From Heterodontus francisci (lineage: Eukaryota): a stretch of DNA of 64,000 bases. The first letter of the stretch is position 1, and each line of letters starts with the position of its first letter. The stretch is from positions 32,106,236 to 32,170,235 of the forward strand of contig NC_090404.1 in NCBI RefSeq assembly GCF_036365525.1. The letters are read 5' to 3'. Below, piece by piece: positions 1 through 64,000 of the stretch. The notes below the pieces were generated by a model, which searched no databases, was not told the DNA's origin, and worked only from the letters and a program-made list of their open reading frames with translations. A program made the position numbers and the translations under genes.

Positions 1-19
1 GTAAAAAGAGAAATGAAAG

Positions 20-145
20 AAAAATGCAGCAGATGCTGGGAATCTGAAATAATAACAAAAAGTGTTGAAAATACACAGCAGGTCGGTTAGAATTTATGGA
101 CAGAGAGGCAGAGTTAACGTTTCAGTTCTGTGTCCTTTCATAAGA
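20..145 (-). mobile_element. Penelope-like element terminal repeat fragment (degenerate)
   Basis: gatgctgggaatctgaaat...cagcaggtcgg...cagagttaacgtttcag matches copies at 7100, 12900, 24580, 24920 and 42570; the 24.9 kb copy follows a GIY-YIG C-terminus. Confidence 0.6.
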
Positions 146-416
146 CAGCATTAAAAGGCGAGAAATTATATCAGTAAATTGAAGAAATTATATTGTTACA
201 ATGTTGAATAAAGACTGCTAAAGTGTAAAACGAAACTATAATATAGAAGACATTATATTAAATAGTGGGAAGGAAGCTTCCTATTAAATGGGAGAAATTA
301 TTCCATTAAAGGGTAAAAAGAATGTCAGTACCGTGGAGAAGAGCTATTGCTAAATGAAAGCAATGATACAGCTCACCAATATTTCTCATAACTTCTAGCA
401 AACTACAATATTTTAC

Positions 417-486
417 CTGGAACCCCGATAACAGCAAGGATTGGATAGTAAATGGCAAATACCAGACCTTTTGGTGCAACGTGCAT
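417..486 (-). CDS. Exon 1 of GPR139-like class A GPCR gene A (exon 2 lies off the left edge of the window)
   Basis: 70-nt exon MHVAPKGLVFAIYYPILAVIGVP+G followed by a GT donor (CCAG|gtaaaa); same length and phase as exon 1 of the two complete paralogs. Confidence 0.85.
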
Positions 487-536
487 TTCGATCAGAGACT
501 CTGAGCACGATCCACAATATAGTCAAATATTGTCAC

Positions 537-640
537 ATTTATACCTGAAATCAGGCTCCAGGGATATAATTAGGTGGTTTGATCTATTGCATCAATCACA
601 CTAATTGAAACAAACAGATTCGTGCAGCTGCTGCCAGGAT
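537..640 (-). promoter_or_regulatory. Conserved GPCR promoter of gene A: TAATTA + TCCCTGGAG + TATA box
   Basis: Minus strand reads cctaattatatccctggagcctgatttcaggTATAAAT about 50 nt upstream of the ATG; conserved in all three paralogs. Confidence 0.7.
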
Positions 641-989
641 CATGTTTATGATTTGATGGAATAGAATTTTTATAAAGAGCACTGCTACGTCTCTAAAATG
701 AAATACCCAGAGACTATAATATGGTCCCTGCTATATTTCTTAATAAAGGATATCAAAAAGCTTACTACCATGTTGAGATGGTGAAAGTGCACCCTGTACA
801 CGAAGAATCTCCTGTTTGAACCCCTTCATGCTGAGTTAAGTGCCCTCACCACAAGATATAACTGATCGGGGATATTTTGGTGCTGAAGGAAAATGCATTC
901 AAGTTCTCACTCCCAATCATAATTCAGCTTCAGTCCATGCGATCACTGGTCACAGACATCTGACTCAAAATCCCTCTGAGAATGTAGAC

Positions 990-1450
990 CGACTTCAGTG
1001 CAGCTGACTGTGCATTCCTTGTGCTGATGTCGAGGACAGCACGAATACTTTCAGTGTGCATAGGTGCAGTTGATCATGTTTCCATTTTGTGCAGAAATGA
1101 ACATGTTCAGCACGATTGTCTTCAGTACGGTTACCTTCAGTGGGTGCAGGCCCAGTTGAGCAGAGCTACACTTAGCTTGGACTGATCCAGGTCGGGGAGT
1201 TATATGCATTGTGTAGAGGTCCAGTTCAGCACGGTTACAGTCAGTGTAGTCTGATACAGTTCAGCATGATTACTTTCGGTGCACAGGACAAGTTCTGCAC
1301 GGTGACATTCAGATCAACTGGTACACTTACCATGGATACATTTATTGTCCTGTTCAGCATGGTTACATTCAAAGTGCACAGCTTCTGTTCAGCATGGTTA
1401 CTCTCAGTGTGGACTGGAACAGTTCAATGCAGTAACTATCAATGTTGATA
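990..1450. repeat. Degenerate ~30-35 bp satellite upstream of gene A (resumes at 3314-3400 after a CR1 insertion)
   Basis: Recurring gttcagca(c/t)ggttac..tcagtgt motif; same array at 9420-10020, 17585-18480 and 55490-56370. Confidence 0.75.
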
Positions 1451-1454
1451 ACTC

Positions 1455-3313
1455 TCAATGCCTTTGGATAAAGGAGAATCCTAAAAGATTCTGTAAGTAT
1501 ATTACGAGTAACAGGGTAGCTAGGAAGAGAGTAGGTCTCCTGAAGGATCAGTGTGGCAATCTATGCATGGAGCCACGGGTAATGGGCGAGGTCTTAAATG
1601 AATACTTCTCATCTGTAATTACCGTGGAGAAGGTCATGGAAGCTAGTGAGTTCAAGGGATGGAACAGCGATACCCTGGAGCATATCAACATTACAAAGCA
1701 GGATGTGTTGGAGGTTTTAAAGTGCATTAAGATGGATAAATCCCCAGGGCCTGACCAGGTGTATCCCAGGTTGCTATGGGAAGCAAGGCAGGAGATTGTT
1801 GGGGCCCTGGCAGAGATTTTTATATCATCGTTAGCCACGGGTGAGGTACTGGAAGACTGGAGGATAGCTAATGTTGTGCCTTTATTTAAGAAGGGCAGCA
1901 GGGATAAGCCAGGGAACTATAGGCCGGTGAGCCTTACATCAGTGGTGGAAATGTTACTGGAAGAGATTCTGAGAGACAGGATTTATATGCATTTGGAAAG
2001 GCATGGTCTGATTAGGGGTAGACAGCATGGCTCTGTGTATGGGAAATCATGTCTCACGAATTTGAGTTTTTCGAGGAGGTTACCAAGAGGATTGACGATT
2101 GCAGGGCGATGGACGTTGTCTACATGGACTTTAGCAAGGCCTTTGACAAGGTCCTGCATGGGTAGGCTGGTCTTGAAGTTTCGAACACATGGGATCCAGG
2201 ATGAGCTAGCCAATTGGTTGTAAAATTGGCTTGGTGATAGGAGGCAGAGGGTGGTAGTGGAGGGTTGCTTTTCAGATTGGAGGTCTGTGACCAGTGGTGT
2301 GCCGCAGGGATCTGTGCTGGGCCCTCTGTTGTTGTCATATATATTAATGACTTGGATGTGAATGTAGGGGGCATGATTAGTAAGTTTTCAGATGACACCA
2401 AAATTGGTGGTATAGTGGACAGTAAAGAAGGTTGTCTAAGGTTACAACATGATATAGATCAACTGGGAAAGTGGGCAAGGGATTGGCAAATGGAATTTAA
2501 TGCAGCCAAGTGCGAAGTGATGCATTTTGGGAAGTTAAACCAAGGCAGGACATATACAGTGAATGGCAGGGCCCTGGGGATTGTTCTTGAGCAGCGAGAC
2601 CTTGGGGTGCAAGTACATAGTTCCCTGAATGTGGCAACACAGGTAGACAGGGTGGTGAAGAAGGCGTATGGCACACTTGCCTTCATGGGCCGAGGCACTG
2701 AGTACAAGAGTTGGGGCGTCATGCTACAGTTGTACATAACATTGGTTAGACCGCATTTGGAGTACTGTGAGCAGTTCTGGTCGCCGCACTATAGGAAAGA
2801 TGTGATTAGGCTAGAAAGGGTGCAGAAAAGATTCACAAGGATGTTGCCTGGATTGGAGGGCTTGAGTTATAAAGAGAGATTGGATAGGCTGGGTCTGTTT
2901 TCCCTGGAGCGACAGAGGCTGAGAGTGGTCATGATAGAGGTATATAAAATTATGAGAGGCATAGGTAGGGTAGAAAGCCAGAGTCTGTTTCCCATGGTAG
3001 CGGTGACTAAAACTAGAGGGCATAGATTTAAGGTGAGAGGGAGGAGGTTTAAAGTGGATCAAAGGGGTAAATTTTTCACACAAAGAATAGTGGGTATCTG
3101 GAATGAGCTGCCAGAGGAGGTGGTGGAGGCACGAACAGTAGCAACATTTAAGAGGCATCTGGACAGGTAATTGAATGAGTAAGTCATAGAGGGTTATGGA
3201 ATTAATGTAGGCTGGTGTGATTAGTATAGCTAGGCATTATGGTCGGCATGGACGCGGTGGGCCAAAGGGCCTGTTTCTATGCTGTACGACTCTATGAATC
3301 TATGACTCTATGA
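1455..3313 (+). mobile_element. CR1 LINE, 5'-truncated, RT region with frameshifts
   Basis: ORFs 1345-2223 and 2265-3170 contain KSPGPD, PGNYRPVSLTS, SKFSDDTK and LERVQKRFTRM; 3' tail of actctatg-like repeats. Confidence 0.95.
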
Positions 3314-3419
3314 TGGGTCCAGCCCGTTTAGATTCCACGTGCACAGGTCCCGTTGTGCAGGCTAACTTTCAATGTGGAAATGCTCAGATCAACAAGATTT
3401 CATTTATTAGCCTGGGGTG

Positions 3420-3815
3420 CATGCTGCGCATGTTCGTTAGGGTACTAACTTATGAGAAGAGGTTTGTATTCGTGACTACAGAAGATTAAGGGGAATTTAT
3501 GATTTGTTCCCATAGACAGACAGATAGTTATTTCCTCAGTTGGGGTGTCCAGGTGTCTTAAAGTTAAAGAAAGCCGTTCATGGATAAAGTGGGGAAGCAT
3601 TTACTCACACAGATGGTATGGTAAAGCTGGAACTCGCTGCATCAAAATGCTGTTGAGACTAGATCAATTAGAAGTGTAAAAACTCACATTCGGCAAGAGT
3701 ATTAAGGAGTATAAACCGAGGTGATGAGTGGAGTTAAAACACACATCCACCATGATTTAATTGAATAGCGGAGCAGGCTTGAGGGGCATAATCGGGGCCT
3801 ACACTGTTCCTATGT
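3420..3815 (+). mobile_element. Degraded CR1 3' fragment
   Basis: tatgagaagagg...agaagattaagggg...ggaactcgctgc...gagcaggcttgagggg resembles a CR1 3' end. Confidence 0.55.
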
Positions 3816-4929
3816 GCCTAATCTGTCCATCAGCTCTGAAGTAAACAGTGAACTCCAACAAGTGCAATATTGTGTAAGCTGCAAAAACCGTACTCATCTG
3901 TTTAAAGGAAGTCCCAACATTAAACCACATAGCCCCCAGATAATGTGAGTGGAAGAGGCAGACGGCGGGCTTCTGGTCATCTCAAAACTCAACAGATTAT
4001 TAACAAAGCGTAGACATGGCTATTGGAATGACATGGAGTTCGTATTTTTTATTGCATTGACATTTTTGGGCCGTATTTAATAGCGAAATCAATGAGCTAC
4101 TTGGTTCGAGAATTGTACAACTTGATGGTGAAATTACTCAAATGTTTTAATTATTTACTGGTTAGACTAAATAATAAACACTTTGACAACTGGTAGATTT
4201 ATTTATTCGGCAATGTACTTGTGATTGGTTTTAAGCAATGAACTTTCTGAAGTTAAATTATAATTCAGTATGTTATTGATCATTCCGAATAATGAAATAA
4301 GTGACAGGATTCATTAATGATCCATTTCCCAGAAGCATACATCCCAGCCTCCAGATTTAATCAGTTCGTTTTTCTGTCACTGCTCTCCATCTGCTTTAGG
4401 GTTATCTCTCACTTCCCTCCTTATCCCTTTGGTTCATCTCTCACTCCACCCATCCGTTCAGTTTATCTCTCACTGCTCTTCCCAGGCCTGATGTTCCTGT
4501 TTTTTTCCGCTGCAAACTTTTAACCCCGTTCGTTCTGATTCATTTGCTCAATGTTCTGATGTTCCGACACATCTCGTTGCCAATAAAGCTTTAAAATTCA
4601 CACAGACGTTTCTGTCCATTTGCTTGTCACTGTCCTGTACAATTCCAAATCCAACGCTTCACTCCAACATTTTTTGCGGATTCCTCTTTTAGCTTCAAGG
4701 ACCATTCCTACCGACCAGATCACCAGCTCACATTCACTCAATCATCTATTTGAAAGCCCAAATCCGAATGCAGTCCCAACTTTTACCTTTCCTGACTCTC
4801 ACTGTTTTTCCATTTGCTGTTTGCCCTATGACCATGGATGTTCTTTGAAGAGTCCTTCTACTTAATTCTGTGTACTTATTTTAATCTGTATAATCTCAAT
4901 TTAAATGGTATAACTTTCCATTCAAGAGT

Positions 4930-5050
4930 TATCGGCTTGAAGACCCAATCAGGACTTTAGTCTACAGTTCCAGTTGACACGTAGAAACATTGAGGGAGTG
5001 CTGCAGTGCGGAAAATGTGGTTTTTACAAGAGATGGTCAACAGATTAGGT
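4930..5050 (+). mobile_element. DeuSINE-like core remnant
   Basis: ttgacac...tgagggagtgctgcagtg resembles the Deu-domain consensus. Confidence 0.4.
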
Positions 5051-5247
5051 AGTTGGGATGGAAATTAATAAGTGCCGTCAGATCACCTGGTAAGTCGGGC
5101 AATATTTTTGCCTAGACAAATGCTGTCACTTCAGGACCAACTGGTTCATGGTCTCCCTGCTGTTTTATGGAGCTGGCCCATGAAGATCAACATATTACTT
5201 CTTCTGGGAGCGTATTCTATACTTTCTCCTCTTTATTTCTCTGGCAG

Positions 5248-5900
5248 TTAATTTAGTGTAAGTTGTGATTCTGTCCTGAGGAAGGTGTGGACTTTCCATA
5301 TCTATCACTCAGTTCCTGGTTTCCATGCAATGACAGGTCTCCTGGTCATTATCATCGTCATGATAGCGTCCTGGCGATTACTCACGTGTGCAATCTCAGG
5401 ATTAGGTTAATTATGCATCCAGAAATACGACTATTTGATTAACAGCCACTATCACATCTGATCGATTTGTAGTCATCTGATATCAAAAGTTGAAAAGAAA
5501 ATATTGCACAGAGAAAACGGTGGCCCTGGTTACACGAAAGACTTGTCTGTACTTTGGGCTGTTTAATTAACATCTCATGGTGTTTAATGTATGAAGCGTT
5601 CTACATAACTGACACTATCAAGTGGAATTGCAGACCTGAAATTTATCCGTTTTACTTCATCAATGATTTCAGCTTTCTCATGGAATTAACTTATTTTAAC
5701 CCCATTCTTTCTGATTCGTATTCTCAATTCACTGACCTTCAGACTCACTCTCACTGGCAATAAAGCACGGAGCAGATTCAGCCCCCCACCCCCACTCCAG
5801 AGTAATGGGCAGAGTCAGAGTGACACAATGATGGAGATCCAGACTCTTTGTCATCTCGGGCTGTTTCATCCTGATGTGGATGATATCCATCTGCAGCAAC
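5248..5900 (+). pseudogene. GPR139-like GPCR pseudogene (exon 2 remnant)
   Basis: After a polypyrimidine/cag acceptor: NLV*VVILS*GRCGLS.SIT, then TSDRFVVI*YQKLKRKYCTEKT, SNGQSQSD and ISGCFIL; homologous to the intact exons 2 but with stops and frameshifts. Confidence 0.85.
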
Positions 5901-7094
5901 CTTTATTTGATTCTGTTCGTCTTTATATATTGTAGGAGATTTGAAATGGAGTAGAAGTTTTCCACAGCTTCAGGACTTGAATCAATTGACTGTTGTGGAC
6001 ATTACTCACCACACGACCACAAGTGAGAACGTCACGTGTGAGCTGGTGGGAGTAATTATTCGGATGGAGCCTGACAGCTACTGGTGTGATGAACACGATG
6101 ATGCATCAATTCGTATGCTGGTGTTGTTTCAATTCATTGTATTGGTAATACTAATTTATTGTGGACGGCATGTCTGGAAACAAGGACTATAGGAAATCGT
6201 GAACTCAATAACAACATACCCAAATAACCATAAGGAATCGTATTGTATGACTTCACTGAATATTCATGTTGAATTGTGTAACATGAGCTCCTTAAAGAAT
6301 AAATCTGATTCTGTGGTTGTTACAACTGATGTACCAAGAGAAGGCACCCTGCCTAAATGGATTGTTTTCTGCGTGTCCATCGTGTTTCATCGATGGAAGG
6401 ATGCCAACCAATAAACACAACTGATAGCTGGAAAGATCAGTTTTTCCTGGTGGCAGCTCACACTAATTGACATCAATAACTAACCCTGCTCAGTCACTGT
6501 CATGCGCAAAAATGTAAATAATTGATCCCACAACAGCTGATATTCAGATAAACGAAGCTCTCAGGGGGACGAGAATCGGCAATGGGCCAACGTATAGCTG
6601 AAGAGTGTTCTCTGGAAGGAAGGTGATCTGTTGATAACATATATATTTATTAAACTCAATAATATATAGAATATATATGTAGATATCACTGTAATCTAAT
6701 TAACTGGCTTGTTGCTAGTGCATCTACAAAATCTCTGAATTATAAATTGCAAATGCAATTTACTTTATTTAGCATAATTGAATCTTCCAGCAGAGAAGGA
6801 AATAATTTGCCCTGTCGTGCATGTGTCGGCTCTTTAACTGAGCTATTCAATTCAGCCCCAAAACCCAACTTTTTTCCCCGATAACCCTGAAAATTAGTTC
6901 TCTTCCAGCGCACATCCCGTTGCTTTTGAAAGTTCCCATGGAATCTAATTCCACCAACCTTTTTGGTGCTGTGTGCCAGAACATACCAAATTGCCTACTT
7001 TTGCATCAATCCATGTTTGTCTGTTTATCGATATAACCAATATAATATACAATTTAGGAGCGAATCTGCAACAGAAATCGAACCTGGTGTGAAC

Positions 7095-7300
7095 AAAAAG
7101 AGAAAATGCTGGGTATACACAGCAAGCCAGGAGGCATCTGTGGAGAGAGGAAAAACAGAGTTAACGGTTCAGGTCAATAACCTTTCATCAGTTCTGATGG
7201 AAACTTGTTTACCTGAAACGTTAACTCTGTTTCTCTCGACACAAATGCTGCCTGACCTGCTGAATATTTCCAGAATTTTCTGTTTCTATTTCCGATTTCC
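7095..7300. mobile_element. Head-to-head inverted pair of Penelope terminal repeats
   Basis: 7102-7190 is an imperfect reverse complement of 7194-7280; each arm carries a degenerate CTGATGA...GAAAC hammerhead-like core. Confidence 0.7.
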
Positions 7301-7769
7301 AAGATGTAAAGTACTTTGTTTTGTTTTTTTGAACATTGGTGATCTCTTGGTAAAGGTTTTATGAGCTGCAATCCAATTATTCTTTAGTAACAATGTCATT
7401 TCCACCACGTTCTATTTGTATAGAATCCCCGTTTCCGCAGTAAAGATGATAGACTGGATTTATCTGTGGAAACAGACTAATTCCCTTGGCTAATGAGCCC
7501 TACCCAGCACTAAAGCTGTGCTCTCCCCTGATGTCATTGTGATGCATCATTTCAGGGTGGAGGGGTAGATACCAATAGAATTCACACAGAATTCATTGAC
7601 AGGTAGGACATAGTGCAATGATTGTTTAGTTACCATCCAGGATACGTCCATTGTTCCACTCTATGTCAAACACTCGTGCACATTCATGCACCAGTGAGAA
7701 TGGAATTAAATAATCTGGACATTTCTCTTAATGAATGCACTGTATTTATTTCAATTTTCTCAAAGAGCT

Positions 7770-8420
7770 TTACAGAGGTCGGAAATCTGACCTTCTGAAC
7801 GTCCATGTACACAACATTATTGCACTGCCCTGACCAACCATCCACGTAGCCACGTCAAAAAACTCAATCCAGTTAGTCAAACATGATTTGCCCTTAATAC
7901 GTCTGCCTGTGCTGGTTCTACTTTATCAGTGTATGCCTGTCCAGATGGTAATCAGATTTGGCCCCGATTATTGTTTCTAAGTGCTTCCCCAGCACTGATG
8001 TTAGACCGACTAGCCTGTAATTGACAGTCTTGTCATTCTTCCCTTTTCTGCACAAGGATGCGACATTTGTAATCGTTCAGAGCTTTGGCACCACCCCAGT
8101 AACTGAGCGGAATTGAAGATTTGTGCGCAGCAGCTGCACAATTTCTCTCCTTATTTCTCTCAGCTATCTCATATTCATTTCATCTGGACCAGATAAGTCA
8201 ACCACTTTAAGTCCCACTGGAATTTTTATTATGTCCTATTCATCTATTTTAGCTCATCTGGTGTCCCAGTAACCTCCTCATTTGGCCATAGTTTTGAAAA
8301 GTCCTCTTCTGTGGCAGTCACTGATGTAAAAGTGTTCATTTAGTGCCTCAGGCATGCCTTAAACCTTGACCATATATCTTCATTTTCGTCCCCAACTGGC
8401 CACACCACTCTTCTGACAAC
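7770..8420 (-). mobile_element. Degraded CR1 RT fragment
   Basis: Reverse strand gives an NY.LVGLTSVLGKHLE-like CR1 motif (7960-8030) and neighbouring CR1-like sequence. Confidence 0.6.
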
Positions 8421-8539
8421 TCCTTATTTTTGTTTTGTAAATTTTCGAACTGCGTCTTTGCACATATGTTTAATTTTGCAACTCTCTTCTGTGCTTTTTA
8501 TATTAAGCTTGATTCCCCCTAGTATTATCAATTTGAAAT

Positions 8540-10080
8540 CCGTTATCGGCTCCAGTACTGGGGAAAGAGGGAGCTGTGTCATTGGGACGAGGCCCACTTA
8601 AACTGAGCTGGGAACAATGTCCAGGCGAATCCAATAACTAAGATTATAGATGGATAAGATAACAAATTGGGGAGGCTTAAAGTGATAGGAATTTATCAAT
8701 GTAAATTGAAAAGTCAAGGGTACCGAGCAGTGAAGTGATTTGGTTGAAGTTAAGCAGAATGTGTTAGGAAGCGACAGAGAGTTAAATGCTAATATTGCAT
8801 CAGTAAATAAGGTAAAATCAGGGGAAAATGGCAGAATTTTAAAATTAAAAACCCTTTATCTGAATGCCCAGAGGATTTCTAGCAAGATAGATGCATTAAT
8901 GGCATAAATAGAGATAAATGGCTTGCTCTAATAGAATTTTTGAGAAGTGGTTTCATGGATACCAAGGTTGGGAAAAAATATTTCAGTGAACTTGACATTT
9001 CGCAAAGACAGACAAAATTAAAAATAAGGTAGGGCAGCCTTCATAATAACGGATCACATAAGGACTGTAGTAAGGAAGGATCTTGTCCAGAAAGAGTAGG
9101 AAATAAAATCAGCATGGGTAGAGAAGTGAAATAACAAGGAGAAGCAAGACATGTGAGAGAAGTTTATAGGCCTCCTAGTAGCAGCTGTACTGTTGGATAT
9201 TGTGTAATCAAAGGCAATCAGGGTGGACAACAAATGTGTGACTTGCCAGCGATGCACATCAAGACATAAAAGGATCTTGTAACAAAGGTTGATATTCAAC
9301 GGCCGAAATTTAACTGCACCAGCCATATGAATACCATGGCTACAAGAGCAGGCCAGAGCCTGGGATGTCTGTGGCACATAACACACCTCATTCCAATAAG
9401 ACTGTCCACAGCGCATGCAACCTCACTTAACTGGACAACTGCACATTAAATGTAAGCATGCTGAACTGGGTCTGTCCACACTGAATATTGTCATGCAGAC
9501 CTGGACCAGTCCACAGTAAGTATCACCATGCTAATTGTGCCTGCCTCTACCGAACCCAACTGTACTGAACTTGACCAGTCAGCACTTAATGCAAGCATGT
9601 TGCTTTGGACGTTTGAACAATGAGAGGTAGCATGCACAACTGGACCTATTCATCTGGAATATAACTAGGCTGAACCCATCAACATCGAAAATAACCGTGC
9701 TGAACTGAACCAGTGCACCCAGAACATGACTGTGCTGAACTAAACCTGGGCACACAGATTCTCACCATGCTGAACTTGACTCTCCGCACTACATGTACCC
9801 ACGCCAACCTTGAGCAGTCCACGCAAAATGCACATGTGCTCAACTGGACATGTCTCCACTGAATATAACCGTACTGAACTTGGCCATCAATACTAATCAC
9901 AACAGAGCTGAATTGGACCTTTCCACACAAAACATAAACGTGCACAACTCACCCTTATGCACACTGAAAGTACCGTGCTGACATAGACCAGTCCACATTG
10001 AATACAGTCAGCTGCGTTGAAGTGGATGCACCCCCTTAGAGGGATTTGTAGTCAGGTGAATATGACCCAGGAGCACACGG
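8540..10080 (+). repeat. Orphan copy of the GPCR upstream module (CR1 5' remnants + LINE fragment + satellite)
   Basis: Colinear with 16720-18535 and, inverted, with 55440-57230, including the same chimeric junctions. Confidence 0.8.
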
Positions 10081-10089
10081 TTCAGCATA

Positions 10090-11900
10090 AAGGTTCAGGT
10101 ATAAAAGTTCAGCATAAGTTCCCTGTTTTTGTACTTAATAGATCTATATATAAAGACCAAGATCCCGTATGCTTTGTTAACTACGCTCTTGATCTGTCCT
10201 GCCACCTTCAAATATTTGTAGGCATGAACACCAGTTCCTTCTGTTCTGCACTCTTTCGAATTGTGCCATTAAATCTATATGGCCTTCCTTTGCCCCTTCT
10301 GCCAAAATGCCTCCCCTTTCAACTTTTCTGTGCTAAGTTCCATCTGCTACGTGTCTGCCCATGCTGCAGTTGACTGGCGTTATACTCATTTGTTTGTCAT
10401 ACCTCTAAGTTTGAAATCATTGGCAAATTTTGAAATTTCACTCTGTATTTCAATATCCAAGTGATATATAGTTTGACAAAAGGCAACCGCTTACTCTAAC
10501 TCGCTTTTTTCTCTCCTTAAGCCAACCTTTTTTTTGTTCAAGCTGACAGGAACTCTCCAATTTCATGAGCCCCAATTTTGTTCACCAGCATCTTACCTGC
10601 TACTTTGTCAAACAGTTGTTTTAAAATCCATATATCACGATCCACTACATTCCCATGATCAACATTCTCTGTCAATTCATCCAAAACCTCAAGTAGATTA
10701 GTCAATCAGAATTTGCCTTTTACAATCCGTGTTGGCTCTCCACAAAACTCAAACCTCTTCAACTGACTGTCACTTTTTTCCTGCTTATTGTCTCTCAAAC
10801 TTTACTGACCGTTGCTGTTATACTATCTGGCATGTCGTAATGTCCTTACACCCTTTGTTGAACAAGGGTGTGACAATCGCCACTGTCCAATCCTCTGTCA
10901 CCTCCCTCATATCTTGTAAAGATAGGAAGTTTATGGCAAAGTCATCTGCTATCTGCATCCCAACTTCGCTTAGCAACTTGCATCCTGGGGTGCAAGCCAT
11001 CCAAACCGGGCGACATATTCACTCTAAGCATAGCACTCGAAAAAAGTACATTTTTGCCTTTCATTGTTTACCCCTTTCATTACTTCTACTATCTCTGCTA
11101 CTCCCATATTTTGTCAGCATAGTCTTACTCAGTGAGCGCCAATACAAAGTACTCAATAAACATTCTATCCTTGCATACTTGTCTAAGCATATATCACCGT
11201 ATTTGTCCCTAATAGGACCCATCCCACCTCTTACTGTCTGCTTACTATTTACACGTCGATTGAAGACATCTGTATGCGCTTTTATGTTAACTGCCATTCT
11301 ATTCCCAAATTCTGTCTCTGCTAGTCTTATTTTCTCCTTCACTTTCCCTCTTAACTTAATGTATTTGGCGTGGCTCTCGCTTGAGGAACTCATCTTCCAT
11401 GCATCATACACACACTTTTTTGTTTCATCATCCTTGCTATCTCCCCCGTCATCCAAGGAGCCCTAGCTTTGGTTCTCTTAACCTTCTGGCTTGTTTTAAT
11501 GTGCATAGCCTGTACCTCAAACATCTCCTCCTTAAGGATCACCCATTGTTCTGTTACCGTGTTTCATGTCACTTTTTTGTTTATTTTACCCGGACTAGAT
11601 TCCTTCCCATTCCATCGATGTTGGCTCTCTACCTATTTAGAAGTTTTACTTTAGATTGCTGCTTGCTTTTCCCCGTTATTATTCTAATCCTTCTGATACG
11701 ATGATCACTCTTACTCAAGGTTTCTCCCACAGACACTTGGCCCACTTGGCCCACCTCATTCCCCAGCACCAGATCCAAAAGTACCTCCTTCCTAATTGGA
11801 CCGAGAACATACTTGTCAAGGAAGGTCTCCTGAACATATTTCGGAAAAGTCTTCCCTTTCTGACTGTTTACTCTAACATTATCCCAATCGATAGTTGGGT
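10090..11900 (-). mobile_element. Degraded CR1 LINE (endonuclease/RT)
   Basis: Minus ORFs: YVQETFLDKYVLGPIRKEVLLDLVLGNE...SDH (APE domain) and EDWTVAIVTPLFNKG. Confidence 0.85.
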
Positions 11901-12516
11901 GCACCAAATGTATGTGCTCTCCAACCTGATCAGAAACAACGTGTGCCAGTCGTGGATCACAACTCCCGCACACAAAACAAGGGACACAAAATATTTTAGC
12001 CCATACTTCTAAGGTCACCTGTGACCGACCAAGAAGTCTACACTTACTACATTTCAAGGCTCGTAACAATCAACTCTTATATTCCAAAATGTTGTTCTAT
12101 GAATGGAGTTTGCGTAATGTGCATTGTAAAAATGAATCATAACTACTTTAATGTGATGCTCGTTATATTGATTCCTGGATAGATCACCCAGTGAAACATT
12201 GCATCAGCAGAATCGTTTTAAATTTACTCCCTTCAAGCGCTGCCCATCGCGTCTGCTTTTACTGTTTTGGCGAAGTGGAAACAACAAGTCGATCTCGACA
12301 TTATCCAGTCCGTCGAGAATCTGGAAAGCAGTAAGCATATTACTTCTCAGCGTTTCCTTTTCCAGTGACCACATATTCGATTTACATTATCGCTCCTCAC
12401 AATTCAATCCATCCATCCATTCGCCCATTCTGGTTGCTCTTTCTTGTGCTCGTTGGACAGCTGTAATACTCTGTGGTGTCCAGAACTGTAGACAATAATC
12501 GAAGTGCTGTCTCATC

Positions 12517-12809
12517 TTCTTCTTCTTCTTTGGCCTCCTTATCTCGAAGGACAATGGATAAGCGCCTGGAGGTGGTCAGTGGTTTGTGAAGCAGCGCCTG
12601 GAGTGGCTATAAATGCCAATTCTAGAGTGACAGGCTCTTCCACAGGTGCTGCAGAGAAATTTGTTTGTCGGGGCTGTTACACAGTTGGCTCTCCCCTTGC
12701 GCCTCTGTCTTTTTTCCTGCCAAATACTAAGTCTCTCCGACTCGCCACACTTTAGCCCCGCCTTTATGGCTGCCCGCCAGCTCTGGCAGACGCTGGCAAC
12801 TGACTCCTG
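12517..12809 (-). mobile_element. RTE-clade LINE 3' end with (GAA)n tail and 8-bp TSD
   Basis: Open frame ...FLCSTCGRACHSRIGIYSHSRRC* (RTE C-terminal Zn motif); flanked by gtctcatc at 12509-12516 and 12810-12817. Confidence 0.9.
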
Positions 12810-12899
12810 GTCTCATCAGTGATTTATAAAGTGGCAGGATCACCTCAATATCTCGGCTCAATTCTGACGTTTTAATACAACACAACATGTCATTTGGTT

Positions 12900-12964
12900 T
12901 GGCAGCATCTGTGGAAAGAGAAGCAGAGTTAACGTTTCGGGTCAGTGACCCTTCTTCGGAACTG
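12900..12964 (-). mobile_element. Penelope terminal repeat fragment with hammerhead-like core
   Basis: Identical to 24613-24676; minus strand reads CCGAAGA-agggtc-act-gaccc-GAAAC-GTTAAC. Confidence 0.7.
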
Positions 12965-12989
12965 TTCTTTCTAATGTCTGTCAGTTACC

Positions 12990-13390
12990 TGGACTCGGGG
13001 ATATAGGGTAGATTTCAAAGCTTGCAGATGACACAACACTTGTAAATGTAGTGAACAGTGAGGAGCATAGGAACAGACTTCAGGTCGACAAAGACAGACT
13101 GGTGACATGGACCAACGCATGACAGATGGAATTTGTTGCAAAGAAGTGTGGAATGATGCACTTAAGGCGGAAAAGGTTAGATAAGACAATATTACACTAA
13201 TGGTACTATTTTAAAGAGAATGCAGAAACAGATAGCCCTGAGGGTTCAGTTATACAAATCTTTGAAGGATGAGGAAAATTTCATAAAGCTGTCAATAATG
13301 AATGCGGGAACTTGAGTGTTATATATAGTGGCATAGAGTACAAGAACAAGGAAGCTTTGCTGATCATTTATAAAACATTGGTTGGGCCTT
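12990..13390 (+). mobile_element. Degraded CR1 RT fragment
   Basis: CR1-like sequence around cagatggaatt...aagtgt and ggcatagagtacaagaacaaggaag. Confidence 0.6.
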
Positions 13391-14524
13391 TCAATGACAG
13401 GGTTGAACCTGATCCATTAACATTTGGCATATTCGCCCACTGACAGAAATGACATAATCTTTTCCTGTCTGCTCCGTTCCATTCTAGACTCGCTGGGCAG
13501 ATTTTGTGGTCCGAATAATAGCTACCGCTGAGCCTATTGAGGGTTAGAACTGTATCCCAAATTCAGGCGATCACATTTGTACCGAACACCAGAAGTTGCA
13601 GTGCACTTCAATCGGCTCTGGAGGAGCCCCTGATGCGTTGCTTTGTAAAGTGGCAGGGTCATGTATTTCGTCAATTTGGGCTGATTACCCACAACTAGAA
13701 CTAGATTATGCGTTCATTTACTTAAAACTTGTATCAGCAGGCACGGAGTCTTCCGGGGAGAGCACAGACATCCATAAACACTATTAAATTATATGCAATG
13801 AAATTATCGCTTCTGTTTAATTTTCACTTGGAGTTTTTTGCTTGATTCCCATATCCACGTTCGAGAAATTTAGCTGCTCCTGTTGTATGTGCCACTTTTT
13901 AAAATGTAAATGCAAGAGTTTTTTTGAAAGCCTTCAAACCCCTGGAAATGAGTAATGTTTAGGCGCGAGAGAGGGAGACTGGTGAATAAAACCAAAGAGA
14001 GGTTTCGTGATGTTTGGGTGTGGGAGATATGGAGGATATGGAATATCTTTTGCAATCTTTAACAGCGAGAGATACTGCCTTAAAATCTGGATAAAGTTGC
14101 GTTCGGAAAAATCCCTATGACCTTGAATTTCCATGGAGAAATGTAACATTTATGAATCAGTGTGGGAAAAGCCCGAGCCGTTGTGATTGTTGATGATCTA
14201 ATTTGCTGTCTCTCTGAAAAGCTGTTAGAAGGATGGCTGACTGGATGGCAAAGCGTTATAAATCAAATATGCAGATATGATTATATTTGCAACAACTCGC
14301 CTGTTACTTGGTAACATTTCAGTGCCGTTTGACCTTTTTTGAGGAAGTTACTGATGTGCCATTTCTGTTGAATCTGCTCTCGTCTGGTTGCTGCTCATCA
14401 CATCTATTTTTACATTGACGTGCTAACGTTCACTAGCTCTTATTGCAGCAGTGGTTGTTTTTAACATAAAGTGCATTTTGGAGCCATCGATAAATCTTCC
14501 ATCAAAACAGCTAGTGCCATATCA

Positions 14525-14860
14525 AAGAACAAAGAACAGTACAGCACAGGAATAGGCCATTCGGCCCTCCCAGCCTGCACCGATTGTGATGCCTGCCTAA
14601 ACTAAAACCTTCTGCACTTCCAGTGTCCGTATCCCTCTATTCCCATCCTATTCATGTATTTGTCAAGATGCCTCTTAAACGTCGCTATCGTACCTGCTTC
14701 CACCACCTCCCCCGGCAGCAAGTTCCAGGCACTCACCGCCCTCTGTGTAAAGAACCTGCCTCGCAGATCCCCTCTAAACTTTGCCCCTCGCACCTTAAAC
14801 CTATGTCCCCTAATAACTGACTCTTCCACCCTGGGAAACAGCTTCTGACTATCGACTATC
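14525..14860 (-). mobile_element. Young CR1 3' end
   Basis: ORF 14602-14868 SQKLFPRVEES..RGHRFKVRG..WNLLPGEVVEA; near-identical to 38470-38790. Confidence 0.9.
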
Positions 14861-15589
14861 ATAATCAATTTCTACATCCTTCTTTATGTACCTATAAATC
14901 AACATTTCAAACTTCTAAAAAAGCCTTATAAAATCGCAGTGTAAGATTCAGCAGCACTTTCAAAGAGCGCTTTCTGCAACGAATTGAACTGCACTGTTAT
15001 AACTATTTAAGTAGTTCAAGACACTCACTTGCTTTTCAAACGAAGCCTGACCTATTGGGCGTGTCTTTAGATCGTGACTTCATTCGAAGGCGTGGCTTCA
15101 ACGGCAATGAGCTTCGCTGCGAGGTTTTGCAGCTTCTTTGATCCGTGGTACGTGCTGCAACGAACTAGAATAGTTCACATTTCTCAGAGTGATCAGAAGT
15201 GAGCGTCGTCACTTCGCCGCTAACCACGAAATCCCGCCCATTATCTCACACCCCTGTTACATTTCTGGCCCCTCTGTTCAGTTCTGAGCACTTTCAAACT
15301 CTGTTTGACTGTCAAAAAGACAAAGTGTCTTTCATTCGCTCCGTTTCCTCTGATGTTGCAAAAAGCTGCTCTCAAAGTTGCACATTCCAGCTGTTCTTCT
15401 TTGTTAAATTTTGTGAGTTCATTAAAGGCGACTGCTGCGCTATGTCGCTAAAATAACAGCTGTTCGAAGCTGCATTTTAGACCCGGCAACAAACCAATCA
15501 ATTATTCACTCTTCCACAACTTCACAGACAAGCAGCATTTTTTTAAAATCTATTTTTTCCTTGTGCTTCTGCATAACTAATCTAAGCAT

Positions 15590-16200
15590 TGAATACTATG
15601 ATCATGATCTTGACCTGCTTCTCGACAGTGACAATACCGGACTAGATCCAACAAAGTCTCTTTCCTCTTTTGGCAGATAAATTACGCATGAAAATTCATC
15701 TGAACGCGCTTCGAAATTTGCATTTATCTCTGCCCTTAACACAACCACTGCCTCATGAAATGTTACTGTAATTAAAATCTCCCTTTACAACTAATCCTTC
15801 GCTCTTGTCTTCTCGTTAATTTCGTTGCAATTCTGCTCCTCTATCTACTTCACACTATTCTGTGGCCCATATTATGCATCAATTATCATAATAGCTACTT
15901 CATTTTGTTTTTTACTTAATTCCAACGAAATAGATTCTGTCTTCGATCCCTCAAGGACATTTTTTGCAGCAATGCAATTTTTTTTCTTAATCAAAACGGC
16001 CATTCTCCTTTTTTCCTTCTCATTCTTTCCTGAATGCCTTACATCCATGAATATTAAGCAAATAATCATTCCTTTTATTGAGCCAGGTCTCAGACATTGC
16101 CAGAACGTCCTATCCACACGTGAGTATTTGTGCCTGCAGCTCACCAATCTTATTAACCACACTTTATGTTTTACACACATGCACACCAAACACATATCTT
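15590..16200 (-). mobile_element. Old CR1 endonuclease fragment (part of the duplicated block)
   Basis: Inverted homolog of 57810-58290 + 61680-61800. Confidence 0.65.
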
Positions 16201-16219
16201 AAAGGTCGGATAATAGAAG

Positions 16220-16625
16220 ATTATCTGATCAAAATATCGTTAGCCTGACCCAGATTTTGAAAAGGGAACAGAATGCACTGGTAATTGAACAATATCCGTC
16301 AATTTGTTCTTTAGCTTGCCCCAAATGTATGGTTATTAGGATAAAATGTCCGGGAAATCGAGAATGAGCAGATTAAAGTATCTCTGACTGGCGCGGGTGT
16401 TTCATCAATTGAATAAGATGTCCAGGTAATAGAGGAAAAGCTGATCACTGTAACTATACCTGCTCCAGGTGCTTGGTGAATGAACAAAATTCAAAGCTAA
16501 TAGAAGAATATCATCTGAAATTATTTCACTCAGACCCCAGTGTCTAGTGAACTAGACAGTATGTCCAGGTAACAGATGAACAGCTGATCAATGTAGCTTT
16601 ACCCTGCCCCAGGTGTTTGGTGAAA
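16220..16625. repeat. Degenerate ~70-80 bp tandem repeat
   Basis: Recurring gtccaggtaa.aga.gaa.agctgatca...ccaggtg.ttggtgaa; inverted copy at 57340-57810. Confidence 0.6.
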
Positions 16626-17584
16626 GGGACAGAATTTACGAGCGATAAAGGAATGACTGATCAGTGCTATCAGTTGAATTCCTGGCTCCAACAGTGGTAT
16701 GGGAGGCAAGAATTTCTTTTCATGGGTCACTGGCTCTCGTACTGGAGAAGGAGGGAAATGTTCCTTTGGATCGATGTCCATTTAGACCAGAATGGGACCA
16801 ATGTCCAGGAGAATCCAATAACTAAGGTTATATTCGGTGATTTAAAATAAAAGCAAAGTTGGGAGGCTTAAAATGATGGGGAATTTATAAATGTAAAGAG
16901 AATAAAGTGAAGGGAACAGAGCAGTTTTGATTAAAGTTTAACAGAAGGTGACAGGAAGCGACAGAGTTAATGCTAACTTTGTATCAGTAAGTAAGGTAAA
17001 ATCAGGGCAAAATGGCAGAAATTTAAAATTAAAACCTTTATCTTAATGCCTGGAGGATTTGTAACAAGATAGACAAGCTAATGGCACAGATAAGATAAAT
17101 GAGTTGTTCTAATAGCATTATTGAGAGGTGTTTGCATGGTGACCAAGGTTGGGAAATAAATATTCCGGGGTATCTGAGATTTCATAAAGACATACATAAT
17201 GAAAAACCAGGTAGGGTAGCCCTGATAATAAGGGGTTACATAAGGACAGTAGAATTGACGGATCTTGGCTCGAAAGAGTAGGACATAAAATCAGTATGAG
17301 TAGAGATTCGAAATAAAAAGGAGAAGCTAAGGCATTTGAGAGCAATTTATAGGCCTCCTAATAACAGCTAGGAAATGGTATAAATCAGAGCAATTAGGAT
17401 GGACAGCAAATGCCTGCCTTGCCAGAAATTCGCATCAAGAAATAAAAGGATCTTGCAGCAAAGGTCGACATTCAACTGTCGAAAATTAACTGCACCAGTA
17501 ATATATAGACTGTGACGTTAAGAGCAGGTCAGAGGTTCGGAACTCTGCACAGAGCAACCCACCTCCTGACACCCAAAATCCTGT

Positions 17585-18480
17585 CCACACCGAATGCAAC
17601 CTCACTTAGCTGGATCTCTGTACACTAAATGCAATCATGCTGAACTGGATCAGTCCACACTGAATGCAGCTGTGCGAAGTCTGAACATTTCTACAATAAA
17701 TATGACTGATAAACTGGACCTCTCCACGCTGAAACTAACTGTGCAGTACCAGACCTCAGCAGGCTAACAGTAATCGTGCTCAACTACCCATCTGTACACT
17801 CGATATAAACATGCTGAGTTGGCCAAAATCACATTGGCAGTAACGGCGATGAATTGGGCCTGTCCACATTCAATGGAATCTGGCGAACTGAAGCTGGCCT
17901 CTGAATGTAACAATACAGAACTGGATCTGTCTACTCTGAATGTGAGTGTGCTGAACTGGAACTTCAGACACTTAATATTACCGTGCATACCTGGCCAATC
18001 AACTCTAAATATCACCGAACTAATTGCACTTGCTTCTACCGAATGCAACTGTACTGCAATTGACCAGTCAACATTGAATGCAACCATGTTGGATCGTACT
18101 TTTCAACACTGAGAATTCGCGTGCACAGCTGGATCTATGTAATGAATGTAAACGGGCTGAACCGGTTCACACTGAGAGTAACTGTGCTGAACTAAACCTC
18201 TGCACAGTTATTGTGGGAGTACTGAACCTGACCTCTCCATATTGCATATAAACGCGCGTCGACCTCGACCAGTCCACACTAAATGTAAATATAATCAACT
18301 GGACTTGTCTTCACTGAATATAACCATACCAAACTTGACAATCAATAGTGAAGGCAACCGTGCTGAACTGGACGTTTCCATGCAAAACTGAAATGTGCAA
18401 GACTGCACTTATACACATTAATAGTGCAGTGCTAACCTAGACCAGTCCACGCTGAATACTATCAACTGCACTGAAGTGGA
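17585..18480. repeat. Degenerate ~30-35 bp satellite upstream of gene B
   Basis: Recurring gtgctgaactgga..tccacactgaatg. Confidence 0.75.
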
Positions 18481-18795
18481 TATACTATCTAAGAGGGATT
18501 TGGGGTTAAATGGATGTGACTCGGGATCACACGGTGTGGAGCTGAATAGCGATCAGGAGATTGACATTTACTATATTTTCCTTCAGGACCAGAATATACC
18601 TTGTGCTGTGAGCAGCTAGCTCAGCCCTAAAGGGTTTAAACCCGAGGATTCACTTTCACCACTGCAACCACCGATTACTCATTTCATTATCATAACTGTA
18701 ACAAACATCATTTTGTAATATCTGGGTATTTCACTTTAGAACCGTGTTCAATCCTTTCAAAAACATTCCATTCTATCAAAACAAAAACACGAGTC

Positions 18796-18895
18796 TGGCA
18801 GCAGATGCACTAATCTGTTTGTTTCAATTCGTGTAATTAACGTAAAAGATCAAAATATCTAATTATCTCCCTGGAGCCTGACATCAGGTATAAAT
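18796..18895 (+). promoter_or_regulatory. Conserved GPCR promoter of gene B: TAATTA + TCCCTGGAG + TATAAAT
   Basis: atctaattatctccctggagcctgacatcaggTATAAAT (TATA at 18889-18895), about 50 nt before the ATG. Confidence 0.7.
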
Positions 18896-18945
18896 ATTAC
18901 AAGCTTTGAGTGCAGTTTAGAGCGTGCTCAGAGCTTCTGACAAAA

Positions 18946-19015
18946 ATGCACGGATCAGTAAAAGGTCTGGTGTTTGCCATTTACTATCCCATCCTTGCAG
19001 CTATCGGGATTCCAG
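18946..19015 (+). CDS. GPR139-like class A GPCR gene B, exon 1
   Basis: MHGSVKGLVFAIYYPILAAIGIP+G, donor CCAG|gtaac; phase-1 intron joins in frame to 22467. Confidence 0.9.
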
Positions 19016-19537
19016 GTAACGTACTGCCCTTAAATATTAGTTACGTAAATCATTGATTAACTTTCTCACTGACCTTATTTATGACTAACGCTTCTCCATG
19101 TTAATGCTATCCTTTCTCTCCTTTAATTGGATACTTTCGTTACTTTAACGGGAAGATTCCTTCCCTTCAATTTTATATAATCTCACCTAGTTTACAGTAT
19201 TATTTGTTTCCACTTTAGCGTTATAATTTCTCCATTTTAATATAACTTCTTGGAAATTTACTGATATAACGTTTTGTCATTAATGCTTTCATTTCTTTAA
19301 ATTACCAGCGTATTTTTCTTCTGTTTTCCTGCATCACCTTCTACTTTGGCGGCACAATTTATCTTCTTTAGCTGTATAATTTGCCCATTAACCAGTGTCA
19401 TTTCTCCTGTTTGGTAGTGTAATTTAGAGCTTGTAACTGTATATCTCCCCGTACTTGTGCCATTTCACAGTGTAAATTTAGTTCTATTGTGTTGCTGACA
19501 CTTAATGTGGGTGAATTATCACACTGTTATCACGTTG

Positions 19538-20443
19538 TGTTATGACCATGGCGGGAGCAACGCACTGTCAATTCAGTCTCATCACTCCACAGGTCGCAGC
19601 ATATTATTAAGTTTTCACACGCAATCGGAAAACAGTCAAAATAAACACTCTCGTTACCCCAGAATGAAACAGACCAAACCAGGTAACTTCAGACAACAAC
19701 AAATAAACTATTTATTAAAAAAACTAAATCTTAAACAATATTCAGATAAACCGCTGTCTAAAGACCTTATAACTTCTTATCTTAACCTAACTCCCACATT
19801 CGAACGCATACACTTAAAAAAACTAACAGCTGACTCTTTTTAAAAGTGGAGTTTTAAAAAATTATCTGTCTCTTAAGAATAAATAAAATAAGTAAGCTTT
19901 TGTAGGTTTTGTTTCTGATCGATGAGGTCTTCTAATGTGGAAATAGTCAAAAGCCACTCGAAGTTTCCATCCGGATTTGATGAAAATAGTCCTTCAGTAG
20001 ATAAGCATTAAACTCTTCGGCTGCAGGAAGCATTAAACCGTTCTTTGAACGATGAGCACAGCAATGTAAATGTTTTTTTTTTGAAAGGAAAGGCTTTTCT
20101 TCTTTAGTCAGGGAATTAACTTGGCTTGTCACTCTTTTTGTAGAGATTTTGCTCAGAGGCAATAGACTGCTTTCTTCTCTTCAGTACGCTTGGTGGGAAA
20201 GCCTCTGAGAACTATCTGATTTCAGCCAGTTTCTGCCACTTGCATACACAGGCAAGTGGAAGAATTACCATGTGACCTCTCTCTCTCTCCCTCCTTCTGT
20301 TGCCCAGGGTAACAAAATTGCAGCTGTGGCACACGATTTCTCCAGAATTTTCTCCCCCTTAAAGGTGCACTGTTTCAAAAGAGTTTTAAAGGCACGCAAA
20401 CTGTTTTTAATACGAGGAGAAAAATAATTACCGATCCGTGACA
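19538..20443. mobile_element. Probable solo LTR (~0.9 kb) in the intron of gene B
   Basis: Begins TGTTATGA and ends CCGTGACA (TG...CA); splits one 67-bp unit with a possible decayed 5-bp TSD (cgttg/cagag); absent from the paralogous intron of gene C. Confidence 0.6.
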
Positions 20444-20775
20444 CAGAGTAAATATAATTCTATGGTATTATTGACACGGTTACTGTGGGTGAATTATCAC
20501 ACTGTTATTATGCTGTAAATGTAGTTTTTTGTGTAATTGATAGTGTTACTTTGGGTGAATTGCCACACTGCCAACATGCTGTAAATGAGGTTCCATTGTG
20601 TTGCTGACACGGTTGTTCTGGGTGAATTATCACACTTACCACGCTGTAAATGTAGTTCTATTGTGTTATTGATACTGTTACTTAGGGTCAATTATCATAT
20701 TGTTATCACGATGAAAATGTAGCTCTATTGCATTATTGAAAATTACTGTGGGTGAGCTATTACACTGCCACAATT

Positions 20776-21102
20776 GGGGTGGCACAGTGGCGCAACTGTT
20801 AGCACTGCAGTTGCACAGCTCTAGAAACCCAGGTTCCGTTCTGGGTGTGCAGGGTTTGCAAGTTCTCCCTGTGAACACGTGGGTTTTCGCCAGGTGCTCC
20901 AGTTTTCTCGCACAGCCAAAGACTTGCATGTTGGGAGGTAAATTGGCCTTTATATATTGCTCCTAGTGTAGGTAGTTGGTTGGAAAATGGTGGGGATGTG
21001 GTCGGGAACATGGGATTAATGTAGGATTAGTACAAATGGGTGGTCGTTGGTCGGCACAGACTCAGTGGGCCGAAGGGCCTGTTTCAGTGCTGTATCTCTC
21101 TA
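20776..21102 (+). mobile_element. V-SINE (HE1-like) tRNA-derived SINE
   Basis: tRNA-like head, V-domain gtttgcaagttctccctgtg..gtgggttt..caggtgctcc, CR1-like tail ggccgaagggcctgtttcagtgctgtatctct. Confidence 0.9.
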
Positions 21103-22466
21103 TAACAAGTGTTTTTGACCCTGTTACTGTGGGTGAATGATCACACTGTTATCACGGTGCAAATGTAGTTCTACTATATTATTGACACTGTTACTGTGGG
21201 TGAATTACCACACGGTAATCACAGTGTAATTGTAGTTCTATTGTGTTTTGACGCTGTTACTCAGGATGATTTATTACTGTCACCACAGTGTACAAGTTCT
21301 ACGGTATTCATGGTATTGACAGCGACTGCTACGTTTTATAAGTGATTTACTGATTAGAATTATTCAACAATTAAATAATTCTTGACTGAATTTAATGAGT
21401 GAAATTATTGAAGGAAAATTATTAGTCTGCCACTTGTTCACAGAAATATAAGCTATGTGGCAAGTAGCCGTTTTATGAATGAATCTGTACTTACCCTAAA
21501 ATCACAGCGCACAGTGATTTTGATGGCAGACTTTAACTCCTATTGCTTCAGCCTGGCTCTCCTCTCCACATGAGCTGCTGCCAACTGCTCCACACTGTGC
21601 ACAATGGATCGAATGTGTCTTCTGCTCCAAGCCCCTGGCAATGTCCCGGACATTTCCTATCTTCAATTGTTTCTCCATATTTTGTTTAACTGGTGGTGTC
21701 TCTCGCATCTGAGTCAAAAAGCTTTAATTTCAGTACCAACTACTGGGCTAAGCTGACCATCTATGCTGACAGCTCAGCGCACTGAGAAATGGTTGCATTG
21801 CAGGAGGGATGAGACCTCATCGCCTGCCAGTTCCACTGATGCAGGTCGACACAGAATTTCCCAGGGGACTAACAGGAGAAACTGTTTGAGTTATCATTGT
21901 GTCTTCAACAACAGAGTGATGAAACATTTATTGTCCATTTGGTTCTGTCTGAGAAATGTTTCCAGCAAGCTGACTGTCGAATTTACCAACAATTAATCAT
22001 TTTGCAGCAATTATTTGGGTCCTCAGCAGGACATAATCTATTTTAAATGCAAGTTTTTCCTACCTTCCTGTTCTTTTTTACTTTTATTGTCCGTTATTGG
22101 ATTATTTACTCTCTTCAATATGTTCTAGAATATGTTATTGAAGTTACTTTTCCTATCTGTTTGCTGTTCCTGTTTTGGAGTCAATGGGTTTCCGATCCCT
22201 TCTTGTTCTCTCTTATGCTCGATTGCATTATTTTATATTCCTATGTTATTGTCCTGTCTGATTTTCTAACCCAAATTATTTAAAACCCATAAACATGCGC
22301 CCAGATGTTAAGCGATAATTTTCCACTCAGTATCACGTGTTAGAGAATTTTACTCAGGATTCTGTAAAACTGATTTTTTTGACTCGTACCAGGAATTTTC
22401 CTGTTCTAGCTCTTTCACAAACATACACTCTTTCTCTTCCTCTGACTCTCTCTGTCTCTATTACAG

Positions 22467-23374
22467 CTAACCTGGCAGTGATTGTGATTCTGTGCCGAAG
22501 AAGGTGTGGCCTCTCCAGTTGCATCACTTATTACCTGACGTCCATGGCAGTGACGGATCTCCTAGTCATGATCACTACTGTGATATTAAACCGAATTGTT
22601 GGTATTTATTTCCCTGGCAGTTTCATGTTTATCACACCAGTATGCAGTCTCCGTATTGCCCTAAACTATGCGATCATAGACTGTTCTGTCTGGGTAACGG
22701 TCGCTTTCACATTTGATCGATTTATGGCAATTTGTTGCCAGAAGTTGAAAATAAAATACTGCACTGAGAAAACGGCAGCTCGTGTGATAGGAACAGTCTG
22801 CACACTGAGTTGCTTAATAAATACCTTCCGATATTTTCAGTTTGAACCTGTGTATATAATTAACAATGTATCCTGGTTCTGCAGCATAAAATTAATATTT
22901 TATACTTCACCAGCATGGGCGGCATATGACTGGATTCACCAGATTTTAACCCCTTGTCTCCCATTCATTCTGATTTTACTGTTCAATGCTCTGACTGTCA
23001 GAGACATTCTAGTGGCCAGTAAAGCCCGCAAGAGACTCACGGTCAACAACAATGGAGAGAATCGGAGTGACCCAGAGATGGAGAAGCGGAGAAACTCCAT
23101 GGTTTTACTCTTATGCATCTCAGGAAGCTTTATCCTGCTGTATTTGCTACTTCTTATAAACTTCCTTTATGTCCGAATTGCGAAATTCAATTATTTTTCC
23201 GGTTCTAATTTCGATCAGTCAAATTTTATTCTCGACCAAAGCGGATATATGCTTCAGCTTCTGAGTTCCAGTATCAATCCATTTATTTATGCAGGGACCC
23301 AGAGAAAATTCAGAGAGGAGTTAAAGAATGGAGTGAAATATCCACTGAGTCTGATTGCTAAATTGTTTAAATGA
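22467..23374 (+). CDS. GPR139-like class A GPCR gene B, exon 2 (spliced product 325 aa)
   Basis: Acceptor ttacag|CT; ANL (TM1), MAVTDLL (TM2), FTFDRFMAICC (DRY-like), LPF (TM5), NPFIY (TM7); stop TGA at 23372-23374. Confidence 0.93.
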
Positions 23375-24299
23375 CGAAAATAGTAAAATCCAACATGAAT
23401 TGCACGTGCTGTTCCACCCATTGTTGTTCTTATGCATGTCACACATGATCCCCTCCCAGAAAAATATTCACTCGCTTTCAGGTCCTTATCTATTGCTTGA
23501 ATTTAAGAATGCATTAGCAAAGTCGCATCACTGCACAATTCTTGTTTAGTTTCCAGTTTTCTTCCCCAAGCTGACTCTAGCTCACTTCATTTCAATCAGC
23601 CCTAAGGGCCCATAGGAATCGCTACATTCCTGTAGGAGACAGAGAGTCTGACCTCTGATCTCTTATTTGATATCAAGTTTCACTGTTCAACGAAGGGACA
23701 TCAACATTGTTACTAGGAAAGATTTGGATTTTAAGGGTAGGATAGGCACTAAAATGGATTCGTGTACTGCCCCATGCACTGGTCCACAATCCATAGGCAC
23801 AGCCTCTCAGCCGCACGCTTGTGCTGAAACACATAGAAACAGAGGGAATTCTGGAAAGGAAAAAAAAAGACAAACTACCATCTCATTCACCATCTATTCT
23901 TTCCATGCTGTATCCCGAAATGGCATTCTATGACTGACATCAGTCGTATTCATGTTAGAGACAATATTAACTGCTTCCAAGTAGGACATCTGTTCCATAT
24001 ATCGACCACTTAGTGAAATATTGTTTCAGTAGATTGGCTTTGAATTTACCCCCTTTATCTCTGTGACCTCTGGCTCTACTGTTCTCGAAAACCTTTCGAG
24101 CTCTGAATCATCTAGTCCCTTTAGAATCTGGAAAATAATAACCTTACCAACCTCGAGCTTGCCTTTTCAACTGAAAACATGCTCAATGTACATAATAGTT
24201 TCACAGAATTCAAACTGATCCATCCTTTGAATCATTCTGGTGACTTTCTTTGGTGCCTGTTAAAAAGCTGCAACATCCTTTCATTTCAATTCAGCACCT

Positions 24300-25040
24300 T
24301 GCTTTCACACCAACATTTTTATCCTTAGCCTGCTGCAGTGTTCAGTGAACATCAACACAAGCTCGAGGAACGTCAACTTATTTTCCAATTAGGCACCCTA
24401 CAGCCTTGTGATCTGATAATTTCAGAATATAACTGGCTTTTTATTATTATTTTAATTAATTTTTTTAACCATGTGCCTGCATTAAACTTGTTTTTTTCAT
24501 TGTTCTGCTTTTGGACAGAGCTGTTGATTATTCTGTCCTTAACACTCTCTCTGGCCTAATGCTTTGTCTTTCATAATAAAAACAAGAAATGCTGGATTCA
24601 CTCAGCAGGTCTGGCAGCATCTGTGGAAAGAGAAGCAGAGTTAACGTTTCGGGTCAGTGACCCTTCTTCGGAACTGACAAATATTAGAAAAGTCACAGAT
24701 TATAAACAAGTGAGGTGGGGGTTGGGCAAGAGATAAAGGCTTTGTCTTTCACCCCACCATTGGCACTCCCTGTTCCTTTATCCCATGACATCTTTGTCAT
24801 TTGATTTCTCCTGCCCTCTGCCCTATCACATACCTTACCTTTTGTTCTGTCCAACCCACGCACCCCCCCCCCCCACCTCACTTGTATAAAACGTCTTCGA
24901 TTTCTAACCTTTGCCAATTCTGATGAAAGGTCACAGACCTGAAACGTTAACTATGCTGCTCTCCTCCACAGATGCTGCCAGACCTGCTGAGTATTTCCAG
25001 CATTTTCTGTTTTTTTATTAATTTCAAACTTGCAGAATCT
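24300..25040 (+). mobile_element. Penelope-like element 3' part (GIY-YIG C-terminus + terminal repeat) with an internal inverted terminal copy at ~24575-24740
   Basis: HKLEERQLIFQLGTLQP matches the PLE endonuclease C-terminus; terminal repeat with hammerhead core at 24920. Confidence 0.8.
24912..24958 (+). ncRNA. Minimal type I hammerhead ribozyme motif (PLE-associated)
   Basis: CTGATGA (24920-24926), stem II aggtc-aca-gacct, GAAAC, self-complementary AACGTT helix III. Confidence 0.65.
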
Positions 25041-25239
25041 GCACTATTTTCCTTTTATTTCATAGATACAATTTATTTGTCAGAATGTGTAGCTGGGGAA
25101 ATCTCTTTCCATATTCAGTGCACTGGAACACTCTTATCTAAAAATCTTATCCCACAGAGAGAACAGATAGTTTTCCTCTCTGCTCCGTTCAGTAGTACAC
25201 TCAGGAATCCCCTCCGTCTCCTTCCCCTGAAGTTACTGT

Positions 25240-25600
25240 TATGAAGGAACATAGTGATGGAAGGAGGACATTTATATCCTCGAGCCTGTTCCACATTCAA
25301 TTAGGTCATGGATGATCAGTATATTAACTCCATCTACACGCCTTGTTTTCGTAATCATTCATATCTTTGCCTAATCAAAGGTTTATAAATCTTACTGTTC
25401 AAAGTTTCACCAGTACCACCAGTCTCAACAGCTGTTTGGAGAGTGAATTCCATATATCCACTACCTTTTATGTGAACGACTGTCTTTCAAATTCACCCCT
25501 GAATGACTTGACTTTAATTGAACTTTATGCCCCCTGTCTTGAGCTGCAGAATCAGAAGAACGGATTTCTCTCTACCTCCAATATTGCATCCATTAATATT
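25240..25600 (-). mobile_element. Degraded CR1 3' fragment
   Basis: gaaggaacatag...gaaggaggacattt...ctcgagcctgttccacattcaattagg resembles an inverted CR1 tail. Confidence 0.5.
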
Positions 25601-25609
25601 GTTAAACAC

Positions 25610-25985
25610 TGTGGCTGGGTTCAGTTCTACAGTCAATGGTTCCTCTCCTTCTCCACCTCTGAAGGTGCTGGCTCTGACTTGGTTCAGTTCTACACTCACC
25701 GGTTACCTCCCTCTCCTCTCCTGAAAGTGTTGATTCTGACTGAGTTCAGTTCTACTCACACTCGTTCCCTTCTCTCTTCACCCCTGAAGGTGCTGACTCT
25801 GACTGAGTTCAGTTCTCCTCTCACTCGTTCCCTTCTCTCTTCACCCCTGAAGGTGCTGACTCTGACTGAGTTCAGTTCGACACTCATTCGTTCCCCTCCT
25901 TCTCCTCTTTGAAAGTGCTGACTCTAGTTGGGTTCGGTTGGACAATCACTGGTTCCACTACCTCTCCTCCTCTGGAGGTTTTGAC
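25610..25985. repeat. 63-bp tandem repeat (~6 copies)
   Basis: cccctgaaggtgctgactctgactgagttcagttct... with period 63 (25781 to 25844). Confidence 0.85.
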
Positions 25986-26219
25986 ACATAGAAGGCAACA
26001 TTAGAATAGGAGGATGCGATTCAGACCTGGGAGCTGGCCCTCCCATTCAATCAGATCATTGGTGATCTCTACATTATCTTCATCTACCTTCATTTCGTAA
26101 TCATTGGTACACTTCGCTAACAAAAGTATATCAATCATAGTTTAAAAATTTTCAATTGACCCCAGCCTCAATATCTTTTTAGGGGAGTAGATTACACGGG
26201 TGGTTCTGTTAATGGACGA

Positions 26220-27730
26220 GTAGTGCTGACAGCTGGAATAATGATCTATAACCATGAGTTCAAATTATATAATTGCAGCTATGGAATTAAAATTCAGTTA
26301 ATTAAATAAAGCTGGAGAAATAAAACACGAATCTATGGGATTGTCAATAAAAAAAAAGGAAATACATTTGTTTCACTAATGTCCTTAAGGGAAAGATATC
26401 TGACGTCCTTAACCAGTCCCGCCCATGTGTGACTCCAGACAAGCGCAATGCAGTTGACTCTTCAAGAACCTCTGAAATGGCCTAGAAAGACATTCACTTG
26501 CACCATATCTCTCGGAGAAAGCACACTGAGAATAAAACTGGACCGTTCACTGGCTTCGACCTGATCCTTGGATTTGAAGACAATAGGGTCAACCATAAAA
26601 AGCAGAGCTATGGAGAGATGGCAGGGAAGGAATAGCTGAGTTACTGCTGCAGACAGTTTACAGGGAGAAAATGAGCTGATTGACTTCCTTCTGTGCTGTA
26701 ACTATCCCATGATTCTATGGTTCTATTATTCTTTACTGACATCTGGGGACTTGTTGCAAAGTTGGGAAAGCTGTCCCACAGACGACTCATAAATATATTC
26801 AGAAGGACACACCCACAGCGGCATACACTTTTTTAGATTTAGAGATACAGCACTGAAATAGACCCTTCGGCCCACCGAGTCTGTGCTGACCATTAAGCAC
26901 CTATTTATACTAATCCTACAATCCTACCACATCCTCACCTGTTCCTATATTCCCTTACCACCTACCTATACTAGGGGCAATTTATAATGGCCAATTTACC
27001 CATCAACCTGCAAGTCTTTGGCTGTGGGAGGAAACCGGAGCACCCGGAGGAAACGCACGCAGATTCAAGGAGAACTTGCAAACTCCACACAGGCAGTACC
27101 CAGAATTGAACCAGGGTCGCTGGAGCTATGTGGCTGCAGTGCTAACCACTGTGTCGCCCCTTGGGAGAGATTGGCCCTGGGAGTCCTTGACATTGACACT
27201 GGATGCCTGAAGTCTTCCAGCATCTGTCACACTTGGGCAAGGAAAAACCCTTGCTGATTACCATCCTCCCTCACCTGATGAATCAGTACTGGTCCTTGTT
27301 TAACACCATTTGGAACAAACACAGATGGTAACAAGGGTATAAAATGTACTTTGAGAGGGGGACTTTCGATATATGTCATCAAGAGTCGCTCGGTGGTGCT
27401 AATACTGGCTAAGTCCTGAAGGGCAAAGCGGCCAGTCTGGACCTGTGGCAGGTGGCGAGTTAACTAACAAGAGAGAAAAACCTACTTGACGTCATCCTGC
27501 GAAATCCACCTGCCTCTGTCCGTGACAATATTGATAGGAGTGACCATCGCACTGTCCTTATGGAGATAATATACCATCTTCACATGGAGGGTATCCTGCA
27601 TAGTGTTGTGTGGCACTATCACCGTTAGAAATGGCATAGATTCAGGACATATCTAGCAGCTCCAAACTCATCCTCTGTGAGGCTGTAGGCCATCGGCAGC
27701 CGCAGAATCGTATTCCACCACAATTTATAT
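26220..27730 (+). mobile_element. Degraded 5' part of the 3.3-kb jockey/CR1-group LINE (interrupted by a SINE)
   Basis: Homologous to 58290-59600 (cactaatgtcc..., gagtgaccatcgcactgtcc). Confidence 0.7.
26828..27160 (-). mobile_element. V-SINE (HE1-like)
   Basis: Reverse complement of the 20776-21102 family, with tail at 26828. Confidence 0.9.
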
Positions 27731-27859
27731 AGCGCCTGTCACATCCTTAGGACATTCCAAATAAATAGGTAAATTGTGAAGTGCAGTCATTGTTGTTTCA
27801 TGAATAATCATGGCAGTAGATGTGCGTACAGCAGGGTATTTTGTTTTGTTTTAAATTTG

Positions 27860-29510
27860 TTTCTTGGGATGTGTGGATCACTGACAACTATCCTTAATTT
27901 CCCTTGAGAAGGTGGTATGAGTTGGCATCTCGAACCGCTGCAGTCCATCTGATGCATGTATACCCAGAGTGTTATTAACAAGGGATTTCCAGGATTTCAA
28001 TCCAGCAACAATGAAGGAACAGTAATATATTTCCAAGTCTGTATGGTGTGTGGCTTGGATAGGTACTTGCAGGTTGTGATGTTGCCACATGTCTTCTGTC
28101 CTTGTCTTTCTAGGTGTAAGTGTTTGTGGGTTTGGAAGATGCTTTTGGAAGAAGCATCGTGAGTTGCTGCAGTGTGTTTGTTTTATGGTGCACACTACTG
28201 CCACTGTGCGTCAGTGGTGGAGGGATTGAATGCTTAAAATGGTCTATGAGGTGCCAATCAAGCGGACTGCTTTTTCCTGGATGCTGTCGAGCTCCCTGCA
28301 TGTTGTTGTAGCCGCACTCATCCGGGAAAGTGGAGATTATTCCATCACACTGCCTTGTAGATGGCGTGCATGCTATGGGGATTCGTGAAGTGAGTTATTT
28401 GCAGTAGAATTTCCAGGCTCTGACCTGCTGTTCTAGCCACAGTAATTTTGTGACTGCTCCAGTTTAGTTTCTAGTCAATGGTAACCATCAGAATGTTGAT
28501 AGTGGGGACTCAGCGATGGTAATGCCATTGTTGAATGTCATGAGGAGTTGGTTAGATTCTCTTTTGTTGCAGATCATCATTACCTGGCACTTCTGTGGTG
28601 CGGATGGTATTTGCTATTTTTTAGCCAAAGCTGAATGTTTCTGGACTGTGCTGCATATGGACATGGACTGCTTCATATCTGAAGGGTTGTGAATGGTCCT
28701 TAATGTCGTACAATCATCAAACAGCATCTCGACCTCTGACCTTTTGGTAGAGGGAAGGTCATTGATTAAGAAGCTGAAGAAGGTTGGGCCTAGGACACTA
28801 CCCTGAGGAACCCCTGCAGCAATATCCTGATCTGAGATGATTGGATTCGACCAGCTCGGTCAGTAGTGGTGCAGCCGAGCTGCTCTTGATGATGGGAACT
28901 GCAGTCAACCACCCAAAATACATTTTGTGTCCTTGCTTCCTTCATTGCATCTTGTGAATGTTTTTCAACCTGGAGTAGCACTGAGGAAGGGAAATATGTG
29001 GTAATCAGGCAGGAGGTTGCATTGCCTATGTTTAACCCTGGGACGTCATGGGGTTCGGAGACATTGTTGAGCACCGCTAGGGTAACTGACTCCCGACTAT
29101 ATACTACTGTGACGCCACCTCTGGTGAGTCTGTCCTACTGGTGGGACAAGACATACCTTGGAACGGTGATGGTGGCGTTTGGGACATTGGATGTAAGGTA
29201 TGTTTCCATGAGTATGGCTATGTCAGTCTGTTGCTTGACTCGTCTGTAGGACATATTTCCCAAATTTAGCACAAGTACTCACGTGGTAATAAGAAGGATT
29301 TTGCAAGGTTAACAGGTCTAGGTTTGCTGCTGTAAGTGCCTAGCTTAATAAAGAGTGCTCCATCTGATTTTATACTTTTACAACTTTTATGTAGCTGTTT
29401 AGTACGACTGAATGGCCTGCTTGGCTATCTTAGAGAGCAGTTAAGAGTCAAGCACATTGTTCTGGGTCTGGAGTTACATGTGCACCAAAACAGGTAAGGA
29501 TGGGCACTTT
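27860..29510 (-). mobile_element. Internally deleted copy of the 3.3-kb jockey/CR1-group LINE; its 5' head continues at ~31645-31790
   Basis: Matches 45350-46350 and then 47730-48420; split by the CR1 at 29510-31640. Confidence 0.8.
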
Positions 29511-31642
29511 TCTGGTGAAAGTGAATTGGATACAGCTACGTGAAGGAAAATCAGTGACAAATCAGTGGGAGGCATTCAAAAACGAGATACTACAGGCACA
29601 GTATAGGCATGCCCCACAAAGATAAAGGGTGGCACTGCCCAATCAATAGCCCCCTAGTTATCTAGAAGCTTACAGGGTAAGTTAAAGCATAAAAAAAGCT
29701 TATGATGATCATAAAAATCTTAATACTTTAGAAAGCCGAGAGGAAGACAGAAAATGCAGGGGTGAAGCAAAAGAGGAAATTAGAAAAGCAAAGAGAAGAC
29801 ATGAATAATTATTGGCAGGTAATATCAAAGAAAATCCGAAGATGCTTTATCAGTACATTAAGAAAAAGAGGATAACTAAGGAAAGGGTAAGGCCTGTCAG
29901 ACATGTACAGGGGAACTTATGTGTGGATGCAAAAAATGTTGGCAGTGTTCTTAATGAATTTTTGTCTCTGTCTTCACAAAGGGGAGCGTTCATATTACAT
30001 TGTAGTTAGAGAGGAGGAGTGTGAAATATTAGATACAATAAGCATAATGAGAGAAGAAGTACTAGAGGGTCTGTCATCCTTGAAAGTGGATAAATCGCCA
30101 GGGCTGGATGGATTGCATCTCAGGTTGTTAAAGGAAGCAAGGGATGAAATAGTGGATACGCTGAGGATCATCTTCAAATCATCAGTAGATACAAGAGAGG
30201 TACCAGACGATTTTAAGTCTATGAACGTTGTACTATTGTTTAAAAAGGGTGCGAGGGATAGGCCAAATAATTATAGACTGGTCAGCCTGACCTCGGTGGT
30301 GGGTAAATTGTGAGAATCTATTCTGAGGGACAGGATAAACTGCTACTTAGAAAGGCATGATTAATCAGGGATAGTCAACATGGATTTCTTAAGGGAAGGT
30401 CATGTATTACTAACTTAATTGAGGTTTTTTGAGTAAGTAACAAGAAGGATTGATGAGGGCCGTGCAGAGGATGTGGTCTACATGGATTGTAGTAAGGCAT
30501 TTGACAAGATCTCACACGGCAGACTGGTCAGTATAAAGAAAGCTGATGGGGTGCAGGGGAATGTGGTAGGTTGGATCCAGAATTGGCTCGGGGACAGGAA
30601 ACAAAATGCAGTAGTCGACGGATGTTTTTGTGTGTGGAAAGCTGTTTCCAATGGCGTTCCACAGAGCTCAGTGTTTGTGGTATATATTAATGATTTGGGC
30701 ATAAATATGGGAGGCATGATTGGAAAATTTGCTGATGACATAAAAATTGGTCATGTAGCTGATAGTGACGTGGATAGCAGTAGACTCCAAAAGATATCAA
30801 TGGTTTGTTGATTGGGTGGAAAAGTGGCAAATGGAATTCAATCTAGATAAGTTATGCCTTTAGGGAGGGCAAATAAAGCCGGGTAACCCATCATGTGTGG
30901 GAGGATATTGAGAGGGGCAGAAGAGGTGAGATACCTTGGTGCATATGTCCGCAGGTCCTTGAAGATGTCAGGATAGGTAGATAGAATGATAAAGATATCA
31001 TATGTAATGCTATCTTTTTGGCCGCGGTATAGAATTCAAAAGCAGGGAAGTAATGATGGAACTGTATAAAACACTGGTTCGCCACAGTTGGAGTATTGTG
31101 TACAGTTCTGGTCACCACATTACAGAAATGATATTATTGCTCGGGCGAGAGTACAGCGGAGATTTACAAGAATGTAGCCAGGGCTCGGAAGTTGCAGCTA
31201 GAGGAAAGATTGTATAGGCTAGGGTTGTTTTCCTTTGCACAGAAGAGAAGAGGCTGAGGGGTGACTTAATTGAGGTGTACCAAATTATGAGAGGCATGGA
31301 TAGAGTAGACAGGAAGGACCTGTTTCCTCTAGCAGAGAGATCAATTACCAGGGGGCACAGATTTAAGGTGATTGGTAGAAGGATTAGTGCGGACATGAGG
31401 AATCACATTTTCACCCAGAGGCTGGTGGATGTCTGGAATTAGCTGCCAGGAATGTTGGTGGAGGCAGAAACCCTCAATCCTTTTAAAAGGTACCTGAATA
31501 TGCACCTGAAGTGCTGTAACTGGCAAGGCTATGGACCAGGTGCTGGAAGGTGGGATTAGATTGGGCGGTTAGCTTTTTATTCAGCCAGCAAGGACACGAT
31601 GGGCTGAATGGCCTCCGCTGTGCCGTAATTTTTCTATGGTTC
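29510..31642 (+). mobile_element. CR1 LINE, 5'-truncated, disrupted
   Basis: IKENPKMLYQY, KSPGLDG, NYRLVSLTSVVGK, KFADDIK; tail ttctatggttct. Confidence 0.9.
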
Positions 31643-32093
31643 TTTCCCTAAAGAACTTGAGCGAATCTGATGTTTTTGTACATGGCACTTTCATGGTCAC
31701 GATTACTGAGACCAGCTTTCAATCCCAGATTTTCCTGAACTAAATTTCACCAGCTGCTGTATTGGGATTTTACCCTGTGCTCTTTTCGTATTATCTGGGG
31801 TTTGTGAAAGAATCCATCGCCCTCGCCATTTTAATGAACTGTCAGCCGATACCTGATGCGATTTCGCCTTGTAGTGGGACTCGGAGTTACGCCTGTTCGA
31901 TTCAAAGTCTGGACTGTTGCCACTGAACCAGACTTAAACACATTATGACCTCCAACAGCTGCCCAAACAGACTTACTGATGTGAAGGGGAATGAGCTGAG
32001 GATGGACTGTGTCTTTTCACAATTCCTGGTACTTCTTCTCTTTTCCATCTTCTCTTCTGTCAGAGATGAACTCGAGGGTTTCTTCCTTACACC

Positions 32094-32930
32094 ATGATCG
32101 TCACCAATCTCACAGACTTTAATCCCGCTGCGGTTGTCCTGTCTGGTTTCATGGGTGTCGATCTATAATTAAATCTGTTCTTCATTCTGGTTTTATGAGA
32201 TTATTCTATTTGAGATTTTCGGTAACGGTACCATTATATTGATCATCCAGGCAGAGTGAAGCTTCCACACTCTAATGTACATGTCAATGTTAGCAACAAA
32301 GAACATTTCATGCGGAAGCTGCATGGCCCAAATGCTCTTTGTGCACAACTTCCTGAAAGACGAGTTATATCTTTACCTATCATGGCTAAGAATCGATATG
32401 TCGCTATGTGCAATCCGCTTCAATATTCAAACATAATAACAGCAACAATTCTGATAAAGAACCACTTTATTCTCTGTGCCATAATTACTCCGTTGCTTTA
32501 GTGCCAGTTGACCTCACCCTGCGGCTGCCCTTTTGCAGGTCAATGATGATTGAGATTATAATCTGCAACCACACGAGAGTACTCAAGTTATCATCTGGGT
32601 CAACTCACTGAACAGCTCGTTCTCGACATGTGAGATGGTAATTGTCTACTCAGCTGTTCTCCGTTTCATTACCTTCAGTTGTTGTATCATCGGGTTTGCT
32701 TTTGTGAAGGGGAGTGGGTGAACGTGATCCAGACTTGCATCTCCCACCTGTCTGCTTTGCGTGTACATTTTTTGTTCATTTGTCTCATTGTATTCTGGAT
32801 AATTAAATCCATGTCCCGCAATACCCACATTTTGATTCTGTTTGTCACTACATTAGCTCCCCTGCTCTCCAATCCCATAATTTACGGTGTGAGAAGGTAA
32901 CAGATCAGAGAACGGTTCAGAAACTAGTTA
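32094..32930 (+). pseudogene. Olfactory receptor (OR) pseudogene
   Basis: OR motifs in order: NLT..VLSGF, GNGTII..FHTLMY (LHTPMY), MAKNRYVAMCNPLQY (MAYDRYVAICxPLxY), RLPFC..CNH..VLKLS, QTCISHL, PLLSNPIIYGVR; several stops and frameshifts. Confidence 0.88.
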
Positions 32931-33944
32931 AAGAGGATGCAGAGAGCTAGAGTGGAAAGCAAAACCAGAGTTTCTGCCATTACATAATGTGAATCTGCGT
33001 GGATGCAAGAGCTGTCACTTGTTACCTGCACCAGTGGTCACAAGAATGATGTTAACTTTTATGGAACATGTGTAAGAATGTACACACGGACATACACACG
33101 CACACACACACATATTTACATATACAGTACCACCATTGTTGCTTTCGCTGGAGTGAATCAGAATAACTCTCAAATTCGCTAAGGATGACAGTCTACAAAT
33201 GCATTTTGCAATTCTTGTCAAGATGTCCGAGTTCCTATTGTTACTGACAGTCTTTATCGGCGCTGGTATCCCTGAGCAGCACCATCTCCAGACACAATTA
33301 TTGTAGGCAGCCTTCCTCATTAACTTCCTACATTTAAACTTGCAGAAATCCAAACATTCTGCTTATAATTGACTTCAGATTTACCACTGGTTCAGATTTA
33401 CCATGAGCTCCGTCACGGAGCAACATTGTAATCTAATGAATACATCGAAGTCTCTATTCCAGTCCTGCATGCTCTCCAATATTTGCCAGGTTGAACTCGA
33501 ATAGTCAGTTGCATGAAGTACTTGGTGGACTGTTGCAGACTTCATATGTTTGTATTTGAAGCATTATTATAATATTTATCATGATTTGCCAATGTTGACC
33601 CTCGAAGTAATTTTCTTGATGATTTTGGATGTAGAAAATGATTTGGCTTATTATGGTCAGGAGCAGGGTTATACAACATGCAGCCAGCAGGCCTGAATTT
33701 GGGCCGCCAAAGATTTCTATCCGGCCCGTGCTTGTAAACTGTTCCTGGGGCTGTTCCTCATCCTTACTGTGACTGGAGCTGAGAAACTTCCCTTTGTGAG
33801 TCCGTCTCTTAAACTATTGCGCTGTCCATTTCACAGGTGACAGCTGCTGACATCGAGAACAGTCATTTCCTATCTGACTATTTAAGAAAAACGCCCGCCG
33901 GAAAACCCCGAGTCTGTTGGGAAATGGCTGCTCCCCATGTCACA

Positions 33945-35530
33945 GAGTCATAGTTTATACAGCACAGAAACAGACCCTTCGGCCTATCGTGCCTATGCCA
34001 GCCATCAAGCACCAAACTATTCTAATCCCATTTTAAAGCACTTGGCCCTTCGCTTTGTATGCTATGGCATTTCACGTGCTCATCTAAATACTTCTTAAAT
34101 GTTGTGAGGGTTCCTACCTCTACCACCTCCTCTGGCAGTGCGTTCCAGATTCCAACCTCCCTCTGACTGTTTTTTCCCTCAAATCCCCTCCAAACATCCG
34201 ACCCCTTAGCGTAAATCTATGCCCCCTGGTTTTTAACCCCTATGCTAAGGCAAAACATTTCTTCCTATCTAACCTTTCAATTGCTCTCATAATTTTGTAT
34301 ACCTGAATCATGTCGCCCTTCAGTCTTCTCGGCGCTAAGGGAAAAAAAACGAGCCTTTTCAGTCTCTCTTCATAGCTGAAATGCTACAGCCCAGGCAACA
34401 TCCTGGTGAATCTCCTCTGCAGCCTCTCCATTGCAATCACATCCTTCCTATAATGTGATAACCAGAACAGTACACAGTACTCCAGCTGTGACCTAACTAG
34501 CACATTATACAGCTCCATCATAACCTCCCTGCTCTTATATTCTGTGCCTCAGCTAATAAAGGCATGTATCCCATATGCCTAACTAACCACCTTATCTACC
34601 TGTGCTGCTGCTTTCAATTGACAAGTATACCAAGGTCCCTCTTATTCTCTGTACTTCATAGCGTCTTACCATCCATTGTATATTCCCTTGCCTTCTCAGG
34701 ATTAAATTCCATTTGTCACTGATTTGCCAACTTACCAGCCCATCAATATCGTCCTGTAATCTAAGGCTTTCCTCCTCACTAATTACAACACCACAAATGT
34801 TCGTGTCATCTGTGAACTTACTGATCATACCTCCTATATTCATGTCTACATCATTAATGTACACTACAAACAGCAAGGGTCCCAGCACCGATCCCTGCGG
34901 TACACCACTGGTCACAGGCTTCCACTCGCAAAAACAACCCTCGATCACCACCCTTTGCCTCCTGTCACTAAGCCAATTTTGGATCCAATTTGCCTAATTG
35001 CCCTGGATCCCATGGGCTCTTACCTTCTTAACCAATCTCCCGTGCGAGACCTTATCAAAAGCCTTAATGAATTCCATGTAGACTACATCAACTGCTTTAC
35101 CCTCATCTACACAACTAGTCACCTCCTTGAAAAATTAAATCAAGTTAGTTAGACACGATCTCCCCCGACAAAGCCATGCTGACTGTCCCTGATTAACCTC
35201 TGCCTGTCCGAGTGAAGATTAATCCTGTCCCTCAGAATTATTTTCCCAATAGTTTCCCTACCACTGATGTTAGACTCACCAGCTTGTAATTAGCTAGTCT
35301 ATCCCTGCTACCCTTCTTAAATATTAAATAATGGTACCAAATTAGCTGTCCTACAATCCTCTGATACCTCTCCTGTGGCCAGAGCGGATTTGAAAATTTG
35401 TGTCTGAGCCCCTGCTATTCCCGCCCCCTCCCCCCCGCCTCACATAACAGCCTGGCAGCCTGGGACAGATCTCATCTGGACCTGTGGAGTTAACCACTGC
35501 TAAGCCCGCTAAAATAATTAATTCTTCCTC
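33945..35530 (-). mobile_element. CR1 LINE, 5'-truncated
   Basis: ORF 34592-34951 [26 protein letters not shown]; tail at 33945. Confidence 0.9.
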
Positions 35531-35577
35531 TCTTTCAATACAATGTCAGCAGCTGTCACCTGTGACACTGTTAGCGA

Positions 35578-35940
35578 TATTTTTTAGTTTTTTAGTTTTA
35601 GAGATACAGCACTGAAACAGGCCCTTCGGCCCACCGAGTCTGTGCCGACCATCAAGCACCCATTTATACTAATCCTACAATAATCCCATATTCCTACCAC
35701 ATCCCCACCTGTTCCTATATATTTCCCTACCACCTACCTATACTATGGGCAATTTATAATGACCAATTAACCTATCAACTTGCAAGTCTTTGGCATGTGG
35801 GAGGAAACCGGAGCACCCGGAGGAAACCCACGCAGACACAGGGAGAACTTGCAAACTCCGCACAGGCAGTACCCAGAATCAAACCCGGGTCCCTGGAGCT
35901 GTGAGGCTGCGGTGCTAACCACTGCGCCACAGTGCCGCCC
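35578..35940 (-). mobile_element. V-SINE (HE1-like), young
   Basis: Complete tRNA head, V-domain and CR1-like tail ending in (ctaaaaaa)n. Confidence 0.92.
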
Positions 35941-35984
35941 ACTTACAAACAATCTGCTGAGCGTTCCTGCTCTCTGCAACTGTG

Positions 35985-36380
35985 TGAGAGAGGGGAGAGA
36001 GAGGTGGTCGAGAGGGATAGAGAGAGAGGGAGGAGAACAGACAGAGGATGGAGAGAAGGGGGACAGAGTAGAGAGGCACTGACAGAAAGAGAGAGGGAGG
36101 GGAAGAGGGACAGGGAGCGGGGACAGGGAGAGCGGAAGAGGTGGACAGAGAAAGAGTGGGAAACACTGAGTGGGGAGCGGGGAACACTGGAGAAACGGGG
36201 GGTGGAGAGAGACGGGGCAGTGATACACAGAGAGGGAAGGTGGAGAAGGACAGAGAGAGGGGGGAGAGGGAGGCAGAGAGAGGGGGAAAAGGAAGACAGA
36301 GAGAGGGGAGAGCAGACAGAGACAGAAAGACAGAAAAGGGAGAGAGAGAGACAGAAAGAGAGCGGGGAGAGAGGGGAAGC
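35985..36380. repeat. GA-rich low-complexity tract
   Basis: About 400 bp of almost pure purine (gaga/ggga) sequence. Confidence 0.9.
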
Positions 36381-36389
36381 GAGAATCAA

Positions 36390-36682
36390 AGAGCCATTTA
36401 CCTATGGCACAGATGGAGGCCAGGCTGTCCATCAAGCTCGTCCCAGCTCCCCACGGAGCTATGTAGTCCGTCCCACTCCCTGTCTCCATCCCCATAGCCC
36501 TGCAAGTCTGTTTCTCTCAGGTGGCCATCCAATTTCTTCCTGAAGTCATTGATTGTCTCCACTTCCACCACTCTTGTGGGCAGCGAGTTCCAGGTCATTA
36601 CCACCCACTGCATAACAAAATGCTTCTGCATAGTCCCTCGGCATCTTTTTCACAAAACTTTCAAACCGTGTCCCCTAGTCCT
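36390..36682 (-). mobile_element. CR1 3' end fragment
   Basis: WNSLPTRVVEVETINDFRKKLD. Confidence 0.8.
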
Positions 36683-37667
36683 AGAGGGGAGGGGGAGGTA
36701 ATAGAGAACGAGACACACACACACAGACAGATGCACACAGAGCACAGGGAGAGAGATCAATGTCTCTTCTGAAATGTGGACATCTACCCAGAATACTCTG
36801 TATTGCTACATCAAGGATGCGGGCAGCAATTGACTAATTATGCAAGCAAAATCAATGCCAGGTATGTCACTGAATAATTTTTCAATGTAGTGACGAGAAA
36901 GTAAGTCAACAAATTAGTCTTCTCATTTAAAGCTTCTTTACAAAAACGCACATTTGTTATTGTTTTTATCAGTAAGATACTGCTACATTAACGAACAGAC
37001 ATTTTAATTTCTGTATCAGCACATTCAGAGAGTGCAGTTAATGGGCTGACTGCAGGGTGATGTTATTTACTTTTCGCAGTGTTACTGAGTTCCTGAATGG
37101 CATGATATCCCCGTTGAGCAACTAATTTATCATCCTGTGGAAAATTGACTCAAAAAATCTGGGAAATCGCAATTTTGCGCTGAATTCAGCTCATCCAATG
37201 GAAGCGGCAGTAAACGCGCTGCATTTGCTGACAACGCAACCACTAGGTGGCGCTTTACGGGCACATGTGCAAATGTAGCCTGTTGTACTAAAACGTTGCA
37301 GTCTGCGATGGCCAAGCAGCTGCCAGGACTAAAGATGGCGCTGCTGAAATAATCACAGAAAGGCAACGTAAACGCATGGCAGCACACAACCACCGTAGAA
37401 GCGGGCGGGGGAAGCAGGGAGCGAACGGCCGGGCAAGGGTGGGGAGTGACCAGGCGGGGTGGTGGGGGGCCAGGGGGTTGGGAAGCAGGGAAATTATGGG
37501 CTGCACGGGGGGGCGGTTAGGCGGGAGAGAGAGGGCTGGGTGGGGGAGCTTTGACCCCGCTTTACCCCCACCCCCACCCCCCGCTGTCTCCCCGCTTCCC
37601 ACCCGCCCCCCCCGTTATCCCCTCTTCTCTCTCCCCGCTTCCCCGGCCCCTCTCTCCCTGGCGTTCC

Positions 37668-38800
37668 ACGATGAAGTCACACGGGATCACAGGTGAGCTG
37701 GCAAGATGGATACAGAACTGGCTTGGTCATAGAAGACAGAGGGTATCAGTGGATGGGTGTTTTTTCTGAATGGAGGGATGTGACTAGTGGTGTTCCACAG
37801 GGATCAGTGCTGGGACCTTTGCTGTTTGTGGTATATATAAATGATTTGGAGGAAATGTAGCTGGTCTGATTAGTAAGTTTGTGGATGACACAAAGGTTGG
37901 TGGAGTTGCGGATAATGATAAGGATTCTCAGAGGATACAACAGGATATAGATCGGTTGGAGACTTGGGCGGAGAAATGGCAGATGGAGTTTAATCCGGAC
38001 AAATGTGAGGTATTGTATTTTGGAAGGTCTGATGCAGGTGGGAGGTATACAGTAAATGGCAGAACCCTTAGGAGTATTGACAGGCAGAGAGATCTGGGCG
38101 TACAGGTCCACAGGTCACTGAAAGTGGCAACGCAGGTGGATAAGGTAGTCAAGAAGGCATACAGCATGCTTGCCTTCATTGGTTGGGGCATAGAGTATAA
38201 AAATTGGCAAGTCATGTTGCAGCTGTACAGAACCTTAGTTAGGCCACACTTAGAATATTGCGTGTAATTCTGGTCGCCACATGACCAGAAGGTCGTGGAG
38301 GCTTTGGAGAGGGTACAGAGCAGGTTTCACAGGATGTTGCCTGGTCTGGGGGGCATTAGCTATGAGGAGAGGTTAGGCAAACTCGGATTATTTTCACTGG
38401 AACGACGGAGGTGGAGGGGCGACATGATAGAGGTTTACAAGGTTATGAGTGGCATGGACAGAGTGGATAGTCAGAAGCTTTTTCCCAGTGTGGAAGAGTC
38501 AGCTACTAGGGGACATAGGTTTAAGGTGCGAGGGGCAAAGTTTAGAGGGGATGTGCGAGGCAAGTGTTTTACACAGAGTGTGGTGAGTGCCTGGAACTTG
38601 CTGCCAGGGGAGGTGGTGGAAGCAGATACGATAGCGACGTTTAAGAGGCATCTTGACAAATATATGAATAGGAAAGGAATAGAGGGATATGGGCCCCAGA
38701 ATTGCAAAAGGTGTTAGTTTAGGCCGGCATCAGGATCGGCGCAGGCTTGGAGGGCCGAATGGCCTGTTCCTGTGCTGTACTGTTCTTTGTTCTTTGTTTG
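37668..38800 (+). mobile_element. Young CR1, 5'-truncated
   Basis: [36 protein letters not shown]; tail tgttctttgttctttg. Confidence 0.93.
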
Positions 38801-40022
38801 TTTTTATGACATCCTCTGTGCATACGCCAAGCAATCCTGGATGTGGAACGCAGCGCACGCGCAGAGAGCAGGAGCCCGTTTGTGCATGTGCCCAGATTGG
38901 CGCAGTCATATGACATCAGCGGCCGGCTGCGTTGTCAAGAATCACTTTGTATTTGATTCGCACCCGTTCTATTACCCTGTGATTTCCCACACTGCCTGGT
39001 TGAAAGCTGCATTACCAGGATCTTCGAGCGTATTGTTAACAGTCGAAAACACCTCTAGCCATTTCAGGTACACACTGAAAGAATCTCAGTCGCAGCTGTA
39101 CTCCCTCAGTCACCCAATATCTCCCGTAGTCACAGCCATCTTGGAAGTTTAGTCCACCCACATGTACCACCCATTTCTTAGACAGAATTTAAGTCTATTT
39201 GTCTATTTTTTCAAACAGAAAGCACTCACAAATCCCTTGGTTGGTTAACTGGGAATGCTTCCAACCCATAATTCTTCAGCTAGGGAATCCACAATCACAT
39301 CCTCATCATCGCAAATGTTACATCTTTCCTGACAAACATCACTCGAGTATACAATATGGAGGGGGTTGGATTTAATCTGCTTTTTCTTATACACATTATA
39401 GTGAAATACATTTTCTTGACTTGTGTCCTTGCCTTTTTACCTCATGACGCCAAAAAGATTGGCAAGAAAATTTACTGACATTTCTATCAACAGAGTTGGA
39501 ACCAGATCTGCTGAATGACATTTTAAATGGTGCTAATCCTTCATTGCTGCTCACCTTATTAAAACATTTACTGTTGTCAAAGGCCTGTTAGTTCTGTCCT
39601 TGCATCTGCTGAACAACAATAACATCTTGTAGTTCCACTTACATCGGTAGAGGAGCAGAGGGAGCTGGAGGAAAAGCAGTGACAGAAGCAGAAGGAGATC
39701 CCAAAAGAAACTGGAAGAATTTGATGCGTGCCAGTTGTTTCTATTGATGAATGACAGACGTGCATTGCCTTGCTAATTTCACAGTATCTGCATTGATTAG
39801 GTTGGTGCACTTTGGAAATTGAAACTCCTACATTTGCTTGTGGTTCTATTTCACCACAATGTCCTTGGCATGTTCATGTCTACATTACTTTGTGCTATCA
39901 TTATCTGAAAAAGATTTCGATGTTCTAATTCAACATGCCATTTTGTATGATGAGCATGTCTGTGGCGAAAGTTGCCTGAAGTTTAGCTTGAATCAGCTTA
40001 TTAGCATAGACCATGAGCAGTT

Positions 40023-40094
40023 TCCCTGGTGATTTAGTGGTTAACAGCCAGCACTGCCAAGGTAGTGGACTGGATTCGATTCTCAGTCAGGGAC
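40023..40094 (+). pseudogene. tRNA-Glu-like pseudogene or tRNA-derived fragment
   Basis: tccctggtgatttagtggtta...gattcgattctcagtcaggga aligns with vertebrate tRNA-Glu acceptor, D and T arms; anticodon arm degraded. Confidence 0.65.
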
Positions 40095-40334
40095 ATTTAC
40101 CTTCTTACTGCTGTATGAACTGACCAAGCCAATGTAACATACATGCTGAATAACAACGAGAAATACTCACCACCTTTGGCAACATCTGTGAGGTGAAAAG
40201 CAGAGTTCCCTTTCCAGGTCAATGGTTAGGCTACACAAGTCAGAAATCACAGAATAAATACAGTGCAGAAGGAGGTCATTTGGCCCAACATGGCCACGCG
40301 ATGATGGATCATCAGATCAGCAGAAATTTTAAAG

Positions 40335-40752
40335 AAATTCCCACAGTTCCGAGATTTAAACGATCTCCCATCAGTGTGAACTTGGGGTTTCAGCAGGTTG
40401 GATTATTGTGTGAATCCCTTCCCATACTCAGAGCGGGTGAATAGCCTCCCCATGGTGTGACTGTGTGGACGAGTTTACAACTCAACTGGATAATTCAATC
40501 CCTTTCCACAGTCCCCATATGTATACGGTTTCTTCCCAGTGTGACTGTGCTTGTGCTTCGACAGGCCAGATCATCAGCTAGAGCGTCGTCTATATATAGA
40601 ACGCGTGTATAGTTTCTCCCCACTGTGATCGGTGCTTTTTCCTTTCATGTTCAGAATCAAGTGATTTTTCGGGTTGTGATAAACTGGGCAACTCCTTCTG
40701 ATCCTGATCTGATGTTTGCTTTGCATTTCACAGTTCCTCCCCTTCTAAAATC
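40335..40752 (-). pseudogene. C2H2 zinc-finger gene remnant
   Basis: Minus strand: [29 protein letters not shown] and further degraded finger/linker units; acceptor-like ttcacag|gattttagaagg; Cys losses and stops. Confidence 0.75.
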
Positions 40753-41179
40753 CTGTGAAATTGATTCAAAACAGAAAAAAGAGTGTGAGAGAACCTACAA
40801 TAACAAAAAGCCAGGTTGTGAAATGAAGCTGAATGAATCTGAAATTTGTGGGGCCGACTCTAAGATAAAGTGACCATGAAAGCTGCTGGATTAGCGTACA
40901 ACCACAACTGGCATACTAATGTCCTTCAAGGAAGAGAACCTGCCACTCAGTCTGGAACTGCACAAGGCTGTGCCCTCTATGAGAGGAGAGATAGATAGAG
41001 ACTCAGCGCGAGGTGAGAGGAGCAGGGAGAGGAGAGGTATTTTATATATCTGCAACTCAACATAAACCTTGACAGAACCTTACAAACCCTCAACTTTCAT
41101 AATTTAGAAGGACCAGGGTAGCAGGTTTATGTGAACACCTACACCTCCAAGTTCCCCTCCAAGTCAAACATCATCCTGA

Positions 41180-42050
41180 CTGTCTGACATCCAGCACTGG
41201 ATGAAGAGAAATTTCCTCCAATTTAATACTGAGAGGTCTGAAGTCATTGCTTTCAGTTCCTGCTGCAGACTCCTCTCCATAGCCACCAACGCAATTCGTC
41301 TTCCTGGAAACTGTCTGAGACTAAACTAACCCTTGGTGTCAGATTTGACCCGAGATGAGCTTTCAACTGTATTTCGTCGCCATTTCTCAGACAGCCTATT
41401 TCCACCTCAGTAACATCACCCAACTTGGTCACTGCCTCAGCTCATCTGCCTCTGAAACTTACATCCTGCATTTTGTATCTCTCAACTTGACTATTCTAAC
41501 ACACTCTCGACTGGCCTCCCACGTTCTACCCTCCGTAATCTTGATATCATCGAAAACACTTCTGCCTGTGTCCTTACTCGAACCAAGTCCTGTTCAGCCA
41601 TCACCACTCTGTTCACTGCCTTACACAGGCTCCCATTTAAGCAGCACCTCAATTTTTAATCTTCGCCGTTGTTTACAAATACCTCCATACCCTCGCCCCT
41701 CACTCTCTCTGCAATCTTATCCAGTCTTACAAGCTTCTGAGACATCAGGGCTCATCTAATTCTGGAATCTTGAATATCCCCAGTTTGCATTGCTCCACCA
41801 CAAGTGGCCGTGCTTTCAGCTGCGAAGACTTTAACCTTTGGAAATTCCTCCCTAATCCTCTCCGCCTCTCCACCTCGCTTTCCTCATTTCAGACACTTCT
41901 GAAAACCTACCTCTTTGATCAAGCTTTTGATCAACTGACTTACTATGTCCTTACATGGCTCAGTGTCAAATATTGCTTCAAAACACTCCTGTGAAAGGCC
42001 TTGGAAGATTTTCTTACAGTAAAGGCACTATATAAATACAAGTTGTTTTT
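41180..42050 (+). mobile_element. L2 LINE 3' fragment nested in the 3' end of the jockey/CR1-group LINE (41100-41180 + 42055-42230)
   Basis: DIQHWMKRNFLQFN, FQTLLKTYLF and the L2-type terminus aaaggcactatataaatacaagttg. Confidence 0.8.
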
Positions 42051-42564
42051 AAATTGGACAAATATCACCGTTCCTTCATCATCATAGCATTGTGGGATCC
42101 CGTCCACCACACGAACTGCAGTAGTTCAAGAAGAAGGCCAAGCATCACCTTCTCAATGGGCAACTGGGGATTGGCAATCTCTGCTGGTCTGGCTAGTGAC
42201 GCCCATATCCTAAGAATGTAATAAAAAAATCTGTGTATGTAAAATGGATTAAAAGCGTCTACAGAAATACTTGTTCTTGAAACAATATTCTTTTACATTG
42301 AGTGGTTGGTGTGCATTTAGCAACCTCTTCCCCCTTGACAATCGCACATTGGAAATTGCTGGACTGACTGGGCTCAAAAGTACTCAGTATTAAAGCCAAT
42401 AGCGTCTCCTCCATCTCCACTCCAGATCAAACTGATACAACAAAAAAACCAACACAGGAGATCAGGGACCGACTTCCACATCCAACACCCACCCCGATGC
42501 AAACTAGCTTTCAATTGGTCCGTCTGTGTTTCTCGACTCAGTTCTATGAGCAACGACTGCATTA

Positions 42565-42675
42565 AAATAAAACCAAAATACTGCGGATGCTGGAAATCGG
42601 AAACCAAAGGAGAAAATGCTGGAAATACTCAGCAGGTCAGGCAGCATCTGTGAGAAACAGAGTTAACGTTTCAGT
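42565..42675 (-). mobile_element. Penelope terminal repeat fragment
   Basis: gatgctggaaatc...ctggaaatactcagcaggtcaggcagcatctgtg..cagagttaacgtttcag. Confidence 0.65.
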
Positions 42676-42899
42676 CACATTGAGCTGCCAGAGCCTGCAG
42701 CCTGGAACTCGAAGTGGAAGATGGTGGAAGAACGGGGAGGGGCAATATAGTCCAACACTCACAGCAACCGATAATCCATCTACATTACTGGGCTAGGGAG
42801 ACAGAGTTTAGAAACACTGACCAACACGAGTCCAGCGAAACATCCCAGGAGGAAAAGCGGGAGCAATGTGTGTTCCTGCCCTGATATCCCCAGATTCAA

Positions 42900-43570
42900 C
42901 TCACAAGCGCCTGCCAGCCACCATCACTTGCACTGCACATGCTTAAAACACTGCGCGGCAATTCGCCTGCGCGAAAGGCTCTGGATCGCACTGCGCCTGC
43001 GTACTGGCCTCCTGTGGTGTGTCTGGACAGCATTTATTTTTGGCGCCCAGATAATGTTGGTTTGAAACCCCGCCATTGAACCTCCCAATATGAGCGCCGA
43101 AGGGAGCAGCAAGCCAAAGAGCGGTGAATAGTCGGAAATGGCGAGCAGCCGGTAGCCGAAGGGAGTGGGAAAGATAAGCCTTGATTGGGCGGGGAACTGA
43201 ATGCGGCGATTAAAGCGTCGATGGCGGGAGTGAGCAAGGACCTGAATGCGACCATTGAGGCGGTTAATGCTTGGTGTCAAATTGAGCAGCGCCATCTTTA
43301 TTCCTGGAAACTGCTTGAGACGTTTCAGACAGTGACGTTTCAGTCGATAAGGCTACAGTTGCGCATGTGTTAGTGGTGCACCATCTGGTGGTTACGTTTA
43401 CAGCAAACGCGTCCTTAATATATCTTCACTGATTTGTACCATTTTATTTTTGAGTCTGAAGCATGAGTCCATTCTCAGACATGTAAATGGCAGCATATAT
43501 TGCCCAGAAGGCTCTGCGCATAGAAATGCGCCCCATCTCCATGCCAAGGGACGCAACGCACATACGCAGA
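42900..43570. promoter_or_regulatory. CpG-rich promoter-like segment with NRF1-like GCGC(A/C)TGCG motifs, possibly the promoter of the decayed ZNF gene
   Basis: actgcgcctgcgt, ttgcgcatgtg and ctgcgcatag; CpG-dense relative to flanks. Confidence 0.35.
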
Positions 43571-43619
43571 AAGCCCACCCACCCCCCCCCCGCACACCCA
43601 CACACCACACCATCCCCAG

Positions 43620-44160
43620 CCCGTTCCAGATCATTAGCACTTGCTGCGTTAAAAAAAACTGCTTCCTCAGATCCCTCCTGTATTTCTTGCCCCAAACCTT
43701 AATCTGTGTCCCCTAGTCCTTGCATCATAAGACAATGCGAACAGGTTTTCTTGTCTACTTTATCTGAAACTGTCATAATTTTGAACAGCGCTATCAGATC
43801 TCCCCTCAATCACTTTTGCCCCAAGGAGAACAACACCAGCTTCTCCATGCTCTCAAAGCACCTTCATATCCTCCCGGACGTGTCACCATCAGAACTGGAC
43901 ACAATGCTCCAGTTGTGACCTACCACAGCTTTATAAATGTTCAGCACAACCTTGCGGCTTTTGCATTCAACACTTCTATTTATAGAGACCAAGATACCAA
44001 ATACTTTGCTAAGTATTCTCTCAATACTGCCTGCCATCTTCTGTGATCTATGCACATGAACGTCCAGCTCTAGCTCTCCCTGCACTCGTTTCATGACTGT
44101 ACCATTAAGTTCATATTCCCTCTCCCTATCCCTTCTGCCAGAATGCATCACTTCACTATG
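43620..44160 (-). mobile_element. Degraded CR1 3'/RT fragment
   Basis: EVMHSGR..YELNG..ELDVHVHRS. Confidence 0.65.
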
Positions 44161-44309
44161 AGGGTTGTATTCCTGCAATTTAAAACATGTTGCGGTGATT
44201 TGATCAAAGTTTTGGAACTGATAGGGTAGATAGAGAGAGACAGTCTTCGCTGATTGGTAAATGCAGTACACGGGAGCATAGTTTAAACGTAGAGCCCAAC
44301 CTTTCAATT

Positions 44310-44560
44310 ATCCACCTCTGGGCCCTGTAAACCATATCATGCATCCACCCTGGGCCCTGGAAACGCAAGCACCGCTCCACCCTGGGCCCTGTAAAAGCGA
44401 GCGGAGATCAACTCCGGGCCCTGTAAACCCAAGCATTAATCCACCCCTCTGCCCTGTAAACCGGAACATTAATCCACCCTTGTGCCCTGTAAATCTGTGC
44501 ATTAATCCACCCTGTGCCCTTTGATTCCAAGCATTAATCCATCCCTGGGCCTGGTGGCCT
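44310..44560. repeat. ~32-33 bp tandem repeat
   Basis: tccaccc(t)gggccctgtaaacc..gcattaa repeated about 8 times (44311, 44344, 44376...). Confidence 0.85.
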
Positions 44561-44584
44561 AAACATTAAACCTCTGCTGTACAT

Positions 44585-45340
44585 ACACAGAATTACAGCC
44601 CAGAAGCAGGCCATTCGTCCCCACTAGTCTATGCTGGACTTTATAATCCACATGAACCTCCTTCCACTCTAATTACCACATTCCACCCTGCCCCCATATC
44701 CCTCTATTCCCTTATCCTTCATAAATATATTGAGCCTGTCGTTAAACACATCATTGCTATCTGCTTCAAACACTCCACGTGGCAGCGAGTTCCACATTCT
44801 CATCCTCCTATGCTCTCTATTAGACCTGTTAATGTCTGTCTTATATTGTTGCCCCCTTGTTCTGACTCACGGATTATTTTGAAGACTTCTATCAGATCTC
44901 CTCCTAGTCTCTTTTTTTCAGCGAAAGGAGCCTCAGCCTGCTTAATCTTGCTGGATAGTAACATCCTCTCTGGTGACATCTTTGTAAATCTATTCTGCAC
45001 TTTCTTCAGTGCTTCAATATCCTTTTTTAATTTGGAGACCAGAACTGCTCACAGTCCTTCTAAGTGAGGTTCTCTATAAATTTAACATTCCCTCCCTGCT
45101 GTTACATTGTATTCCTCTAGAAAAGAGCATCAGCTCTTTCATTGCTCTTTTACCGACATGTGTTGCTCCTTTTATTGATTTATGTGGCCCTGTTCCCAGA
45201 TCTCCTTGCTCCTCTGCTCCATTTAATTTCTTCCAACCAATAACTAGCCTCCTTCTTCCTCCTTCCAAAATGAACCAGCTCACATTTCACTCTGTTGAGT
45301 TTCACTTCCCATTTATCTGTCCAGTCTGCCAGCCTGTTTA
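44585..45340 (-). mobile_element. Degraded CR1 3' fragment
   Basis: QNRFTKM..KRLGGDLIEVFKII. Confidence 0.75.
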
Positions 45341-45342
45341 TG

Positions 45343-48300
45343 TTTTTTTTATCCATTCATGGGATGTGGGCGTCGCTGGCCAGGCCAGCATTTATTGCCC
45401 ATTCCTAATTGCCCTTGAGAAGATGGTGGTGAGCTGCCTTCTTGAACCGCTGCAGACCATGTGGGGTAGGTACACCCACAATGCTGTTCGGGAAGGGAGT
45501 TCCAGGATTTTGACCCAGCGAAAGTGAAGGAACGATGATAACGTTCCAAGTCAGGATGGTGTGTGACTTGGAGGGTAACTTGCAGGTGGTTGTGTTCCCA
45601 TGTATTTGCTGCCCATGTCCTTCTAGTTGGTAGAGGTCGCGGGTTTGGAAAATGCTGTTTAAGGAGCCTCGGGGCGTTGCAGCAATACATCTTGTAGATG
45701 GTACACACTGCTGCCACAGTGCGTCGGTGGTGGAGGGAGTGAATGTTTGTAGATGGGGTGCCAATCAAGCGGGCTGCTCTGGCCTGGATGGTGTCGAACT
45801 TCATGAGTCTTGTTGGAGCTGCACCCATCCAGGCAAGTGGACAGTATTCCAACACACTCCTGACTTGTGCCTTCTAGATGGTGTATGGCATTGGGCAGTC
45901 AGGAGGTGAGTTACTCGCCACAGGATTCCTAGCCTCTGACCTGCTCTTGTAGCTACTGTATTTATATGGCTACTCCCGTTCAGCTCCTGGTCAATGGTAG
46001 CCCCTAGGATGTTGATAGTGGGGGATTCAGCGATGGTAATGCCATTGAAATTCAAGGAGAGATGGTTAGATTCTCTCTTGTTGGAGATGGCCATTACCTG
46101 CCAATTGTGTGGCCCGAATGTTACTTGCCACTTCTCAGCCCAAGCCTGGATATTGTCCAAGTCTTGTTGCATTTCTACACGGACCACTTCTGTATCTGAG
46201 GAGTCAAGAATGGTGCTGAAGATTGTGCAATAATCAGCGAACATCCCCACTTCTGACCTTATGATTGAAGGAAGGTTATTGATGAAGCAGCTGAAAATGG
46301 CAGAGCCTAGGACACTACCATGAGGTACTGCTGCGGTGATGTCCTGGAACTCAGATAATTAACCTCCAACAACCACAACCATCTTCCTTTGTGTTAGGCA
46401 TGACTCCAACCAGTGGAGAGTTTTCCCCCTGATTCCCATTGACCTCAGTTTTGCTAGGGCTCCTTGATGCCATACTCGGTCAAATGCTGCCTTGATGTCA
46501 AGGGCAGTCACTCTCACCTCACCTCTTGAGTTCAGCTCTTTTGTCCATGTTTCAAACAAGGCTGCAATGAGGTCAGGAGCTGAGTGGTCCTGGCGGAACC
46601 CAAAATGAGCGCCACTGAGCATGTTAATGCTAAGCAAGTGCTGCTTAATGGCACCGTTGACGACACCTTCCATCACTTTACTGATGATTGAGAGTGGGCT
46701 GATGGGGAGGTAATTGACTGGGTTTGACTTGCTTTGCTTTTTGTGTGCAGGGCACACCTGGGCAATTTTCCACGTTGCTCGATAGATGTCAGTGTTGTAG
46801 CTGTTATGGAACAGCTTGGCTAGGGGCGAGGCCCGTTCTAGAGCATAGGTCTTCAGTACTATTGCCGGAATATTGTCAGGGCCCAGGCCTTTGCAGTATC
46901 CAGTGCCTTCAGTCGTTTCTCTGATATCATGTGGCTTGAATAAAATTGGCTGAAGTCTGGCATCTATGATGCTGGGGACTTCAGGAGGAGGCCGAGATAG
47001 ATCATCAACTCGGCACTTCTGGCTGAAGATTGTTGCAAATGCTTCAGCCTTATCTTTCGCACTCATGTGCTGGACTCCCCCATCAATGCGGATGGGAATA
47101 TTTAGGAGCCACCTCCTCCAGTACGTTGTTTAATTGTCCACCACCGTTCACGACTGGATGTGGCAGGACTGCAGAGCTTAGATCTGATCCGTTGGTCATG
47201 GGATCACTTAGCTCTGTCTATTGCGTGCTGTTTACGCACCTTGGCACGCAGATAGCCCTGTGTTGTAGCTTCACCAGGTTGACATCTCATTTTGAGGTAT
47301 GCCGGTGCTGCTCCTGGAATGCCACCCTGCACTCTTCATTGAACCAGGGTTGGTCTTCTGGCTTGATACTAATGGCAGAGTGGGGGATATGCTGGGCCAT
47401 GAGGTTACAGATTGTGTTTGAATACAATTCTGCTGCTGCTGATGGCCCACAGTGCCTCATGTATGCCCAGTTTTACATTGCTAGATCTGTTCGAAATCTA
47501 TCCCATTTAGCACGGTGGTAGTGCCACACAACACGAAGGACTGTATCCTCAATATGAAGGCGGGACTTCGTCTCCACAAGGACTGTGTAGTGGTCACTCC
47601 TACCATTACTGTCATGGACAGATGCATCTGCGGCAGGTAGATTGGTGAGGACGAGGTCAAGTATGTTTTCCCCTCTTGTTGGTTCCCTCACCACCTGCTG
47701 CCTACCCAGTCTAGCAGATATGTCCTTTAGGACTCAGCCAGCTCGGTCAGTAGTGGTGTTACCAAGCCACTCTTGGTGATGGACATTGAAGTCCCTCATG
47801 CAGAATACATTCTGTGCCCTTGCCAACCTCAGTGCTTCTTCCAAGTGCTGTTCAACGTGGAGGAGAACTGACTCATCAGCCGAGGAAGGGTGGTAGGTGG
47901 TAATCAGCAGGAGGTTTCCTTGTCCATATTTGACCTGATGCCATGTGCCCTCATGGGGTCCAGAGTCATTGTTGAGGACTCCCAGGGCAACTCCCTCCGT
48001 ACTGTATACCACTGTGCCACCACCTCTGCTGGGTCTGTCCCACCAGTGGGACAGAACATCCGCGGGGTTGGTGACGGCTGAGTTTGGGACATTGTCTGTC
48101 AGGTATGATTCCGTGAGTATGACTATGTCAGGCTGTTGCTTTACTAGTCTGTGGGACAGCTCTCCCAACTTTAGTACATGCGCCCTGATGTTAGTAAGGA
48201 GGACTTTGCAGGGTTGAAAGGGCTGGGTTTGCCGTTGTTGTTTCCGCTGCCTAGGTCGATGCAGGGTGGTCCGTCCGGTTTCATTACTTTTTATTGACTT

Positions 48301-48638
48301 CGTAGTGGTTAGATACAACTGAGTGGCTTGCGAGGCCATTTCAGAGGGCATGTAAGAGTCAATCACATTGCTGTGGGCTTGGAGTCACATGTAGGCAAGA
48401 CCAGGTAAGGACAGCAGATATCCTTCCCGAAAGAGCATTAGTGAACAAGATGGGTTTTTACAACAATCGACAATGGTTTCATGGCCATCATTCGACTAGC
48501 TTTTTAATTCCAGATTTATCAATTGAATTCAAAAACAACCTTTTGTTGTGGAGGGATTTGAACCCATGTTCCCAAAATAATACCCTGCAATTTTAGGTTG
48601 CTAGCCCAGTGACGATACCACTACGCCACCGCCTCCCC
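45343..48638 (-). mobile_element. Full-length ~3.3 kb non-LTR retrotransposon (APE + RT, jockey/CR1 group) with tRNA-like 5' head and poly(A) end
   Basis: PDIVILTESYL, DFNVHH, LDLVLTN..SDH (APE); NYLPISPLSIISKVME, DIKAAFDRVWH, FADYC (RT); A box 48618-48628 and B box 48554-48564. Confidence 0.9.
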
Positions 48639-48644
48639 GGTACT

Positions 48645-50925
48645 CCATGTTTCCACATATGCATGATAACCTTCCACCCCCAATCTACCTATCTGTGTCT
48701 TAAAAATATTCAAAGACTCTGCTTCTACCGCCTTTTGAGGAGGAGAATTCCAAAGACTCACGACCCTCTGAGAGAAAGAATATCTCCTCATCTCTGCCTT
48801 ACATGCGTGACACCTTGTTTTTAAATAGTGTCCCCTAGTTCTATATTCTCTCACAAGGGAAAACATCCTTACCACATCAACCCTGTCAAGACCCCTCAAG
48901 ATCTTATCTGTTTCAATCAAGTCGCCTCTTACTCTTCTAAATTCCAGCGGATACAAGCCCAGCTTGTCCAATCCTTCCTCGTAAGATAGCCCGCCCATTC
49001 CAACTATTGGTCTAGTAAACCTTCTCTGTACTGCCTGCGACGCCTTTACATCCTTCTTTAACTACGGATAGAAGTACTGTACACAGTACTTCAGATGTGG
49101 TCTCACCAATGCCCTATATAGCTGAAGCATAACTTCTCGACTTTTCTGTTCAAATCCCTTCACGATAACCGATAACATTCTATGAGCTTTCCTAATTACG
49201 TGCTGTACCTGCATACCAGCCTTCTGCGATTCATGCACTCGGATATCCAGTTCCCTCTGCATCTCAGAGTTCTGCAATCTTTCACCGTTAGATAATATGC
49301 CTTTTTATCATTCTTCCTGCCAAAGTGGACAGTTTCCCACTTTCCCACATTATACTCCATTTGCCAGGTCTTTGCCCACTCACATAACCTATCTATATCC
49401 CTTTACTGCCCTCCTTTATCCTCTTCACAAGTTACTTTCTTATCTACCTTTGTGTCATAAGCAAATTTAGCAACCATTCCTTCACCCCCTTCATCTAAGT
49501 CATTTATATAAATTGTAAAAAATTGAGGCCCAAGTACACCACTAGTTACATATTTCCAAGCACAAAATGTCACATTTATTCCTACTCTCTGTTACCTGTC
49601 AGCAAGCCAATCTTCCATCCATGCCGATATGTTACCCACTACACCATGAGCTTTTATTTTCTGCAATAACCTTTGATATGTCACTTTATCAAATGCCTTC
49701 TTGAAATCGAAGTGCAATACACCCACCAGTTCCCCTTTATCCCCAGCACATGTAAATCCCTCAAAGAGCTCCAAAAGATTGGTTAACATGATTTCTCTTT
49801 CACAAAACCATGTTGACTCTGCCTGATTACCTTGATGTTTTTCTAAATTCCCTGCTATAACGTCTTTAATAATAACTTCTAACAGATTCCCAAGACAGGT
49901 GTTAAGCTAACTGGCCTGTAGTTTCCGGCTTTCTGTCTCCCTCCCTTTTTGAGTAAAGGAGTTAGATTCATTATTTTCCAATCTAATGGAACCTTCCCCG
50001 AATCCAGGGAATTTTGGAAAATTAAAACTGAAGCATCAACTATTATACTAGCTGTTATTTTAGCACCGCAGTATGAAGTCCAGCAGGGCCCGGGCACTTG
50101 GCAGCCCGCAGCTCCAACAATTTGTTCAGTACCACATCCCTGGTGATTGTAATTTTCTTGAGTTCCTCCCTCGTTTCCCTTTCATTTCCTGACGTACAGT
50201 TAATACTGGGATGTTACTTGTATCCTCAATAGTGAAGACTGATGCAAAATATTTGTTCAATGCATCTGCCATCTCCTTATTTTCAATTATTAATTCCCCA
50301 GACTCACTTTCTATAGGACCAACGCTCACTCACTTTGTTCATTGTTTTCTTTTTGAAAGATCTATAGAAATTCTTGCTATCTGTCTTTATATTTTTAGCT
50401 AGCTTTCTCTCGTACTCTGATTTTACCTTCCTTATTAATCTTTTAGTCATTCGTTGCGTTTTTTTATATTCTGTCCAATACTCTAACCTGCCTCCCATCC
50501 TTGCGCAATTATAGGCTTATTTCTTTAAGTTTGATACTATCTTTAACTGTTTTAGTTAACCACGGATGGTGGATCCAACCCTTGTATTTTTTCTTTCTCG
50601 TTGAAATGTATCTATTCTGTGTATTCTGAAATATCCTCTTAAATATCTGCCACTACATCTCTATTGACCTATCCCTTAACCGAATTTGCCAATTCACTTT
50701 AGCTAGCTCTGTTTTCATACCCTCATAATTGCCCTTATTTAAGTTTAAAATACTAATCTTGGACCCACTCTTCTCTCCCTCAAACTGAATGTAAAATTCA
50801 ATCACATTATGATCGCTTCTACCGAGGGGCGCCTTAACTATGAGGTCATTAATTAATCCTATCACGTTGCAAAATAGCAGGTCTAGTATAGCCTGCTCTC
50901 TGGTTGGCTCCAGAACGTATTGTTT
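48645..50925 (-). mobile_element. CR1 LINE, disrupted
   Basis: EPTREQAILDL..SDHN, GNYRPVSLT, DFKKAFDKV, LVRPHLKYCVQ. Confidence 0.9.
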
Positions 50926-51798
50926 TGTAGTATAGATTGTCAAATAAGTTACAAAAGGAAATGTATTTTCCTGTTTCCTCACAATGTATCATTTCAAATC
51001 ATTAAGCAAATCCCTGAATTTACCCAATTGATTGTAATTCTATTGGTTTGGTTGTGTGAACTGTTAAACCAACATTCAAATGCTAGATTTGCACAGTTTT
51101 GTTGAAAAGGTACATCTTTTTCGGTTTATGGTTTACAGGAACTGCTGGAAGGCAAAATGACTGGAGAGCATTGTCGATAGTGACGGTTTGGGTGTTGTTG
51201 CGTGTATCCATTTAAAAGGGGACATTTTTGCTCGTATAATTTTATTCTGTTTAATGACATAGGGGTGTTGTCCTATTTGGCTAATGAAAAGAGGAGAAGG
51301 CGAACGAAATTGTGTTTTGTACTTTTCCTCCAGCATTTGCTTTGTTCCTACGTTTATTGGCACAAGAGTGCAGCTGTGGGGAGGTGCCTATGGTTTGGAG
51401 AACAATACATGAGGTATTACACATTTCCATTTCTGTGCTTTCCCCACTTTTAAGGCCCAAATAATTCCCAGCAGGGGTATTGACGTCCCTTCGGTGAACA
51501 ATTAAAATTGATATCTAGTACCAGATCAGAGGTCGTACACTCTCTCTCATTTGAGTCCAATGATACTCCCGGACCCAAGGGTCTGATCAGAATAACAAGC
51601 TTAAGTTAGCACGGGGAAGAGAACTGGAAACTAAATAAGAGCATGTTACAACATTGAATTGTGCTGGGATGCAGCGTTGCCTCTGCATTCTTAATTTCAC
51701 ATCATGGATAAGGATCTCAAACAATGACTATTTTTCTGGGAAGGGAGGCCGTGTCTGACATTGAGAAGAACATAAATGCATGGAATATTTTGTGTGAT

Positions 51799-52730
51799 TT
51801 ATGTTGGATTGCATTTTTTCCATTTTGAAAACAATGTAACAATTAGACGCAATGGATATGTCACCCCATTCTTTAACTCTTCTCTGAATTTTCTCTGGGT
51901 CCCTGCATAAATAAAAGGATTGACACAGGAACTCAACAGTTGAAGCATAAATCCCACTTCCTGCAGAATAAAATTTGATTGATTGAAATTGGAACCAGAA
52001 AAATAATTAAGTTTCGCAATTCGGACATAAAGGAAATTTATAAGAAATGGCAAATATAAAAGAATGAAACTGCCCGAGATGCAGAAAAGTAAAATGATGG
52101 ATTTTCTCCGGCTTTCCATCTCTGGATCACTCTGATTCTCTCCATTACTGTGGGCACGGAGTCTTCTGCGAGCTCTACTGGCCACAAGAATGTGTCTGAC
52201 GGTCAGAGCATTGAACAGTAAAATCAGAATGAATGGGAGACAAGCGGTAGAAATGGAACGAATCCAGTCATATGCGGTCCATACAGGTGACGTATAAAAT
52301 ATTAATTTTACATCGCAGAACCAGGGTATATCGTTAATTATATACAAAGGTTCATATATAAAATACCGAAAAGTATTTTTTAAACAGTTCACTGTGGCTA
52401 CGATTACTATCACCCAAGTTGCCGTTTTCTCAGTGCAGTACTTTACTTTCAGCTTCTGGCAACAAATGGCCATAAATCGATCAAAGGTGAAAGCAATTGT
52501 TACCCAGACAGAACAGTCTATGATCGCAAAGCTTAGGGCAGAACGGAGACTGCACACTGGTGTGATGGACAGGAAACTGTTTGGGAAATAAATAGCAGCA
52601 ATCCTGTTTAATATCACAACGGTGATGATGACCAGGAGATCTGTCACTGCCATGGACATCAGGTAGGAAGTGATACATCTTGAGAGACCGCATCGTCCTC
52701 GGGACAGGATCACAACCACAGCCAGGTTAG
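51799..52730 (-). CDS. GPR139-like class A GPCR gene C, exon 2 (spliced product 333 aa)
   Basis: Acceptor aatacag|CT; ANL, MAVTDLL, FTFDRFMAICC, CVNPFIY; clearly paralogous to gene B. Confidence 0.93.
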
Positions 52731-53279
52731 CTGTATTAGAGACAGAGGGAGACAAAATGAAAGAGGGACGGTGTATGTGTGTGAGTGAACGAAAACAGGA
52801 AGATTGCTCTTGGAACTCACAACAAGATCAACCTTTTACAAAATTTTGTGTGAAATTCACAGCTTTGACACCAGATCCTGAAAGAAAGAATATTGTTTAG
52901 CCTCCAGGCACTTGTTTCTGTGTTTAAAATAATCTGACTTAAAAATAAGACAGGTTAATAACATCGGAATGTAAAATAATACAATAAAACAGAATGGACG
53001 ACAAGAAAGCATTGTAAACCCATGGAAACCAATATGGAAACATCAAACAGACAATAAAAATAGCATCAATAACATATTTTAGACGCTATTTAAGAGGATA
53101 AACAATAGAATAACTGACAATTAAAGTAGAAACTAACATAAAATTAGGGTAAACTTGTATTTGAAACGGATTATATGTTGCTGAGGATCGAAAAGACCCT
53201 CATCCAACGAATTACTGTAAAAATGATTCATTGTTGCAAAATTCGACACAGAGAGTAGTGAACGGACAGTTAGTGTTTT

Positions 53280-53520
53280 CTGACTTTGCAGAGGGGATGT
53301 TGTTGAAGATGCAGTGATAACTTTAAATGCTTCTTCCATTAATTGCCCGGGATCTTTGGTATTGAACAGTATCAGCGGAAGTGGCAGATTTTGAGGTCTC
53401 ATTTGAGGAAATGTCCTACCTACAATGCAGCACTTCCTCAGTACTGTGCCGTCCTATGCGCATAGATAATCAGCTTAGCCCTGTAGTGGTTATTGAAATT
53501 AAAACATTTTCACACAGATG
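53280..53520 (-). mobile_element. DeuSINE-like remnant in the GPCR intron (paralog at ~21720-21930)
   Basis: Minus strand gtactgaggaagtgctgcattgt..gagacc resembles the Deu domain. Confidence 0.5.
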
Positions 53521-53934
53521 CAAGACATGCCAAAAAGTATACAAAATATGCAAAAAAGATTGAAGTTGAGAACAGTCCGGGACGTTATCAGGGGCTTGGA
53601 GCAGAAGGGACATTCAGAGTCAGTAGTGGTCACTGCAGAATAGTCAGCAGCAGCTAATGTGGAAGAGGAGAGCCGGGCTGAAGCAGTGCGAGTTGGAGAC
53701 TGAAAGTAGAAACACTGTGCTCTGTGTGTTTATGATAATTGCAGATTCAGTCATAAAACGGCCACTTGCTACATTGTTTTATATTGCTGTTAATACCTTG
53801 ATTGCTAGTAAATTCGTCAGGAATTACTTTATTGTTGAATCATTTCAATCAGCAAACCATTTGTGAAAATCAGATAGCCGCTCTCAATTTATTTGTACAG
53901 TAGACCTCTGTGTACACTTCGGTGACATTGATAA

Positions 53935-54440
53935 TTTATGCACAGTAACAGTCTCAATAGCACAATAGAACTCCATTTATAACGTGCTAAGAGTTGGATA
54001 ATTCATCCAGAGTAACGGTATCAATAACACTATAGATCTACATGCACGCCATGATAACAATGCGTGATAATATAACCACAATAAGTAGTTCAAAAAAGGA
54101 ATATAACTAATTTACACCGTAACAACAGTCTGATAATCTACCCACAGTAACACAGTCAATATAAATAAAACTGCATGTACACCATGATAAATGCGATAAT
54201 CTGCCTAGAATGGCAATAGAACTACATTTGCATCATGAAAACAGTGTGATAAGTTACCCACAGTAAGATGGTCATTAACACAATATGACTACATGTGCAC
54301 CATTACAACAGTGCGATGGTTCACCCACAGTAACAATGTCAAGAACAGAATAGAACTACATTTACACCATGATAACAGTGTGATAATTCTCCCACAGTAA
54401 CAATGTCAATAACACAGTATAACTGCATTTTTACCGTGAA
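53935..54440. repeat. 67-bp intronic minisatellite of gene C
   Basis: cccacagtaacaatgtc at 54324 and 54391 (period 67); reverse complement of the gene B array. Confidence 0.85.
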
Positions 54441-54931
54441 ACAGCACATGCAAAGGGACAAACTTATACAGTTGGAAGCGCTAAATTACATTTACAAACA
54501 GGAGAAATTGCACCAGTTAATAGGAAAATGATTCCACTGAAGAGGATAAATAGTGCTACCGAAGTAGAAGGTGTTGCTACAAAGCTGCAGAAATTACACT
54601 GTAATGTAAAGCAATGATATCAATAATGGAGAGAAATGGCACTTCTAAAAGGGAGAAATTAGAACATTAATGATGACAATTTATATCAGTAAATGAAATA
54701 CATTATATCAATAAAGTGGAGAAATAATACGGTTAAAGTGAAAAATGATACTGTGAAAGGTGAGAAATTAGAAAAATTGGAAGGAAGAAATTTTCCCATT
54801 AAAGTGAAGAAATTATCTTACTCAAGGGGAGAAAAGTTAGCCAAAACATGGAGACGCGATATTGGTAAATGAGAGCAGTGCCACAGCTAATCAATGATTT
54901 CCATAACTAATATCTGAGTAAACTCATTTAC

Positions 54932-55001
54932 CTGGAACCCCAATAGCTGCAAGGATGGGATAGTAAATGCCAAACACCAGTCCTTTGGCGGTTGCATGCA
55001 T
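54932..55001 (-). CDS. GPR139-like class A GPCR gene C, exon 1
   Basis: MHATAKGLVFGIYYPILAAIGVP+G, donor CCAG|gtaaat; 70 nt, phase 1, in frame with exon 2. Confidence 0.9.
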
Positions 55002-55051
55002 TTCTACCAGAAGCTCTGAACACACTCTGAACTCTACTCAAAGATTGTTAC

Positions 55052-55155
55052 ATTTATACATGATGTCAGGCTCCATGGGATATAATTAGATGGTTTGATG
55101 CTTTACATTAATTGCACTAATTGAAACAAACAGATTAATGCAGCTGCTGCCAGGC
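55052..55155 (-). promoter_or_regulatory. Conserved GPCR promoter of gene C: TAATTA + TCCCATGGAG + TATAAAT
   Basis: Minus strand reads atctaattatatcccatggagcctgacatcatgTATAAAT; additional TAATTG sites upstream. Confidence 0.7.
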
Positions 55156-55489
55156 TCGTGTTTCTGTTTTGATGAAATGGGATGTCGTTCAAGGAATTTG
55201 ACATGGCTCTAATATGAAATACCCAGCGAGTACAAAATGATCCTAGTTGCAGTTAGTATAACAAAAAGTTTAATAAGCGGTTGCAACGGTGAAAGTGAAC
55301 ATTGTATATAAGAAATCCCTGGGTATAAAGCTTTAATGCTGAGTTAATTGCTCTCAGCATAGGGTATAACGTAGTAGATATATTCCGATCCTGAAGGAAC
55401 CTGCATGCATGTCCTCACTCCTGATCACTATTCAGCACCAGTCCGTGTGATCTTGGGTCATATGCACGTGACTCCAAATCCCTCTCGAC

Positions 55490-56370
55490 GGTACATCCAC
55501 TTCAACGCAGCTATTATATTTAGTGTCGACGACTCGAGGTCAACTTTTAGTTTTAGTGTGCATAGGTGCAAGTGTGCACGTTTATTTTTTAGCAGAAATG
55601 TCCAGTTCAGCACAGTTGCCTTCAGTATTGATGGGCAAGTTCTGTACCGTTATATTCAGTGGAGACATGTCCACCTTAGCACATTTATATTTAGTGTGGA
55701 CTGGGTGGAGCTCGGCACAGTTCTATGCAGGCCAGGTTCAGACCGCTCACGATCTGCGTTCACAGGTTTAGTTAGCACAGTTACCTTCAGGGTACAGAGG
55801 TTTAGTTCAGCAGTTGCTCTCAGTGTTAACAGATACAGCTTCGTTACATTCCACGTGCACAGATCCACGTGTGCACGCTAACTCCCAGTGTTGAAAAGTC
55901 CAATTCACCACGGTTGCATTCTGTGTTAGCTGGTCAAGTTCAGTAGAGACCAATTCAATTAGCACGGTGATATTTAGTGCATGCCAGTCGAGAACTGCAT
56001 GATGATATTCAGAGTCCAAAGTTTCACTTCAGCACACACGCTTTCAGAGTGGCCAGATCCAGTTCTGTACTGTTACTTTGAGTGAGGGCAGCTTCAATTT
56101 TGCACGGTTCCATTGAATGTGAGCAGGCCAAATTCAGCATGGTTACTGCCAATATGATCTTGCCCAGGTCAGCGTGCTTATATCTAGTTATGGCCAGTTG
56201 AACGCAGTTACTTCCAGTGTGCAAAAGTCCAGTACTGCACAGTTATTTTCTGTGTAACATTTATTTTAAAAACATTCTTTTTCTCACCGTTACTTTCAGT
56301 GTGGCCATTTTCAGTTCAGCAGATCTACATTTAGTGTGCAGAGATCCAGTCAAGTGAGCGTGCATCCAGT
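55490..56370. repeat. Degenerate ~30-35 bp satellite upstream of gene C
   Basis: Recurring gttcagcacagtt..ttcagtgtgg; inverted homolog of 17585-18480. Confidence 0.75.
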
Positions 56371-58288
56371 GTGCCCAGAATATTGGGAGTCGGGAGGTGA
56401 GTTGCTGGCCGCACAATTCCTAGCTTCTGACCAGCCCTTTTAGCCTCAGTATTTATATGGCTGGTGTAGATAAGTTTCGACCGTTAAATATCAACGTTTG
56501 TTACAATATCCTTTTATTTCTCAATGTGCATAGCTGGCAAGGCAGACATTTGTTGCCCATCCTTTGATTAATACCATATCCTACTAGGAGGTCTATAAAC
56601 TGCTCTTACATGTCTTGGCTTCACCATGCCATTTCATATCTCTGCATACACTGATTGTTATGTCCCACTCTTTTGAGCCAAGATCCTTCCTTACTATATC
56701 CTTATGTGATCCTTTATTATCAGGGCTACCGTACCTCATTTTTTTTTATTTTGTCTGTCTTTGTGAAATATCAAGTAACATGGAATATTTATTTGCTAAC
56801 CTTGGTCACCATGCAACTACGTCTCAATAATGCTGATAAATCAAACCATTTATCAATAGTTATGTCACTATCTTAATACAAATCCTCTGGGCATTCGGCC
56901 AAAGAGGTTTTAATTTTAACTTTCTGCCATTTTCTCCTTTATTTTCCTTATTTGTTGATACCGTATGACCATTAAATTCTCTATCTCTTTCTGTCACATT
57001 CTGCTTAACTTTACCCAAAATTGCTACATTGCTCTGAGTCCTTGGGTTTTCTCCTTACATTTATAAATTCCACATCACCTTAAGCCTCCCTTTTTTATAT
57101 ATATCTTAAAGCCCTCCAGCCCTACTTATTGGATTCACCTGGACATTTCTCCCAGTCCGATTTAATCGGACCTCATCCCAAAGGAATAGCTCCCTCTTTT
57201 TCCAGTACTGAAGCCAGTGATCTATGAAATTAAATACCAGCCTCCCATGCCACTGTTTGAGACACGCATTCAACTCATAGCATTGATTCGGTATTGCTCT
57301 ATCACTCATAAATTCTGTCCTTTTCACCAAACTGGTGGGCAGAGTAAAGCTACATTGAACAGCTATTCCTCTATTACTTGGTCACTGTCTTGTTCACCCA
57401 ACAATGGATCATGTAAAATAATTTCTGCAGCTATTCTTCTATTTGCAAAAAATTATTTTCGTCCACTAAACACCTGGGGCAGGGTAAAGCTACATTGATC
57501 AGTCAATCCCTATTACCTGTACATTTTATCTCATGGACCAAACAGCTGGTTAAAATACTCCCTCAGCTAATCTTCTCTTATCCATTCATTCTATCACATT
57601 CACGAAACACATGTGGCAGGGTAAAATTACTTTGATCAGTTCATTTTCTATTACCCGTCCACTCTACCCAATTGATCAGTCATCTGTGGTAGGGTGACGA
57701 TACACTGAGCAGCTGGTTCTCTATTACCCTTGTATTCTGTTCCCTTTTCAAATACCCGGGACAGGGTAATGATACTTTGATTAGCTAATCTTCTATTACC
57801 CGAATATTCACATATATGTTTGAAGTGCATGTGTTTAAAAGTACAAAGTGTGGTTCGGATGTATGGCAAGCTGCATGCATAAATAGTCAAGTGGGAATAT
57901 TATGTTCTCACGATGTATGAGCCCAAATTGGAGAATTGATTGTATATTAATATTCATGAATGCAAGGCATTCAGTAAACAACGGGCACTAAAAAAGGAGG
58001 GAGCAGTTTTGCTTACAAAAACAAATGTTGCAGTCCGACAAAGTCTGTCGTTTAGGGATCAATGACAGAATCCATTTTGTTGGAATTGAGAAAAAAATGG
58101 AGTTATTCCGCTACTTGGTGCATGTTATGGGTCAGAAAACAATGTGAAGTACGTAGAGGAGCAGAATTGCAGCGAAATGAAAGCGAAAGATAGGAGATAT
58201 GGAGGCGTGATAATGGAAGATTTTAATAACAGTAATAGTGACTGGGACAGTGATTGTGTTAAGCATAGAGATGAAGAAAATTTCAGAA

Positions 58289-61200
58289 GGGGAGGAAGGT
58301 GTTGGTGCAATGGCATTGTCACTGTAGTAGTAACCCAGCGACCCAGAGTATTGTTCTGGGAGCATGGTTTGAATCCCACTATGGTAGAAGGTGTAATGTG
58401 AATTAAATTGATAAATATAGGATTTTTTTTAAAGAATTACGGCTCTGGATCTATTGTCAATTGCTGTACAAAGCCATCTGATTCACTCATGTCCTCTAGG
58501 GAAGTAAGGCTGTCCTTAACTTGTCTGGCCTAAAAGTGAGTCCAGATCCATAGCAATGTGACTGACTCTTAAAATGCCCTCTGAAATGGCCGAGCAAACC
58601 ACTCAGTTGTTTCTATCTGCTGCGAAGTCAATAAAGATTTAAACCATATCGATCGATCTCGCCACCAGAAGTGACAATGGCAAACCTAACCCTGCAAAGT
58701 CATCCTTGCGTGCATCTTGGGGTTTGTGCCAAAATTGGGAGATCTGTCCCACTGACGAGTCAGGCAATAGCCTGACATCGTCATACTCACCGAACCATAC
58801 CTGACAGGCAATGTCCCAGACACTGCTGTCACCATCCCCAGGTATGTCCTGTTCCACTGGCTGGACCGATGAGGCACAGTGGTACAAAGTCGAGAAAGAG
58901 TTGCGCCGGGAGTCCTCAACATCTACCCCAGACCCCATGGAGTCTCATGGCATCAGGTTTGTCTGTTGTTCGGAGAAAGGTTAACCTTTTGATTGTGCAT
59001 TTTCAATCAAAAGGTTAACCTTTCTCCGAACAACAGACAAATCTATAATTCTTTAAAGAAATCTACATAAAAAAAACTGATCTATGTAACAGACAATGAA
59101 ATCTCCTGCTGATTACCACCTACCTCCATCTCAGCCAATGAACCATTACTCCTCCATGTTGAATACTACTTGGAGGAATCACTGAGGGTGACAAGGGTGT
59201 AGAATGTACTCAGGGTGGGGGACTTCAATGTCCATCACCAAGAGTGGCTCGGTAGCACCACTATTGGCCGAGTTAGACGAGTCCTAAAGGACATAGCTGC
59301 TAGACTGAATCTGCAGTAGGTGGAGAGGAACAAAGAGGGGAAAATATACTTGACCTCGACCTCACCAATCTGGCTGCCACAGGTGCATCTGTCCATGACA
59401 ATGTTGGTAGGAGTGACCACCGCACAGTCCTTGTAGAGATGAATTCCCGTCTTCACGTTGAGGATACCCTCAATTACATCGTGTGGCACAACCACCATGC
59501 TAAGTGTGATAAATTTCGAACAGATCTAGCAATGCAAAACTAGGCATCCAGGAGGCGCTGTGGGCTGCCAGCAGCAGTAGAATTGTATTCAACCCCAATC
59601 TGCAACTTCATGGTCCGGCATATCCGCCACTCTACCATTACTGGGGGAACCAACCCTGGTTCAATGATAAGAGCAGAAAGGCATTACAGGAGCGGAGCAG
59701 ATATAGCTCATAATGAGGTGCCATCCTGGTTAAGCTGCAGCCAAGGACTACTTGCGTGGCCAACAATGTAAGCAGCAAGTGATAGGCAGAGTTAAACGAT
59801 CCCATTACCAAACGATCAGATCTAAGCTCTGCAGTCCTGCCCCATCCAGTCGTGAATGATGGTGGACAGTTAAGCAACTAACTGGAAGAGGTGGCTTCAC
59901 AAATATCCCCATCCTCATTTATGGTGGTGTTGGGTGACGGGTGGTGGGGCAGAACATCAGTGCAAAAAATAAAGCTAAAGCATTTGAAAAAATCTTCAGT
60001 CAGAAATGTCGAGTAGATGATCCATCTCGGTCTTCTCCTGGAGCCCATAGCATCACAGATGCCAGTCTTCAGCCAATTCGATTCACTCCACATATCAAGA
60101 AACGACAGAAGGCATTGGATTCTGCAAAGGCTACGGGCCCTGACAACATTCTGGAAATAGTACTGAAGACCTGTGATGCAGAATTTGCTGCGACTCATGC
60201 CAAGCTATTCCAGTACAACTATAACACTGGCATTTACCCGGCAATGTGGAAACCTGTCCAGGTATGTCCTGTACACAAAAAGCAGGACAGGTCCAACCCT
60301 ATCAATTACCACCCCATCAGTCTATTCTCACTCAGCAGTTAAGTGAAGGAAGGTGTCGTTGACAGTGCTATCAAGCGACACTTGCTTAGCAATAATCTGC
60401 TCAATGATGCTTATTTTGGATTCGGCCAAGGCCACTGAGCACCTAACCTCATTATAGACTTGGTTCAAACATGCATAAAAGAGCTGAACTCCAGAGGTGA
60501 TGTGAGAGCGAATGCCCTTGACATCAAGACAGCATTTGTCAGAGGATTGCATCAAGACGCCCTAGCAAAACTGGAGGCAATGAGAATCAAGGGAAACTCC
60601 CTGCTGGTTGGAATTGTACTTAGCACAAAGGTTGATGGTTGTGGTTGTGGTTGTTGGAGGTCAATCGTTTCAGCTTCAGGTCATCATTGCAGACGTTCAT
60701 CTAGGTAGTAACCTAGGCCCAGCCATCTTCAGCTGTTTCATCAATGACCTTCCTTCAATCATAAGGTCAGAAGTGGGGATATTTGCTGATGATTGCACAA
60801 TATTCAGCACCATTAGCGACTCTCGGATACTGAAGCACTCCGTGTAGAAACGCAGAAAGACTTGGACAATGTCCAGGCTTGGAATGAAAAGTGGCAAGTA
60901 ACATTCACGCCACACAAGTGCCAGGCAATGACCATCTCCAACAACAGAAAATCTAACCGTCACCCCTTGACATTCAATGACATTACGATCACTGAATCCC
61001 CCACTTTCAAAATTCTAGGGGTTACCATTGACCAGAAACTTCATTGGAGTCGCCATATATATATACTGCAGCTGCAAGAGCAGGTCAGGGGCTATGAATC
61101 CTGTGGCGAGGAACTCACCTCCTAACTCCGCAAATTCTGTCCACCATCTACAAGGCACTAGTCATGAATTTGATGGAATAATTTCGATGGGCCTGGCTGG

Positions 61201-61678
61201 GTGCAGCTCTAACAACACTCAAGAGCTCGACACCATCCAGGACAAAGCAGGCCACTTGTTTGGCAACCCATCCACAAACATTCACTCCCTTCACTACCGA
61301 TGCACAGTGGCAGCAGTGTGTACCATCGACAAGATGTATTGCAGCAACACACCAAGGCTCCTGAGACAGCGCCTTACAAACCCGTGACCTCTACCACCTA
61401 GAAGGGCAAAAGCAGCAGATGCATGGGAACTTCACCACCTGCAAATTCCCCTCCAAACCGCGCACCATCCTGACTTGGAACTCTATCGTCGTTCTTTCAT
61501 TGTCGCTGGGTCATAATCCTGGAACGCCCTTCCTAACACAGCACTGTGGGTGTATATACCCTACATGGGCTGCAGCGGTTCAAGAGGCAGCTCACAACTA
61601 TCTTCTCAAGGGCAATTCGGGATGGGCAATAGATGCTGGCCTAGTCAGCGACTCCCACATCCCATAAACGAATAAAAT
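58289..61678 (+). mobile_element. Second full-length copy of the 3.3-kb tRNA-headed jockey/CR1-group LINE (more decayed)
   Basis: Starts at the same GGGGAGG as the 48638 copy; FSQKCRVDD, ALDIKTAF, GIFADDC; ends aataaaat. Confidence 0.9.
58958..59041. repeat. Perfect 38-bp inverted repeat with 8-nt loop
   Basis: tttgtctgttgttcggagaaaggttaaccttttgattg (58958-58995), loop tgcatttt, exact reverse complement at 59004-59041. Confidence 0.95.
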
Positions 61679-62759
61679 AGTGCGTTCAAATCAATTTATT
61701 TGATGAATACTTTTGCTGCCCAACGAGAAAGGAGGTATTGTTGGATTTCGTGCAAGATTGTCACTGTTGAGGAGCAGCTCAGGAATAATGAGCATAGTAT
61801 TTTCATGTTTAGGTTATTTATGAGGAAGAACAAGGAACATTCTAGAATTAAGAAAGAGTACTGAGTAGAAGGTGGACGAATGTAAGCAAATTGAGGAGAA
61901 ATTTGGCCGGGTAAATAAGGTGTCCAAGACTGGCAACCAGACATTTGTTGAAGAAATGGACAACATTAAAGAGGAGGTGGTTCGGGCCCAGGTTAGGTTA
62001 TTTTCCCAATGGCGAAAGGGAGGAAAACCAAAGCCAGAGCTCCATGGATGACGAAGTTGTTACAAAGTAGTTTGGGAGAGATAAAGGGAGTGTATAACGG
62101 ATTTCAGCTTGACAATACAATGGGGAATCAGGCATAATAGAAAAAGTACAGAGAAGAGTTGATAAATTCGTAATATGTGCAAAGACACAGTAAGAAAATT
62201 TAAAAAAAGAGCGGTCATCAGAGGAATGGTATGGCTGCTTCGGCACCAAAGCGAACATGTATTGGTCGAGGTAGAAGGCATACCTGTGGCACTAAATGAG
62301 AACTTTTTCGTCGGTGCTTAACAAGGAAGAGGATAGTAGAAAATTTATGGCCAAATGAGGTGGTTGATGGGATACATATAAATATGATGTAATTAAAATT
62401 CAAGCTGTACTTAAAGACGTTTACTCATTTGGTGCAGATGAGACGAATTCTAGGATGCTATGTGAAGTTCGGAGAGAAATTATGAAGCTGCTGGCCATAC
62501 ATTTCCATTCTTCCTTAGAAACAGGAGTAGTGCCAAATGACTGAAGGATTGAAAATGTCACATCCTTGTGCAGAAAAGGGAATAAGACTACGCTTTCAAT
62601 TACAGGCCAGTCAGTTTAACATCGGTGGTGTGGAAGGACGAATAAGAAATAATCCAGGAGAAAACTGATCACCACCTGGACAGGCATACCCTGATCGAGT
62701 AGAGTCAGCCGACATTTATGAAGATCAAGTCGTCTTTGATTAACCTGATAGAAATATAG

Positions 62760-63510
62760 AATAAGAAATAAACGCTGGAGTAGGCCATTTGACCTTTTGC
62801 ACCTACTCTGCCATTCAATAAGATCATGATTTAACTTCGACTGCAACTCAACTTTCTCGCACTATCCCCATATCCCTTAATTCCCTTAGTAGACAAAAAA
62901 CTATCGACCTCCCTTGTGAATACAGTCAAAGACTGAGCATCCACAGCTTGTTGAGAATTCCGAATATCACAACCCTTTGAGTGAATAAATGTCTGTTTAT
63001 CTCAGTCCTAAATGGTCGACCCCTTATTCTGAGACTTTGACCCTCTGTTGTAGGTTCCTCAGCCAGGAGAAACATCTTCTCAGCATCTACCTTGTCAAAG
63101 TCTTCAAGAATTTTACAAGTTTCAATTAGATCACCTCTCATTCTATAAACTCGTACATAAACCTAGTCAACTTAATCTTTCTTCATAGGACAATAAACTC
63201 ATCCCAGGACCCAGTCTAGTAAACCTTCGTTGCATTCCCTCCAGGGCAAGTATGTCATTCCTTGGGTCCAGTGACAAAGGCTACAGACAGTACTCCAGGT
63301 ATGACTTCACCAGTGACCTGCATAATTGCACTAAGACGTTTTAACTGTCATACGCCAATCACTTTCTAACAAAAGTGAACGTATTATTTTCCTTACGAAT
63401 TGCTTGCTTTTCCTAAATGTCAACCTTGAACCCTCTGAATGTAAACGTGTAACTATCTCTTAAGGTACATTTTTTTTTGTTTTCCTCCAAATTGGACAGT
63501 TCATATTTGT
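62760..63510 (-). mobile_element. CR1 3' fragment
   Basis: MRGDLIETCKIL..RGRPFRTE..FTQRVV. Confidence 0.8.
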
Positions 63511-64000
63511 AAAGTTATACTTATCCTAAGGGCTGTGACTGCCTTCTGGAATGAAACGTCCAGACAACTTTATTCCTCCCAAATGCCCTCAAATATCTGC
63601 AGCTCGGATCATGGATAGGCACTGACATGTCGCACCACGGAAATGTGAAGAAAGAAAAATGACTCAGCCATGGAAATGTGCAATTAAGCTGTATATAAAG
63701 TGCATAGCCAATCTAATGTCATCAAAACACCGTCCAATTTAAAACACATTTCTCCCTATAAAGTCGCGAAGCATATAAACGTCACAGGAGAGCAGCACAA
63801 CTGCATTATCTTGTTAGCAAGCAGGCTGTCTGTCATCAAACTAGATAATAAATCATGCATATTGCAGCTACTGATCTTTCACATACTTGTAAAACTTGTC
63901 CTTGAATCCAATTCGCAGAAAAAAAGCAATGTTGCGGTCTGGTGAGGAGGGGTTGAAGGGCTTCCCTCTCTTTGTTTGACCACAACAGTTTAAATTATTT

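Follow-up and report, generated by a model that had tools for sequence, protein, structure and literature searches.

What are the receptor genes clustered in this part of the horn shark (Heterodontus francisci) genome, and what might they detect? The window, i.e., the whole stretch of 64,000 nt that was analysed, contained two intact class A GPCR genes, A and B, encoding proteins of 325 and 333 aa. As had been predicted, it also contained the first exon of a third gene (C), an exon-2 pseudogene and an orphan upstream module. The features were as follows.

18946-19015, + strand: gene A exon 1, 70 nt, with a GT donor.
19016-22466, + strand: gene A phase-1 intron within TM1, 3451 nt, carrying a 67-bp minisatellite.
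22467-23374, + strand: gene A exon 2, completing the 325-aa rhodopsin-family GPCR.
55001-54932, - strand: gene B exon 1, 70 nt.
54931-52731, - strand: gene B phase-1 intron, 2201 nt, carrying a 67-bp minisatellite as in the gene A intron.
52730-51799, - strand: gene B exon 2, completing the 333-aa rhodopsin-family GPCR.
486-417, - strand: gene C exon 1, 70 nt from the ATG to the GT donor, matching the N terminus of XP_067870144.
5248 to about 6080 (3' end approximate), + strand: decayed exon 2 with in-frame stops and frameshifts, phase-1 acceptor kept.
7864-10081, + strand: orphan upstream flank with a LINE remnant and a 35-bp array; it stops about 410 nt before the expected ATG position.
12080-12466, + strand: duplicate of sequence lying downstream of gene A, 64% identical to 23911-24273 and its sole match in the window.

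A and B had 252 of 325 residues in common, and the gene B product was identical to NCBI protein XP_067870146. Paralog tblastn matches in the window were far beyond chance (E of about 1e-151). The 382-aa NCBI model of gene A was rejected because residues 1-81 are encoded by a LINE at 1582-1656 and by 5938-6171 and not by the 70-nt exon. Exon 2 of gene C lies to the left of the window, beyond its edge. Genes B and C had two identical NCBI accessions apiece; either the genes were duplicated very recently or the assembly contains them twice. The decayed exon 2 was 68% identical in nucleotides to exon 2 of gene A, with 28 alignment gaps and an unchanged acceptor position. The orphan flank and the downstream copy at 12080-12466 probably bracket a deleted gene. 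Profile searches of the window recovered first exons and proximal promoters for three genes only, and none of either for the pseudogene or the orphan. The proposal that all units share the 70-nt exon 1 and the phase-1 intron therefore held for A, B and the first exon of C; the pseudogene retained the acceptor only, and the orphan module had neither exon. The position of the intron is not peculiar to the shark cluster, since a coelacanth model (P0271), which reads through the intron, has it at the same place. Rfam and tRNA scans of the window gave no matches. Whole units, comprising promoter, two exons and flanks, have been duplicated, inverted, deleted and pseudogenised. Two of the five units in the window were dead, and the presence of intact, decayed and probably deleted copies agrees with the predicted birth and death of genes.

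We then considered the family as a whole. Among the best 120 homolog matches, 88 were distinct horn shark proteins, all separate at 97% identity; the horn shark thus has at least 88 paralogs, as expected from the predicted lineage-specific expansion. Clusters at E≤1e-10 numbered 1987 overall. Named members came from sharks, three batoids and the chimaera Callorhinchus, and deeply diverged subfamilies were retained in sharks, rays and a chimaera. Their automatically assigned names include "probable GPR139," "GPR15-like," "capa receptor-like" and "vasopressin V2 receptor-like." No published description of this shark receptor radiation was found in the literature searched. The proteins matched Pfam 7tm_1 above the cut-off, and the predicted seven-transmembrane model was confident (pLDDT 91.9), with TM1 beginning at residue 5, which bears out the very short N terminus noted earlier. 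Class A motifs were kept in most of the 88 paralogs (D2.50 in 87, DR in 88, NPFIY in 84, C3.25 in 86 and the ECL2 cysteine in 88).

In a tree built without canonical GPR139, GPR142 or any TAAR, the shark clade was sister to an amphibian/sturgeon gene (support, 98/86); a coelacanth/teleost/frog gene lay outside this pair. Homolog searches returned no canonical GPR139 or GPR142, and an amphioxus query gave only nine amphioxus-type proteins. The amphibian relative formed one cluster per species, and the nearest relative found is apparently a conserved single-copy orphan of amphibians and sturgeons. Invertebrate relatives of the family were peptide-receptor-like.

The family fell, as anticipated, among the GPR139-related class A receptors. 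Human GPR139 ranked first among solved structures when searched with the family profile (75.8 bits; the next scored 62.1). Three bony-vertebrate orphans scored 201 to 252 bits, including salamander (252) and coelacanth (217), and most amphioxus/invertebrate-like proteins scored 110 to 147. With a single sequence, the score against GPR139 was E=6e-5, and muscarinic receptors were equally good. GPR139 was also ranked 1 of 500 by E value in a fold search, but this carries little weight, as it was scarcely set apart from other peptide receptors (8e-10 versus 2e-9). The modelled Trp/Phe site of GPR139 consists of F3.33, H5.42 (5x43), W6.48, R6.51 and N7.39 (7x38) (PMC5430874). The residues at these positions were Y, H, Y, L and Y in A and F, R, Y, F and F in B. 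A basic residue at 6.51 was found in 5/88 paralogs, Asn7.39 in 0/88 and both together in 0/88, versus both in 21/21 amphibian orthologs. Orthology to GPR139 was therefore rejected, based on the low score (75.8 versus 201 to 252 bits) and the missing pocket pair; judged by these comparisons, "GPR139" is a best-human-hit name and not a statement of orthology. An amino-acid ligand had been proposed by way of GPR139. Since the Arg6.51/Asn7.39 polar pair was absent from all 88 paralogs, Trp/Phe sensing is unsupported, and binding of these amino acids in the GPR139 fashion appears unlikely.

Next, sequence variation was compared between the pocket, defined as seven GPR139 positions, and other sites in 88 shark paralogs and 21 amphibian orthologs. 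The mean entropy was 1.80 bits in the pocket versus 0.71 at other transmembrane sites in the paralogs (P=2e-5); in the amphibian orthologs the values were 0.00 (an invariant pocket) and 0.44. The pocket excess persisted with tree-based rates, when outer-half sites alone served as the comparison (P=3e-4) and in 200/200 subsamples. There were 69 different seven-residue pocket strings in the 88 paralogs and one in the 21 amphibian orthologs. Between A and B, dN/dS was 0.29 (bootstrap, 0.19 to 0.43) overall and 1.6 in the pocket, the latter resting on 7 codons. Neither entropy nor amino-acid rates can tell positive selection apart from relaxed constraint. Purifying selection acts on the intact copies; their signalling scaffold is kept and the ligand pocket varies from copy to copy. 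A variable pocket is equally expected of immune receptors. Because acidic residues were frequent at 3.37, 5.39, 7.35 and 7.36, our guess is that the ligands would be cationic small molecules or peptides.

The upstream DNA was then compared among A, B and C. The relevant features were as follows.

18766-18894, + strand: constrained proximal promoter of gene A, with an E-box, an invariant 18-mer, a composite site (18860-18876) and a TATA box (18889-18894).
55072-55088, - strand: homeodomain plus O/E-like composite of gene B, at -87; TATA box at -57.
556-572, - strand: homeodomain plus O/E-like composite of gene C, at -86; TATA box at -57.
17580-18470, + strand: degenerate 35-bp array upstream of gene A, duplicated along with each unit.
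980-1446, - strand: degenerate 35-bp array upstream of gene C, interrupted by a LINE at about 1450-3300.
55002-58289, - strand: upstream flank of gene B, including the 35-bp array, 71 to 80% identical to that of gene A.

What we take to be an E-box and, within the invariant 18-mer, a forkhead-like site were so labelled in the gene A promoter. In the promoters 97/125 positions were invariant, compared with 473/884 in the flanks. The long upstream module was rejected as a conserved enhancer, as its identity of 72 to 80% is close to the synonymous expectation (dS, 0.43). Only the region from -180 to -55 exceeded background conservation; the 35-bp array was therefore treated as co-duplicated DNA, although it may still have a function. 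The homeodomain plus O/E-like composite pattern, at -86 or -87 in A, B and C, had three matches in the 64 kb, one in each promoter, against 0.13 expected, but it was composed after the promoters had been viewed, and since these are paralogs the motif counts as one event. At the level of sequence, its register in all three genes equals that of the mouse Lhx2/Ebf composite in the Sfaktiria probe (PMC5608512, supplement 7). In mouse, enhancers are enriched in the composite when compared with OR promoters, and the genes it serves are ORs, whose ciliated neurons are apparently missing in catsharks. Neurons of other kinds and blood cells also use Ebf and LIM-homeodomain factors.

Two repertoire-like traits were thus seen, a large clustered family with gene birth and death and a variable pocket upon a conserved scaffold. 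We lean towards the view that A, B and C belong to a cartilaginous-fish radiation of an old GPR139-related orphan lineage that provides a chemoreceptor repertoire for olfactory sensory neurons. Chemosensation is favoured because diversification is focused on the pocket and because each promoter has an Lhx2/Ebf-type composite. The chemosensory role originally predicted is favoured by the birth-and-death family, its pocket and its promoters, but the amino-acid ligands derived from GPR139 are not. In the proposed mechanism, Lhx2/Ebf-type factors would turn on single copies in scattered microvillous olfactory neurons, every copy would detect its own water-soluble ligands, and signalling would run from Go or Gq through phospholipase C to TRPC2. 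More tentatively, this may be a fifth major vertebrate olfactory family, the largest that cartilaginous fishes have, with at least 100 copies per genome and one expressed per neuron via the promoter composites, possibly recruited to microvillous neurons before the shark-chimaera split from an orphan that is single-copy in amphibians.

The four known olfactory families have 20 to 62 genes in total per cartilaginous fish, and sharks, despite their large olfactory organs, are credited with the smallest olfactory repertoire among vertebrate groups; the explanation given is that they are highly sensitive to a few odorants (PMC10869828). V2Rs are already candidates for amino-acid smell in sharks. 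In the catshark olfactory epithelium, neurons form a near-continuous monolayer, and probes for known receptors labelled 0.45 to 5.9 cells per mm each; the authors explained the shark nose by V2Rs (PMC10116579). Such sparse labelling would leave many catshark neurons unassigned, but low in situ counts may also stem from probe sensitivity. No GPCR was among the 50 top genes in a catshark brain and olfactory library, V2Rs likewise being absent.

The same family-level signs, size and a variable pocket, would be seen if the receptors served chemosensation outside the nose, in taste buds, in solitary chemosensory cells of the skin or gill, or in gut endocrine cells, with a role like that of bitter receptors. 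Cartilaginous fishes have 2 to 5 taste receptor genes and one T2R (PMC10869828), and the related GPR142 has been described as a tryptophan sensor in insulin and incretin release. We consider this unlikely, as the promoter composite resembles an olfactory-neuron element and none of the features found suggests taste or gut. Host-pathogen conflict could also have diversified receptors on leukocytes or epithelia that recognise peptides of microbes or of the host, like formyl-peptide or Mas-related receptors; such families typically consist of clustered GPCRs with fast turnover and a pocket that varies. Cartilaginous fishes are reported to lack MAS1 and its relatives, and most catshark ORs have their highest expression outside the nose, including in the spleen. 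Nevertheless, the closest relatives are of the GPR139/neuropeptide type and not chemoattractant receptors, the composite has no obvious immune reading and the N terminus is much shorter than in chemokine receptors, which makes an immune role quite unlikely. Finally, the genes could encode receptors for endogenous neuropeptides or metabolites that multiplied in a LINE-rich region largely through neutral segmental duplication, their pockets drifting once copies were redundant. This would fit the joint copying of genes, flanks, LINE remnants and minisatellites (71 to 80% identity), the dead units, the duplicate accessions and the peptide-receptor-like invertebrate relatives, but is improbable given a scaffold under purifying selection, variation focused on the pocket rather than evenly spread and deeply diverged subfamilies that persist across sharks, rays and a chimaera.

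If the genes are expressed in the nose, the shark repertoire more than doubles and the account of high sensitivity to few odorants changes; a fifth olfactory family would contradict the picture of a shark nose working with 20 to 62 receptors. Immune or gut receptors would still constitute a large vertebrate GPCR radiation of which we found no description. The conserved single-copy amphibian ortholog offers a handle on the ancestral ligand.

Compared with human GPR139 and GPR142, the shark paralogs were similar in having an aromatic residue at 3.33 (77/88) and His at 5.42 (51/88). The intron in TM1 of GPR139 is presumably at the same position as that of the shark genes. In contrast, identity to human GPR139 was only about 22%, GPR139 is a conserved single-copy gene while the shark family is multi-copy, and GPR139 has Asp at 3.25 where the shark receptors, with 24 residues ahead of Asn1.50, retain Cys3.25 and the ECL2 cysteine. 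The orphan "GPR210" group comprises coelacanth, gar and fish genes filed under GPR139/GPR142 (Rinne et al. 2019, PMC6504862). Compared by description and not by Ensembl identifiers, the proteins found here in coelacanth, teleosts, amphibians and sturgeon would fit such a group of bony-vertebrate orphans beside GPR139/142, whereas that survey included no sharks, reported no expansion and did not list amphibians among the members.

Membership in the OR, V1R, T2R or V2R families was rejected because 7tm_1 and, below threshold, Srx were the sole profile matches and the coding region is split by an intron after the 70-nt coding exon 1. TAAR membership was also rejected, since position 3.32 was mostly Asn, Ile or Ser instead of Asp and the profile placed GPR139 and peptide receptors first. 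Like OR, TAAR, V1R-ORA and V2R-OlfC genes, the shark genes lie in tandem clusters on several chromosomes, undergo birth and death and have a variable pocket, a short N terminus and a putative homeodomain plus O/E promoter motif. Unlike them, they do not match the corresponding Pfam models, have an intron in the coding region and stem from another receptor branch. TAARs, which arose from amine receptors, and the adenosine receptor A2c have been described as receptors for endogenous ligands that were duplicated and retuned to outside cues, as proposed here. Rodent vomeronasal FPRs are another class A co-option into smell. The shark family differs from all of these in its ancestor, and its expansion, which appears to be limited to cartilaginous fishes, is far larger than that of A2c or the FPRs.

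Five related units, lying amid LINE fragments, were found in the 64-kb window. The two intact class A GPCR genes (genes A and B), the third first exon (gene C, at the left end), the exon-2 pseudogene and the upstream module of the original prediction were all located there, as follows.

Units and related features in the window
18946-19015, plus strand: exon 1 of gene A, 70 nt
Plus strand: phase-1 intron of gene A, 3451 nt
22467-23374, plus strand: exon 2 of gene A; protein of 325 aa
55001-54932, minus strand: exon 1 of gene B, 70 nt
Minus strand: intron of gene B, 2201 nt
52730-51799, minus strand: exon 2 of gene B; protein of 333 aa
486-417, minus strand: exon 1 of gene C, 70 nt
Start at 5248: decayed exon 2, preceded by an acceptor in the same phase as in the intact genes
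7864-10081: upstream flank without promoter or exons
12080-12466: copy of the gene A downstream flank
17580-18470, 55490-56360, 980-1446 and 9400-10030: degenerate 35-bp tandem array, periodicity confirmed

Genes A and B encode proteins identical at 252 of 325 residues. The decayed exon 2 could be aligned to almost the whole of the intact exon 2 of gene A (68% identity, 28 gaps), and we read the flank at 7864-10081 and the downstream-flank copy together as remnants of a deleted gene. The same 70-nt exon 1 had been attributed to all units; this was correct for genes A, B and C and too broad for the others, because no first exon or promoter beyond those of these three genes was detectable in the window. 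Two LINE copies with reverse transcriptase and endonuclease remnants (45347-47924 and 59092-61677; 81% identity over 2.6 kb) flank gene B on opposite sides and in opposite orientation. A 67-bp minisatellite was present in the introns of genes A (20448-21261) and B (53929-54444). In gene A the minisatellite is split by a roughly 330-bp dispersed repeat, which we take to resemble a shark SINE and which has further copies at 26829-27151 and 35588-35924.

Of the 3897 candidates in a homolog search, 1987 clusters reached E<=1e-10. The best 120 of these clusters included 88 from H. francisci and 31 from other sharks; the predicted genome-wide expansion was thus borne out, with at least 88 distinct horn-shark paralogs among the best 120 of 1987 clusters. 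All 88 remained distinct at 97% identity, 86 at 95% and 78 at 90%, with a median pairwise identity of 76%. By our count, 64 of the 88 lie on the 59.5-Mb contig and the remainder on four other contigs; a search with the amphibian gene, the closest bony-vertebrate relative found, added three horn-shark proteins and two further contigs. HMMER, run in full over 50% representatives, gave 109 matches at E<=1e-30. When 26 of the 150 listed matches were looked up, the 12 named ones above 170 bits were without exception from cartilaginous fishes, with Hypanus, Leucoraja, Mobula and Callorhinchus among them. In 10 cartilaginous-fish species, by comparison, the complete genes of all four known olfactory families are reported to total 20 to 62 (PMC10869828).

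Family proteins are already in NCBI under automatic names. Gene A exon 2 is 100% identical to an H. francisci protein, gene B encodes XP_067870146, and gene C exon 1 is the start of XP_067870144. Identical proteins are found under the paired accessions XP_067870146/154 (gene B) and XP_067870144/153 (gene C), reflecting either a segmental duplication of very recent date or a duplicate in the assembly. The 382-aa model XP_067870145 (1582-1656, 5938-6171, 22469-23371) places exon 2 behind a LINE fragment and a second segment of unrelated sequence; it misses the true 70-nt exon and was rejected as the model of gene A. Many horn-shark models are probably mis-annotated, because only 54 of the 88 begin with the usual N-terminal residues of the family; a lack of transcripts perhaps lies behind this. 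Four database models (P0114, P0188, P0198 and P0245), in which a family member is fused with zinc-finger, sodium-channel-like, integrin-like or other sequences from nearby, are probably mis-joins, and hint at the neighbours of the clusters in other species.

Pfam gave 7tm_1 as the sole match besides a sub-threshold Srx, and the predicted structure was a confident 7TM bundle (pLDDT 91.9) with TM1 beginning at residue 5. With a single family sequence as the query, the match to human GPR139 did not exceed that to muscarinic receptors. A 42-sequence profile compared with solved structures placed GPR139 at the top with 75.8 bits (next, 62.1 bits), and scored a salamander protein at 252, a coelacanth protein at 217, a teleost protein at 201, invertebrate-like proteins at 110-134 and amphioxus proteins at 84-147. 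Because all of these proteins score higher than GPR139, "GPR139-like" stands as the best human label and not as a statement of orthology. The salamander query brought up one cluster in each of 19 further amphibian species, 66-74% identical to it, as well as a sturgeon protein with 46% identity; as this search was word-based and recovered only 4 shark members, divergent bony-fish copies could escape it. In a tree of 62 rows, built without canonical GPR139/142, ORs and TAARs and rooted on four invertebrate-like proteins, the family made up 44 rows (8 of them assigned by us, the other 36 named or taken from the window), and these formed a single clade (support 98/93). The amphibian/sturgeon gene was its sister (98/86), and a coelacanth/teleost/frog gene, an anchovy gene and amphioxus fell outside. 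Rinne et al. 2019 (PMC6504862) gave the name "GPR210" to an orphan placed under GPR139/142, of which they list three subtypes from coelacanth, gar and fishes. The bony-vertebrate proteins found here probably correspond to it.

The ligand pocket was examined at seven positions (3.29, 3.32, 3.33, 5.42, 6.48, 6.51 and 7.39) drawn from a GPR139 mutagenesis and model paper (PMC5430874) and mapped via a GPR139 profile alignment. Across the 88 shark paralogs these positions had a mean entropy of 1.80 bits and the remaining TM sites one of 0.71 bits (P=2e-5); in 21 amphibian orthologs, which have diverged overall to a similar degree (median 81%), the corresponding values were 0.00 and 0.44 bits. A 17-position set behaved similarly (shark, 1.25 versus 0.70, P=5e-4; amphibian, 0.09 versus 0.46). 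Tree-based rates were 2.13 in the pocket versus 0.75 elsewhere (P=3e-5; against outer-half sites alone, P=3e-4), and the pocket excess recurred in 200 of 200 subsamples of 21 shark paralogs. Position 6.48 was the conserved exception (Tyr in 81/88). There were 69 distinct pocket strings in the 88 shark paralogs and one in the 21 amphibians; between genes A and B, whose overall dN/dS is 0.29 (0.19-0.43), 6 of the 7 residues are different. The amphibian receptor, found once per species and in sturgeon (P0229, P0307-P0326), has an invariant pocket close to that of GPR139, keeping Phe3.33, Trp6.48, Lys6.51 and Asn7.39 in amphibians, and is a good candidate for deorphanisation. A basic 6.51 together with Asn7.39 occurred in 0/88 shark paralogs and 0/23 deeper representatives. 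Because the pocket is varied and this pair is gone, the data argue for many different ligands, the entropy and rate tests not being proof of positive selection, and against GPR139-style binding of Trp/Phe, which the family probably does not sense. Cationic ligands are our guess, from Asp3.37 (72/88), Asp5.39 (78/88) and the acidic or amide side chains found at 7.35/7.36. At position 6.50 (residue 251 in gene A), gene B retains the usually conserved TM6 proline, but the majority of horn-shark paralogs carry Leu or Val there; with Tyr6.48, this may mean that activation differs from that of typical class A receptors.

The promoters of the three genes share the same base at 97 of the 125 positions between -180 and -55, and at 473 of 884 in the flanks (P=2e-7, treating sites as independent). 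Within this block lie a putative E-box, a TATA box at -57 and an invariant 18-mer that includes a presumed forkhead-like site. It also has a composite at -86/-87, in which a two-base gap follows a homeodomain hexamer and leads to an O/E-like 10-mer. A degenerate form of the composite, devised after inspection of the three promoters, had 3 matches in 64 kb, one in each promoter (0.13 expected); since the promoters are paralogs, these are one event, with a chance of about 6e-4 per 300-bp region by our estimate. The wider flanks, including the 35-bp array, were no more conserved than neutral DNA. The array, up to about 900 bp long, lies directly upstream of the promoter and is common to all four upstream modules.

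Genes A, B and C are thus members of a receptor radiation in cartilaginous fishes that is both real and large: a class A receptor, not GPR139 itself, has multiplied into a repertoire. Units were duplicated and lost, the signalling scaffold and promoter are constrained, and the pocket is diversified. We found no description of the family in the full text of open-access papers and bioRxiv. The papers there that mention GPR139 or "receptor 139" alongside shark were, by title and abstract, not on sharks, and GPR210 as a receptor name occurred only in Rinne 2019. Cartilaginous fish are unmentioned in the consulted portions of a 2025 GPR139 review (PMC12208981), PMC10620051 offered no relevant content, and a whale-shark paper describes GPCRs as scarce in cartilaginous fishes (PMC8455134).

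Two independent signs in the sequence point to chemosensation and one to the nose, and we lean, with modest confidence, towards olfactory receptors. Chemosensory receptors outside the nose are an unlikely reading, and immune receptors an improbable one. Endogenous-ligand receptors or a neutral expansion would be the least probable. Against the olfactory reading we counted a top-50 list from a catshark brain and olfactory library, which contains zero GPCRs (PMC11979771), and the fact that such evolutionary signs mark immune and gut families as well. Catshark olfactory neurons are described as all positive for Go and TRPC2, in an almost continuous monolayer; each probe tested labels 0.45-5.9 cells per mm, the highest being v2r1, a presumed co-receptor, and total density is not stated (PMC10116579). 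We infer that many of these neurons lack an assigned receptor, although probe sensitivity could underlie the low counts. If the family is olfactory, its copies would be expressed in scattered olfactory neurons, and each copy would have ligands of its own. Signalling is assumed to run through Go or Gq to TRPC2, because of the catshark neuron type and the reported Gq coupling of GPR139. RNA-seq evidence on the family could alter how shark smell is explained.

The sign that points to the nose is the composite, a candidate Lhx2/Ebf-type element. The mouse composite probe (Sfaktiria enhancer) has the same register as the shark composite, and the six bases with which the OMP O/E probe begins recur in the sites of genes A and C (PMC5608512, supplement 7). 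The mouse composite is described as strict in spacing, degenerate in its Ebf half and enriched in enhancers relative to OR promoters (PMC5608512).

Follow-up and report, generated by a model that had tools for sequence, protein, structure and literature searches.

The window, i.e., the whole 64,000-nt stretch of DNA that was analysed, contains three copies (A, B, and C) of a two-exon gene for a G-protein-coupled receptor (GPCR) of class A and one decayed remnant. Coding exon 1 of gene B (18946–19015, plus strand) comprises 23 codons and one further nucleotide, followed by a GT donor; splicing to coding exon 2 (22467–23374, plus strand) gives an intact class A 7TM receptor of 325 amino acids. 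Gene C is located on the minus strand, with coding exon 1 at 54932–55001 and coding exon 2 at 51799–52730. Its spliced product is identical to P0003 (333 amino acids), a horn shark (Heterodontus francisci) protein with the automatic name "probable G-protein coupled receptor 139". Gene A is represented by its promoter and coding exon 1 (417–486, minus strand); its exon 2 would fall outside the window. The remnant (5229–5909, plus strand) is an exon 2 of the same GPCR family with stops and frameshifts, for which no promoter or exon 1 was found in the window. The far-upstream portion of the unit also exists as an orphan copy (8548–10081, plus strand), which stops short of the core promoter. In the public model P0034, which includes exon 2 of gene B, the N terminus starts with residues matching a LINE frame (1306–2223) in place of the true exon 1.

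The initial annotation had placed a composite motif, consisting of a homeodomain site and an O/E (EBF) site, beside the TATA box of all three GPCR promoters. This was borne out: the window holds exactly three matches to CTAATTAT[AC]TCCCA?TGGAG, one per promoter and each preceding TATAAAT. In gene B the motif (18859–18876, plus strand) is made up of a TAATTA homeodomain site (18860–18865), a spacer of 1 bp, and a degenerate EBF-like 10-mer (18867–18876), and it corresponds to the majority form of the family as seen in paralog contigs. The copy of gene A was located by pattern match at 556–573 (minus strand); that of gene C (55071–55089, minus strand) differs from the majority form in a substitution at 55081 and an additional base at 55076. 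The TATA box (TATAAAT) is invariant in the three genes and lies at 18889–18895 (plus strand) in B and, by pattern match, at 537–543 in A and 55052–55058 in C (both minus strand). The gap between the end of the motif and TATAAAT is 12 nt in all three genes, rather than the approximately 15 nt given originally, and the distance from the start of the TATA box to the ATG is 57 nt in each (ATG of gene A at 486–484). Transcription of gene B would start near 18919. Further TAATT(G/A) sites had also been noted upstream, and such sites are present, but none is common to all three genes. TAATTR is frequent in the window (120 observed, approximately 91 expected), and the upstream sites were rejected as independent evidence.

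Several neighbouring elements were delimited in gene B, all on the plus strand. Between the motif and the TATA box lies an inverted repeat, CCTGA-CA-TCAGG (18877–18888), which is also the majority form in the loose-end consensus of the contigs and contains TGACATCA, presumably a CRE-like site. Upstream of the motif a conserved block (18796–18830) carries what we take to be an E-box (18802–18807), a forkhead-like TGTTTGT (18816–18822), and a homeodomain-like end. In this block 31 of the 35 columns are invariant in A, B, and C (p=8×10−5), so that its conservation is about that of the motif; it had not been mentioned in the initial annotation. A second TAATTA homeodomain site (18834–18839) reads CAATTA in C and is lost in A, and three-way comparison further revealed an invariant 12-nt block (18722–18733) to which no factor is assigned.

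Conservation was compared across the three genes by counting three-way invariant columns, which amounted to 17/18 in the motif, 91/116 in the core promoter, and 444/777 in the flanks. Fisher tests against the flanks gave p=7×10−4 for the motif and p=5×10−6 for the core promoter, the windows having been picked after inspection; the difference in conservation between the motif and the remaining core promoter was not significant (p=0.06). The expectation that the motif be more conserved than the adjacent duplicated DNA thus holds for the three genes, and it holds for many paralog contigs as well. The proteins encoded by B and C share 252 of 325 residues (dS=0.40, dN/dS=0.33), and 74 of 105 four-fold sites are identical; judged by this divergence, B and C are old paralogs. 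The caveat that the shared motifs might merely reflect recent duplication was therefore not supported, given the invariance of the motif relative to the flanks and the dS between B and C.

A neutral origin of the motif, as a remnant of recent duplication or gene conversion, has in its favour that the entire 7.5-kb unit of B and C is homologous at approximately 73% and that other non-coding windows of the unit attain values of 0.83–0.85. It is nevertheless considered very improbable, because the paralogs are old, because contig depth has its peak over exon 1 and the core promoter, dropping upstream, and because the conserved blocks are separated by a linker and a 5′ leader whose pairwise identity (0.70–0.80) is near that of the flanks (0.65–0.74). 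Such patchy conservation is more readily understood if sites are under selection than if a conversion tract is involved. When the B/C unit was scanned with exons and an unaligned part of the intron excluded, the core promoter was the top 116-column non-coding window (0.888; next window 0.853; mean 0.734 over 4837 columns). From these comparisons, selection acts on the core promoter, which is common to a large elasmobranch clade of genes for orphan class A GPCRs.

Further paralogs were sampled by aligning contig pieces from two DNA runs of one sample (a single species) to the promoter of gene C at 80% likeness. The runs yielded 337 and 299 pieces, of which 149 and 140, respectively, were less than 90% alike. 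Depth, which was not taken as a measure of copy number, reached its maximum over the core promoter and over exon 1 at its 3′ end, declining upstream. Differences were evaluated from 40 of the 85 entries of the comparison, covering paralogs at least 80% alike. Among the differences listed, the only ones within 55052–55099 were specific to gene C, namely 55060, 55081 (35 and 31 contigs), and the omission of the base at 55076; no position of 55115–55132 was among them, and at least nine positions of the 50-nt leader differed between paralog contigs. The majority form of the contigs is that of gene B at 18859–18895, and the loose-end consensus reads alike. Across many paralogs of this one species, the upstream block, the homeodomain site, the EBF-like site (1 bp further on), and the TATA box (after another 12 bp) thus follow one another in constant order and at constant distances, with conservation above that of the flanks. 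At 54926–54977 (3′ end of exon 1 and splice donor) the paralog depth was several-fold above that of the promoter, so distant subfamilies may have other promoters; loose ends at exon 1 with other intron types likewise suggest that the promoter class described here covers part of a wider family.

The assignment to a GPCR family other than the olfactory receptors (ORs) was confirmed. Pfam returned only 7tm_1 for these receptors, with no OR family, and four OR hallmark peptide motifs occurred in 0 of 77 sequences. A protein search retrieved 2068 proteins at E≤0.001, distant GPCRs included; the best 120 of these comprised 87 horn shark clusters (64 on one record of 59.5 Mb) and 33 from other sharks, as counted by hand. 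After clustering at 50%, 118 representatives scored below 1×10−30, and ten mid-range representatives that were checked all came from sharks, skates, or rays. By sequence relationship the genes are part of an elasmobranch-wide GPCR expansion. The repertoire is large and clustered, and the decayed remnant in the window is a mark of birth-and-death evolution. At 28 pocket positions, numbered by hand, residue-class entropy was 0.81, compared with 0.47 at 49 other positions of the outer transmembrane region (p=0.005, for sequences that are related rather than independent). Variation in the pocket was high at 3.29, 3.32, 5.42, 5.43, and 6.51.

Phylogenetic analysis was carried out with 38 proteins chosen from 419 (LG+G4, two long outgroup branches, canonical GPR139 not among them). 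The shark expansion grouped with a salamander gene (100/99) and was separate from a low-copy vertebrate clade (100/99). From the position of the salamander gene, the family probably predates the split between cartilaginous and bony vertebrates. This gene (P0225, P0273, P0276) is highly conserved in three salamanders. Members of the low-copy clade (P0230, P0238, P0371, and relatives) are also named "probable GPCR 139" and come from sharks, bony fishes, coelacanth, amphibians, and turtles; mammals and birds were absent from the 120 matches listed.

Srw-type invertebrate receptor families have chemosensory roles. Among solved structures, GPR139 was the best match to a single sequence (E=1×10−9), and with the family profile GPR139 (E=7×10−13) scored no higher than the TRH receptor (E=1×10−13). 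Orthology to GPR139 was rejected, since these values indicate only distant kinship and true GPR139 orthologs are described as 70–96% identical (PMC7318219). The family resembles GPR139/GPR142 in its two-exon gene, which is also reported for GPR139 in that source, and GPR139 is the origin of the automatic name; the low-copy vertebrate clade and the salamander gene are, however, far closer to the shark family, and GPR139 is highly conserved whereas the shark family is massively expanded. An expansion of FMRFamide/sex-peptide-receptor-like (Srw-type) GPCRs has been described in snail (PMC11589774). Atlas neighbours of the shark family carry 7TM_GPCR_Srw in 17–74% of their members, but the shark family itself forms an independent vertebrate clade with Pfam 7tm_1 only. 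No earlier description of the expansion or of its promoter was found in the literature searched, which consisted mostly of non-subscription papers (including PMC11979771, PMC8455134, PMC6504862, and PMC10620051), and both are apparently new to the literature.

The motif was compared with the composite of the mouse Greek Islands, in which an Lhx2 site and an Ebf site are described as lying 1 bp apart (PMC11643329), the Ebf part allowing runs of pyrimidines and of purines with a fixed spacing (PMC5608512). The copy of gene B fits the published 17-position pattern at 16 positions and those of A and C at 15; none of the three copies fits exactly, B being mismatched at position 7 and A and C at positions 7 and 8. 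The published pattern is loose (143 exact matches in the window) and was rejected as a significance test. A stricter pattern of the shape of the motif had no occurrence in 60 simulated windows, a circular result of little weight, the pattern having been written after the sites had been seen. The arrangement of homeodomain site, 1 bp, and EBF-type 10-mer, with pyrimidines and purines kept, is in register in B and A and offset by one extra base in C. The EBF half has two mismatches in eight positions and is not significant alone, 342 sites in the window matching TCCCNNGGGA equally well or better; relative to the V$NOLF core there are two mismatches, or three in the copy of gene C. Judging from published primers and a mutation (PMC7804114), the functional composite of the J element would have CCC-N-GG as far from TAATT as it is in A and B, which suggests that the one-base spacer is the register of the composite and not a damaged site.

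The shark motif thus shares with the Greek Island composite (Monahan 2017, PMC5608512; Iwata 2021, PMC7804114) a TAATT-type site, a 1-bp spacer, a degenerate EBF site of a pyrimidine run and a purine run, and an association with a clustered 7TM multigene family. It differs in having T rather than a purine at position 7 and in consisting of putative binding sites on a non-OR family; the mouse element is an intergenic OR enhancer element, whereas the shark motif is located in the core promoter, 12 nt from the TATA box. According to the published analyses, the mouse composite is over-represented in OR enhancers and under-represented in OR promoters (PMC5608512, PMC12547500), and TAAR enhancers likewise carry it (PMC8213717). 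OR promoters are reported to be enriched in separate O/E and homeodomain sites, with TATA boxes in a subset (PMC3247239), and O/E-like sites were found in 39 of the 39 V1R promoters studied (PMC3247230). The premise of the initial annotation that TAAT-core and O/E sites are a hallmark of OR promoters consequently holds for the two sites separately but not for the composite. In common with mouse OR and V1R promoters (PMC3247239, PMC3247230, PMC12547500), the shark genes have O/E-like and homeodomain sites within approximately 100 bp of the presumed start, together with a TATA box, as a subset of the ORs has, and a broad conserved promoter is shared between family members, as in V1R subfamilies. 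In contrast to these mouse genes, the sites are juxtaposed at a fixed position, coding exon 1 begins 57 nt after the TATA box, and an intron interrupts the coding sequence. With a weak EBF half and no exact fit, and with the mouse composite depleted from promoters, the shark element resembles the composite in a place where the mouse does not use it; by its sequence it is not a strict member of the Lhx2/Ebf composite class. The proposal that a non-OR family may use olfactory regulatory logic is supported in part: the Lhx2/Ebf spacing register speaks for it, with caveats in the mismatches of the EBF half, the lack of an exact fit, and the enhancer character of the mouse composite.

In our analysis the best reading, held at about even odds, is that olfactory neurons express these genes, the tissue being inferred, and that the genes form a chemosensory receptor family so far unrecognised. 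A homeodomain protein of the Lhx2/Emx2 type would bind next to a dimer of EBF (O/E), as the two do on mouse OR enhancers, immediately adjacent to the TATA complex and aided by factors on the upstream block. Family genes would then be switched on, probably sparsely, in olfactory sensory neurons (microvillous in sharks), and members would be tuned to different water-borne ligands; that these are water-soluble amino acids or peptides is a guess from distant relatives. The context favours an olfactory role in that cartilaginous fishes are reported to have 20–62 known olfactory receptor genes and yet many neurons (PMC10869828). Counting against it, the composite was defined in OR-expressing neurons, and the catshark nose is described as lacking ciliated neurons and OR expression (PMC10116579); GPR139, the nearest named relative, is described as CNS-restricted (PMC7318219); and the diversity of the pocket also fits immune receptors. 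No GPCR was among the top 50 catshark brain-and-nose genes given in PMC11979771, an absence of little weight because known receptors are missing there too. No RNA run was listed for exon 2 of gene C. Two of three candidate RNA runs, aligned to the gene C region, gave no piece (X5) and one piece at 55135–55192, upstream of the TATA box (X6), and have no bearing on expression either way. The more far-reaching claim, that sharks and rays have a fifth olfactory family of hundreds of GPR139-distant class A GPCRs, independent of OR, TAAR, V1R, and V2R and with the composite in each core promoter, is put forward tentatively, at slightly less than even odds.

Other tissues and factors were weighed against the olfactory reading. 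The homeodomain and EBF logic may be real but serve other neurons or sensory cells (brain/habenula, spinal or cranial ganglia, taste or solitary chemosensory cells, ampullae), which we regard as unlikely. Many kinds of neurons contain EBF and LIM-homeodomain factors, and the conserved E-box fits neural bHLH factors generally, both in keeping with such an assignment; on the other hand, a large clustered repertoire with variable pockets is, to our knowledge, unusual for endogenous-ligand brain receptors, and the family is far from GPR139 in the profile search. Expression of GPR139 in habenula, striatum, thalamus, and hypothalamus (PMC7318219) and the reported occurrence of composite motifs outside the Greek Islands (PMC11643329) speak for other neurons again.

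An immune family, in which the B-cell network would read the EBF site, the E-box, and the forkhead site and the pockets would be diversified for sensing microbial peptides, is a decidedly improbable alternative, although all three types of site do occur within the conserved core. The B-cell network includes EBF1, E2A, and FoxO1; we know of no obvious partner in it for the TAATTA that stands in the Lhx2/Ebf register and is the best-conserved sequence next to the EBF-like site. The partly LINE-like N terminus of the public model of gene B hints weakly that transcript support is lacking from the tissues that are commonly sequenced and so argues against immune expression, whereas the report of a conserved OR gene specific to immune cells (PMC13113109) argues for it. 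At least as improbable is a selected promoter site bound by factors other than Lhx2 and EBF, the olfactory likeness being coincidental. The weak EBF match, the departure from the published pattern at position 7 in all three copies, and the many factor pairs that could fit some conserved 18-mer are in line with it; the homeodomain core, the 1-bp spacing, and the CCC-N-GG offset all concur with the mouse composite, and the absence of a pattern of this shape from the simulated windows also points away from coincidence, within the circularity stated above.

The sequence hints that this little-studied shark receptor family, with a switch like that of mouse smell receptors, may comprise overlooked smell receptors. 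The small number of receptor genes in the large olfactory organs of cartilaginous fishes has so far been explained as a sensitivity trade-off (PMC10869828, PMC10116579), to which a large family with a smell-type promoter grammar is a testable alternative. A fifth family, if true, would overturn the view that these fishes smell with only 20–62 receptors and would date the composite grammar, as a promoter element, to the jawed-vertebrate ancestor; an enhancer composite built into every promoter would also bear on the evolution of one-receptor choice. Even with expression in another tissue, an apparently undescribed, pocket-diverse GPCR expansion masked by an automatic name merits description.

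The remainder of the window is rich in repeats. A degenerate 67-bp minisatellite occurs in the introns of B and C (20448–20767, 21113–21261, and 53929–54444), and a degenerate repeat region of approximately 35-bp units is found in the orphan block as well as upstream of every promoter (approximate bounds 17900–18540, 9430–10080, 950–1430, and 55440–56030). The intergenic space is filled with decayed LINE-like reverse-transcriptase fragments (1306–3306, 29891–31560, 33939–35412, 37678–38796, 45347–48411, and 58294–61677), which we take from their translations to be of the LINE class. A 63-bp tandem repeat of approximately five copies is present at 25608–25985.
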